Shown here piece by piece: positions 1-64,000 of a DNA stretch of 64,000 bases. Position 1 is the first letter of the stretch. Each line of letters opens with the position of its first letter. A program made the position numbers and the translations under genes. Source of the stretch: Chiloscyllium plagiosum (taxonomy: Eukaryota); assembly GCF_004010195.1 (NCBI RefSeq), contig NC_057749.1, positions 11,575,540-11,639,539 of the forward strand, read 5' to 3'. Under the pieces are notes generated by a model, which was not told the DNA's origin, searched no databases, and worked only from the letters and a program-made list of their open reading frames with translations.

Positions 1-289
1 TGGTGCATATTTGGGATATATGTTTTGGTGATATCACCATAAGATCAGCTTGTGGTTGAGAAATTGGAAGAGGTCAATGGACATTGAAGTATCTCAAGAA
101 AAGCAGAAAAAATAATTGTCTAATAATTATCAATATGAAGGAAAGTGATATTTGTAATGCAACATCATCCATCATGAAGCAGATACTTGTCACTATGCTT
201 TGCAGGATGTGGTTATTACAGCTTGATTCCAATTTTGAGTGAAAATTCTAATTAATCAAGAAGCAAAAGAATAAGAAGAAATAATTAAA

Positions 290-2395
290 TGACTGTTAGT
301 GGAGAAAATGTACTGAGGAAATTAATCGGCATAAAAGTTGATTTCCCTCAACTTGGTGGGTTGCATCCTAGGATATCACATAGGAGATTCTCTGGACATG
401 AACATGAATTCAGGATGGTATGTTGATCCTGGTGCCAGGGTCAAGGCTGCAACAAAATGGTTGCAGCAAATTATCAAAGGGGAAAGTGAGAAACTGGAAG
501 TCGCTGTACACATTGGTAAGAATGACATCGTTGGGGAAAGAGTTGAGGCTTTGCAGAGTGACTATGGGAAGTAAGGTGGAAGGTTAAAAAGCAGAACCTT
601 AAAGGTAGGTAGTAATTTTTGGATTACTCCCAATGCTATGTGCTAGTGAAAGTTGGAATAAGAAGATAGGGCATATAAATCAATGGCTGAAAAGGTAGTG
701 CATTTGGCAAGTATTCAGATTTTTGGATCACTGGGATCTCTGGGCAGAAAAGAACTGTTTAAAAGTGACGGATTTCACCTGAACTGGAAGGACCTATTTC
801 CTCTCTGGGAAATTTGCTAATGCTATTCGGGAGTCTTTGAACTGATCGGGAAGTTCGGGGGATCCTAAGTAGTGAGAATAGAAAGACGGATGAGGATGGT
901 TCTGAATTTAAAAAAAGAGCAAGTTAATTCGAAAAGGCAGGAAAGACCAAGTCTGAAAATGAGGTAACTCTGGATTAAACTACATTTATTTCATTGCAGG
1001 GGTCTTACAGGTAAGGTAGATGAACTTGGGGCATGTATGGGAGCATGGGACTGGGACATCATAACTATTACAGAAACGTGATTGAGGGAGGGACAGGACT
1101 GGTAGTTCAATGTTCTGGGGTTTAAATACTACAGAAGGATAGGAAGGCAAGAGAGGAAGGGGAATGGCATTTTTGATTAGGGAAAGCATTATTGCTGTAC
1201 TTGGATGATATTCCTGGGGAGTCATCCAGTGAAGCTGTATGGGTGGAACTCGGAAATAAGAGGAGGATGGTCACCTTAATGGGACTGTACTACATTTCCC
1301 GATAGTCAAAGGGAAATTGAGGAACAAAAATGTAGAGAGATCATCTGTGTAAGAATAATAAAAGTTGTAATTGAGCACTGGCAAGCTAATAGATGACAGG
1401 AGTTGGGATAAGGGTTGGCATTTTCAGGATGTCAATATCTAACTCGTGGATCACCACAGGGATCAGCATTGGGGCCACAATTCTTTACCATATATATTAA
1501 TGACTTGAATGAGGGAAACCAATGTACTATTGCTAAGTTAGCAAATGACAAAAATAGATGGGAAGGCAAGTAGGATAGCACAAAGTGTGTGGAGATATAT
1601 GGGAAGGTTGAGTGAGCAAACATTTTGCAAAGGAGAAAATGTGAAGTTGTGCACTTTGGTAGGAACAGTTGAGCTGAATATTATTCAGACTGTAGGAATC
1701 TACAGCAGAGAGGGTTTGGGAGTCCTTGCATATAATACTCAAAATCATAATCCAAGTCAAGCAGATAAATGGGGACGTCAGAAGAAAAGTTGGGTTTGAT
1801 TCCAAAGAGTTTTAAAATGGGGACGTCTTACTAAAATGATACAAGGTAAAAGTTAGACCACACCTAGAATACTGTGACCAGTTTTGGGCTCCTTATCTAA
1901 GGAAAGATATGCTGGCATTGGAGGCTGTTAGTGAATGGATCCCAGACATGGAGGGATTTTTGTAAGAGGAGAGGTTGAGTAGGTTTGACTTTTATTGTTT
2001 GGAGTTACGAAGCATGAGAAGTAATATTACTGAAAATTCTTAGGCTTTTGAAAGCGTAGATGCTGCGAGGTTGTTTTCCCTTATGGGAGAATCTTGGACC
2101 AGAGGACATAATGTCAGAGTAAGTAGTTGCCCATTTAAGACACAGATGAGGAATTTGTTTTCTTGAATTAGTGAATCTATGGTATTCCACAGATATTACC
2201 ACAGAGTGCAATTGAGGTTGGGTCATTAAGTATATTCAAGACTGTGATTATCAAATTTCTAATCTGTAAGGGAATCAAGGATTATGGGGCAAAAAGAGAA
2301 GTGTTGAGGACTATCAGATAAGCCATAACTTCATTGAATGGCTGGCAGATTCAGTGGGCTGAATGGCCTTTCTGCTTTTATATTCTTTGGTCTTA
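290..2395 (+). mobile_element. Decayed CR1-type LINE mosaic (SGNH-esterase ORF1, APE and RT fragments, 3' tail)
   Basis: PGARVK...VHIGKNDI and DGFHLNW (esterase-like); WDWDII..TET (APE); GSPQGSALGP (RT); tail gggctgaatggcct near 2356. Confidence 0.8.
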
Positions 2396-2580
2396 CAATT
2401 GAATAGTTGGACTATTTCTGATGTGCACCCTAACGGAAGAGGGAGTGCATTGTTTACCTTGACACACAACTATCCCATATTGCTTCTGTACAAGGTCAAC
2501 TTCATTTTGTAGGAAGTGCCTTTGGAATCTGATTTTGTAGAGGTCTTGATCAAAGGATTTTGAGAAGATCTTGATCCAGG

Positions 2581-2813
2581 AGTTAAAAATCACACAACAC
2601 CAGGTTGTAGACTAACAGGTTTATTTGGAAGCGCTAGCTTTCCGAGTGCTGCTCCTTCAGGTGGTTGTGCAGCATAAGAATATAATTACAACTACCTGGT
2701 GAAGGAGCGGTGCTCCGAAAGCTAGTGCTTCCAAATAAACCTGTTGGACTATAACCTTATGTTGTGATTTTTAACTTAGTACACACCAGTCCAACACCCG
2801 CATCTCCAAATCA
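2581..2813. mobile_element. Penelope-like pLTR fold-back mini-element (family B)
   Basis: Inverted arms ~2581-2668 and 2688-2776 plus a 37-nt tail; same terminal sequence as the Penelope at 41155; degenerate TSD ttgatccagga/ttgatcgaaga. Confidence 0.8.
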
Positions 2814-2875
2814 TTGATCGAAGAATTTTCGTAAGTAATTGAAATTGTAACAGATTCCGCAACTTGTCTTTACAG

Positions 2876-2976
2876 CTAACATCAATTTGAATTCGATGAA
2901 CGAAGGCTGGTATGGGGCTCTGAAGGAATCTGTTCAGCAGCAACAGAGCCAGTTAGTTTGGGTCTCAGAGGGCAAG
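2876..2976 (+). CDS. TJP1: TJP1/ZO-1 internal exon (end of guanylate-kinase-like domain)
   Basis: tacag|CT...GGCAAG|gtagga; translates (x)[33 protein letters not shown], matching the ZO-1 GUK C-terminus; phase 1 to phase 0. Confidence 0.95.
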
Positions 2977-3763
2977 GTAGGATGAAAATTTATTATAATT
3001 TAAATCAAAACTGCACAATGTTATACTAAAATCTCTTTTTTCTTCTCTTCCCCACTGCATTATGTCATGAGTAGGCAGTGACTCACTCTGCTTTATTGCC
3101 TGTACCTATATAAATTCCCTGCCAGTATTGTCAGTGATGAGTAGATTATAAGAAATGACTAGTATTCTTCCTGCAAGTTCCTCTCTTGTGCTGTGACATA
3201 AAGAATTTGCAACATTACATATCCAATTCCTTTGGGAAAACAGGCAGGGGAGTTTTTGAACCAGTTAGTGTTTTGGTGTTTGAAATCTGAGTGTATGAAC
3301 TCCAGGAAGCGTTCCTGAGAAATTTGTTTGTATTTATATTGTTAAGAAAGTTGATGACTGGAGGGTTACTGAAGCACACCAATAAGTTGCAAGATTTGAA
3401 ATTGTTGAGAAGATGGATAACACTTGGTGCACGATCACATGGTGGGGGGGGGCTGTGGGGGGAGGTAAATCAACCAATGTTCCCACTCCTGATCACTACA
3501 GAATGATCTCTCCGGCAAAATGGCATGTATGAAGTCAGATGCATGAAGAATGATGTGAATATTCCTGCTGGAAAGTTATAAGACCTTTGCCCCTGCCAAC
3601 ACGCACACGCATGCGTGCACACCAGTTTCTCCAGGACTTTAAGAGGAGGAAGATCCTTCACATTTCTAATAATCCAGCTGGTCAATGGATGTTAACAAAA
3701 CACCTTGTTTACTGCTAAGTGTAATATTTGTTTAATTGTGTGATTTGACTGTTCTTTTTGTAG

Positions 3764-4105
3764 GCTGATGGTACAGCAGAGGATGATCTTGACTTGCACG
3801 ATGATCGCTTGTCATATTTGTCAGCTCCAGGCAGTGAGTACTCTATGTACAGCACAGACAGTAGACACACTTCAGATTATGATGACACAGATACTGAAGG
3901 TGGTGCCTACACTGACCAAGAATTGGATGAGACTCTCAACGATGAAATTGGTCCTACAGAATCTGCCATAACTAGGTCCTCAGAACCTGTACGAGATGAT
4001 TCGTCAATGATGCACTCTGAGTCAATGGCGCCGGCCTTCCCATCCTATCCAGTACAAGTTCAGAGAGTGGACTCTCCTGTGTACAAGCCTTTGTCTAATC
4101 AACAG
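3764..4105 (+). CDS. TJP1: TJP1 exon, acidic U6 region
   Basis: tttttgtag|GCT...CAACAG|gtgagt; 342 nt, ADGTAEDDLDLHDDRLSYLSAPGSEYSMYSTDSRHTSDYDDTDTEGGAYTDQELDETLNDE...SNQQ. Confidence 0.97.
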
Positions 4106-4605
4106 GTGAGTTCACTCTGATTTAAGTAGTTAATGTGTTTGATTAAGTGGTAATATACTATGTTAAAGGCAAAGCTTATTAGAATTCTGTCTCTTTTATT
4201 TGGAAAGTCTTGTTATAGCAATTGTATGGTAAGTTAAGTATTGAATTTACTTTGCATCTTTCAATGTAGAAAACAGTTCCCAGGTACCTCATGGCCATGA
4301 GGTAAAAATGAACATCAAACTGCAGAAGGAAATTGTATATTTGTAGTACAGATTTTGAGTATTGCCAAAAAAAAATGTACCTTTTGTTGAAGTCTTTCAA
4401 CTTGGTCTCATCTGGACATCTCTCCCAGAAATATAAGTTTAAGGAGAACCGATGCATATGCTGGAAAAGAGGAGAATACAGGTTGGTTGGCAAGTGGAAT
4501 CTGATCAGCAGAGATGCTGCCTTGGAAATGCACCCGTCAGTGCTGTTTGACAGTTAACTGCCAGGCTTTGTTTAAGTTTTAAACCAGGCAGAGTGATCAG
4601 ACTGG

Positions 4606-4951
4606 AGGAGAAAGTGAGGTCTGCAGATGCTGGAGATCAGAGCTGAAAATGTGTTGCTGGAACAGCGCAGCAGGTCAGGCAGCATCCACGGAACAGGAGA
4701 ATCGACATTTCGGGCATAAGCCCTTCTTCAGGAATGAGGAAAGTGTGTCCAGCAGGCTAAGATAACTCACTGAAATCTTTGTAGAGGGAGGAAGCTCTCT
4801 TCCTCCCTCTACAAAGATTTCAGTGAGTTATCTTAGCCTGCTGGACACACTTTCCTCATTCCTGAAGAAGGGCTTATGCCTGAAACGTCGATTCTCCTGT
4901 TCCCTGGATGCTGCATGACCTGCTGCGCTGTTCCAGCAACACATTTTCAGC
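4606..4951. mobile_element. Young Penelope pLTR fold-back mini-element (family A)
   Basis: 153-bp arms 4642-4794 and 4799-4951, 4-nt loop, 4 mismatches; exact 14-bp TSD AGTGATCAGACTGG at 4592-4605 and 4952-4965; same terminus as the Penelope at 51907-54492. Confidence 0.92.
4862..4889 (+). ncRNA. Minimal hammerhead ribozyme core (Penelope pLTR)
   Basis: CTGAAGA-AGGGC TTAT GCCT-GAAA-CGTC; mirror copy on the minus strand at ~4704-4731. Confidence 0.7.
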
Positions 4952-7051
4952 AGTGATCAGACTGGTCAGAGCATTACGCTGAGAAATGAACCACCTATTT
5001 TATTGAGTTGAAACAGATGCAGGGCATATTCATTGTTCTTTCTATTTATGAAGAATGGAACCTTGTATATTAATAGCTTCCAGTACACACAGTATGCCTC
5101 TCTGTGAGCCCGACTGACAATTCTAAGTTGACTGAGAGTGTAGGTCTTTGCACATTAGGTGTGACTCATCCGATATGGTCCAGCTACGGAATCACATCTA
5201 ATATTAGAATTGTTGTGAGTTACACAAGGGCAGCCTGTTTGGTTATGGTTAGTACCTGGCTTATTGCAAAGAACTGATGGGGTGTGCTATTTGATATGAT
5301 CTGTCAATCTTTGGGAACCAAAGATGGTGTTTGCCATTAACAGGGTGCTGATGTCAAGCAAAAAAGACTTTGTGGCTGTCACACAAATAATTAATGTGGT
5401 ATGTGAATTTCAGTGCCTGTGGAATAGTAAGTATTTAGGCTGTATGTCCCAGAGATTGGTGCCTTGTAACCAACAGTGCATCCCTTTGGCTGTTAGCATG
5501 TGAGGTATAGACCATACACTGACGGCCTGCGATTGCAAAACTTGCAACGCTGTGTCCAATACTAAATTCCACAGTTGGGCAACATTAGCTAGATAATCCT
5601 GAGCATTCAAAGAATTATATTGACAACCAATTTGAGGTTATCACTCAGGTTCATAGTGTGGTGTCCTTATATGTACTGGAAACTGTGCATATTAATGCAC
5701 AAGACACTTTTTTTCTCCAGACTGAGAACATGCCTACATCTGTTTCCACACAACAAAATAAGTGTGAACCATCCACTGATTTATTTCTCAGGGAAATGCC
5801 TAGACAAATGAAAATCAGCCCGCATAGCTTAAAATTCAAACAAAGCTTACAAGTTAACTGTCAATCATCACGACTTAGTGCATTCTTCATGGCAACACCT
5901 CTACCAGTGAGAGTCCACTTTCCTACTATGTTAATGCAGTATACATGTTGGTTTTCCTCTTGAATTTACATTCTTGTGAAACGTCCTGATAAATTGAAGA
6001 CCGAAAGTTTTTGACAAAATACATCTTTGTTAAGCAGCAAAGAAGGGAATAATAGGACGGGGTGACCAAAAGCTTTTGTCAGAAGTGGGTTTTAGCAAAG
6101 TGGGCAGCATTTGAGGAGGAGAAATCTAGAGTGGGGCGCAAGAAAGATTAGAAATCAGAGTCTAGCTGTGAGAATGGTTTAGCAGTGGGGTAGGTTACAG
6201 AAATGGACAGAGGTGATCTCTCCGAAAGATTAATATTTTTCAGTTGTGTTGGTAGGAAACTCTGGTCTCTATAGATCAATGAAGATGAAGTGATTAGCAA
6301 ATCAACTGCTGCAGGATAAGAGGGAAGCAGAATTTTTCAGGCACCTGAATTGAATTTCTCTATCTTTGGACAAGTTAGTTGGCTTCTGTCATTGTTCGAG
6401 TAATTGGACAAGGCCTAGTAGCTGAGAAAATTTACCAAGGGATGTATTTGTAGGGTGATCCGAAAGGAGTGCATGGTTCTAAAAGGGTATTTGGTAGATC
6501 TGCTACCCAGAACTGCTGCTGTTTGGCCAATTAGTTGTGCACAAAACATGCTCTTTTGTTAAACTTGAAGTAACAGAGAATGTGCCAGCAATAACTCCAT
6601 ATTGAGTCACAGGGCTTAACTTGTGTTTGCTAGAAAAGTTCATTTAAAAATTGCTTAGAATTCATTCACAAATCCCTGTTAGTACAAATTATTCTCTAAG
6701 TCTTTAACATACCAGTTCATTGTGATTTTAAAAATAAAAACATCATTAAAGATTTTTCTGCCTCATATAGTACATTATTTAACTCCAAACCAAAAGCTGT
6801 CCAATATAAAAGCCCATTATCTGTGTGTATAATTTTGCATCAGACTGTTTCTATCCTTCCTTTCAAAAATAAGCTGCAGAGGCAGAGACTGAATTTACTA
6901 TAAACAGGCAGGAGTCATCAACAGTAATTTTATTTAATTGAGATCAGGATTACAGTGCACCTGTTGGAAGATATACAGTTTTACAAGTTAGTCCAAGATA
7001 CCTTAAAATTCCATTTATTAAACCTTGTGTACCTTGACATTAGGTGATTAC

Positions 7052-7381
7052 ATTAGATTCCCTACAGTATGGAAACAGGCCCTTTGACCCAACAAGTCCG
7101 CACCCATCCTCTGAAGGGTAACCCACCCAGACCCATTACTCTACCCTGTATAGTTACCCCTGACTAATGCACCTAACACTATGGGCAACTGAGCATGGCC
7201 AATTCACCTGACCTGCACATCTTTGTGATTGTGGGAGGAAACCAGAGCACCCGGAGGAAACCCACGCAGACACTGGGAGAATGTGCAAACTCCATACAGA
7301 CAGTCACCCGAGGCTGGAATCGAGCCCAGGTCCCTGGCGATGTGAGGCTACCGAACTAACCGCTGAGGCACTGTGCCGCCC
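7052..7381 (-). mobile_element. HE1-type V-SINE
   Basis: tRNA-like head, V-domain (tggagtttgcacattctccc...gggtttcctccgggtgctc) and CR1-derived tail. Confidence 0.9.
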
Positions 7382-7779
7382 ACTTGGGTTAGCAAAACTG
7401 ATGCACCAGTCTGCTTCTACTCCCACTGCCGTTCTGTCTCTTCTTGAAGAGGATGAATTTCTTTTCCAGTTGTGTCACATTACTACTTCTAACATTTTAA
7501 TGCATACATTTTTGAACCTAGTTATAATTCTGTTAAGAATGAATTTTATACTTGCCAGATGTTTGTTTTTAACTTTGGTAAATTTGTGAAATCTTGCAGT
7601 AAGGAATTAGCTTCTATTTGTTAAATATTTTCTGTTTTAATTAATATGCTTATTGTGATTGAAATAACTATTTCAGAGTAATTTGAAAGTTAAGTCAACA
7701 TCTGTTTTGCCAACAATGCACCTTGTAGACAACATAAATTTCTATTTAAATAATTTATTTTATCTTGGACGTTTCACAG

Positions 7780-8049
7780 AAAGCAGATATTCCTTCTGCA
7801 GTCCCTAATTCATCCCAGCAGCTTGAATCAATTTCTGTGATGACTGTGCCCTCTAGAGTCAATACCATAGTAGACCTAAGTAATGTGAGACAAGAGGAGA
7901 ATGCTTCTCCTCCCCACAGCAGCCCTGAGTCCCAGATCAACTCTTACAGAAAACCCAGTCCTGAACTACCTCATGTTATTGATTCCATCAGTCCTGAGAG
8001 GCTGAGAGATCCAGAACCGACAGCAACTCGAACTGCAGAACCAACAAAG
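7780..8049 (+). CDS. TJP1: TJP1 alpha cassette exon (90 aa)
   Basis: tttcacag|AAAGCA...ACAAAG|gtaccg; 270 nt, phase 0-0; KADIPSAVP...VDLSNVRQEE...LRDPEP...EPTK resembles the mammalian alpha domain (KAE...NVRLEE...LRD..PTK) at the same position. Confidence 0.88.
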
Positions 8050-10276
8050 GTACCGCTTGCTGTAAATTCCTTGGCACGCCATATGTACGGAGCTTCTGCT
8101 TGCTTCTGCTCAATCACTTGCTTTGCCTCTGTAGTTGATCATATTGCTGAAGTTAGAGGCCAGACCAAATATGTGTTTTCAGTAGACCAATGGCCATCTT
8201 TCATGATGGAGAGGGAATAGAAAAGTTGTTGTCTAAACTCCTCCTACAAATGTTACTGACATGCTTTGTAAATACTGTGCGGTAGAGTATTCACTGAATA
8301 TTATAAGGGAACTGCACTAACACTTGGTATTTAATCAGAAAATTCTCTCTTCGAACCAAAAATGTTACCTGGCATACTAATTAATTAAAATTAATTATTA
8401 AGTTGATGTAATTGATACCAGACTCCCAATTTTTCCATTGTGTTGAGAATTTTTAACAAATTTTTATACTAATCTAATTGGCTTGGCCTATACCTTGAAC
8501 TTTTGCTTATATACCTTTGCTCTTTGAAAGCTTTCTGTAGTTCCTTCCTTCTAACTCCTCTTAGAAGATATGTTATGTGGGCTACTGTCTGTACCTTTCA
8601 TGGACTGCAACCAGCCTTGCTGTGGCATGATCAAAGGGGATTCTGATTTTAATTACAAGCATCAGCATGTTTGCCAATATGTGTTTTGTCTACATTTAAC
8701 TCTCTCGGATCCTTTTCAGGGCAGTTGCTTCAGTATCCTTATAACTTGGACTGTTGAAGGAGACAGGACTGAATTCTAAAATATGAGTTTAGCAATTGGT
8801 CTGCAATTATAACCTTTCTATTGATCAGTTGAGTCATGTTTTTGTATCAGTTAAGGTAGAAGCTGCCAATGTTCATTTTTAGTTTTTAAAAAATACTTCA
8901 TCTGCTACTTCAACAAATGCATTTAAATTTTGATTTTGTTCAGAACACCCATTTAAAAAAAAGACTTTTCAAATAATGTTACAAAGATACAACTTAAGGC
9001 AGCTGCGCTCAGTGGAAAATCATTTCAAAGTTTGGTATCCTTGACTCTCTACTTAGTTGTTTTGAGATTGTGATTACTAAAATCACCCTCTGGTTCTCCC
9101 TGACTGGCAGAGTTCCTCTATGTGCCAGCAGACTCTGCCATGCAATGTAAAATCAATCTTTTCACAGATCTGTTTACTTATGTTCTTCAGTACTCATGCT
9201 TAAAATTAAACTCCGTTCCATCAGCTGCATCGAGCACTTGATATATGTCCCCTTGATAGACTCCAGCCTTTGGAATCGAAGGGCATTGTCGGCAGTCTGA
9301 TGATATTAGCTGCCACTGCCCCACCTTCAGCACCACAATATGCATATATTAAAAGACAAATTAACTTTAGTTTGAATTGAGGCCTTTCAAAATAAAAGCC
9401 ACTTTCACTAGTTGTAACTTAACATCTGTCCCATTTATTGCAACTTTCTAAGTGCCATGCACAAAATGACTATTGTTGGAATACCTTTCACTCATGGCCA
9501 TGATGTTTTCAGATTCCTTTTAAAAACCTTTTGACCAACCCTATGCTACTTCCAGCATTTACTGTGATAAGTAAAACAAAACAATTTTAAAGGTAGGTGA
9601 CAATTCATCCTGTCCATAAATAAGTTACTTTACAGTCTACTGGACATAAATTATTAAGAGCTTTAAAAAAACTTATGAAGCTTCTAAACTGCATTTACCA
9701 TTACATTCCAATTTAAATTTGCATAATGTAAGCTCCATGCTAAGCTTATGCCTGTCCAATTCATACCTGTCGACAAATATTGCCTAAGCATCTTGAGTTT
9801 AGTTTATTATATCATATTTTTGAACACATCAGCTTTTTCTTTTAACTTCTAAATTTTACAATTCTGAAAGTCTTTAATTACTTTGAAATTCTTGGGTGTG
9901 TATGTTTTCAAGTTGATTTTAAAATGTTCCAGTATCATTTAAAACATTTTCTGGACAAATTTTTACCAAGTAAATTGGAAAGAAATTTTCTTCACATCTG
10001 TAAAATCAAAAGCAAGCAAGCAAATATTGAAAATCAAAAATAGATTTCTGGAAGTGCATAGTAGACCTATCACTTCAGGAAGGCAAGTTAGAATTTTCTT
10101 CTATATCCTCCAGAGCATGTGCTTTGATGAAGGGTGTATGTCTTGAATCTTAATGTGTTTTGTTCTGGATTTGGTGATGGAACTGCTGCAGGTTTTTGTT
10201 TTCTTTAAACTGCTTTGCATCATTACTTATGCAATGCCCATTACCACTGTCTGTTTAACTCCTCTATGCTCTGTAG

Positions 10277-11170
10277 ATATACAAAAAAGATTCGTACAAC
10301 AATGAACTTCCAAGGCAAAGTTATGACATCAAGCAGCCAGTAGGCAACCATCCTGCACTGAGAATTGATAAAGACCGACAAGTTTATGAACCACAACATC
10401 AGAACATTGAGGAACAGACACGTTATAGAAATGGATCTCAAACAAAATATGAGCAGCAGCTCTCCCCAAGTTTTGGACCTATATCGCATTATGAGGAAAG
10501 TTTACGTGGTTACAATGATAAGTGGCTACACTATAACGAAAAACCTACTCAACATGACCAACCTCCACCTTATTTTGAGGACCAGCATCCACTTGACTAT
10601 GATCCAAAGCACACTGAACATTATCCAGATCGTGACTACCATCCAGTTCATGAAGAGCTGCCATTTACAGGCTATGAGAATAGAATGCCACGTTATGAAA
10701 AGCCAGTTAAAAGCTACAAACCTTCACAGCCACATTACAATGGTCAACTCCTTCATGGCTATGATCAACCTCTTCATAGCTATGATCCTCGTCCTCAATA
10801 TGAACCTGATCCTCAAGCTTTTCATCCACCAACCTCCAAGTCTCCGGAATCACAACAGCAGTCTTTTGAGTCCCAAGTCAGAAGCTATGACCAGGGCCGA
10901 TCCCAAGAATATAATTCCCTCCCTCAGCAATTTGAACCAGTCCAGAACACAGATACCTTTCCTCCTCCTCCACCTCCTCACTCTAAAGGTGCTGAGTCTG
11001 CACATTCTGTTAGTAAGCCATTGCCTCCACCACCCATAAAGCCAAATGTTGATGAGGATGTGGATCCAGCAATGAAGCCACAATCAGTGCTTACCCGAGT
11101 GAAACTGTTTGAAAGTAAAAAGTCCATTTCATCAAAGGCCAAGGACCCCACCGAAATAACTTCAGTGAGG
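10277..11170 (+). CDS. TJP1: TJP1 large Tyr/Pro-rich exon (includes actin-binding-region-like sequence)
   Basis: ctgtag|ATATACAAA...GTGAGG|gtgagt; 894 nt open frame IYKKDSY...SKPLPPPP...DPAMKPQSVLTRVKLFESKKS...SVR; same frame as ORF 10685..11203. Confidence 0.95.
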
Positions 11171-12310
11171 GTGAGTAAAGTCATCAAAAGCAACAATGTC
11201 TAGTTTAGTTAAAGCTAATTATGCCCTTACCATAGCTTTTCCTATGCTTCTTGGTAGGATCATACTCTAACTTCCAATGTGAAACTTTGATTCAGCTTCG
11301 ATCAAGCCCTGCCTTTTATTTAGCATGGAACCTTTGCACCAACTTGCAGTCTACTTAGGAGAAAGAATTCCCGTGATCCAATATTCATGTACCTACCCTT
11401 GGGAATACATTTTGAACATTCATGTGGCAGGCTTGCTATGGCTTTCAAATATATTGTAAAACTAAGCCATTCTTTCAGGTTACTGACCATAGAAATTCAA
11501 TTTCTTCGAATTTGTGGTTGTTGACTGCTGTCATCAAAATGTGCCTTTCCACAACACGTACTAGTGTTGGTACTTCTGGGTTGTTTCTCAAAGAAGCCTG
11601 CTGTTTTCTAAAATTAATTTTAACGTTGCTTTTCTGAGGAGCATATAGAGTCATAAAGTTGTACAGCATGGAAGCAGACCCTTCGGTCCAGTTCATCTGT
11701 GTCGACCAGATATCCTAAATTAAGCGAGTCCTATTTGCCAGTATTTGGCCCATATCCCTATAAACCTTTCCTATCATACCCATCCAGGTTCCTTTTAAAC
11801 ATTTCTTCTGACCTTATGTGGTTTAAGTATTTAAGTTATGTGAAGCACCTCAATTGTCTGTGTTCTTCTTTGTGCCAGAGGTTTTTATTTTCCCCCACAT
11901 TTGGTTTAAATTATGCAAAGTTCCAATTTTGGAGTTTAAAAAAAATTGCTAGAAATACAGAACATCCATCACCATAGAGGAGAAAATATGGTTAATGGTG
12001 AAGGGGCCACTTCTGTATATTTCAAAGCTGACGCAGCCATGTAGTTACACTTTTGTGTTTTGTATGAAATTGCACATTCACAATTCTGTGACTTAAACCA
12101 ATTACATTTCTTTTAAAAAAATATCTTATGAATAATTAGTCACAATTTTATTTAGTGCGCACATTTTGATTAAAACCTTTTGTGTTTATCTAATTCTATA
12201 TTACCAGCAATACTCATGTTGTATGCATTGATTTCCATTTGAATGCTGGTTGGATGTGATCATGACCCTTCTTTCTTTCATTTTCTTCTATTTAACTTGA
12301 ATTCTTGTAT

Positions 12311-12574
12311 AGATTAGATTAGTTTAGATTACTTACAGGGTGGAAACAGGCCCTTCAGCCCAATAAGTCCACACCGACCCTCCGAAGAGCAACTCGCCCA
12401 AACCCATTCCCCTACATTTACCCCTTCACCTAACACTAGGGGCAATTCTGCACATTTTTGGACTGTGGGAGGAAACCGGAGCACCTGGAGGAAACCCACA
12501 CAGACACGGGGAGAATGTGCAAACTCCACACAGTTGCCTGAGGAGGGAATTGAACCCAGGTCTCTGGCGCTGTG
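12311..12574 (-). mobile_element. HE1-type V-SINE, 5'-truncated
   Basis: B box, V-domain and (TCTAA)n tail; A box missing. Confidence 0.88.
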
Positions 12575-13605
12575 TATAATCGCACAATAGCTGCATTTCT
12601 GTGGGCCATAGGCATTGCTGCTGCACTTCATGGTAAAATCTATCTCAGAATGAGACTGTCTCTCCACTGTGTCTTCGCTGACAGGATTAGATTGCATGTG
12701 CTTTTCTGTCTTCCAGGACTTGATCTGTAGGTCACAGTATTTCAAGTGCATTTGCAAGTGTGTTTAGGGTGCTTCTATCATCCTTTCAGGTAGTAAATTA
12801 CAGACGCCCACTACCTCCTAAGTGACATTTCTTTCTCAACTTCCATCTCAACCTCCCACCAATGGCTTTACATCTATGCTCCCTGGTTGTTATCTCTGTT
12901 AATGGAAGTGGATCCTTTCTACCATTGTTTAGGTTGCTAGTACAACTAAGGTTGAAGTGCACCAGCTCCTTTTTGGTCTCAATCTACTACGAGTCAGAAA
13001 TTTTAAATTTCGCCAGGGTGTCATGGTCAATTCAGCCAGATTTCCTTCAACAAAGAATAACTAGTTTATTATAAATACCAGTAAAATCTAGTCAAGAGGT
13101 TATTGAAAGGAAATATTTGTATGTACTAATATAGATATGATTTGTATTCTAATATCCCAAAATTAGTGAGGCAAATATGGATAACAAACGAATGCCAAGC
13201 ACCCCTCAGAATACATCAAATAATCTCCAAGGCAGTTAAGCTTCTTTTCTTCTAATGCCCTGCCCTGCCTTGCAGATTTTGAAGCCGTTTCTCTATCGTG
13301 GACTTCCTCAACAATTGCTCATGTTCTGATTGCTCACCTTGTTTTCCTGGAACTGTGTTCCTTTGAATTATTGGAATCTGCATGTCAGCCCAACTCTCCA
13401 ACTTTTCACAATGAGTTTCACAAAGATAGTCACTCCTTTGGATTTTATTTGAGCTCTGTTGCACAGGTCAAATATTGCTCGTGGACTCTCAATCCCCACT
13501 CTCTACTGACTGAACTATTCTCATTTTGATCCCATCACGCCACCTAATACCTCTGAGCCCTCCCCACAAAGTCATTCAGCTGCTCTAGGACTTACCTGAG
13601 CCCCA

Positions 13606-13945
13606 GGCATGATGGCTCAGTAGTTAGCACTGCTGCGTCACAATGCCAGGGACCCAGGTTCAATTCCAGCCTTCAGTGACTATCTGTGTGGAATTTGCAT
13701 TTTCTCCCTGTGTCTGCCTGGGTTTCCTCCAGGTGCTCCAGTTTTCTCTCAAAGTCCAAAGATGTGCAGGTTAGGGTGGATTGGCCATGCTAAATAGCCA
13801 ATAGTGTTCAGGGATGTGCAAATTAGGTGATTAGGCATGGGAAATGCAGAGTTACAGGGATAAAGTAGGGGGTGAGTCTGGTTGGGAGAGTTGGTGTGGA
13901 CTTGTTGGGCTGAATGGCCTGTTTCCACATTGTAGGGATTCTATG
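13606..13945 (+). mobile_element. HE1-type V-SINE
   Basis: A box tggctcagtag, B box ggttcaattcc, V-domain, tail gggctgaatggcctgtttcc. Confidence 0.9.
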
Positions 13946-14278
13946 AACTATGCAACTTGTGTAGTTCAGTTGCCCTCAGCAGCACCACTAATTGCATTCA
14001 TCTAACATAGAGTTTGCTTCTCTTTTGTCTTCCCAAGCTAACTATTGACCCTGAAACTGCTCTTTTGCAGCATCCTAATTTTTGAGTCACCAACTGAAAC
14101 TGTTGCAACAGACCCTATCACCAGTGCTAAGCAGAGCTGAACGTGACTTAGATTTTAGAACAGGCAGACATAGGACACTTTTAGAAGACTCCGTTTTCTA
14201 AATATTTTCTACTTTGTTAGGATGTTGCCTGACAGTACAAACTGCACAAAGCAAAAACCACATTTCTGATACACTTCA

Positions 14279-14595
14279 TTAGATTAGATTAAATTAGATT
14301 ACTTACAGTGTGGAAACAGACCCTTCGGCCCAACAAGTCCACACTGACCCCCCGAAGCGCAACCCACCCATACCCCTACATTTACCCCTTTAACCTAACA
14401 CTACGGGCAATTTAGCATGGCCAATTCACCTGACCCGCACATCTTTGTGACTGTGGGAAGAAACCGGAGGAAACCCACGCAGACACGGGGAGAATGTGCA
14501 AACTCCACACAGTCAGTCGCCTGAGTCGGGAATTGAACCCAGGTCTCTGGCGCTGTGAGGCAGCAGTGCTAACCACTGTGCCACCATGCCACCCA
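14279..14595 (-). mobile_element. HE1-type V-SINE
   Basis: Full head-to-tail copy with (TCTAA)n tail. Confidence 0.9.
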
Positions 14596-14844
14596 CATTA
14601 CTTAATCTTCCTGAACTAATTCTGTTCCGAAGAAGAAAACGTTAGCCAATCCAAACTTTTGGCAGAAATCCTCCGTTTCCTTGTAGAACAGTTGATTATT
14701 AGCAGCTTCTGAAATATCTCTCATTATAAGGTTCTTTTTAAAAGATCTTTGGCTGTAGCTTGACTTTGGGCACAGTTTTAAACCTATGTATAGAACTTGG
14801 TTCCAGAAATGCTCAATTTCAAATTGTGTGTTTTCTTATTACAG

Positions 14845-14945
14845 CCACCTGAAGTAGCTCCTAAACCTGTGTTAGTTCCGGTCGCTCCTTCCAAGTCAAT
14901 TATTCAGTCAACACCAGAACAGGAGAAACCTTCGCACTTATACAG
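14845..14945 (+). CDS. TJP1: TJP1 exon
   Basis: ttttcttattacag|CCACCT...TACAG|gtgcag; PPEVAPKPVLVPVAPSKSIIQSTPEQEKPSHLY(R); phase 0 to 2, fits both neighbours. Confidence 0.9.
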
Positions 14946-15000
14946 GTGCAGCTGTTATATTTGACATCTGGTTGGTGAAAGAACTTTGTTGCATCTTGAT

Positions 15001-15190
15001 GAAAGAAAAAAAAGACTTGCAGGACTTGTATTAATATATGTACAGCCAATTAAGTACTTTAGAAATACAGCTACTGTTGTCATGTTGGAAACACAGCAGC
15101 AAATTTGCATGCAACAAGTTCCCATGGCCAACTATGTTATAATGACCAGATAATTTTTGTTATGATGTTGATTTAAGTATAAAAATTTGT
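15001..15190 (-). mobile_element. DeuSINE (SacSINE1/AmnSINE1-like) 3' remnant
   Basis: Reverse complement reads tctggtcattataacat...gcaaatttgctgctgtgtttcc...acaacagtagct...aagtacttaattggctgta...gcaagtct, resembling the DeuSINE 3' part as recalled. Confidence 0.6.
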
Positions 15191-15199
15191 AATTTAGCA

Positions 15200-17760
15200 A
15201 GAATGAAGAAGCAAAACAGGTGAAATGACATTGCTTGGCATGGTTTCAGACTACCAAGTAAGGGAAATATGTAGAAGAATAACTTTACAAGGATATTCTT
15301 GAGGGACACGAGAATTATAGTGTGGTTATAAAATGGGACTTTATTCATCCAAGCGTAAACCAGGGTAGCAGTAATGTGAAGGGCAGAGAGGAGCAGGGAG
15401 GTCCTAGATTGGGTTCAGGTAAATATTCTCCAGCAATGAGAAAGGAGATACTGCTAACCTGATCCTTGCAAAACAGGTAGGCCAAGTCTCAGTAGGGAAA
15501 AACTTAGAGAACATTGCTCAATGTATCAAGGTTTAGATTGAGTACAGAAAAGGGCAAGAAAAATGCAGAGTAAGAATAAATAAGTTACTGGGGAAAAAAA
15601 CAATTTCAGTGGGGATAAGATGGATTCAAAGGTTAGTGGGCAAACCAACACTGAACAGTGGAATGCCTGAGAAATGTGTTCAGTGCAGGTATGTTGCCAT
15701 GAAGGGGAAAGATATTAGAGTTCACTGGTTGGTGAGAAATGGGATTAAGATGAAGAAGAAAAATTGTGCCTATGATATATTTCAGGTGGCTAATGCAGCT
15801 AAGACCCAGATTGAAAGTGAAATTTTGAGGGAATTCAAAAAAACAAAGAAAAAAAGTGAAAAGAAAGTAAGAGAAGAGACTGGCAGCTAACCTAAAAGGG
15901 AATCCCAAAGATTATTTTAATAAAAGACTGGTAAAAGAGGAGTGTGGCTGATTTGGGATCAAAAAGGATGTATTTGCACTTGGAAATTGGGGGAATGAGG
16001 TGTTAAATTAATTTTCTGCTTATGGATCTGCAAATAAAAAAAAATGATGATGCTTAGATCATGGTGAAAGAGGAGGTAATTCAGTCACTTGAAAAGGTTA
16101 ACATTGATGAGACAGAAGATTGGCACTTGTAAGATTATGTCTGTGGCATTATGTACAGTTCTGGGCATCACACTGAAGGAAGCATATGAACACATTGGAG
16201 AATACTGGGGGAAAACAAATTACATAAATGGTTCCCAGACTGAGAGACTTCAGTTGCGAGATAGATCGGAGAGAATGAAATTGATCTTGGAAAGACAAAA
16301 TGCTAAGAAAAAATCTGAGAGAAGTTTTCAAAAATCATAAAGGTATGGACAGAGTATATAGGGAGAAGCTATTCAAACCTTTTTTTAAATGAAAGGAAGA
16401 GAGGATGCAGATATGAAGTGATTTGCAAATATAAATGAGAGGAAAAGAATGTTTTCAAATGTGGTTGAAGTCTGAAATGCATTGCCTGAAAGTGTGGTGG
16501 AGGCAGAGTCATTTGAGGCATTCTAGAGGGCAATGTACAAGAATATAGGGAAGGGCACCAAGTTAGTGTTCATTGTGGAGTTGTTGCAGATGCCGTGGCC
16601 AAGTGGCCACCTCCTGCGCTGTTTAAATACTGACAAAATCTGAATTATAAGTTGATAAGGCACCTGGACCACATGCAATGCATTGAAGGATGCTGAGGGA
16701 AAGGACAATGTAAATTGCGGAGGCACTGGTCGTAGTTTTTCAGTTGTCTTTACACTTAGGTCGTGGGCTTGTGGCACAGTACCTCTACCTCTGAATTAGT
16801 TTCATGTCAAATTGCTGCAGAGGTATGTAATAATACTCTGAACATGTTGATTAAAAATATTTGCACTTGGATGGTGCCAAAGTGGACAATTGCAAATGTA
16901 ACATCTTTGCTCAAAAAGAGAGAGAATCCCTACAGTGTGGAAACAGGCCCTTCAGCCTAACAAGTCCATACCGACTCTCCAAAGATTATCCCACCCAAAC
17001 CCATTCCCCATTACTCTACACTTATCCCTGACTAATGCACCTAACCAACATATATTCCTAAATGCAATGGGTAGTTTAGCATGGCCAGTTTACCTAATCT
17101 GCAGATCTTTGGATTGTGGGAGGAAACCGGAGCACCCAGAGGAAATCCACGCAGACAGTCAGTTGCTCGAGGTAGGAATTTTACCTGGGTCCCTGAAGCT
17201 GTGAGGCAACCACTGAGCCACCGTGCTGCCCCAAGATGTAAAGATAATGATAATGAGGAATCTTCTGGAAACAATAATTCAGGATAAAATTAATACAGGA
17301 GACAGCTGGATTACAGTGTTACCTTAAGGCAAACCAGCACACACTTTGAGGGTGCACCATGCTTATCTAGGTTGGAGATTTTTGATGAGATAATAAAGGT
17401 TTGATGAGGGCAGTGCTGTTGATATAGTGTATGTGGATTTTGGGAAGGCTGTTAATACAGTGCCACACACTGACTTTTGACAACAAACTTGGAACTCATG
17501 GAATGAAAGGGACTTTAGCAATATGACATGAACTGAATGACAAGAAATAATTTAGTTAATGGATTTTTCTTTGAGCAGTGGATAGTTTATGGTACATTTC
17601 TTCAGGATGTTGAGATTCCTGTAACACAGTTCAGTAAAATGTGCAAAATTTGAGCATAATAAAAAACTTAACTGAATTGTGAACTGAGAGGCAGGTATAG
17701 AACTTCAAACGAATATAGGCTCGTGTTTAGGTGGCAGATGAAATTTAGTGCAGAACAGAA
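15200..17760 (+). mobile_element. Highly decayed CR1 fragments interrupted by a SINE
   Basis: Scattered CR1 ORF2-like motifs (NLKGNPK, WTIANVT, DEGSAVDIVYVDF). Confidence 0.6.
16926..17232 (-). mobile_element. HE1-type V-SINE
   Basis: Same head, V-domain and tail as the other copies. Confidence 0.88.
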
Positions 17761-17862
17761 TTCATATAAATAGGAAAAATCTTTTCAGTGTGATTGGTGA
17801 ACTCTATTGTAGTGTTAAGGCTGTAGTGTTTTCATAAAGTAGCTGAATGTCTGTACTTGCAG

Positions 17863-18081
17863 AGGTCCTGAAACACAGATGAAACTTCCAGAAGAAGCTC
17901 CACGAATAAATCATTACAGCGCAGACGAAGATGAGGAAGATTATAGGAAGCAGTTGTCTTATTTTGGCCGCAGAAACTTGGAACAAAAGCCAGCAACTCA
18001 GCTTCCTGCCAACAGCCATCCTGAATCTGTGAAATCATCAGAACCTGTACTTCAGTCTAACTACACTGGATACTTACCCAG
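17863..18081 (+). CDS. TJP1: TJP1 exon
   Basis: acttgcag|AGGT...CCCAG|gtgagt; 219 nt, phase 2-2; NHYSADEDEEDYRKQLSYFGRR matches the ZO-1 NHYDPEEDEEYYRKQLSYFDRR motif. Confidence 0.93.
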
Positions 18082-18339
18082 GTGAGTGCTGGCTGACGAG
18101 AAGAAGTTTACACTTTTTCAAGTTTTTTTTGGGTTTCATTTTATGTGATGCAGTTGTGAGAATGTATCTAGCCATCATGAGATTAAGATTACAGTTAATG
18201 TACTTAGATCTATGTGACTGATTCAAAGATACAGAGTAGTTAATGCTCCTGCCCCTTTTCATTCCACAGCTATCTCTGTTCATCTGTGCTGTCTCATTGT
18301 CAGTTTAGCTGCTCTGGGAAAGGTTTTATCCCTGTGGAT

Positions 18340-18600
18340 GGGGTGGGGCAGAAGGAAGGGGAGGGGTGTGAAGAGGCAGACTGGGTGGTGGAGGAAAGGA
18401 GTGAAGGACAACAGCATGGGATGGGCGAGGAAGGGCCAGGAGTATGGAGGATGGGATGAGGTGGAGAAAAGAGTAGGCTGTGAAGTGGAGAGGGAGGGAA
18501 GAGGGGCGGAATAGAATGGGTGGAGGAAGAGAAGGGAATGGGATGGTGAGGGAAGAGGCGGATAGGCAGAGAAATAATCGGAATGGGAACACAGCAAAAG
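18340..18600. repeat. Purine-rich (GGA/GGG) low-complexity tract
   Basis: ~260 nt of mainly G/A with many G2-G4 runs. Confidence 0.75.
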
Positions 18601-18689
18601 AGGGACTCGGGTGAGTGCTATCTATTTTGGATTAAAACAATATTTCTGTTACTTTTGGTTTACTTTTGCAGATTATCTCAGCTATGTGT

Positions 18690-19700
18690 GCGTAGGAAAT
18701 AGGAGACTGAGGCAACCGTTTGGTCCTCCAAGCCTTCTCTGTTATTGAAACAGATCACGTTTAATCATTCACCTTGTATATCTTGATGTCATTGGCATCT
18801 AGAATCTTATACACTCAAACATAAGATTAGGAGTAGGTCATCCAGCTGCTTTAGCCTGCTCTGCCCTTCAGTAAGATCATGACTGATCTGATTGTAACCT
18901 CAAATGTATGACCCAACCTACCTCTTTCTACTACTTGATGAAAATCTATCTATTTCAATATTCAAGGACTCTTGCTACGACTTTTTCAAGAAGAGAGTTG
19001 CAAAGATATTCTCAACTCAGAGAGAAAAGAAATTGCCTCGTCTGTTTTAAATGGGCACTTCTGATTTTTAAACAGTGGCCCCTAATTGTAACTCCTTCCA
19101 TAAGAACAAACGTCCCCTTCATATGCACCATGCCAAGACCCCTCAGATCTTTTCCACTTCCATCAAGCCACCTGTTAATCTTTTGAACTCCAGCAGTTGG
19201 AAGTTGAGCCTATCTAACTTTTCCTCATGAGACAACCACCCCCATCCAAACTCCAGATATTTATCTGGAAATTAAACTTTTAGTGAAATACCTTCAGAGC
19301 ATTTTCATCCTACCGTAAATAAGATGACCAATACTGTGCACAGCATTTCAGATGCTGTCTCACCTGTGCCCTGTATAACTGAAGTATAGCTTCACTTCTT
19401 TTGTATTCAGTTCCCCTTATGCTAAATGCCACTCTACTGCCTTTCCTAATTACCTATGTCTGCAAGCTAAACTTTTGTCATTGATGTATTTGAATGCAGA
19501 TACCTCTGCATCTCAGAGCTCTGCAATCTCTCATCATTTAGATAATTGTTCTTCCTGCCAAAGTAGAAAATTTCACATTTTCTCACTTTGTACTCTAATT
19601 ATCAAAGCTTTGCTTACTCACTGAGTCTATCCGTGTCCCTTTGTAGCCTGCTTTTGTCTCTTTACAGCTTACATTCCTACCTATATTTGTGGCATTTGTT
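18690..19700 (-). mobile_element. Decayed CR1 3' portion
   Basis: Tail aggagtaggtcatccagc and RT C-terminal-like sequence on the minus strand. Confidence 0.65.
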
Positions 19701-19964
19701 CCAGCACACTGATTGTCAGCTCTGGTGAGGAATGTGCTTAGATTGAACATTATGCTCTTGGTAGGGGGCTGACGGTGGATTGTTTTCTGACAAGTGGGTT
19801 TGCAGTAAATCCTGTATCCTGGAGGATGGAGCTTAAGTGAAGTATGTATTCTTCTGGGGAATGCTTGTCGATAGAGTAGTCCACACTAATATTGTGCACT
19901 GCTTAGTGGACTTTGATTTGGCTCATGAAGTTTTTGCCCTTTGTCATTGCAATTGTCTGAGGTA

Positions 19965-20533
19965 CAGGTAGTTCTGGGGTAACTTGCGTTTCAGCAGTGC
20001 GGTTTGGCTATAACATTGCAGAACAATTAGGAACAGTATTTTCGAGAATGCTTAACTCCGCAATAGTGTGATTTCAGTGGGGATCAGTTTGTGTGCTTCA
20101 TTCTGTGTGTGCACCGATATCCACACCAAAGTCTCTGCGCTGTTCTGTGCTTGCACGATGTCAGCACCAGTCATTGCGCCATATGCCGACAAAGCAGTTT
20201 TCTGTGAGAAGTATTGTACAGAGAGCAGCTTTCATACGTTTTTTAAATGTGCTGTGTTAAGTTAACATGTGTTTTATTAATATGATTTCAACCTTCATTC
20301 AGGCTATGCTATGCTTTGTGTTAGGCTTTTGGGTGATTTTTGAGCAATCGTGACTACAAAAAAAACAAAGAAAATTTACAGCCCAGGAACAGGCCCTTTG
20401 GCCCTCCAAGCCTGAGCCGATCAGGCTTGGGTTTTTGCTGGTCTGCCCCTAACTCCACTTTCCCATAGTCCCAGTTATTTCTATTAAGCGATGTTCTGCT
20501 GGAACGCAACTGAGGTTATAGGAGAGCTACCGG
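19965..20533. mobile_element. Non-autonomous Tc1/mariner (Tigger/pogo-like) MITE
   Basis: TA|CAGGTAGTTCT..TAAC TTGCGTTTCAGCAG at the left and its degenerate inverse CTGCTGGAACGCAA..GTTATAGGAGAGCTACCGG|TA at the right; carries a short CR1 tail at ~20357-20422. Confidence 0.65.
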
Positions 20534-21341
20534 TATAACAGATTAAAAATATTTTATGTATTCATCAATGACCTTGCCTCCATAATGTCAGAAGTGGGGA
20601 TGTTTGCTGATGATTGCATAATATTCAACACATTTGCAACTCCTCAGATATTGGGGAGAAGTTTACTCTCTAAGCCACTCACTATCCTGACATGGAAATA
20701 TATTACCATTCCAAATTAATGACTAGCTAATTGAAGGTAGTTTATTCCATCTGTACAAGATAGCAGTTGCCTGTTTCAAATAACACAATTTACTAAAAGA
20801 CTGATTTTGTGCAATTGATTCGCAACATTGCACTTGAAGGAATGAATTTTAATGTGCAGCCAGATTACATCATTTTCCCAAATGTCCTTTGAAATTCTCA
20901 CCAATATGAAGTTGAATCTCTATAGAAAAGATATAGGCTCATATTGGGTAAGAAGTAATAATTTTCAAATTGTTCCTGATCAGCTTTTGTAGTTCTGAAA
21001 CATCCCATTGTTAAGTAAGTCCTCTGTACTAGAGGAATTGAGAATTGTACTGCAGTCATGAGTCGGTGACCATAAGACATAGGAGCAGAAATTCGGCCAT
21101 TCAGCCCATTGAGTCTGTTCCACCATTCAATCATGGCCAAGGTTCTCAACTCCATTCTCTTGCTTTTTCCTGTAACCCTGGAATCTCTTGATACTCTATA
21201 AGATCTTAAGTGCACCATTTTGCTAGATTTGGATATTAATGTGTTTGTGATGTTAACACCTTTTTTTATTGTTTCTGCTTGCAGTTACAAAGAAGTAAAT
21301 GTAGAAGTATGCTTTACTAAGAATTATAAAATTGTTTACAG

Positions 21342-21511
21342 GAGTACACAAACAAACTTCGATCATGTTATCAAATCTAGCATCAATGAGAAGAAATATG
21401 ACTCTGTATCACAATTGCCCGGCCTTCAGTCACGGTACGGGCCACCACCACCATCTAGTTTGAACTCTTCAGTGTCACTGCCAGTGCATCCCAAGCTTTC
21501 TCCACCTGAAG
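21342..21511 (+). CDS. TJP1: TJP1 exon (proline-rich); possible upstream in-frame acceptor at 21285
   Basis: tttacag|GAGT...GAAG|gtaatg; STQTNFDHVIKSSINEKKYDSV...SLPVHPKLSPPE; phase 2 to 1 fits the flanking exons. Confidence 0.85.
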
Positions 21512-21939
21512 GTAATGTACTTACCCTCCACATTTATTCTGAATGCATTTGGTCTGCTTTAAGATACCTATAGAAGAAATAGCTGCCCATCTGTTGGTGA
21601 GTGAATCTGTTTATAAGTTTTGAAACACAGCACGCATCTGCAGTGTTCATTGTACCCCAATGTAAACTACCACGCTGCCACATTGAAACCACGGTTTGTG
21701 TCATTGCAAGAAATGGTTTGTTTGTAAAATGTAACAGTATAGGAAGAAAGTCAAACTCCATGTGTAACATGACTCAAGAGTTCCTTTAGATATCCCAAAT
21801 CATTTTGCAACCTTTAATATGTTATGAAGGTGATCATTATTGTGTATGCAAGATCAGCACCTTGCACGACAAAGTCTGGTAAATAGCACCGACTTAAGTG
21901 ACCAATTAACCTGTTTTGAGAAGTGTAATTGGTTAAAAC

Positions 21940-22118
21940 CATGAGGAAAACCTCCCTGTATCTCTCTGATTGATGCCGTGGAACTTTTGAGCATGCAGAA
22001 GGGGCCTCACTTTAATTTCTTTCAGAATGAATCTGCCTCCTGCAGTGCAGCACTGAAGTGATACTCTGAATTTTGGGCATCAACTGATGAAGTGGGGCTG
22101 CATGACTGTCTGAGCCAC
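21940..22118 (-). mobile_element. DeuSINE head/central remnant
   Basis: ggcctcactttaat...gcctcctgcagtgcagcact...ctgagccac resembles the reverse complement of the DeuSINE 5' half. Confidence 0.5.
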
Positions 22119-22941
22119 AATAACGGTGTACAGAAGAATATATAACATTGTGCCTGTTAATGAAATATGCATATTTATGTGAATCTCAGGGTCTGATTAG
22201 AAATTCTTTTGAATACAAAATCATTTTACATTAATGAAATAGTGTGTACTCTTTCCAATGGAGTCTTGTCAATGTTTGACCAGTAACAATGAAACAGATG
22301 TTTAAACACTCCAACTGTTTTATTTTCTCTCAATGGTTTAACTAATGAATATGATGACACTAACTACCATCACTAGCATTAGAGAATAAGTATTAAACAG
22401 ACTAATGAGGCTAAAGGGAGAAAAGGCCTCTGACCCTGTTGGCTTGTAAGTAGGATCCTAAAAGAGGTAGCCATAGAGATGGTGGAGGCCCTGAGTGTAA
22501 TTTTACAAAAAATATTTGGATCCTGGCGAACAAATGGAGGATTAGGAAGCTGCTAATCTGACACCCATACTCAAACAGCGAGGAACTCAAAAAGTGGAGA
22601 ACAGTAGACAAATTAGCCTAACAGCTTTTTTTTGGAAAAGGTGTGAAATCAATTATTTAGGAAGTAGTAGAACATTTAGAAAATCATAATCTAATCAGGC
22701 AGTATCAGTATAGCTTCATGAAAGGTAAATCATGTCTCACTATTATAGTTTAACAAGGAAGTCTCAATCAGAGTGGATAGAGGGGAACCAGTAGGTGTGT
22801 TGTATTTAGATGTCCAGGTCATACTACCCCATGTGTTGGAGGTAGTAATATTGGTGTAAATAGAGAATTGGCTGATAGGCAGGAAACACTGAGTGGGGAT
22901 AAGGGGGTTCATTAGGTTGACAATGCATAACAAGTGGGATT

Positions 22942-25824
22942 AGAACATAGAACAGTGCAGCACAGAACAGGCCCTTCGGACTTCGATGTTGCGCCGACCT
23001 GTGGACTCTTCTCAGCTTGTCCCCATCACTATTCCAAAATCATCCATGTGCTTATCTAAGGATTGTTTTAAATCTCCCAAATGTGGCTGAGTTGACTACA
23101 TTAGCAGGTAGGGCATTCCACGCCCTTACCACTCTCTGCGTAAAGAACTTTCCTCTGACATCAGTCTTAAATCTGTCACCCCTCAATTTGTAATTATGCC
23201 CTCTCGTACAAGCTGACGTCATCATCCTAGGAAAAAGTCTTTCACTGTCTACCCTATCTAATCCTCTGATTATCTTGTATGTCTCTATCAAATCCCCCCT
23301 TAGCTGCCTTCTTTCCAATGAGAACAGACCCAAGTCTCTTAGCCTTTCCTCATAAGACCCTACCTCCAGACCAGGCAACATCCTGGTAAATCTCCTCTGC
23401 ACCCTTTCCAATGCTTCCACATCCTTCCTGTAATGGGGTGACTAGAACTGTACACAATATTCCAAGTGTGGCCGCACCAGCGTTTTGTATAGTTGCAGCA
23501 TGATATTGCGGATCATATGCCTGCTTCACAGCATTATCCACCTGGGTGGCAACTTTCAGGGATCTATGCACATGAATTCCAAGATCCCTCTACACATCCA
23601 CACTACCAAGAATCTTTCCATTGACCCAGTACTCTGCCATCCTGTTATTCTTCCCAAAGTGCATCACCTCACATTTAGCTGCATTGAACTCCATTTGTCA
23701 CCTCTCAGCCCAATTCTGCAGTTTATCCAAGTCCTCCTGCAACCTGTAACATTCTTCCATACTGTCCACCACTCCACCGACTTTAGTGTCATCTACAAAT
23801 TTACTAATCTATCCACCTATGCCTGCATCTAAGTCATTTATAAAAATGACAAACAGCAGTGGTCCCAAAACACATCCTTGTGGCACACCACGAGTAATTG
23901 GACTCCAGACTGAATATTTTCCATCAACCACCACTCGCTGCCTTCTTCCAGAAAGCCAGTTTCTAATCCACACTGCTAAATCACCCTCAATTCCATGCCT
24001 CTGCATTTTCTCCATCAGCCTACCATGTGGAACCTTATCAAAGGTTTTACTGAAGTCCATGTATACCATGTCAACTGTCCTACCCTCATCTACATGTTTG
24101 GTGACCTCAAAAAACTCAACGAGGTTTGTGAGACAAAACTTGCCCTTGACAAAACCATGTTGACTATCTGAAATCAAATTGTTGCTTGCGAGATGATTAT
24201 AAATCTTATCTCTTATAATCCTTTCCAAAACCTTTCCTATAACAGAAGTAAGGCTCACTGGTCTATAATCACCTGGGTCATCTCTGCTGCCCTTCTTGAA
24301 CAATGACACAACATTTGCAATCTTCCAATCCTCAGGTACTAAACCTGTAGACAGTGACGATTCAAATATCAAAGCCAACAGCTCTGTTATCTTCTTCCTA
24401 GCTTCCCAGAGAATTCTCGGATAAATCCCATCCAGCCTAGGGGACTTGTCTACTTTCACTCCTAGAATTGATAACACCTGTGCGTAACTAACCTCGATCC
24501 TTTCTAGTCTAATGTCTAGTTCCTCATTCTTCTCCTCCACAATATTCTCCTTTTCCTGAGTGAACACAGATGAGAAATGTTCATTTAGCACCTCTCCGAT
24601 CTCTACAGGGTCCACACTCAACTTCCCACTTCTGTCTTTGGCTGGCCCTATTCCTACCCTAATCATCCTTTTGTTCCTCACGTACCTATAGAAAGCTTTA
24701 GGGTATTCCTTTATTCTATTTGCTAAAGACTGCTTGTGTCCTCTCTTTGCTCTTAGCTCTCTCTTTAAATCCTTCCTAGCTGATCTGTACCATCTTGCCT
24801 CATCAACACATAAGCCTCCTTCTTCTTCATAACAAGAGATGCAATTTCTGTGGTAAACCATGGTTCCCTTACCTTATCACTTCCTCCCTGTCTGACAGGG
24901 ACATACCTATCAAGGACACACAATATCTATTCCTTAAACCAGCTCCACATTTCGCTTGTCTGCATCCCCTGCATTTTGCTACCCCATTCTATGCATCCTA
25001 ATTGCATTATAATTGTCCTTGCCCCATCGATAACTCTTGACCTGTGGCATGTACCTATCCCTTTCCATCGCTAAACTAAACGTAACTGAATTATGGTCAC
25101 TCTCTCCAAAGTGCCCACCTACAACTAAATCAAACACCTGGCCTGGTTCATTACCAAGCACCAGATCCAGTGTGGCCTCCCTTCTTGTCGGCCCTTCAAC
25201 ATACTGTGTCAGGAAACCCTCCTGTACACGTTGGACAAAACTGATCCATCCGACGTACTAGATCTATAACATTTCCAGTCAATGTTGGGGAAGTTAAAGT
25301 CCCCCATAATGACCACCCTGTTCCTTTCACTCCTACTCAGAATAATTTTGCTAATCCTCTCTTCCACCTCCTTGGAACTCTGCGAAGGCCTACAAAAAAT
25401 TACAAGCAGTGTGACCTCTCCTCTCCTGTTTCTAACCTCAGCCCACATTACTTCAGTAGTCCTCACAAAAATTCTCTCAGCCACCATTATACTATCTTTG
25501 ACTAACAAGGCCACGCCTCCTCTTTTACCGCCTTGCCTGTTTTTAATGAAAGATCTAAACCCTGGAACCTGCAACATCCAATCCTCACCCTGCTCTATCC
25601 ACGTCTCCAAAATGGCCACAAGATCGAAGTCCCAGGTACCTATCCATGCTGCAAGCTCACCTACCTTATTTCGGATACTTCTGGTGTTGAAGTATACACA
25701 CTTCAAACCACTTTGCTGTCTGCCAGCACATTCCTGTGACCCTGAAATCCTGTCCCTGTCCTTCCTACTCTCATCCTCCTGTGCACTGCAACTACACCTC
25801 TGGTTCCCATTCCCCTGTTCCAAA
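22942..25824 (-). mobile_element. CR1/HER1-type LINE ORF2 (APE + RT), frameshifted, nested in an older plus-strand CR1
   Basis: ORFs 25209..25823 (APE: VVIMGDFNFPNIDW), 23809..24861 ([24 protein letters not shown]), 23052..23420; (TTCTATG)-type tail; candidate TSD GGGATT at 22936 and 25825; host RT resumes after 25830. Confidence 0.92.
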
Positions 25825-25929
25825 GGGATTGGTGCTGAGAATGAATTGTTTGCAATAAGTATTAAAGACTTGGAGGAAAGAATTTTTGATCCCTATTGCT
25901 ATTGCTGATTGTGCAGGCTATATGTTGAA

Positions 25930-27010
25930 ATAGGACAGATCAGAACTAACTTGCGGAATAATGACCATGTCAATTAGATCATTGCTCGCAGCTCACAAAC
26001 GAATGGATGGGTCTAAGGCTGTCACTTATGGTCCTGAAAAGTGCCCAGTCTACCTCAGATTACCTTATAACGATGAGGTGTCTCAAAATCAAAATGGGCT
26101 ACAGGTGAAGCTAGCTGTTTACATAATACTGCTATGCAATAGCAATATGAGTGGCATTCTCCACTAATGGAATGCTGTCATCCAAAAACATGCTCTGCCT
26201 CCCACAAAATGACTAAGGTGAGAGATGAATTGCATTGAAGTGTGATGCCAGATATGTAAGCAATACATCTGGGTGTTCAGTCATTGGGTCGTACAGCACA
26301 AAGAGGCCCTTCAGCCCGTCAAGTCATCACCAAAGCAACTACCACTAAAGATGCACTACTCCGAATTCCCTGCACTGACCCATATCCTTGAATGTTATGA
26401 TATTTCAAGTGCTCATCTAAATATTTTTTAAAGGTTGTGTGGTTTCTGGCTTCCTCTGTTTTCCCCGGTATGGCATTGGAGATTCCACCACAGAGTGAAA
26501 ACATCTCTTTTCTCAAATCCCTTCTGAATCTCCTGGCCCCTTTCCCTAAAACTATGTCCCTTTGTGGATCATTTGAAACAGTGCATGTCTTCATGATTAT
26601 GCATCAGAATAATTACTTCTAAACCAGGCTGTACTTGCAAAATTTTGAGCATTGTGTCGCTCATTGGATATGATTCCATGATTAGACAACATTTGCAGTA
26701 CATCCTGCTTGAACTAAGAATTATGCTGACAAATAATGTAAGGTTATCAGTTAATCTCGTCTTGGCTCACTGACTCATGCTAGAAGTTACTCGCAGGGCT
26801 CTGCTCTTTGCAAGCAGGAAGAACATGTCCATGTACTTTGCATTTTTCAAGTTAATGAAAGTTTGGGGACTGCAATTCTTTGCATTCTCCATGATAATAC
26901 CCTAGTCAATCAATTAGTAATGTCTTCTCATGCAAACTGTTGATCTCTTTGAGATCTGGTGTTCTTGCCATTTTGACCTAATGAGTGCAAATCCAAAAAC
27001 CTCAACAATA
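25930..27010 (+). mobile_element. Old Penelope-like remnant interrupted by a CR1 tail (26290-26600)
   Basis: GPEKCPVYLRLPY motif, sequence similar to 5540-5930, eroded core ctaatgagtgcaaatccaaaa near 26978. Confidence 0.55.
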
Positions 27011-27247
27011 GTCCTTAAAATGCATTTTATCGATAGTAAATAAAAGCTTCCTAATGGATAAATTACTCTCATTGAAGGGTAATGACGTGCTTCCTGCTGA
27101 GTGTATTGACTTAATTTGGCTACAAATCAACAGAAAGTAATAGGTTTAGACTTTCAATGCAGTTAGGATCAGGCGTTTTGAAAATTCATTTCGAAAGATG
27201 TTGGCATCACTGGTTAGGCCGGCATTTATTACCCATAAACAGGTCGT

Positions 27248-29340
27248 AGAGTCATAGAGATGTACAGCACAGAAACAGACCCTTTGATCCAACTCGTACA
27301 TGCCAACCAGATATCCTAGCCTAACCTAGTCCCATTTGCCAGCAATTGGTCCATATCTCTCTCAACCCTTCCTATTTATATACCCATTCAGATGCCTTTT
27401 AAATGTACCCGGTTCCACCATTCCATTCAAGCACCACCCTCTGTGTGAGAACGTTACCCCTTAGATCCCTTTTAAATTTTTCCCCTTCCAGTATAAACCT
27501 ATGCCCTCTTGTTCTAGACTCCCCCACCTCAGGGAAAAGACCTGTCTATGTCCCTCATAATTTTATACATCTCTAAGGTCACCTCAACCTCCAACATTGC
27601 AGGGAAAACAGCCTCAGACTATTCAGCCTCTCCCAATAGCTCAAATCCTCCAATTCTGGCAACATCCTTGTAAATCTTTTCTGAAACCTTTCTAGTCTCT
27701 CAACATCCTTCCAATAGGGGGGAGATCAGAATTGCACAGATTATTTCGATGTTGAGCTGCCTTCCTGAACTATTATAGTCCATGTATGTAGGTACTCCTA
27801 GAACACTGCTTGAGAATTCCAGGTTTTTGATCCAGCCACAGTGAAGGAACAGTGACATAGATTCAAGTCAGGGTGTTGTATGGATTGGAGGCGAACTTAC
27901 TTACAGGTAGTGACCTTCCCTTGTAACTGCTCCTTTTGCTCTTCTAAGGGATAAGAGTCATTGGTTTGGAAGGCACTGACAAAGGAGCATTGGTGTGTTT
28001 ATACACTGTGTCTTGCACATGGTGCACACTGCTGCCACTGCATGTCAGTGTTGTGGAGAGAATGAATGTTGAAGGTGTTTGGTGTGGTGCCAATTTGTGC
28101 TGAATGGTGTCCAGTTTCTTGAGTGTTGTTGAGACTTATACTTATTAATACAAACAGAGAATATTCCATAGCACTCCTGAATTGAATCATCCATATGATG
28201 GAGGTGTATTCTTTGTAAAAGAAATCCGCCCCCCCCCCCCCCCACGACACACACACAATCCCACCACAACCACCAAAAGAATGATATTAGTGGGGGAATT
28301 CAGCAATGGTAACACCTTTAATTAACAAGAGCCAATTGTTGGATTTTCTCTTATTGGATATTGTCATTGCATTGTGTTTGTATGCCGTTATCTACTACTT
28401 AGCAGCCCCAGCCTGGATATTGTCTCAAGTCTTGCTTAATTTGCACTTGGACTGCTTACGTATCTGGAGTCGAGAATGGTGTTGAGTATTTTACAATCAT
28501 TAGGAAATATCTCCATCTTTGGCCTAATGGTGGAGGGAAAGCAATTGAAGATTGTTGGGCTAATGGTACTACTCAGGAAGAATGATGTCCTGTGGCTGAG
28601 GTGATTGATCTCCAACAACCACAATCACCTTCCTTTGTGCTCATTATGATTGTAACCAGTGGATAGCTCCGCCCTCCATTCCCATTGACTGCAGTTATGT
28701 TGAGATCTTTTAATACCATACTCAGATAAGTTGATGGCCTTAATATCAAGATCAATATCATCACTTTCTCTCGAGTTCAATACACTTGTAAATGCCTGGA
28801 CCAAACTGCAATGAGGTCAAAAGCTGAATAGTCCTGGCAGAACCCTGACATCAGTGTTACTTCTTCTTGACTAAGTACTGCTTGATGGCACTGTTGATGA
28901 CATATTCAGTCACTTGACTGTTGATAGAGTAGACTTAGGTGGTAATTGGCCAAGTTGGTTTTGATCTGCTTATTGTGGGCAAGATATAACCGAGACAAGT
29001 TTCCAGATTGCTGGATATTCTAATGTTGTAACTATCCTTGAACATGTTGGCTAAGAATGAGTTCTGAAACACATCTTCAGTGCCATTATTGGAAAGTTGT
29101 TGGGGCCAGTGGTCCTTTTAGTATCCAGTGCCTTCAGCCCCTTCGTGACCTCACATGGAGTGAATTGAACTGGATGATCACTGGCATCTGTAATGTTGTG
29201 TACCTCAGGAGAAGGCGGAGATGGATCAGCCACTTGCCAACTTTGAGTTAAGATTGTTGCAAAATGTTTCAGCCTTGGCATTTGCACTCATATGCAGAGC
29301 TTCCCCATCATTGAGAATGGAGACATTTGGGGAGCCCCCA
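27248..29340 (-). mobile_element. CR1 3' fragment (27248-27745) inside an older CR1/L2-type LINE
   Basis: Typical tail agagtcatagagatgtacagc...; RT-like KGLKALDTKRTTGPNNFP in ORF 29051..29287. Confidence 0.65.
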
Positions 29341-29657
29341 CCACTTGTTGCTTAATTGTGCTGTGAGGTCAGTTAGCTGGACAGCAGTTTTTTACAGTAT
29401 ATAGTGCTGCCAACAATGTGGGTTCAATTCCTGCACCACATGAAGTTTGTTTTTATTAAGGTCCTGCCTTCTTGCCCTTTGTCTAGGGTGTGGTGATCTT
29501 CAGGTTAAGCTCATCTTCTTCAGTATATATATATCTTCCCTGTCTTACCCCCCCCCCCCCTCCACCGAATGGCTGCCCCCTGCACCGTATCATTCTATGC
29601 TTGTTTATGAACTGAGGAAATGTTAACTAACTCGTGTTTTTTCCTCTCACTTTCCAG

Positions 29658-30117
29658 TGAATTCAATGCCTCGGGACATGCCCAGTCTTCTACAGTCAAA
29701 GCCAGAACTCCCTCCTCCAAGCAAGGCTCAAGCTTTCAGATCTACTGCTCGAGATGAAACTGTTCATTCAAATTTTTATCCGCAGAAAAGTTTTCCTGTT
29801 TCTGAAAGAGCCCCTGTAAATGGAATGGAGCAGACCCAGAAGCAAACAGCTGCAGCATACAATCGATTCACCCCAAAGCCGTACACAAGTGCCGCACGGC
29901 CTTTTGAGCGCAAGTTTGAGAGCCCAAAATTTGATCACAACCTCCTACCTAGTGAACCTCCGATACAAACCAAACCAGAGCCACCCTCAAAAATGCATAG
30001 TTCTCCACATCCTGCAGATTTTGATAGTGGCACTGACACATTCCCCAAGCCGTCTGACCACAGATCTAAATATCACACCAACAACATCCACGCAGTACCT
30101 AAAGCCATTCCTGTAAG
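29658..30117 (+). CDS. TJP1: TJP1 exon
   Basis: tttccag|TGAAT...GTAAG|gtaaga; FYPQKSFP...YNRFTPKPYTSAARPFERKFESPKFDHNLLP...AVPKAIPV(S); phase 1 to 2. Confidence 0.96.
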
Positions 30118-31859
30118 GTAAGATGCTTGACATTAACATTTGTGCAAAGAAAGGATGCTTTTGAGTGTTTGTGCCCATTGCATTTTTTTAAAGTCAGTCC
30201 TCAAAGGAATCACTCTTAGTGTCCATGCCAGCATCATATATGAGCTAGCATGCTTGACATGTTTAACTGCTAAAACGCCGATCCTCAGCGTGAGGTTGGA
30301 TTGTGTTGCATTGCACTGGGGTAGCGCATCATAAATCAAACCGTGCTATTCCCAGAGTTATATAAAATGTCAAAGTTTTTTTACTTTAACCTTTCAGAAC
30401 AAGGTTCATAGAAAGGACAAACCAGATTTCTGTTGAAACCAGAATGATTATTTATTATAGGTAATTTGATTATAAGCTACAAGAAACTTAAACCACTGGT
30501 ATGTAACACAACTAACTTAAACTCTAACCTCCTTATAAACTACTCCTTACCGGTGCACACACGGACAAAAAAATAGGGAAAAAAAGACTTGGCAGAGGTA
30601 GAGAGAAATGGAAACTTATTTCAATGTTCTTTGCTTCCCAATTCTGACATTGAGATGATCATTTTTCAGCTAGCCAAGCCAATGGTGTCACAATATCTTT
30701 GTTGAAGCTTCTAATGGTTTGTAGGTACAGAGCAACTGATTCATATGGAAAATGTCTCCAATTTATCTATTCAAACACCTCCCACAACACCCTCTGGTTC
30801 AGGGCCTGCTCCCTGTGAGTCTAAAAAATTAAGTTCTTAAAAAAGCTCATGTAAAGAGAAAAGGAACAGACTGAGCAAAGGAGCTTTGGCTGGAGCATCC
30901 TACTCTGCTGCCATCTTGGACAACCATAATTTAATAATACAATAAATTTATTGTCCTGTACTTGGGTCCCCAGTGTTAAAAACATGGATCGTACAGAAGT
31001 AAACACATAAATGTGGGAGATCATCTGATATTACTAGGTCAAGGATGCATGATTGAAGATCTCTTTATAGTATGTTGACAATCATTGCTTATTTTCAGTC
31101 TTTCTAATTAATCCATGCTCCTTTATAAGTATCCCCTTCATCCTTTGGGACCTTGATGGTTTCTCTGTGATACCAGGTGAACAATATTCCCTTGAAGTTG
31201 CACGGCTGTATTATCTCTTGCAAGTGTGTTCATCTCCATTTGCTGCCATGCACATATCTCAGAGGTTTGCACAGCCAATGGAAAAATTAGATGGAATATA
31301 GCAGATAAGGCCTAGCCAGTGTTTTACAAAAGTTCAGTATAATTTCTTTGCTTTTGTTTCATCTCTCTGATAATGGATGCAATTTTCTTTACAAACACTT
31401 TTTCAACTTTCCTTGCCACATTCAAGGATATGTGTGCATATTTCACAAGCAAGGTGTTGACTGTATCCAATCACGCTGTTCATGCAAAACTCTCAACACA
31501 ATGTAAACATTAGTTGTCATTCTGCAATTGGGCAACATTTAAAAAATAATTCAAAGCATGTGAAGAAATATGCTGACAATCAATTTAAGATTGTCATTTG
31601 GGCTTACATGTATTAACAGACTGGGTCCTATCCTTTGCAAATAGAAAGAACGTGTACACGCACTACACCTATTTCAACTCAACTGAATAAGCGACAGTCA
31701 GTCTCTGGTTCATTTATCAAGGCGATACCTTGATAATCTGATAACTATTGTCCAGTAGTTATCTGTCAGTCATCATTAACTGGTATGTTATTGATAGCTA
31801 CTACTGTCTACCAGAGTCCACTTATCAACCAATATGGTATAAATGTTGATTTCCTTTTA

Positions 31860-32148
31860 GATTAGATTCCCTACAGTGTGGAAACAGGCCCTTTGGCCCA
31901 ACAAGTCCACACCGACCCTCGAGGAGTAACCAACTCCCCTCTGACTAATGCACCTAACACTATGGACAATTTACCTAATTTCACCTAACCTGCACATCTT
32001 TGGATTGTGGGAGGAAACCGGAGCATCCGGAGGAAACCCATGCTGACTCAGGGAGAATGTGCAAACTCCACACACAGTTGCCCAAGACTGGCATCGAACC
32101 TGGGACCCTGGTGCTGTGAGGCAGCAGTGCTAACCACTGTGCACCGTG
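31860..32148 (-). mobile_element. HE1-type V-SINE
   Basis: Complete head, V-domain and tail. Confidence 0.9.
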
Positions 32149-32304
32149 CTTTACTTGGATATTTTTTATGAATTGTTTTGATGAGCACAACCGAGCAGTT
32201 TTTTCAGCAATATCCATGCTGTCCTACCACTCAGTCAATTTTCTAGCCAGATCTTCAATTCTATATGCTTCAGCTTTTGCTAAGTCTCTTCTGAGGAAGT
32301 TTAC

Positions 32305-34670
32305 CAAATGCTGTATACTTCAACGCAAGGAGTATCAGAAATAAGGTGGGTGAACTTAAGGCGTGGATCGGTACCTGGGACTACGATGTTGTGGCCATCA
32401 CGGAAACGTGGATAGAAGAGGGACAGGAATGGTTGTTGGAGGTTCCTGGTTACAGATGTTTCAGTAGGATTAGGGAGGGTGGTAAAAAAGGAGGGGGGTT
32501 GGCGTTAATGGTATAACGGCTGCAGAAAGGCAGTTCGAGGGGGATCTACCTTTAGAGGTAGTATGGGCTGAAGTTCGAAATAGGAAAGGAGCAGACACCT
32601 TGTTGGGTGTTTACTATAGGCCCCCCAATAGCAGCAGAGATGTGGAGAAACAGATTGGGAAAATTTTGGAAAGGTGCAGAAGCCACAGGGTAGTAGTCAT
32701 GGGCGATTTCAACTTCCCAAATATTGATTGGAGGATCTTTAGATCAAGTAGATTGGATGGGGTGGTGTTTGTGCAGTGTGTCCAGGAAGCTTTTCTAACA
32801 GGATCTGAGGAGCATAAGTTGGGGGCATAGGCTGTCAGGGAAGGATGTCGTGGAAATGTGGAATTGTTTCAAGGAACAGATATGACGTGTCCTTGATATG
32901 TATGTACCTGTCAGGCAGGAAAGAGATGGTCGTGTGAGGGAACCTTGGTTGACAAGGGAGGTTGAATGTCTTGTAAAGAGGACGAAGGAGGCTGACATAA
33001 GGTTGAGGAAACAAGGTTCAGACAGAGCGTTGGAGGGATGCAGGATAGCCAGGAGGGAGCTGAAGAAAGTGATTAGGAGAGCTAAGAGAGGTCATGAAAA
33101 ATCTTTGGCAGGTAGGATCAAGGATAACCCCTTTTATGCGTATGTGAGAAACATGAGAATGACGAGAACGAGGGTAGGTCTGATCAAGGACAGTAGTTGG
33201 AGACTGTGTATTGAGTTGGAAGAGAACGGAGAGGTCTTGAATGAGTACTTTTCTTCAGTACTTAGAAATGAGAGGGACTGTATTGTTGAAGAGAAGAGTG
33301 TGAAATGGACTGGTAAGCTAGAAGAGATCCTTGTTAGGAAGGAAGATGTGTTGGGCATTTAGAAAAACTTGAGGATAGACAAGTCCCCCGGGCCTGACGG
33401 GATACATCCTAGGATTATGTGGGAAGCAAGAGAGGAAATTGCAGAGCCGTTGGCAATGATCTTTTTGTCTTCACTGTCAACGGGGGTGGTATCAGGCGAC
33501 TGGAGAGTGGCAGAATGTTCTGCCCCTGTTCAAAAAAGGGAATAGGGATAACCCCGGGAATTACAGGGCGGTTAGTCTTACTTCGGTGGTAGGTAAAGTA
33601 ATGGAAAGGGTACTGAGGGATAGGATTTATGAGTATCTGGAAAGACACTTCTTGATTAGGGACACCCAGCACGGATTTGAGAGGGTAGGTCTTGCCTTAC
33701 AAGTCTTATTGAATTCTTTGAGGAGGTGACCAAGCATGTGGATGAGGGTAGAGCAGTGGATGAAGTGTGCATGGATTATAGTAAGGCATTTGATAAGGTT
33801 CCCCATGGTACGTTTATGCGGAAAGTCAGGAGGCATGGGATAGAGGGAAATTTGGCCAGTTGGATAGAAAACTGGATAACCGGTCGAAGTCAGAGAGTGG
33901 CGGGTAGATTGGAAATATTCAGCCTGGAGCCCAGTTACAAGTGGAGTTCCGCAGGGATCAGTTCTGGGTCCCCTGCTGTTTGTAATTTTTATTAATGACT
34001 TGGAAGAAGGAGTCGAAGGGTGGGTCAGTAAATTTGCAGACGATACGAAGATTGGTGGAGTTGTGGATAGTGAGGAGGGCTGTTGTCGGCTGCAAAAGGA
34101 CTTAGATATGATGCAGAGCTGGGCTGAGGAGTGGCAGATGGAGTTCAACCCTGTCAAGTGTGAGGTTGTCCATTTTGGAAGGACAAATAAGAATGCGGAA
34201 TACAGGGTTAACGGTAGGGTTCTTAGTAAGGTGGACTAGCAGAGGGATCTTGGGGTCTATGTTCATAGATCTTTGAAAGTTGCCACCCAGGTAAATAGTG
34301 CGGTAAAGAAGGCATATGGCGTACTGGCTTTTATTGGTAGAGGAATTGAGTTCCGGAGTCCTGAGGTCATGATGCAGTTAGACAGTCAGAAACTTTTTCC
34401 CCGGGTACAACAGAGTGTTACAAGGGGACATAAATTTAAGGTGAAGGGTGGAAGGTATAGGGGGGATGTCAAGGGTAGGTTCTTTACCCAGAGAGTGGTG
34501 GGGGCATGGAATGCGCTGCCTGTGGCAGTGGCATAGGCAAAATCATTGGTGACCTTTAAGTGGCAATTGGATAGGTACATGGATGGGTGCTTAAGCTCAG
34601 ACAAATGTTCGGCACAACATCGTGGGCCGAAGGGCCTGTTCTGTGCTGTATTGTTCTATGTTCTATGTTC
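32305..34670 (+). mobile_element. CR1/HER1-type LINE ORF2 with internal deletions
   Basis: APE (GVYYRPPN, VMGDFNFPNIDW), RT (DYSKAFDKVPH, SKFADDTK), tail gggccgaagggcctgttctgtgctgta(ttgttctatg)n. Confidence 0.92.
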
Positions 34671-35167
34671 TGTCTGTCTCTCAACCTTCTCCCTTATTTC
34701 ATTGAAGAACTTGAACATAGTAATTGAGCATAGTTTCCTTTGAACAAATTTATTCTGGCTTTTATTTTGAACCCCCATGTTCTTCCATGTGCCAATAAGA
34801 TTTGCATTTGGTGATGATTTCAAAGTTTTGTTACTTCTGACATTAGGCCACCTATCCTAACTGATTTACCCATTCGACCTTTTATGAACTGGGCAAATAT
34901 AAAAATCAGACCCATCAAGCACGCATCCATCTGGCCAATAGTGCAATCTCTGTTTTCACCTCCTACATTATATCATCAGGAGAGAGAAAAACAATGGTTT
35001 AAAGCATGCAGCCATTTTAGGAAAAGCGGTTAAATCATTCCTCTTCAACTGTCCCCAGTAACCAAACCAGGTACTGGGAAAGAGTTGTTGCAATGATGTG
35101 ACATAAAGTGAATTTGATTAATGTGCTCCACTCTCAGAAATAGTCGATTTTCCCTTTGTTACAACAC

Positions 35168-35878
35168 TGTTACGACATTGGATAATCCCTTCTGCTAATT
35201 AAACCAAACACACAAAAAGCTCACCTCGCCTCGTAGTAAACTGAGAGTGATGGGAGAACTACCTAAATTCCACTACTTAAAGAAAAAATAACTTTTTTCT
35301 TAAACTCTAAAATGAAGATTAAACAACAACTATTTACAACAGTAAGCCTCCTTTCTCTTAAAGATTTGTTATTTACCTCCCACTCTATAACCATATACTG
35401 ATTCAGGAAACCCCTTTTAAATTTACAGCAAATCAGTTTTCAAAACCAGATAGCTTTCTCCTCTGATTGTAGATGTCCTATGATCGTCTTCGGTCTTCTG
35501 CTGTACAAATTTTTCATATGAAAAAGGTACCTTTTTAGAGAGAGGGTTTGCGGGCAATCAGCCGATGGCAAAAGGTGCTCCATCTCTGGCTAACTGTTCA
35601 AAATGCCTGCTTTTTATTTCCAAGACATTGGATTGTCTCATTGGTCCAATGTTATCAAAACAGTATAATTCAAATTCGATTGGGTTTTGGTATCTTGGGG
35701 CATAATTTAAACTGGTTAAATTCGAACTGTTGTGAAAACATAGCTACCAAGCTCCAGTATTTGTATCAAATCCAAATGTTACAGACTTTCAGCATATGAT
35801 GAGACTGCTGTCAGTCGCATGACGGATGCCTGCAATCACTCTCTCAAAGTTACAGTACACGCCTTCAACTTCATAACA
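35168..35878 (-). mobile_element. Solo LTR (711 bp)
   Basis: TGTTACGA...TCATAACA inverted termini; CCAAT and TATA-like boxes on the minus strand; colinear with 35879-36971. Confidence 0.7.
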
Positions 35879-36016
35879 CGAAGCAAACCATTTCTGTTAA
35901 GTAAACTAAAAACCCAGAAAAGCTCGCCCCTTGTCATAATCTATTAAAATGAGTGACTGAGAACTCCTAAATTCCACTATTTAAAGAAAATACCATCAAT
36001 TTATTTTCTTACTCGT

Positions 36017-36335
36017 GGGTGGCACGGTGGCACAGTGGTTAGCACTGCTGCCTCACAGCACCAGAGACCCGGGTTCAATTCCCGCCTCAGGCAACTGTCT
36101 GTGTGGAGTTTGCACATTCTCCCCGTGTCTGTGTGGGTTTCCTCCGGGTGCTCCTGTTTCCTCCCACAGTCCAAAGATGTGCAGGTTAGGTGAATTGGCC
36201 ATGCTAAATTGCCCATAGTGTTAGGTGAAGGGGTAAATGTAGGGGAATGGGTCTGGGTGGGTTGCTCTTTGGAGGGTTGGTGTGGACTTGTTGGGCCGAA
36301 GGGCCTGTTTCCACACTGTAAGTAATCTAATCTAA
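36017..36335 (+). mobile_element. HE1-type V-SINE, well preserved
   Basis: A box tggcacagtgg, B box ggttcaattcc, V-domain, tail ...tgtaagtaatctaatctaa. Confidence 0.93.
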
Positions 36336-37598
36336 AGTGAACATTAAACAAAAAAATTCAAAAATCTTAGCCCCACCTTTCTCTTAATTGCTTATACTGT
36401 GACTCCAATTCTATTACAATATGCTGTTCCAATAAGACACTTAATAAACTCTCAGTCGTTGTTTTCTCTGCTATCTTCAATTTTCCTGCTGCTGATCTCT
36501 CTGGGTTACTTTCTTTCTTTTTACTGTGAGTATATTTTGCATGAAAAGGTACCTTTTGATTGAGAGCGTTTTCTAATTTCTTTGAGAGCAAAATGTTTGA
36601 TGGGTAATTAGTTCTCCAGCAGTTTCTCTCTCTACAGCAGTTGTTCTCTGACCAATTTTCAAAATGTCCACATTCTTATACCCCACAACATCAGATTGTC
36701 CCATTAGTTAGATGTTGGCAAATCAATAAATTCAAACTTGATTGTGTTTTAGTATCCTGGGGCATAATTTAAACTAGTTAAATTGGAATTATTGTCAAAA
36801 CAGCAACCAAAATTCAGGTATTCATTTCCCAGCCAAAGATTGCATCTTTTCAGTTTTCCAGTGCACTCTGGGACTGCCATTAGTCAAATACACATGTGCT
36901 TCTCCGTTCTCAGTTCAGAACAGCATTGTCTCTCTCTTAAAGGTGTAGTACAAGCCTTCAACTTCATAACACTTTTAAAAGGCTTCAGGGACTCATTATT
37001 TGCTGCAAGCTAAGCAGCTTGTCAAAGAGGACAGTAAATACGTTATTATGAATTCTTTGCATCTGTTGGATTTGAAGACATCTTGATGCTGCTAAGGGCT
37101 GTGGAACAGTGTGCAAAATTCTGTTATCTCTCTGCTGTTTGTAGTGTCAACATTGTCCTTGGACTTTGAAACATTGGATATCATATAGGGAAAAAAATAA
37201 CTGATGCAGCACTGTGCTGAAGTTGGAGAGATGAAAAGGAATAGTGAGGATATTATTCATCACTGGTCAGTGCTTTAACTGGCCTACATTTGCCTGATTC
37301 GGTAACAATGAGCTCTCCAGCGCTGATGCTCTTCGATTTGATGAGTACAGAGTTCATGCAACAAGTATACAACAAAACCAAATAAATGAAGAATGGAAAT
37401 CAAACCAAGAGTAGGTCAAACGCATGTTAGATTAGTCAATGACTGGGTAGAGTTGTAACGTTTTAGCTGTTGATCATTGAATAGTGTAATGACATGTCTT
37501 CTCTTAATACTTGTTGATTATCCTTTACTCTCAAGTCCATACCTAGTTGTAGAGACGTCTGATATAATTATAATGCTGACTGACTTGCTTTTTCTCAG

Positions 37599-37813
37599 CC
37601 CTAGTGCATTGGAAGATGATGATGATGATAGTCACACGGTAGTTGCAACAGCTCGGGGAATTTTTGACAGCAATGGTGGTGTGCTGAGCTCTGTTGAGAC
37701 TGGAGTGAGTATCATAATTCCAAAGGGAGCCATTCCAGAAGGAGTGGAACAGGAAATCTACTTTAAGGTCTGCAGAGACAACAGTATCCTCCCTCCTCTG
37801 GACAAAGAGAAAG
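37599..37813 (+). CDS. TJP1: TJP1 exon, ZU5 domain first part
   Basis: ttttctcag|CCCT...GAAAG|gtgaga; PSALEDDDDDSHTVVATARGIFDSNGGVLSSVETGVSIIIPKGAIPEGVEQEIYFKVCRDNSILPPLDKEK; the ZU5 domain distinguishes ZO-1 from ZO-2/3. Confidence 0.97.
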
Positions 37814-39001
37814 GTGAGAACTAGCTTTCCTTCTTTAAAATGATTCATTAAACCCCCCCCCCCAGTGTCACATTGCCCGTACTGCTAGGTGGCAACATCT
37901 TGGAATATGATATTTGCCTTCCTGATGCTGATAGTCATACCAAGCTCCTTAAAGGTGTGAGGCACTCAATTTGCTGATGCAGGTGATCTTCAGTCACTAA
38001 TGTTAAAGCAATATTGTCAACAAGTGTTTGATGTAGATTGGGCAAACCCTATGTCTTGCATGTCAGACAAGCAAGACTGAGCAGCTTTCCATCAGCATAA
38101 CAAACTTAATTAAATACAGTGAAATTGTTTCAATAATGCATATGTTAATTTCTCGAGGTGCAGCTTGTTAGTGGTATTTTCTGAAGCACTTATCCCATGC
38201 TAAGTAAATGAACAAAGTGTTAGCAAAGTAGACTTGCAGTCAACGTTGCGTGCTTTTGTTAATGCTTTCCAATTGAGTGTTGCTGTTGGAGTTCATGTTT
38301 AAAATATGGGTGTTGGAACTTCTAAGTTGAAGTTTAGTGTTTTCTTATGATCTGTAATGTTGCACGTTCTACATGGTTTGTAATGGAACATTAGTCTAAT
38401 GCCTTACACAATCTTAAAATGATCCAAGTTCTTTACAGCCAGTCAAGTTCTTTCAGGAAAGGTCTTGCTTGGAATTTAGAACCACATTAGCTAATTTGCT
38501 CACTGCATGATACCCCGTTTGTAACAAGGCAAGTAATCAATTAATATTTTTATCTTGGTTGAAGGATAGAATTCAGCTCTTGGCAATATTTATCACAAAT
38601 AGTGCCCGTTGATACTTCTATTTTGAAGTGAGACATTAGACATGGATTCACTTTAATGTTTTACATAGCATTGCAGAAATATCCAGGGTGAAATATATAT
38701 TTTTGCAGGTATTTGCACAATTTCCAGGATAAACATGTTTTTGGAGATCTATGCTTCCCAGAAAATGAGCTCCAATTGTTAGTCAAGAGCAGGATTGAGG
38801 TAAAAGTGAAAATGTATAAAAGATCTAGCGAAGCAAAATCCATTGTTGCAGCTAGGTTTTACCAGCAGGAAAGCTGACTGACAGGAAGAAGAATTTGTGA
38901 ATGATGAACCACAGTTGTTTCTCAGGGGTCCACTTCATTTGTTCACCTCTATATTCAGTTCTAATTTTAATGTATTGATCTTAATGTCTTTTATTTTCTA
39001 G

Positions 39002-39145
39002 GTGAAACACTCCTGAGCCCACTGGTGATGTGTGGACCCCATGGCTTGAAGTTCCTGAAGCCTGTGGAGCTGCGCTTACCTCACTGTGCGTCTATGACTC
39101 CAGATGGTTGGTCTTTTGCTCTAAAATCCTCAGATTCCTCGTCGG
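39002..39145 (+). CDS. TJP1: TJP1 penultimate exon (ZU5); three in-frame donors after 39085, 39106 and 39145
   Basis: ttttctag|GTGAAACA...; ETLLSPLVMCGPHGLKFLKPVELRLPHC[ASMTPDG[WSFALKSSDSSSG]]; donors gtgcgt, gttggt and gtatgc are all phase 1. Confidence 0.95.
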
Positions 39146-39891
39146 GTATGCTCGCTCACTCTCTCTCTCACTCTTTGTCTCTCTCTGCGTTATCTGGAGT
39201 TTTCTTGGCACAGGAGTGGCTCTCCAGTTCTTTACCTGCTCTTTCAGTTTGTTTAGGATGTGTTTAATTTGTATTGTTGAATTTTCTTTGACTAGTGTCA
39301 GCTCCCTTCATTTCACTCGAGGTCAGGTTCATTCTGTAAATAAATGTCATGCACTTATAATTATCTAACACAGAGACTGAATTAAAACCAGCTTCTTGAT
39401 TTTGGAAGAATATGCAGAAAATAATTTTGACAGTCGATGAAGGCTAATACCCGCCTGTTCTTTGTGTTAAACTAGATAATGTTTGAAGATTGCAATTTTG
39501 CTGGTGTTACTTTCACTGATGGGTGCAAGAAACCTGTTCATCTTTTATACAATTTGTGAATATGAATTAATGCAAGATTTGTAGGGTCTTCATTGCAACA
39601 GGTGCTGTCCATTTAGCACTGGTTGACCTCCAGGAGTAAGGTATAAGCATTCGTTGGAAGGTATGGGATAGGATGTGCAAATTGGAATGTACTTGATCCA
39701 ATGTTGGACTGGAATGAGCTGTGAAGGGCATGCATGTAGTGACTTTTGGAGCACTTTGAGAGTGCTGCAGTAACTTGAAGACAGCTGCAGAGGAGCAAAG
39801 TGTTGGAAGCAAGGGATACAGGATTTTCTAAACATAGCATGGCCAAAGTGATACATTGAACAAGCAGATTGGCTCACTAAGCCTTTATATT

Positions 39892-40507
39892 AGAGTCATA
39901 GAGATGTACAGCGTGGAAACTGACCCTTCAGTCCAACCCATCCATGCCGACCAGAGATTCCAACCCAATCTAGTCCCACCTGCCGGCAACCAGCCCATAT
40001 CCCTCCAAACCTTTCCTATTCATATACCCATCCAAATGCCTCTTAAATGTTGCAATTGTACCAGCATCCACCACTTCCTCTGGCAGCTCATTCCATACAC
40101 GTACCACCCTCTGCGTGAAAAAGTTGCCCCTTAGGTTTCTTTTATATCTTTCCCCTCTCATCCTAAACCTATGCCCTCTAGTTCTGGACTCCCTGACCCC
40201 AGGGAAAAGACTTTGTCTGTTTATCCTGTCCATGCCCATCATAATTCTGTAAACCTCTATAAGGTCACCCCACAACCTCCGACGCTCCAGGGAAAACAGC
40301 CCCAGCCTGTTTAGCCTCTCCCTATAGCTCAAATCGTCCAACCCTGGCAACATCCCTGTAAATCTTTTCTGAACCCTTTCAAGTTTCGCAACATCTTTCC
40401 GATAGGAAGGAGACCAGAATTGCATGCAATATTCCAGCAGTGGCCTAACCAATGTCCTGTACAGCCACAACATGACCTCCCAACTCCTGTACTCAGTACT
40501 CTGACCT
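39892..40507 (-). mobile_element. CR1 3' fragment
   Basis: ORF 39970..40473 (LYRTLVRPLLEYCMQFWSP...FFTQRVVRVWNELP) plus tail. Confidence 0.9.
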
Positions 40508-41154
40508 TATGCACTGTTCTTTTCCAGCTGGTTACTGAAATATCATAAATTATGTCAATTTGCCAAATTGTGTCAAATAATTGTCATCCATCAAATTGGA
40601 AGCTTCTGGATAAATGTTGAACTTTGATTTAAGCATTATTAACATAATCTAATGCATTGGTCTGAATTAGTTTAACTATCCCACTCTGGCTTTGTTTGAA
40701 TTGTCACTTGTCATTTAATACACCCTGTCCTAAGAGCTGCTTAATCATGTCTCTGTGTAACATTTGCAGGTCAATTAATTGTGTGGCCTTCCCTAACTTT
40801 GCTAGCTGTCTTGCAGATATGATCAGAAAGCACAAAAATTGTCACTTAAGTTGAGTTGTCCCTTGTGCCTTCCCTGATCTCTGTATTAACTTTATCCAAG
40901 TTATTAATTAATTGTGTTTAAAACTCTCAGACAGTCTCTACTTGAATTTTTGACTAGTGTTTGGACATGCTGATGCTCAAGACCCTTCAACTCCTTTACT
41001 CGTTCATAACCAACTCTTAGTATCAGTTGTAAAACTTCTTGCTTAAGCTTTATTCTTAGAATTGATGTGCAGCATGCAGTGTTCATATATAAAATATTAA
41101 CATTGCACATTAATATTGAATCAAAAATGAATATGTTGCAATTCCTTTCCTTCT

Positions 41155-43030
41155 ATGATTTGGAGATGCTGGTGTTGGACTGGGGTGTACAAACTTAAAA
41201 ATCACATAACACCAGGTTATAGTCCCAACAGGTTTAATTGGAAGCACACTAGCTTTTGGAGCGTTGATGCTTCATCAGGTGATAGTGGATGGCTCAATCC
41301 TAACACACAGAATTTATAGCAAAAATTTACAGTGTGATGTAACTGAAATTATACATTGAAAAATTGATTAAGTCTTTCATCTGTTTGAATACCATGAAAG
41401 TTTCACTTCTTTCATCTGTAAATCACAAAACCTTTTTTAAAAGTTGCATTCTCAGGTTAGCTGTTAACAATGGGTGATAGCTAGACAATATGTTGAAGGT
41501 GTTGGCCCCCTGTGTTCTCTGTCTATGCCATGATGTTTAGATTGATTCTAATCTAAAAAGTGAGATAACGGAGTTCTACATGAGTGCATGCAGTTTTTGA
41601 GCAAAGTACAATGTAACCCCGTAAGTACAAATTCACCCCACAAAATGTGTGTGCATGTGGGTCTTTGACTGTCTGTCTGTGTGTATGTGTGTGTGTGTCT
41701 ATCTGGGTTGGTGGTGAGTGCAGAGTGTCTTAAGTCTGTGAGGGGGTGCATGTGGGAGTGTGGGTGTCTGTAAGGGTGTGTGTGGGTGTCTGTGCGCATC
41801 TGTGTATATGTGTGTCCATGTGTATAGGAGTGCCTCTCTGTGTGTAGTGCAATGGTGGTCACCTGTAATGTGACATGAACCCAAGGTGCTGGTTGAGGCC
41901 CTCCCTATGAGTACCGAACTTAGCTATCAGCCTCTGCTCGGCCACTTTTCTCTGCTGCCTGTCCCGAAGTCCGCCTTGGAGGATGGTCACCCGAAGGTCC
42001 GAGGTCGAATGTCCTGGACCACTGAAGTGTTCCCCAACTGGGAGGGAACACTCCTGTCTGTTGATTGTTGTGCAGTGCCCATTCATCCATTCTCGTAGCC
42101 TTTACTCAGTTTCCTCAATGTACCATGCCTCCGTGCATCCTTGCCTGCAACGTATAAGATAGACAACATTGGCTGAATCACATGAGTATCTGCCATGTAC
42201 AAGGTGGGAGGTGTCCCCATGCGTAATGGTGGTATCTGTGTCCACACTCTGACACATCTTGCAGCGCCTACCGTGACAGAGTTGTATGGTGGTGTCCTGA
42301 GAGCCGGGCAGCGGTTGTTTAAAGGAAAGTTATGGAAGTGTGCGGAAGGTCTTGGCGAGGTGCTCATCCTCATTGATGATGTGTTGCAGGTCACGAAGAA
42401 CATGGCGTAGTTTTTCAGCACCTAGGAAATACTGAACAACGAAGGGTACCCTGTCGGTTGCAGCACGTGTCTGTCTCCTGAGGAGGTCATTACGGTTCCT
42501 TGCTGTGGCATGTCGGAACTGGCGGTCGATGAGTTGGGCATCGTACCCGTTCTTGTGAGGGCAGCCCTGAGTACTTCCAGGTGTCCGTCATGTTCCTCCT
42601 CATCTGAGCAGATCTAGTGTATGCATAGGGCTTGTCCATAGGGGATGGCTGTTTTAATATATTTTGGGTGGAAGCTGGAGAAGTGTAGCATTGTGAGGTT
42701 GTCTGTGGGTTTGTGGTAGTGTGTGGTGCTGAGGTGTCCATCCTTGATGGAGATGCATGTGTCCAAGAATGAGACAGATAGTCAAGAGTAGTCCATGGTC
42801 AGTTTGACGGTGGGATGAAACTTGTTGATGTCACTGTGTAGTTTAATCAGTGACTCCTTGCCATGGGTCCAGAGGAAGAAAATGTTGTCAGTGTAGCTGG
42901 TGTATAATGTTGGTTGGCGATCCTGCATAGAAAAGAAGTCTTGTTCGAACCTGTGCATAAAAATGTAGGCATATTGGGTGCAAATTTGGTCCCCACGGCT
43001 GTTCCATGTGTCTGGATGAAGAACTGGTTG
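41155..43030 (-). mobile_element. Penelope-like retroelement (family B), 5'-truncated, RT + GIY-YIG
   Basis: QTHGTAVGTKFAP (PLE RT); SLPVGEHFSGPGH...AEQRLIAKFGTHREGLN (GIY-YIG C-terminus); exact 11-bp TSD CCTTTCCTTCT at 41144 and 43031; pLTR with mutated hammerhead core ~41249-41278. Confidence 0.92.
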
Positions 43031-43396
43031 CCTTTCCTTCTGTTTTTGTAAAACTGCAAGGATATTATGTTTATCCTGATTAAAAGAACTTCAGACAAGC
43101 TGCAGGAGTGCTTGAATGTAACTGACTTGGGAAAACTGCCTCATCTGAAAGTTTGATACTGCAGCTGCTTTAATTAGAATTTGCTTCTGGCTGTTGGAAT
43201 TGGAAAGCTCCCTAGAACTTAGAGCGGGTTCTAAATGGAAGATTGCATCATATATACCCTGCACTAAACTTGCCCTGGCCATACATGTGGGTGACAAATG
43301 TAGAAACTGGCCCATTGACCTGTGCTAAAATCCCTTCCCTTCATGAGTGAAACATTGGTTTGATACTAAACTAATTGGTCTGTTTCTTTCTTCCAG

Positions 43397-43491
43397 GTGA
43401 TCCTAAGAGCTGGCAGAACAAATCCCTACCTGGAGACCCTAATTACCATGTGGGGACAAATTGTGTCTCAGTTTTAATTGATCACTTTTAA
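43397..43491 (+). CDS. TJP1: TJP1 terminal coding exon
   Basis: ttcttccag|GTGATCCT...CACTTTTAA; DPKSWQNKSLPGDPNYHVGTNCVSVLIDHF*, the canonical ZO-1 C-terminus. Confidence 0.97.
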
Positions 43492-44500
43492 AGGTGAAAG
43501 TGGGTTATTGACAATTATGTCAGGATATCTAGGCAGTGGATGGAACACAGATTTAAGCAATAACCTGCTATCTCACAATCAAAAAGCAGGTTGTTGGACA
43601 AACTAAAATGTAAATGCTTACATTCTAAATTCTGTGAAAAGAATTGCAGATGAGTTTGAAGTGATACAAGTCTGAATTGTAACATTTTCCCAGTTTTGAG
43701 TTAACCAGCAGGGATGCCTTACATTTAGTTTTGTAGCTGTGATTTAAAATACTAAATAGATTTTTCTACATTCTATAACTTTAGAATCTTTACATGTTTA
43801 TAAGGTAACCATATCCTAGTTTGAATATACATGCTACTTTTCTATGTCTTTTAGTTTGGCTTTGAGTGTGTATAGTTGGTTGGCAGGAACTTCTGAACAA
43901 ATTAAGTTTGGATGTCCTGCTATGCTGTGGGATTGGTAGAAAAGTTGCGAAGATTTGTGGCTGTACATAAACCCTGATTTCACCTTGGAACTCGGTTTGT
44001 AAATTAACATTTTTTTATGTCTTATTTTGTATAAAACAAACTGAAAAGAACTTTCTAAAGAGAATCTTTATATTCTGTCGCTATGAGGCCTTTTGAGCAG
44101 TTGTATAATTGCAGCAATAAAATCAACATTTACAATTTAAAAAAACATTTAAATTTCTACAGCTTTGTAATAATGTTGCTGTCTTCTTTGAGAATGACGT
44201 TTTTCTGTGTAAAGGCACTGCGTCCTTTGTTTTAAGGCACTGTTTGGGAATGTTGGAGTGCAATGAGGGATCTTTGAATAAAGTGACAGGTTACTGTACT
44301 GTGTGCTGAAAATGTATTTTTGTACTAATGGACAATTTATTCTGGCACAGCAGTACGTGGCTCATTGGGGATTCTAACATGGCTTCTGTTAATCACTTCA
44401 CTTTCAAATGGGGCTGACTTTATTTCCTGTGATTACTCAAATTACACGTTTCTAAATATATCATTATTATTGAATAAAACTCTTTTTAAAATATCAATTG
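43492..44500 (+). terminator. TJP1 3'UTR with polyadenylation signals
   Basis: AT-rich ~1 kb with no recognisable repeat; AATAAA at 44116, 44277 and 44473; the last is followed by GT/T-rich ttgtagttatttgtttgtct; a CR1 starts ~44575. Confidence 0.7.
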
Positions 44501-44574
44501 TAGTTATTTGTTTGTCTGATAACCTATTCCTGTTTAACTTTGTTCTTCCCCCTGCCAGTCCTCGCTTGAGGTAT

Positions 44575-45292
44575 AGTTAGTAAGTTTGCAGATGACACCA
44601 AAATTGAAGGTGTAGTGGACAGCGAAGAAGGTTATCTCCGATTACAACAGGATCTTGATCAGATGGGCCAATGGGCTGAGAAGTTGCCGATGGAGATTAA
44701 TTCAGATAAATGTGAGGTGCTGCATTTTGGGAAAATAAATCTTAGCAGGACTTATACACTTAATGGTAAGGTCCTAGGGAATGTTGCTGAACAAAGAGAT
44801 CTTGGAGTGCAGGTTCATAGCTCCTTGAAAGTAGAGTTGCAGGTAGATAGGATAGTGAAGAAGACGTCTGGTATGCTTTCCTTTATTGGTCAAGAGTGTT
44901 GAGTACAGGAGTTGGGAGGTCATGTTGCAGCTGTACAGAACATTGGTTAGGTCACTGTTGAGGATAGACAGTCTTTTCCCTGGGGTGGGGGAGACAAAAC
45001 TAGAGGGCATAGGTTTAGGGTGAGGGGGGAAAGATATAAAAGAGACCTAAGGGGCAACTTTTTCACGCAGAGGGTGGTACGTGTATGGAATGAGCTGCCA
45101 GAAGAAGTGGTGGAGGCTGGTACAATTGTAACATTTAAAAGGCATTTGGATGGGTATATGAATAGGAAGAGTTTGGAGGAATGTGGGCCAGGTGCTGGCA
45201 GGTGGGGCTAGATTGGGTTGGGATATCTGGTCGGCATGGACAAGTTGGACCGAAGGGTCAGTTTCCATGCTGTACATCTCCATGACTCTATG
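44575..45292 (+). mobile_element. CR1 3' fragment
   Basis: SKFADDTK...FFTQRVVRVWNELP and tail catgactctatga. Confidence 0.9.
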
Positions 45293-45587
45293 AAGGCACA
45301 GACTGTTATTGGGGTGTATTTCACCTGCCCCCTCAAACATCCCTCAATGCCTATTATTGATGTAAGAGGAAAGACCAATCAGGAGTTTCCATCAGAACTT
45401 TTGACTATCTAATCAGTCAGAGCTACGTTCAGGTTAATGCTCACCCCGCATCTATGTAGCAGCGAAAGGATTTTGATTACCAGTGCGGATACAAATTACT
45501 GCAGGGATACCAAGGACAGTCAGATTCAAATCAATAAATGGACTTTATATAGAGCAAAGATCTGATTGTCTTTCTACGGTGTTGGAT

Positions 45588-46745
45588 GGCTGATGGTAAA
45601 CTAATGAAGAAAGTGAAGTCCCATAGTGTGCGGGGTGTTCTATCTAGGTGGATAAAGAACTGGTTGAGCAACAGGAGACAGAGTAGGAGTTGAAAGGAGT
45701 TTCTTGAAATGGAGGAAGGTGACCAGTGGTGTTCCACAGGGATCAGTGCTGGGGCCACTGTTGGTTGTGATATACATTTGTGATAAATGATCTGGAAGAG
45801 GATACTGTTGGTATGATCAGCAAGTTTGCAGGTGAGGCAAAGATTGGTGGAGTAGCAGAAAGCATAGGGGACTGTCAAAGAATACAGGAGAATATAGATA
45901 GACTGGAGAGTTGGGCGGAGAAGTGGCAGGTGGAGTTCAATCCAGATAAATCTGAGGTGTGATACATTTTAGGATTTCTAATTCTAGCATAAAATTATAC
46001 AGTAAATGGAAGAGCCTTTTGGAAAAGTTGATGAGCAGAGAGATCTGGGAGTTCAGGTCCATTGTACCCTGAAGGTTGCTGTACAGGTGGATAGAGTGGT
46101 CAAGAAGGCATATGGTATGCTTGCCTTCATTAGACAGGGTATTGAGTATAAGAGCTGGCAGGTCATGTTAAAATTGTACAAGACATTGGTTCGGCCGCAT
46201 TTAGCATACTGTGTACAGTTCTGGTCACCACATTACCAAAAGGATGTGGACGCTTTGGAGAGGGTGCAGAGAAGGTATACGAGGATGTTGCCTGGTATGG
46301 AAGATGCTAGCAATGAAGTGAAGTTGAGTAGGTTAGGATTGTTTTCATTAGAAAAAAGGAGATTGAGGGGGGAAACCTGATTGAGGTCATGAAGGGTACA
46401 TACAGGGTAAATAGAGATACTTTTTTTTAACCCCAGGGTGAAGGATTCACTAACGAGTGGTCACGCTTTCAAGGTGAGAGGTGAAAAGTTTAAGGGGGAT
46501 ACATGTGGCAAGTACTTTACACAGAGGGTGGTAGGTGCCTGGAATGTGTTGCCAGCAGAGGTAGTAGAGACAGGCACGGTAGATTCATTTAAGATGCGTC
46601 TGGACAGATGCATGAGTAGGTGGGGAGCAGAGAGCTAAAGATGCTTAGGAATTGGGGAACCGGTTTAGACAGTGGATTTGGATTGGCTCAGGCTTTGAGA
46701 GCTGAAGGGCCTGTTCCTGGGCTGGAAATTTTTTTGTTTCTTTTT
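45588..46745 (+). mobile_element. CR1 RT fragment
   Basis: GVPQGSVLGP; ORFs 45780..45962, 46006..46380 and 46438..46638; tail gggcctgttcctgggctg. Confidence 0.9.
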
Positions 46746-47046
46746 GTTTGTTTATTTGCTCATTTGCACAAGTGAAACTTATGACAATAGACAACTTGAA
46801 TTGTACCATTTAAAAAAAATAAATCAGTTACTGCTTAAAATTTGAAGTTAGGCTGAACCATGCAATTAGAACTTGTATGCATAATGTCAGAAACCAACTC
46901 AGCCTCCATGGTGCTGCCACTTTTAAGTGTTTTCTACAGTCATTCAAGAGCCTTCTGCAAGGTGTCCTTAAGAATTTCGGCACTCCAGGGTTTCCGCAGC
47001 TATCAAGCACCACAGATTGCGTCTGGGTCAGAGCATTGAAAGGCTG

Positions 47047-47272
47047 TACAGTGGAGTAGGTTCTGATGTAACGTGATAGTCCTGTTCTCATGCATTCTCG
47101 CTTTATAAGAAAATTGTGCAATAGCCATACCATTTAAACAAACGGGGCCGGAATCTCGTTATAGCCAATACAGGTGAGAGTGGTTTGTGTTCTACAAATA
47201 ACGGTCTAAATTCTTTAATCGCATTAAAGCCAATTAGATTTGAAAAAAACGTGTTATAGCAGAACTGACTAT
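47047..47272. mobile_element. Short MITE related to 19965-20533
   Basis: Termini ggttctgatgtaacg ... cgtgttatagcagaactgacta resemble the same TIR. Confidence 0.45.
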
Positions 47273-47999
47273 GAATCATTGTGTCAAAAGCTGCAAATCA
47301 ATGCATGAGCAGATATTTGGGCATGGGATATAACAGATGGATTGGATCTTAGCAACGACCTTATGCTGAGAATGCTAAATTGTGCTGTATTCTTGTACCT
47401 TAAGCTTTAACTTTTCCCCAAGCACAAGATTCATTTTAATAGCGTGAGAAATTTGTTATCAGTCATTTTTCTGTAGTTTGATGTTGTCAGAACTTTCACT
47501 CAGAATATAGTGACAGAAGACGAAACATTTTGTTGGACACTACTAATGCACAATGAAATGAAATATTTTCAAACTCCGGTTTATTTATCCTCAGACCATC
47601 ATTCCGATCATGTCTGAATGTGTGATTCTTCTTCACTCCTGACGACCTGTTGTGGAGGCTGTCTGGCCCCACCACAGGTGCGGGTCTCTGGTCAAGATCA
47701 AATGTGGATGCAGAGTTCAGGGATTGGGAGGGGAGAGGCCATTCTTCAAAGCTGGGTACTTAATTGGGATTAACTGTCTAATTTTCTGCCTCAAATGCAA
47801 CTGATGGAGAAAATAGATCAAGGAAATGTTCTATTATTTTGTGCCTTTAGCACTATATTCATCAACATAGGGAAACTATAATTTCTCAGTTCATATGAGT
47901 GAGTCAAATGGCTGATCTTTACTGAATAAAATCAGAATTTGCTGAAGAAGCTCAGGTCTGGCAGCATTTGTGGAGAGAAAGCAGTTAATATTTTGAATT

Positions 48000-50520
48000 A
48001 AACTGCATTTAATTCAATACAAGCAACAATACATGCAAGTAAGGCTGATGACATCAGGGCATGAATTGGAACATGAGACTGAGGTCTCATGGCTATTACA
48101 GAACCTTGGCTGAGGGAAGGCCAGGACTATTCGAAGTTTCAGATGATATAGGAATGTGAGAAAGAGAGATGAGGAAGTGGTCCTTTTTGATTAAGGAAGA
48201 CATTATGACTATAAGTAGAATATTTCTGAGGGCTCATCCTGTGAAAATGTATGGTTTGAAATTAGAAATAAGAAAGGGATGATCACCTTGTTGGGATTGT
48301 ACTATAGTACTCCAATAGTCAGAGGGAAATTGAAAAGCAGATGTATAGAGAGATCTCAGATACATGCAAGAATAATGAGGTTGTAAAGTAGGAGATTTTA
48401 ACTTTCCAAATATTGACTGAGACTGCCATAGTGTTAAAGGCTTGGATGGTGAAGAATTTGTTAAATATGATTTTCTATTAAAATTTTCTTCAATATGGAA
48501 ATGTTCCCACTAGAGAAGGAGCACACCAGGATGTACTCTTGGGAAATAAGGCAGGGCAAGTGACTGAAGTGTTGCGTGGGGAGCACTTGAGGACTAATGA
48601 TCATTATACTATTAGTTTTAAAATAAATATGGAAAAGGATAAGCCTTCCTAAATGTTCAAGTTCATATTGGAATAAGGCAAATTTTAATGGTATGAGGCA
48701 AGCTTTCAAAAGTGTAATAAAGAGTTTGGGGCACTCTGTTACAGTGAAAGGTAAGGCTGATAAGATTAGGGAACAATGGAGGAATAAAGATGTGAAGGTT
48801 CTAGTGAAGAAAACATAAAAGAATCATAGATAACAACTGGGATCAAATGTATCTCTTGAACTTAGAGTGCAGGGGCATTCTGAAGAGGGAAATCAGGAAG
48901 ACAAAGTGAGGATATGAGGTAGCCTTCACTGCTCAGATTAAGTATAATCCAAAGAGATTCTGCAGGTACATTAAGAGCAAAAAAGCAACTAGAGAGAGAG
49001 AGAGCGGGGCCCCTTAAAGATCAATGAGATCACCATGTTGAACCTCAGGACATGGGTGAGATATTAGATGAATATTTTGCATCAGTTTTTACTGCAGAGG
49101 AAGAAATGGAGGCGAGAGAACTTGGGGGAAATAAATATTGGTATTTTGAAAACAGCTCATGTTACAGAAGAGGTCTTAGAAAACAAAGGTAGATCAATTT
49201 CCAGAACCTGATGTGTATCCCAGGACTTTGTGGCAAGTTAGGGAGGAAATTGCAGGGCCCCTCGCAAAAATATTTTTATCATCTGAAACCATGGATGAGA
49301 TGTTGTGGGGTGGCTAATGTGCCTTTATTTAAGAAGACCACCTGTGAGTCTGACAGGTAAGATGTGTATACATTTTGAGAGGCAAGGAATGATTAGGGAT
49401 AGTCATCATGGTTTTGTGAAAGGGAAATCATGTCTGTCAAACTTGATTTGGTTTTTTGAGCAAGTAACCAAGAAGATTGAGGGCATAGTGGTAGACATTG
49501 TTTACTTGGACTTTCGTAAAGCCTTTGACGAGGTTCCGCATGGGAGACTAATCAGTGAAGTTAAATCACGTTGGATTTGGGGTGAGCTTGACAATTGATT
49601 GCTCAGACCATTGAGTATAGGAGTTGGGAAATAATGTTGAGGTTGTACAGGATGTTGGTAAGGCTTCTTCTGGAGTACTGTATGCCGTTCTGGTCTGGAA
49701 GGATATTATAAAATTGGAGATGGTTCAGAAATGATTTCCCACGATGTTGCCAGGAATGGAGGGTTTGAGTTTGGAAAAATAGGCTGTGACGTTTTTCACT
49801 GGACTGTAGGAGGTTAAGGGGTGACTTTATAGAGGCTTATAAAAATGATGAGGGGTACAGATATGATGAATAGCAATGGTCTTTTCCCTAGGGTGGGTGA
49901 TTCAATTCCAAACTAGTGGCATATTTTGAATGAGAGGAGAAAGATTTAAGAAAGACGAGTGGCAATTTTTTTTGTTTTTTACACTGGTTCGCATATGGAA
50001 TGAACTGCCAGAGGAAGTCGTGAATGCAAGTACAATTTAAAAGACATTTGAATAAGTACATGAACAGGAAAGTTTAGAAGGGATATATGCCAAAAAGGCA
50101 GATGGGACTAGTTTAGTTTGGGAACATGGTTGGACAAGGCATTGGTGAGACTGCAGCTGGAGTATTGTACACAGTTTTGGTTCCTTTATGTGAGGAAAGA
50201 TGAAATGGCATTGGAGGCAGTTCAGAGGAGGATCACCAGATTGATCTCAGAGAATGAGGGGTTTATTGTATGAAAAGAGATTGACCAGTTTAGGCCTCTA
50301 CTCTCTGGAATTTAGGAGAATGAGGGGAGATCATTGAGATATTCAAGATGATAAAGGTATGGACTGGATGCTTTCTCTTGTCAGACATTCTAGAATAAGA
50401 GGCCATACTGAAGGGAGAAGAGTTAGCAAATTTAAAACAGTTGAGAAACTACTTCTCCCAAAGGGTTGTGAATCTTTGGAATTCGCCACCCCAAAGTGTG
50501 ATGGATGCTGGGGCAGGGTA
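48000..50520 (+). mobile_element. Decayed CR1 LINE(s)
   Basis: APE (GDFNFPNID) and RT (SHHGFVKGKSCLSNL, DFRKAFDEVPH) remnants. Confidence 0.8.
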
Positions 50521-50526
50521 TATTTG

Positions 50527-50973
50527 AGTCATAGAGATGTGCAGCATAGAAACAGACCCTTCAGTCTAACCTGTCCATGCTGACCAGATATCCCAACCCA
50601 ATCTAGTCCCCCCTGCCAGCACCTGGCCCATATCCCTCCAAACCCTTCCTATTCATATACTCATCCAAATACCTCTTAAATGTTGCAATTGTACCAGCCT
50701 CCACCATTTCCTCTGGCAGCTCATTCCATACACGTACCACCCTCTGCATGAAAAGGTTGTCCCTTTTATATCTTTCCACTCTCACCCTAAACCTATGTCT
50801 AGTTCTGGACTCCCTGACCCTAGGGCAAAGAGTTTGTCTATTTATCCTATCCATGCCCCTCATAATTTTCTAAACCTCTATCAGGTCACCCCTCAGCCTC
50901 CGACGCACCAGGGAAAACAGCCTCAGCCTGTTCAGCATCTCCCTATATCTCAAATCCACCAACCCTGGCAACA
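50527..50973 (-). mobile_element. CR1 3' fragment abutting the promoter minisatellite
   Basis: ORF 50603..50863; near-identical in layout to 39892-40350. Confidence 0.9.
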
Positions 50974-50974
50974 G

Positions 50975-51140
50975 CCGACCCGCCCTATTACACTCGGCCC
51001 CGCCCTCTCCGACCCGCCCTATTACACTCGGCCCCGCCCTCTCCGACCCGCCCTATTACACTCGGCCCCGCCCTCCGACCCGCCCTATACACTCGGCCCC
51101 GCCCTCTCCGACCCGCCCTATCACCCGCGGCCCCGCCCCC
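50975..51140. repeat. 34-bp GC-box minisatellite, 5 units
   Basis: Unit CCGACCCGCCCTATTACACTCGGCCCCGCCCTCT starting at 50975, 51009, 51043 (32 bp), 51075 (33 bp) and 51108 (diverged). Confidence 0.95.
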
Positions 51141-51205
51141 TTGTAGCGGCAGTTTCTTTTCGCTTTTCCCCGTTTGTCCTGGCAAACGATACGAGCTGCT
51201 CATGA

Positions 51206-51905
<700 letters not shown>

Positions 51906-53132
51906 TGGGGGAAGTGAGGTCTGCAGATGCTGGAGATCAGAGCTGAAAATGTGTTGCTGGAAAAGCACAGCAGGTCAGGCAGCATCCAAGGAGCAGGAGA
52001 ATCGACGTTTCGGGCATGAGCCCTTTTTCAGGAATGAGGAAAGTGTGCCAAGCAGGCTAAGATAAAAGGTGGGGAGGAGGGACTTGGGGGAGGGGCGTTG
52101 GAAATGCGATAGGTGGAAGGAGGTCAAGGTGAGGGTGATAGGCCGGGGTGGGGCAGAGAGGTCAGGAAGAAGATTGCAGGTTAGGAAGGCGGTGCGGAGT
52201 CTGAGGGTTGGGACTGAGAAAAGGTGGGGGGAGGGGAAATGAGAAAGCTGGAGAAATCTGCATTCATCCCGTGTGGTTGGAGGGTTCCTAGGCAGAAGAT
52301 GAGGTGCTCTTCCTCCAGGCGTCGTGTTGCCATAGTCTGGCGATGGAGGAGGGGGAGTTAAAGTGTTCAGCTACGGGGCGTTTGGGTTGGTTGGTGCGAG
52401 TGACCCGAGGTGTTTTCTGAAACGTTCTGCAAGTAGGCGGCCTGTCTCCCCACTGTATAGCAATAGTCCATCTTCCGCAGCTACACTGGCACCACCCCCC
52501 ACCTTTTCCTCCACTTCATCGATAACTACATTGGCGCTACCTCGTGCTCCCACAAGGAGGTTGAACAGTTCATCCTCCTAACACCTTCCACCCCGACCTC
52601 AAATTTACCTGGACCGTCTCAGACTCCTCCCTCCCCTTCCTAGACCTCTCCATTTCTATCTCGGACGACCGACTCAACACGGACGTTTACTATAAACCGA
52701 CAGACTCCCACAGCTACCTAGATTACACCTCCTCCCACCCTGCCCCCTGTAAAAACACCATCCTATATTCCCAGTTCCTTCGCCTTCGCTGCATCTGCAC
52801 CCAGGATGACCAATTCCAATACCGAACAACCCAGATGGTCTCCTTCTTCAAAGACCGCAATTTCCCCTCAGACGTGATTAATGATGCTCTCCACCACATC
52901 TCCTCCACTTCCCCCTCCTCCACCCTTGAACCCCGGCCTTCCAATCGCCACCAGGACAGAACCCCACTGGTCCTCACCTACCATCCCACTAACCTCTAGA
53001 TACATCGTATCATCCTTCATCATTTTTGCCACCTCCAAACAGACCCCACCACCAAGGATATATTTCCCTCCCCACCCCTATCAGCGTTCCGGAAAGACCA
53101 TTCCCTCCACGACTCCCTCGTCAGATCCACAA

Positions 53133-53756
53133 TGTAAGTGTTCAAAGTTTGTGCGAAGATATGTAGCTCGGGTGCTCGTTGTTGTGGTTCTGTTCGCCGA
53201 GCTGGAAGTTTTTGTTGCAAACGTTTCGTCCCCTGGCCAGGCGACATCATCAGTGCTTGGGAGCCTCCTGCGAAGCGCTTCTTTGATGTTTCCTCCGGTG
53301 TTTATAGTGGTCTGTCCCTGCCGCTTCCAGTTGTCAGTTTCAGCAGTTTCAGGTCCAGATCGATGTGTTTGTTGATGGAGTTTGTGGATGAATGCCATGC
53401 CTCTAGGAATTCCCTGGCTGTTCTCTGTCTGGTTTGCCCTATGATAGTAGTGTTGTGATAGTACAACACTACTATCATAGGGCAAGCCAGACAGAGAACA
53501 GCCAGGGAATTCCTAGAGGCATGGCATTCATCCACAAACTCCATCAACAAACACATCGACCTGGACCCAATATACCAACCACTACAGCGGACAGCTGAAA
53601 CTGACAACCGGAAGCGGCAGGGACAGACCACTATAAACACCGGAGGAAACATCAAAAAAGCGCTTCGCAGGAGGCTCCCAAGCACTGATGATGTCGCCTA
53701 GCCAGGGGACGAAACGTTTGCAACAAAAACTTCCAGCTCGGCGAACAGAACCACAA
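53133..53756. mobile_element. Penelope pLTR fold-back element (family C) nested in the family A element
   Basis: Arms 53181-53456 and 53463-53757, loop gatagt, 48-nt tail; TSD CAGATCCACAA at 53122 and 53757; REFLEAWHSSTNSINKHIDLD GIY-YIG tail. Confidence 0.92.
53685..53718 (+). ncRNA. Minimal type I hammerhead ribozyme core
   Basis: GCA-CTGATGA-T-GTCGCCT AGCC AGGGGAC-GAAA-CGTT-TGC; palindromic AAACGTTT; intact mirror copy on the minus strand at 53220-53253. Confidence 0.75.
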
Positions 53757-54406
53757 CAGATCCACAACCCCCATCAACCCAACCTCCACTCCTGGCACCT
53801 TCCCCTGCAACCGCAAGAAATGCAAAACTTGTGCTCACACCTCCCCCCTTACTTCCCTCCAAGGCCCCAAGGGATCCTTCCATATCCGTCAGAAATTCAC
53901 CTGCACCTCCACACACATCATTTACTGCATCCGCTGCACCCAATGTGGCCTCCTACACATTAGGGAGACAGACTGCCTACTTGCGGAACATTTCAGAGAA
54001 CACCTTTGGGACACCCGCACCAACCAACCCAACCGCCCTGTGGCTGAACACTTTAACTCCCCCTCCCACTCCGCCAAGGACATGAGGGTCCTTGGCCTCC
54101 TTTATTGCCAGACCATGGCAACACGACGGCTAGAGGAAGAGCGCCTCATCCGCCTAGGAACCCTCAACCACAAGGGATGAATGCAGATTTCTCCAGCTTT
54201 CTCATTTCCCCTCCCCCCACCTTTTCTCAGTCCCAACCTTCAGACTCAGCACCGCCTTTTTGACCTGCAATCTTCTTCCAGACCTCTCCGCCCCCACCCC
54301 CTCTCTGGCCTATCATCCTCACCTTAACCTCCTTCCACCTATCGTATTCCCAATGCCCCTCCCCCCTACCTTTTTTCTTAGCCAACTTGGCACACGCTCC
54401 TCATTC

Positions 54407-54434
54407 CTGAAGAAGGGCTTATGCCCGAAACGTC
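54407..54434 (+). ncRNA. Minimal hammerhead ribozyme core
   Basis: CTGAAGA-A-GGGC TTAT GCCC-GAAA-CGTC with perfect stem II. Confidence 0.75.
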
Positions 54435-54509
54435 AATTCTCCTGTTCCTTTGATGTTGCCTGACCTGCTGCGCTTTTCCAGCAACACATTTTTAAATTCT
54501 CATGCATGA

Positions 54510-54786
54510 AGCAACCAGAAATCTATCAACAAACACATTGACTTGGATCCCATTTACCACCCCCGAGAAAAAGAACAGGAAATGATGTCCCCACAGGAAA
54601 TGACATCATCCTCCAAGGAAATCCAAACATATAAATAGAAAGCAGGCTACACCCCCAGTGCTTCATCCAGAGGCTCACTGAAGATATTATCTAGTATGGT
54701 GACGAAATGTCTAAAAATGCACCTTCCAGCTCAGTGAGCAAACCTACATCCAGAACCTCAACCTGCGCTACAAATCTTCTCATAAC
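54510..54786 (+). mobile_element. Penelope pLTR fragment (related to family C) with hammerhead-like core at 54678-54711
   Basis: SINKHIDLDPIY motif; CTGAAGA TATTATC tagtat GGTGAC GAAA TGTC. Confidence 0.75.
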
Positions 54787-54924
54787 GAGGCTGTTAGCTG
54801 TTTCTTAAAGCCATGCTTCAAAGTTCCACGGCCTGGATGCTGGGTGGTATGGAGCTGTCCTTATATGTTGAATCTCATTTGACTTTAAGAAATAACCAAA
54901 TTCCTTGCTGGTAAACAGGCATCA

Positions 54925-55248
54925 TAGAACAGGCCTTTTGGCCCAACAAGTCCACACTGATCCTCTGATTAGTAACCCACCCAGACCCATTCCCCTACCC
55001 TATTACTCTACATTGACCCTTGACTGATGCACCCAACACATCTCTGAATGCTATGGGCAATTTAGTATGGCCAATTCACCTAACCTGCACATCTTTGGAT
55101 TGTGGGAAGAAACTGAAGCACCAAGAGGAAATCCAAGCAAACACAGGGAGAATGTGTAAACTCCACATAGACTGTCGCTTGAGACTGGAATCGAACCCGT
55201 GTCCCTAGTGCTGTGAGACAGCAGTGACCACTAACCCATACTATGGCC
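54925..55248 (-). mobile_element. HE1-type V-SINE
   Basis: Head, V-domain and tail as in other copies; more diverged. Confidence 0.85.
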
Positions 55249-55429
55249 CATTCTCTGTGATCAAAACTTACAGAACTCTGTTGAAACAGATGCATGCAGC
55301 TTTTCTATCATTGCTTTGTTTGACGAATATACTCTATGCATGCCCAATTATTTTGAGTGGATGTCTACAATGACAAAGAACATTGAACTCACGAAAAGGA
55401 CCTGCATAGTCAACCTGCAACTACGTTCA

Positions 55430-56405
55430 AGTTTTATCTGGCCACTCCCACAGATTTGGGGGAGCTGCTGGCACTAATTGTTGTCCTTGTTGGTACTCTG
55501 GGCAATCACCCATCAACACAGCTATGTCCGCGTCAAAGCCCGGCCACCTGACATCTCGGCGACAGTGTCATTTTGGAAAGCCCTGGATGGCGCTAGTGAA
55601 GTTCAGCCAGTATTTGTCAGCAACGAAAGCCCAAATGGCTGTCTCGTATATTGGTACAATGTGTATTTATGAGTAATAATTATAGCATGCTTCTGAGAAT
55701 CCTGGTCTAAATGCAATTGCAAGTACGCATGGCTAATATCCAGCTTCGTTAAAGGACAGCCCCCTGCCAGCATATAAATTCACTATGCAAGGGATGGAGT
55801 ATTTATCCAGCTGTGAAAAGCAGTTTGCCATTTGTTTAAAATCCCCACAAAGGTGAACCGACCCATTGGGCTTCAAAATCAGTTCGACCACTCCTGTCCA
55901 TTCTACAAATTGGACTGGTTTGATGATTCCTTTACTTTCTAACCTTTTGATTTCTGTCTCTACTTCTCCCTGTAAAGCAAATGGCACTGGGCAGGCCTTG
56001 TAGAATGATGGAATTGCTTCTTGGTCAAAATGCAACATTGACTTGGCTCTTCTGATCATTTGAAGACCTTTCTAGAAAACTTCTAAATATTTAATTAGGA
56101 CTTCACTCAGGTAGCCATTTTTTAATTGAAAAGTGTTGAGCCAATCTAGGTGAAACTAATTTCACCCTAACAAGCTTGGATCCAAGCCTTTTCCAACTAT
56201 CACTGGTAATTGAACCAGCTGCTTTTCATAAGAGGCTGGAACTAAAATTCAACCCTTAAATCTGCAAAGTTCCCCACTATAGCTTCTCAGCCTAGCTGAG
56301 GTCTTGTGCAAAATTAAGGTCTAGAGTCCAGAGGTCTAGAATTTTGTTAAAAACTGGTCTGCAATAGCTGATATTGCTGCACCAGTATTGACCTCCATGA
56401 GAACT
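55430..56405 (-). mobile_element. Gypsy LTR-retrotransposon pol remnant (protease, RT)
   Basis: ORF 55733..56059 PVPFALQGEVETEIKRLESKGIIKPV...KPNGSVHLCGDFK; protease MEVNTGAAISAI at ~56360-56400. Confidence 0.85.
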
Positions 56406-56747
56406 GGATGACCTTTTTTTCATATTTTTATTAAGAAAAAGTAGATTTTTAAATATTACAACAAATACAAAACAATGCAATTCAAAACAGTACAAAAATA
56501 GTACAAAACTAAACCCAAATAATAATAATAATAAAAATTCCCCAACCTACCCTCCTATACGAATCTATAAACATATATAGAGAAGTATAAAATTTTTAAA
56601 AAACCTAAACTAGCTATTTAACTAAATAAATAAATACCTAACAACAAACAAATAAATAGTAATAACTCAGCCCAGCCAAACAAAACACTCATACATTCAC
56701 AATTCCTCCTCCCTGGATATTGGACTCATGAAACACAATTGTTACGG

Positions 56748-59700
56748 CTATATAAAAGCTCTTGTTAGTGTGGCAGATAAATCTGTGTCCAGGTATTTCA
56801 AAAAGGGTTGCCATGTCTTGTAAAAATTCTCAGTTTTGTGGTGTACCATATTTGTGAGAAAATCCAGGGGAATATACTCCATAACAATCTTCCGCCAAGC
56901 CGACAGGCCTGGGGTTTTTTTCGGATATCCAACCTAGCAAGATATTCTTCTTTGCACAGAATATAAGAATATTGAAAAGTTTTTTCTTATGCGCGTCTGC
57001 AGGAAACACAATGGGTAGGCTCAAAAGGAGAGAAATAGGGTCTTTCTCCACTCCTACACCTAAAATCCTCGCCATTGCACCCACCACAGCGCTCCAATAT
57101 GTTTGAAGCCTGTCACAAGACCAAAGACAATGGGTAAGAGTGCCTGTGCAGAGCTTGCACTTGGGACATGCTGAAGATACCCCTGGTTTAAATTTTGATA
57201 AACGGTCTGGGGCTAAGTGGACCCTGTGGAGAATCTTCAACTGTAAAGCATGGGTCCTATTGCAAATTGATATCTTCCTTGCATTCTCCCAAATATCCTC
57301 CCATGCCTCTGAAGAAACTTCAACACCCAGCTCTCTTTCCCACATCTTGCCGAGTCGATCAGACTCATCTGAGGTGGCACCCCCCAATTGGTGATATAAA
57401 GTACTGACAGAGTGTACTCTTAGCCCTTGTTAGTGTGGTCAGTCAAAGTAGTGTTAGTGTTGTCAGTCAAAAGTGTGGTCCTTTTTTGAATAAAATCCCT
57501 AACTTGAAAAAATCAAAAGAGGTCTCTATTAGGTAACTTGTACTTCCGTACTAACTGATCGAAGGACATCATTACGTTTCCCTCAAGTAAACCACCCATG
57601 CAAGATATACCCCTAGCTGCCCGACGTTTAAATCCTGAATCTATCATACCCGGTTGAAAACCCGGCATACCCACTAAAGGTGTAAACAAAGATGTTTTGC
57701 CAATATTACCTTCCCTCTGCTGAATTGCCCTCCATGCTTTAACAGTATTGATGACTATTGGGTTATGGCAATATTCCCTCACTGTCCTCACCTTGTCCAA
57801 AAACAGCAAACTGGTGAGGGGGCACCTTGCCTGGGAGACTTCGATATCTAGCCATATTGAAAGAGGGTCCCCACAAACCCAATCATTCACGTAGGTCAAA
57901 AGCGAGCTTAATTGGTAATTTTTAATGTCCGGAAGGTCTACTCCCCCCAATTTGTGAGGCAACTGCAGTTTGGCTAATTTAATGAGGGGCTGTTTACGGT
58001 GCCAGATAAAGGAGCTGAACCAACCGGTCAGTCTCCTGAGTGTTTGTTTACTGAAAATCAGGGGGAGCATCCGTATAGGGTATAGCAAACGAGGGAGAAT
58101 ATTCATCTTAATAAGCGCTATCCAAACCAACCATGAAACTGGAAGTGCCTCCCATCTTTGGTGATCTTGTTTAATTTTTTCAAATAATTGAGTAAAATTG
58201 GCTTTGAACAGGCAATCCAGAACTGGAGTAATGAATATGCCCAAATACACAAAACCCCCCTGTGACCACCTAAATGGGAATCTATAGTCACTCTCAAGAG
58301 GCAACTCTTTTGTAAGACCTACCCATAGGCATAGCCTCTGATTTAGCAAAATTAATCTTATACCCTGAAAAAGCGCCAAATGCGTGAATGCATTGTATCA
58401 GGCAAGGCACTGAGACTGCTGGATTTGTCCAAAAAATTAGAACATCGTCTGCATCGAGCTCTTATGTAATTTTGACCCCACTTCTGGAGTTGATATGTTG
58501 AGATCCCCATGAATGGTTTCTGCCAACGATTCAATCACCAACGTAAAAAGTAATGATGAAAGGGGACAGCCCTGCCGGCTGCCCCTAGAAATATTAAAAT
58601 TGCTTGATTGTATCCCGTTGGTAATGACTGCCATGAGAGGTACACTGTAAGGGACTTTACCCGTCTTATGAAAACGTCTAGAGTCTAGAGTATAGGAAAG
58701 GTACGGCCACTCAACTCGGTCAAATGCCTTCTCTGCATCTAAAGAAATCGCCAATCCCTGTATTGACGGCTGTTGGCATGCTTGAATTACATTAAGCAGC
58801 CTCCTAACGTTATTGGAGGATCTGCGACCCTTTATGAAGCCCGTCTGATCCTCTTTAATAATAGAGGGTAACACAGTCTCCAGCCTTAACACAAGAGCCT
58901 TAGAGAGGATTTTAAAGTCCACATTTAAGAGCAAGATGGGCCTGTATGAAGCACATTCTTCCAGATCCTTCCCTTTTTTAAGGATAAGTGAAGTATTGGC
59001 CTCTCTCAGAGATGGTGGGAGACAATCATGACTGTATGAATCATTAAACATATTCAGCATCGGGCCTGACGGTGTACTTAGACTTCCCAGTGAATTCTAT
59101 AAGGAATTTATATCAGGACCGGTCGCCTTTCCACTCTGAAGCTGCCTCACAGCTTCCTGCACTTCTTGCTCTGATAATGGGGCATTGGGAAAGGACGGTT
59201 GTTCGGGAGTCACACGCAGGAGCTTCAGATCTCTAAAAAAGGATTCCATTTTGGCCTGCCCCTCCTCACAATTCTCAGACTGATATAACTTAGAGTAGAA
59301 TCTCTGGAACACCACATTAATCTTTTTAGAATCATATGTTAGGTTCACAGACCCTTCCCTAATCGCTGTAATGCTTTGTGGGGCACTTCTGTTTCTGGCA
59401 AGGTATGCTAAGTATTTGCCTGGCTTGTTACCATGCTCGTATAACCTTTGCTTTGCAAAAGCGAGCTCCTTCTTTGCCGTCTGCTTGAGCATGGAATTTA
59501 GTGTAGACCGCAGTGCTGTAATCCTCTGTAGTTTGACCAATGAGGGTCTGTCAAAATAGGCCTTCTGAGCTGCCTTCAACCGTACTTCAAGGAGACGTTG
59601 CTGCTCACCCTTCTGCCGCTTCCTACTGGTGGAATATGAAATAACTAACCCCCTGGCATAAGCTTTGGCAGTTTCCCAGAGAACAGATGAACTATCAACC

Positions 59701-60522
59701 GAGCCTATGTTGATGTCTAGGAATGCCCGAAATTCCCTAGACTAATACTCCACAAATCTACTGTCCATGAGAATAAAGGGGTCCATTCGCCAGTACCTTG
59801 AATCCACTGTAACATCCTTAATCTTAACCATGAGGTACACTGGAGCATGATCAGAGATGGCAATATTACCAATCATACAGGATGCCACCAGATCCAAGGT
59901 TACCGCAGGGGTCAGAAAAAAAAAAATCAATCTTCGTGTGACATCTATGAGATTGGAGAAAAACGTGAAATCCCTACCTGTAGGGTGGAGATACCTCCAG
60001 ACGTCCACCAACCCTAATTCCCCAGACAAACCCAATAACTGTTTAGTTTGTGCAGAGGGTATCGAGGGACCTTTAGGCAACCTGTCTACTGTGGGGTCCA
60101 TGAGGCAGTTAAAATCTCCCCCTATAATGATGTGCCGAGACTTGAGAGACTTATCAGTTTAGGAAAAGCATCTACCACGAATTTAAGAGGATGAGTTGGG
60201 GGACAATAAACATTTAAAATGCCATATTCTTCCCCATTTATCAAGGCTTACAAACCTCCCTTATGTGTCTTTAATACATTCCAACAATTTAAATGAGAGA
60301 TTTCTCCTAACCAATATAGCCACTCCTCTACTTCTGGTATTAAATGATGAAAAATAAACTCGGTCAAAGCCATTCTGCTGTAATTTCAGATGCTTTTTGT
60401 CCCTGTAACAAAGCAATATCCACCCTATCCTTTCTAAGACTCAAGAGTACCTTCTTCCTCTTAATTGGTGAGTGACTTCCCTTGATATTCCACGTACACC
60501 ATTTACTCAAATCACTAGCCAT
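56748..60522 (-). pseudogene. L1 ORF2 (APE, RT, Cys-rich C-terminus), multiply frameshifted
   Basis: MASDLSKWCTWNIKG; IIGGDFN; ISDHAPV; SYRPILLLNVDFKIL; SLDAEKAFDRVEW; RGSRQGCPLS; CPKC...HCLWSC. Confidence 0.9.
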
Positions 60523-61124
60523 AATCTTCTGCAATTACATTTAAATTCCCGAGAGGCGGAACCCTAACCACAAATTGCTGAGCCTTAGTGTTGCATGGTC
60601 CACCAAATATAAAAACTACATAAACTAAAACCACTACATTTAACAAATATACAAAATTATTAAAAATAAAAAACAACAAAAACTAGAAAACAAACCAACA
60701 TATAAAGCGCCAATAGCGCAGAGTAGGGGAACTCACCCCCTGCCCGGAGGGGGCAACTACCTGTCCCGAACTCCCCATAAGTAGGCATCTAACCATCTCA
60801 ACCACCTTCACTTCTCCCAGCTAGAGCCACATGGCAAGCACAAGCTAAAAAGAATAAACACCCTAGAGTATCAATATGAATTTTTTAAAATTCTTTTATT
60901 TTAAAAAAGGGGAATAAATACCCCACCCATCCTTTGGTATGTCCTGACTTAGAAATTTAAAATGTACATCTTACCCACCACCAGACATAGTTTGAACCAA
61001 ATTATTATCAAGAGAGGAAAAAAAGGGGAAAAACAAAGCTCCAACCGGATTTCCTCCATTTCTTTTACAGAATGAAAAATGCATTCCCAAGCAACAACAT
61101 TTATGCATACTACAATTGTTTAAA

Positions 61125-61930
61125 TTAGGTTAGTTTGTCCACAAAGTCTCTCGCCTTCTCCGATCTGTCAAAGGGATGCATGGATCCATCCAAGGTGATC
61201 CGAAGTACTGCCGGATATCTCAGGGAGTACTGAATCCCAAGTTCCTTCAGTCGTCTCTTGACACCATCATACAATTTTCGTTTCTGGATCACCGCCGCTG
61301 AAAAGTCCTGAAAAAACATGATCTTAGACCCCTCGTAAATTAGGGTCTTTGGATCCTTCCACTGGAGTCTGGAAGCCTTTATGACTCTCTCCTTATCCAG
61401 GTAATGATGGAACCGCACCAGGAAAGGACAAGGGCATTGACCCATACCCGACCTCCGCGTTGCAACCTGGTGAGCCCTCTCTATCTTCAATCCTCTCATG
61501 CCAGTCTCCAAGTCAAGGAATTTCGGAAGCCAATCTTCAACAAATTCCACAGGCCACTCACCTTCCTTACTCTCAGACAGACCAATGATCCAAATGTTTT
61601 TTATCCTACCCCTGTTTTCAAGATCATCCGCTTGGTCACGTAAATTACGAACCTGTGTCTTCAGGGCTTGGATCTCTTCCTTGAGTGAACTGGCATCAGC
61701 TTCCACCTGTGCTCTACCTCATCTGTCCTCTTCTCCAGGTCTCCCAGCTGCTGCTCATCCTTCTGCAGCATCAGAGAGACTGGAGCCTGCTTCTCTTTAA
61801 TCTGTTTCCCCAACATCTCGCGAGATTTCGAGAGCTGGTTCACCAGGTCCTGGAGAGTAATCGGCTCCGAGGCTGCAGCAGGCTGAGCTGCAGGCCCGGT
61901 CTTAGATGCTCCTCCTCCCTTTTTAGGCAT
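61125..61930 (-). pseudogene. L1 ORF1 (coiled coil, RRM, CTD), one frameshift near 61700
   Basis: MPKKGGG... then DDLENRGRIKNIWIIGLSE...IERAH...FFQDFS...YSLRYPAVLRI. Confidence 0.9.
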
Positions 61931-62121
61931 TTCTGGACAGCTGAAAATACAGGTAAGTCAATTTTTAAATGTTTCTTGCGGCTCCACAATCTTTCCAATG
62001 CCCCAAGAAATCCTGATGACCTGGGTTGGGCAGGTTAAAGGACCGTCCTGCTCCTGCTGCGATGCAAAACTCTGCAGTGCGATCTTCTCAGATCGCCGCC
62101 ATTTTAGATCCCCGGATGACC

Positions 62122-62288
62122 ATTTAACCAAACTTTTGTACTGCTTCATACAGAATCAGGCACGAGAGTGTCAATATTTGTGACACTCACCTTTTTATAT
62201 GTCAGGCAGGGTTCCCTGATTGGACCAGATTAACAGCGCAATCAGAGAACTCATATTCTGTAAGATCCAGTTCACAGACCTTGTTACA
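62122..62288 (-). mobile_element. Upstream part of the interrupted Gypsy element with an LTR-like U3 piece
   Basis: Continues the protease frame (VWLNGHP); minus-strand TGTAACA start, CCAAT and ATATAAAAAG. Confidence 0.55.
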
Positions 62289-62539
62289 GTCACTACAGAG
62301 GACACTTTTTTAAACTTAGGGATCGCCCTTTTAGGAGATATGAGAATTTTCTCTTTAAGAGTTGGGCTACCTTTGAACTCCCTGCCTCAGAAGGTGATGG
62401 AGGATGAATCTTTAAATAATTTTAAGGTAGAGGTAGGTAGACGTCCATTAGGCAGAGGAATCAAAGGTTACCAGGGTAGTTGTAAATGTAAAATTCAAAA
62501 CACAAACTGAGCAGCCATGATCTTATTAAATAAGGCAAT

Positions 62540-62670
62540 AAAACTGCAAATACTGGAATCCAAAGTAGATAAGTAGGACGCTGGAAGAACACAGGAAGCC
62601 AGGCAGCATCAGGAGGTGGAGAAGTCAATGTTTCGAGTATAACCTTTCTTCAGGAATGGAGGTGGGGGTT
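62540..62670 (-). mobile_element. Penelope pLTR terminal fragment with hammerhead-like core
   Basis: Minus strand cctgaagaaaggttatactcgaaacattgac followed by gatgctgcctggcttcctgtgttcttccagc. Confidence 0.65.
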
Positions 62671-64000
62671 GGAAGATCAGATTTCAGGAACCTATTAGTC
62701 TACTTCTGATTGCTACTTGTGTTTATTTGTTAGTAAGCGAGGAGAGAGATTAAGAAATTTCATAACGAAAGATTTTAGGAGTGTGGAATATTTTGCCACA
62801 GAGAATATTTGAAACAGGAGAAATTACATCTTTTAAGAGAAAATTAAGTGAGTATTTGTCACAGGCAATAATGATATTATTAAACTGGAGTTAGTTTTTC
62901 ATTGTTCTAGCACAGTTGGTGGAGAAGGAGCTTCAGTGTGAGCTTTAATTCAGTTAGCCATGTTCCATAAAACTCATGCCTACTGATTACTAGCTTCCCT
63001 TTTTTTTTTAACCAAAACACACAAAACAGAAGAGAAAACCAGAAGGCAAATGTTTCCCAACTCCGAGAACTAACTATTCCCCACAACTCAGAGTCAGTCA
63101 CCTGAAATGAGGAGATTCTCACCTCCTGGAACTAGCTTCCCATATTTATGCAAGCAATTCACACCCAATTAACTTTAATTTATATATCCATCACCTGGGC
63201 CCACCTGTGACCCAAGAGGTTCAGTTCCCATCTGCTCAAAAAGTGTGTATTAACATCTTTGAACAAGTTGATTTTCAAAATATCTGTATCCATCAACAGT
63301 TCCCTCATTCCATTAGGCTGCAAGCCTTCCCTCAGACTATATTAAATATTAAATAATAACATCCTTCTGTGAACAAAAGACTTCCATTTCTTTGGAGTCC
63401 ACTCTGATCTCAGCTTCTCCTAAAGTGCTTTACCATACACCTAAGTAGCTTTGAAGTGGGAATTAATATATGGATAATATGGTGTAAATGACTATGTGTA
63501 TTTTTTTAAAAAAATTATCTCAGAGAGTTTTCATTTCCAGAATTGTTTTTGGAGGATTCTATAGATGGTTATAAATAAAATGATCTAATCCTCTGAAATT
63601 TATTTATACTCTTGATGATCATGTAGTTAGTTAACCAAATGGAACAGTGAACTCCGACATTATAGCTCAACATCTTCAGATACTGAAAATGAAAGTTTTC
63701 TGTGATTTTTGATGAAAGGTTATCAAGTTTTAAAAAATCAGCTATATTTTCCTCTCCACAGCTGCTGCCTGACCTGCTTGGATGTCCAAATAGTTTCTAA
63801 CTTTATTTCATATTACCAGAACCCACAGGAGATTGATTTTCTAAATGGACTTCAGAATATTTTCTTGTTCAAATTGACAATATCGGTCTATTGTTAGAGC
63901 CATCATCTAATCTCTGCGCCTCTTTTTAAATTATTCAATTTGTGGGATATGGGCATTGCTGGCTGGCCAGCATTTTTGCCCATCCCTAGTGCACTTGAGA

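Follow-up and report, generated by a model that had tools for sequence, protein, structure and literature searches.

As judged by sequence, eleven copies scattered over 64,000 nucleotides of the Chiloscyllium plagiosum genome (positions 11,575,540 to 11,639,539 of NC_057749.1, hereafter the window) carry the hammerhead motif already known from Penelope-like elements (PLEs). Each is a minimal type I hammerhead consisting of CUGANGA, one extra base, helix II, GAAA and a palindromic ACGU or AGCU, located within a 3'-tail fragment of one of three PLE families, denoted A, B and C. Very probably, the insertions represent retrotransposition fossils of three endonuclease-bearing families. The motif would act, weakly and as a dimer or with the help of the element's protein, in the element's own RNA, as the literature suggests, and the copies in the TJP1 and ENTREP2 introns would be inert passengers for ribozyme purposes, because most of them are mutated or locked in long hairpins.

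The features of the window are summarized in Table 1. The exons of TJP1 and ENTREP2 map on the + strand, and the window downstream of 51493 is ENTREP2 intron 1; therefore, the hammerheads at 2696, 4862, 53685, 54407 and 54678 are sense and intronic, as proposed in a preliminary description made from the sequence alone. Amniote intronic hammerheads are conserved single-copy sequences, not repeats.

Table 1. Host exons and hammerhead-bearing PLE fragments in the window
Feature	Positions	Strand	Details	Evidence
Family C tail, inverted foldback arm	2581..2679	-	eroded hammerhead from ~2660 downwards, without three core bases	nhmmer E 9.5e-25; inverted repeat I6, 82% complementary
Family C tail	2687..2799	+	sense to TJP1; hammerhead 2696-2724, core CTGGTGA (A6 to G), helix II GGAGC/GCTCC, and GAAAGCUA	nhmmer E 1.1e-35; anatomy
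TJP1 (ZO-1), last 11 coding exons	2797..43488	+	2797-2976 (exon itself ~2876-2975), 3764-4105, 7765-8052, 10277-11170, 14839-14949, 17861-18082, 21340-21522, 29657-30115, 37567-37842, 39001-39147, 43396-43488	ZU5 domain E 2.9e-14; 100% identity to shark ZO-1 proteins; tblastn of P0013
Family A tail, inverted arm	4619..4765	-	hammerhead 4731-4704, core intact, U.G at 15.2/16.2	blastn; nhmmer; inverted repeat I2, 96% complementary
Family A tail	4828..4960	+	in the TJP1 sense direction, within the intron flanked by exons 3764-4105 and 7765-8052; hammerhead 4862-4889, G.U at 10.1/11.1	blastn; tblastn; nhmmer; anatomy
Family C 3' end	41169..42421	-	antisense to TJP1; GIY-YIG-like ORF remnant 41910-42421 with stops; ~630 nt downstream, hammerhead remnant 41278-41250, helix II broken, AAAA for GAAA	tblastn; nhmmer E 5.4e-35; anatomy
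ENTREP2 (FAM189A1) exon 1	51281..51493	+		best named match ENTREP2, 91% identity; tblastn of P0124 finds this exon only
Family A 3' end	51912..52401	-	antisense, ENTREP2 intron 1; GIY-YIG remnant 52268-52401; hammerhead 52031-52004, core CTGAAAA (G8 to A)	blastn; nhmmer; anatomy
Family B 3' end, inverted arm	53153..53449	-	hammerhead 53253-53220, every consensus core base and pair retained	blastn; nhmmer; inverted repeats I1 and I4, 98% complementary
Family B 3' end	53470..53760	+	sense to ENTREP2; GIY-YIG ORF end runs into hammerhead 53685-53718, stop TAG 53699-53701 within loop II; every consensus core base and pair retained	tblastn with L033 ORF, 98.7% over 78 aa; ORF reading; anatomy
Family A 3' end, 5'-truncated	53760..54499	+	sense to ENTREP2; decayed GIY-YIG ORF to 54177, ~226 nt untranslated, hammerhead 54407-54434, tail to ~54495	blastn; nhmmer; anatomy
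Diverged family B-like 3' end	54512..54751	+	sense to ENTREP2; hammerhead 54678-54711, A.C at 10.1/11.1, helix II held by wobble pairs and A-U where family B has G.G	blastn; tblastn; nhmmer E 7.6e-6; anatomy
Old family A-like tail	62544..62718	-	antisense, ENTREP2 intron 1; eroded hammerhead 62653-62627, A.C at 10.1/11.1, C.A at 15.2/16.2	blastn, 76-77% identity; nhmmer E 1.1e-12; anatomy
Possible, very eroded family A copy (place 63709)	63700..63778	+		weak collinear tail match 63755-63778, E 0.07, sole support

The profiles of the three families, made solely from copies elsewhere in the genome and then run on the window with nhmmer, recover the copies in all three cases, and blastn agrees. 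Family A matches at 4619-4960 (both arms), 51919-52054(-), 54378-54499(+) and 62544-62718(-), with E-values of 1e-12 to 1e-52; family B at 53153-53263(-), 53675-53760(+) and 54676-54751(+, E 7.6e-6); and family C at 2581-2679(-), 2687-2799(+) and 41169-41330(-). Genome-wide, with the reversed pattern as the control, there are 140,868 matches for family A, 10,709 for family B and 29,504 for family C (0 in the control for each), and at least 166,498 for the general motif compared to 323. A genome pattern that includes the extra base between A9 and G10.1 has 2,082 matches vs 42 in the control, and without this base, 84 vs 40. Within the window, the simple pattern CTGAWGA-N6-30-GAAA occurs 13 times, compared to 4.3 +/- 2.4 in 100 shuffles, one of which reaches 13; some of its matches (e.g., 9160-9190, 17566-17605 and 33060-33099) are plainly due to chance. 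A strict hammerhead descriptor finds 3 sites (mean 0.05 per shuffle in 200 shuffles; 0 in the reversed sequence), including 47594(-), probably a chance match; a G.G mismatch within helix II makes it miss family B. The Rfam hammerhead models, the check initially envisaged for these motifs, yield no match at the gathering score or at E <= 10 in the whole window, in 53150-54780 or in six loci with exact family copies.

The consensus forms of all three families include the G10.1-C11.1 pair, and the extra base between A9 and G10.1 is apparent in all three from the reading of their anatomy. Helix I consists of 2-3 contiguous pairs, no longer than the 4-5 bp that the majority of minimal hammerheads are reported to have (2 bp are reported in D. 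virilis), and of 100 matches listed, 94 show a palindrome at 15.2/16.2. With A at position 10.2 of helix II, 11.2 is T in 38 of the 100 copies listed, and with G at 10.2, in 1 of the 100 listed; copies compensated at 10.2/11.2 number roughly 371, compared to ~6 expected under site independence, and other helix II variants include GAAGC/GCTTC, GAGGC/GCCTC and GAGTC/GACTC. Such compensatory changes between subfamilies indicate, at the level of sequence, that helix II pairing mattered in the active master elements. Profiles, anatomy and genome counts together confirm that the recurrent CTGA[AT]GA-stem-loop-GAAA-palindrome pattern of the preliminary description is a minimal hammerhead of the PLE kind; its stem II indeed differs among several families and still pairs, and the covariation sought across genomic copies is present. 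The cores listed as intact or near-intact generally are so, with 'near-intact' being generous for 54678(+) and 62653(-), both with A.C at 10.1/11.1, and the three cores described as mutated (2696, 52031 and 41278) are correctly called. Altogether, ten of the 14 places originally listed and the eroded copy at ~2660(-), absent from that list, make up the 11 fragments; in 54407(+), the core is intact but A replaces G at 1.1, so that there is no contiguous helix I pair.

The assignment to PLEs rests on homologues because Pfam recognizes neither GIY-YIG nor RT in the window's own ORF remnants. At their C-termini, P0244 and P0251 share 86% and 67% identity, respectively, with the family B ORF, and both bear an RVT_1 match upstream; residues 7-80 of this ORF can be aligned to the segment that Pfam assigns to GIY-YIG in P0269 (E 2e-14). 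A relationship also exists between the family A and family C ORFs (E about 1e-13), and family C, like family B, has these GIY-YIG regions among its relatives; the RT parts of the fetched family loci are N. The insertions are 5'-truncated 3' ends, in three cases head to head with their own inverted copy, an arrangement that is usual for PLEs, and short copies are bordered by target-site duplications. The hammerhead belongs to the 3' (pseudo-LTR) region, with ~75-125 nt separating its start from the 3' terminus of the insertion; it overlaps the last codons of the ORF in family B and lies ~230 to 630 nt behind it in the other two families. About half of the family A and family C copies, unlike those of family B, start right at the 5' edge of the hammerhead. 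Within 3-kb loci, an inverted hammerhead-bearing partner is found in 12 of 29 loci of family A, 16 of 29 of family B and 12 of 29 of family C, an arrangement described for PLEs (PMC8557442).

A purely accidental recurrence of a short, loose pattern, with no ribozyme motif behind the matches, has a negligible probability: Rfam gives no match, some simple-pattern matches are accidental and three of the four places originally described as eroded lack support, but the excess of genome matches over the reversed control, the profile E-values down to 1e-52 and the recurrence of four features outside the search pattern all speak against this explanation. Chance origin is rejected for the eleven copies on the strength of the genome counts, profiles and recurring features, and stands for 5986, 10124 and 26978, which have no profile match at E <= 10 and none by blastn; the fourth eroded place, 63709, retains a weak match. 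The suggestion that nascent host RNA could be a self-cleavage substrate finds no support here. Under this scenario, the sense copies, above all the three at 53685-54711, would pair via their ACGU/AUGU helix III tetrads and cut the nascent TJP1 and ENTREP2 pre-mRNAs. Five copies are sense and intronic, ACGU is common to 53685 and 54407, the AUGU of 54678 could pair with it, and motifs of this kind are generally accepted to act as dimers (PMC4209133). However, 2696(+), 4862(+) and 53685(+) are each preceded by their own inverted copy, with predicted host-sense foldbacks of -115, -309 (4635-4958) and -548 kcal/mol (53180-53758; MFE), respectively, vs -7 to -13 kcal/mol for the local hammerhead region; the core of 2696(+) is dead, 54407(+) lacks the first helix I pair, and 54678(+) lacks G10.1. 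Among 1,063 RNA reads over 53465-54800, pooled from all similar copies, no place where molecules start or end reaches the tool's threshold, 401 such pooled reads span 54435, adjoining the family A site, and none of 100 family A genomic copies starts at the cleavage site. PLE minimal hammerheads cleave poorly in vitro (PMC4209133), and in an Anolis element, the hammerhead depends on the protein that the element encodes, and RNA-seq shows no ends left by it (PMC11167929). Host-RNA cleavage by the intron copies is thus not supported, and we regard the paired-copy scenario as very improbable.

A different possibility, in our view distinctly unlikely, is that the shark motif is kept mainly for a non-cutting use, as a mark or former of the 5' end of a short RNA unit or as a protein-bound fold, with cleavage being marginal. 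In family A, 58 of 100 copies have their start no more than ~5 nt upstream of where the core begins, and in family C, ~47 of 100 start within ~11 nt upstream of that base (read by eye), in contrast to 3 of 100 such starts in family B and to breaks in the 15 nt leading up to the cleavage site in 4 of 100 (family A set); the absence of family A starts at the cleavage site itself points the same way. Furthermore, Naiad PLEs thrive without a canonical hammerhead (PMC8557442), and the Anolis hammerhead is dispensable for insertion in vitro (PMC11167929). Nevertheless, the core bases known to be required by catalysis alone are retained across families of otherwise different sequence, family B has the motif without a 5'-end hotspot, and the boundary could equally arise from an RT stop or from snap-back at the palindrome in helix II, with the fold playing no part. 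It also appears doubtful that the main host effect of the insertions comes from foldback dsRNA in introns, a target for editing or small RNAs, and from PLE fragments serving as alternative last exons. The foldback energies of -115 to -548 kcal/mol are compatible with this explanation, and microRNA models score on 53394-53525, albeit solely because the hairpin is perfect. Two genes of a related shark, MAP3K7 (P0247, residues 413-525) and NT5DC1 (P0249, residues 275-377), have annotated isoforms whose final portion is family B ORF sequence, with 82-90% identity, but these isoforms are database predictions in another species and at other loci, and the read-vs-DNA differences trace back to other copies and recur in DNA contigs.

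The preferred explanation, PLE fossils with a motif of the element's own, is in line with the minimal hammerheads described in PLEs by Cervera and de la Pena (2014, PMC4209133). The shark motifs share with them the CUGANGA...GAAA core with the extra base between A9 and G10.1 and the G10.1-C11.1 pair, the palindromic 15.2/16.2, the lack of loop 3, the short helix I, a helix II that exceeds the canonical length (7 positions in shark family B), numerous consensus families within one genome that differ by compensatory changes, the PLE ORF association, and the prevalence of singles or opposite-strand pairs 100-700 bp apart. All features listed there (PMC4209133) apply to the shark, apart from cleavage and the length of helix I, which is very short at 2-3 bp; a further difference is the family B ORF stop in loop II. 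The hosts in the text searched are fishes, coelacanth, Xenopus and reptiles, with no shark among them, and the at least 166,498 shark motifs compare, roughly because the descriptors differ, with ~4,000 in coelacanth and ~9,000 in Xenopus (PMC4209133). PAc, a Poseidon element of Anolis (Mob DNA 2024, PMC11167929), likewise is a vertebrate PLE with a hammerhead that overlaps the ORF shortly upstream of the 3' 'tail' of the insertion and no RNA-seq reads starting or ending at the predicted site; it extends both DNA strands, which fits the shark inverted pairs. In PAc, the ORF starts at helix II, whereas the shark family B ORF ends in loop II and the A and C motifs are outside the ORF, and cleavage of PAc has been demonstrated with protein, whereas the shark motifs are known here from sequence. 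Canonical type I and III hammerheads (Rfam), some also intronic, have the same catalytic core and helix order; unlike these, the shark motif lacks a closed helix III, loop-loop tertiary contact and an Rfam match. Non-LTR retrozymes, reported in the sole cartilaginous fish of a preprint, also are short, non-autonomous, hammerhead-bearing and related to PLE pseudo-LTRs (PMC7229834; bioRxiv 10.64898/2026.07.22.740005), and those family A units that are short (95-130 nt) and bordered by target-site duplications look like monomer derivatives. Retrozymes are defined by circular RNAs and by a tandem arrangement with hammerheads of the canonical type I, whereas the shark copies are dispersed singles or inverted pairs with a minimal motif; a single direct pair was noticed, 145 nt apart (C1:4847270 and C1:4847415).

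The recurrent hammerhead-like motifs of the window are soundly identified as minimal hammerheads (min-HHRs) of Penelope-like elements (PLEs). This assignment, already made in the preliminary description, is upheld by the anatomy of the motifs and by their genome-wide counts. The pattern CTGAWGA-N6-30-GAAA matches 13 times in the window, compared with 4.3 +/- 2.4 times in shuffles, and three families are represented: A, with the form CUGAAGA-A-GGGC-UUAU-GCCC-GAAA-CG-U-C; B, CUGAUGA-U-GUCGCCU-AGCC-AGGGGAC-GAAA-CG-U-U; and C, CUGAUGA-A-GGAGC-GGU-GCUCC-GAAA-GC-U-A. The genome-wide forms of all three families contain the full core as well as an unpaired base between A9 and G10.1, which is A in families A and C and U in family B. 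Helix II is GGGC/GCCC in family A and GGAGC/GCTCC in family C; in family B, 6 of the 7 positions are paired. The helix III tetrad, AGCU in family C and ACGU in the other two, is palindromic and lacks a loop 3, which means that two molecules are needed to form helix III. Helix I has 3 contiguous pairs in both B and C and 2 in family A, where one of its 4 positions is a U.U. With the min-HHRs of PLEs described by Cervera and de la Pena (PMC4209133), the shark motif shares the catalytic boxes, the extra A9/G10.1 base, the G10.1-C11.1 pair and the palindromic 15.2/16.2 without loop 3; its helix I is likewise short, and at 2-3 bp falls at the low end of the range reported there, 4-5 bp, with 2 bp in D. 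virilis.

Across the genome (3.56 Gb, the window lying on contig C40), with the reversed pattern as the control, the general motif matches 166,498 times vs 323 for the control, and the family words of A, B and C occur 140,868, 10,709 and 29,504 times, respectively, with 0 occurrences of their controls. Thus, the genome holds at least 166,000 motif-intact copies, about 1 per 21 kb. Restricting the second helix II pair leaves 2,082 genomic matches vs 42 for the control when the extra base is included, and 84 vs 40 when it is not. Positions 15.2/16.2 are CG or GC in 94 of 100 listed matches, the pattern having allowed all four S-S combinations. As a ribozyme find, this adds little to a class described in 2014 and here extended to a shark genome; at this scale, the genome offers ample natural material for studying hammerhead covariation. 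A full-text literature search found no paper on these motifs in sharks; the 2014 supplements may list cartilaginous fishes, and a 2026 preprint on animal retrozymes includes one cartilaginous fish (bioRxiv 10.64898/2026.07.22.740005).

Because helix II of the three families falls in incompatible columns of a MAFFT alignment, no single structure line fits all of them; a joint covariance model was therefore dropped, and the window was searched with one profile HMM per family, the source copies coming only from elsewhere in the genome. These profiles recover eleven places (E 7.6e-6 to 1e-52; see the table) and one weak collinear match beside 63709 (E 0.07), the only one of four eroded copies proposed in the preliminary description to retain any match. 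The other three, at 5986, 10124 and 26978, are matched neither by the per-family profiles nor by blastn and are rejected as family copies. Seven of the 10 copies whose anatomy was tabulated have an intact core (C3 U4 G5 A6 N7 G8 A9...G12 A13 A14, A15.1, U16.1, H17), and the three mutated cores are the ones that had been named beforehand; only two copies, both of family B, keep all consensus bases and pairs. A strict hammerhead descriptor proved too strict, missing family B (with its G.G inside helix II) and the copy at 4731 (with its U.G at 15.2/16.2). Two weak matches to the distal family A tail (E ~0.02) without the hammerhead part, at 51659-51725(-) and 47939-47974(-), may be tail-only fragments.

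Hammerhead copies and other features located in the window.
Feature	Position	Strand	Family	State	Host-gene context
Hammerhead	~2660	-	C	eroded; three core bases missing	antisense
Hammerhead	2696	+	C	core mutated, A6 to G	sense, TJP1 intron
Hammerhead	4731	-	A	core intact; U.G at 15.2/16.2	antisense
Hammerhead	4862	+	A	core intact; G.U at 10.1/11.1	sense, TJP1 intron
Hammerhead	41278	-	C	core mutated, G12 to A	antisense
Hammerhead	52031	-	A	core mutated, G8 to A	antisense
Hammerhead	53253	-	B	core intact; all consensus bases and pairs kept	antisense
Hammerhead	53685	+	B	core intact; all consensus bases and pairs kept	sense, ENTREP2 intron 1
Hammerhead	54407	+	A	core intact; first helix I pair lost	sense, ENTREP2 intron 1
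Hammerhead	54678	+	B	diverged; core intact; G10.1 lost	sense, ENTREP2 intron 1
Hammerhead	62653	-	A	core intact; G10.1 lost	antisense
Head-to-head foldback	2593-2766
Head-to-head foldback	4635-4958
Head-to-head foldback	53180-53758
TJP1 (ZO-1), eleven exons	2797-43488	+
ENTREP2 exon 1	51281-51493	+
RVT_1 ORF, LINE-like	23812-25892	-
RVT_1 ORF, LINE-like	32486-34236	+
RVT_1 ORF, LINE-like	56833-60158	-

Helix II differs in length between the families (4, 5 and 7 positions) and still pairs in each, as had been noticed from the sequence. Within the A type, there is a compensated GAGC/GCUC subfamily: when 10.2 is A, 11.2 is U in 38 of 100 listed copies (976 in all), and when 10.2 is G, 11.2 is U in 1 of 100 listed (37,595 in all), which amounts to about 371 compensated copies vs about 6 under independence. 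The compensated copies also differ at N7, which is U in 32 of 38, vs 9 of 62 among the uncompensated ones, so the GAGC/GCUC copies make up a separate lineage and count as a single event rather than hundreds. Two more compensated forms, GAAGC/GCUUC and GAGGC/GCCUC, belong to the C type, an additional helix II form is GAGUC/GACUC, and A-U replaces the G.G of family B in the 54678 copy and in one variant among the loci fetched from elsewhere in the genome. Probably, each helix II variant is one event inherited by many copies, so that the covariation comprises a handful of events.

The preliminary description had named the lack of a model hit and the lack of stem covariation as grounds for abandoning the identification. 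The former is what we find: neither at the gathering score nor at E <= 10 does any Rfam hammerhead family match the window, the sub-window 53150-54780 or any of six loci that contain exact copies of the families. The latter is not, given the compensatory changes in helix II. Since Rfam is blank even on exact family copies, the result says something about the library rather than about the motif; this hammerhead class is invisible to Rfam. The only Rfam hits are to microRNA models on the perfect hairpins, several of which score on both strands of 53394-53525, below their gathering scores; a microRNA gene there is rejected because the score is caused by the near-perfect foldback of two family B arms. 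Cofolding of two copies did not return the double hammerhead; other dimers were predicted. In the predicted family A dimer, an imperfect 13-nt palindrome, GAAACGUCGAUUC (e.g., window 4882-4894), pairs with itself in preference to the ACGU tetrad, and this self-pairing would tie up the core bases G12-A14.

The carriers appear, from their encoded proteins, to be PLEs with a reverse transcriptase (RT) and a GIY-YIG domain, the RT being known from homologues only; the window copies are truncated, and the fetched loci contain N there. Sequence searches of the window and locus ORFs against Pfam, NCBIfam and PDB gave no GIY-YIG match (PDB matches to designed TPR proteins and a Cas10 match were set aside as noise), and because Pfam is blank on the ORF remnants of the window, the case rests on relatives. 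The family B ORF upstream of the motif encodes a GIY-YIG-like domain followed by a TAG stop in loop II (window 53699-53701; also in the 3-kb fetched loci L033, L051 and L060). The C-terminus of a 463-aa shark protein with RVT_1 upstream matches this ORF at 86% identity, and that of a 705-aa protein, whose RVT_1 is above the Pfam cut-off, at 67%; residues 7-80 of the ORF align (E 2e-14) with the region of a 326-aa protein assigned by Pfam to GIY-YIG above cut-off. In the window, the GIY-YIG-like ORFs of families A and C end 226-632 nt upstream of the motif. These ORFs are related to each other (E ~1e-13), and that of family C is also related to the GIY-YIG regions of the family B relatives. Among fetched loci, a same-strand GIY-YIG-like ORF lies upstream in 2 of 30 for family A and in 5 of 30 for family C. 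Endonuclease-bearing PLEs are built in this way, with a C-terminal GIY-YIG domain behind the RT (PMC11167929, PMC8557442). Three RVT_1 ORFs (see the table) are excluded from the PLE finding, as they are LINE-like and show no GIY-YIG match; in these remnants, RVT_1 is accompanied by an endonuclease/exonuclease/phosphatase domain or a weak zf-RVT match.

Two further observations concern the family B ORF. The 5' half of the family B ribozyme also encodes the last five residues of the protein. In a related shark, a MAP3K7 isoform (database protein P0247, residues 413-525) and an NT5DC1 isoform (P0249, residues 275-377) end in family B ORF sequence, with 82-90% identity; these annotated ends indicate that intronic PLE fragments are being called alternative last exons.

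The motif starts ~75-125 nt before the 3' end of the insertion, and target-site duplications flank the short copies. Three copies of the window form head-to-head foldbacks with their own inverted copy. In 12 (A), 16 (B) and 12 (C) of 29 fetched loci per family, not counting the reference locus, a hammerhead-bearing copy in inverted orientation is present no more than 1.5 kb away. This arrangement has been described for PLEs (PMC8557442), and the shark pairs fit the extension of both DNA strands by the Anolis element that is reported in PMC11167929. Tandem head-to-tail repeats each with a hammerhead, as in non-LTR retrozymes, were not found in the window, which holds singles and inverted pairs only. 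Apart from these elements, 12448-14590, in the intron that separates TJP1 exons 10277-11170 and 14839-14949, is a nest of inverted repeats (I3, I5 and I7; 75-87% complementary).

The 5' ends of the insertions cluster at the edge of the ribozyme in two of the three families. Among 100 listed family A copies classified by eye, homology ends within ~5 nt of the first core base in 58, of which 31 adjoin unrelated DNA and 27 a copy of the same tail in inverted orientation; 36 continue upstream with the element's own sequence (15 bases 5' of the motif), and 6 are other cases. In family C, ~47 of 100 listed copies end within ~11 nt of the motif, some rows being ambiguous, and in family B only 3 of 100 listed end at its 5' edge. 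The selection was the same in all three families and so cannot explain the difference between them; the comparison site immediately upstream of the cleavage point accounts for breaks in 4 of 100 listed copies. A step in DNA-contig depth at 54403-54410 fits the family A boundary, and the copy at 4828-4960 is the window example tied to this hotspot. The commonest family A form is a short unit of 95-130 nt that begins at the 5' edge of the ribozyme, spans position -4 to ~+90 or +125, and carries target-site duplications.

We therefore propose, tentatively and with more doubt than confidence, that in families A and C the 5' edge of the hammerhead is the commonest 5' end of insertions, that element RNAs begin there, and that most of the >100,000 copies stem from a SINE-like unit of 'hammerhead plus tail'. 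The RNA start at the ribozyme would then arise through transcription start or processing, and the unit would perhaps be copied by internal initiation of reverse transcription on an upstream pseudo-LTR. The boundary may have such an origin, with RNAs starting at the edge and being copied after internal initiation, but it may also reflect a stop of the reverse transcriptase or a snap-back at the helix II palindrome. The word TCATTC, which resembles an initiator and occurs at the family A boundary, was set aside as a transcription start because family C lacks it. If RNAs do begin at the edge, the position of the shark ribozyme would resemble that of the HDV-like ribozymes in R2 elements, right at the 5' terminus of the transcript; its cut, by contrast, would fall 32 nt into the RNA. 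Whichever of these applies, the sharp boundary is a clue to PLE RNA starts or reverse-transcription stops.

The window covers parts of two host genes on the + strand. Full-length ZO-1 (TJP1) maps to eleven exons, the ZU5 exon at 37.6 kb being 100% identical to shark ZO-1 proteins, and for ENTREP2 (FAM189A1) exon 1 is present, with no further exon found in the window. The exon mapping confirms the previously suggested sense copies in introns of both genes (see the table), the remaining six copies being antisense. The accompanying suggestion that nascent host RNA is a substrate for self-cleavage fares poorly against the foldbacks, the losses of core bases and pairs, the reads and the starts of copies. 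In the host-sense transcript, 3 of the 5 sense copies follow their own antisense copy, with predicted foldbacks of -115, -309 and -548 kcal/mol vs -7 to -13 kcal/mol for the local hammerhead region. In one of the three, the core is dead as well, and the other two sense copies have lost the first helix I pair in one case and G10.1 in the other.

In one poly(A) single-cell run with the same species label (~13 million reads), 1,063 reads were placed on 53465-54800, deriving from all similar copies rather than from this locus, and no pile-up of molecule starts or ends there reaches the tool's threshold. Position 54435, adjoining the family A cleavage site, is covered by 401 reads, and read depth over the family A tail is nearly the same in both orientations, suggesting passive read-through. 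Of 100 listed genomic copies with an exact match to the 20 bases that follow the family A cleavage site, none begins at the site: the sequence runs on upstream through the hammerhead side in 96 and is broken 3-7 nt upstream of the site in 4. Cleaved RNA is therefore rarely, if ever, the insertion template. Together with the cofolding result, the missing starts and the lack of piled-up read ends are negative indirect signs for self-cleavage after H17. The missing starts and the reads crossing the site are two negatives against cleaved RNA as the usual template, and both agree with the one biochemical study of a vertebrate PLE, from Anolis: in PMC11167929, cleavage occurs only with the element's protein, no RNA-seq ends fall at the site, and cleavage is not needed for the insertion reaction. 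Activity of min-HHRs in vitro is given as weak and dimer-dependent in PMC4209133. Cleavage of host pre-mRNA by the intronic copies is thus unsupported and unlikely, and for the annotation of TJP1 and ENTREP2, the PLE copies are ordinary intronic repeats.
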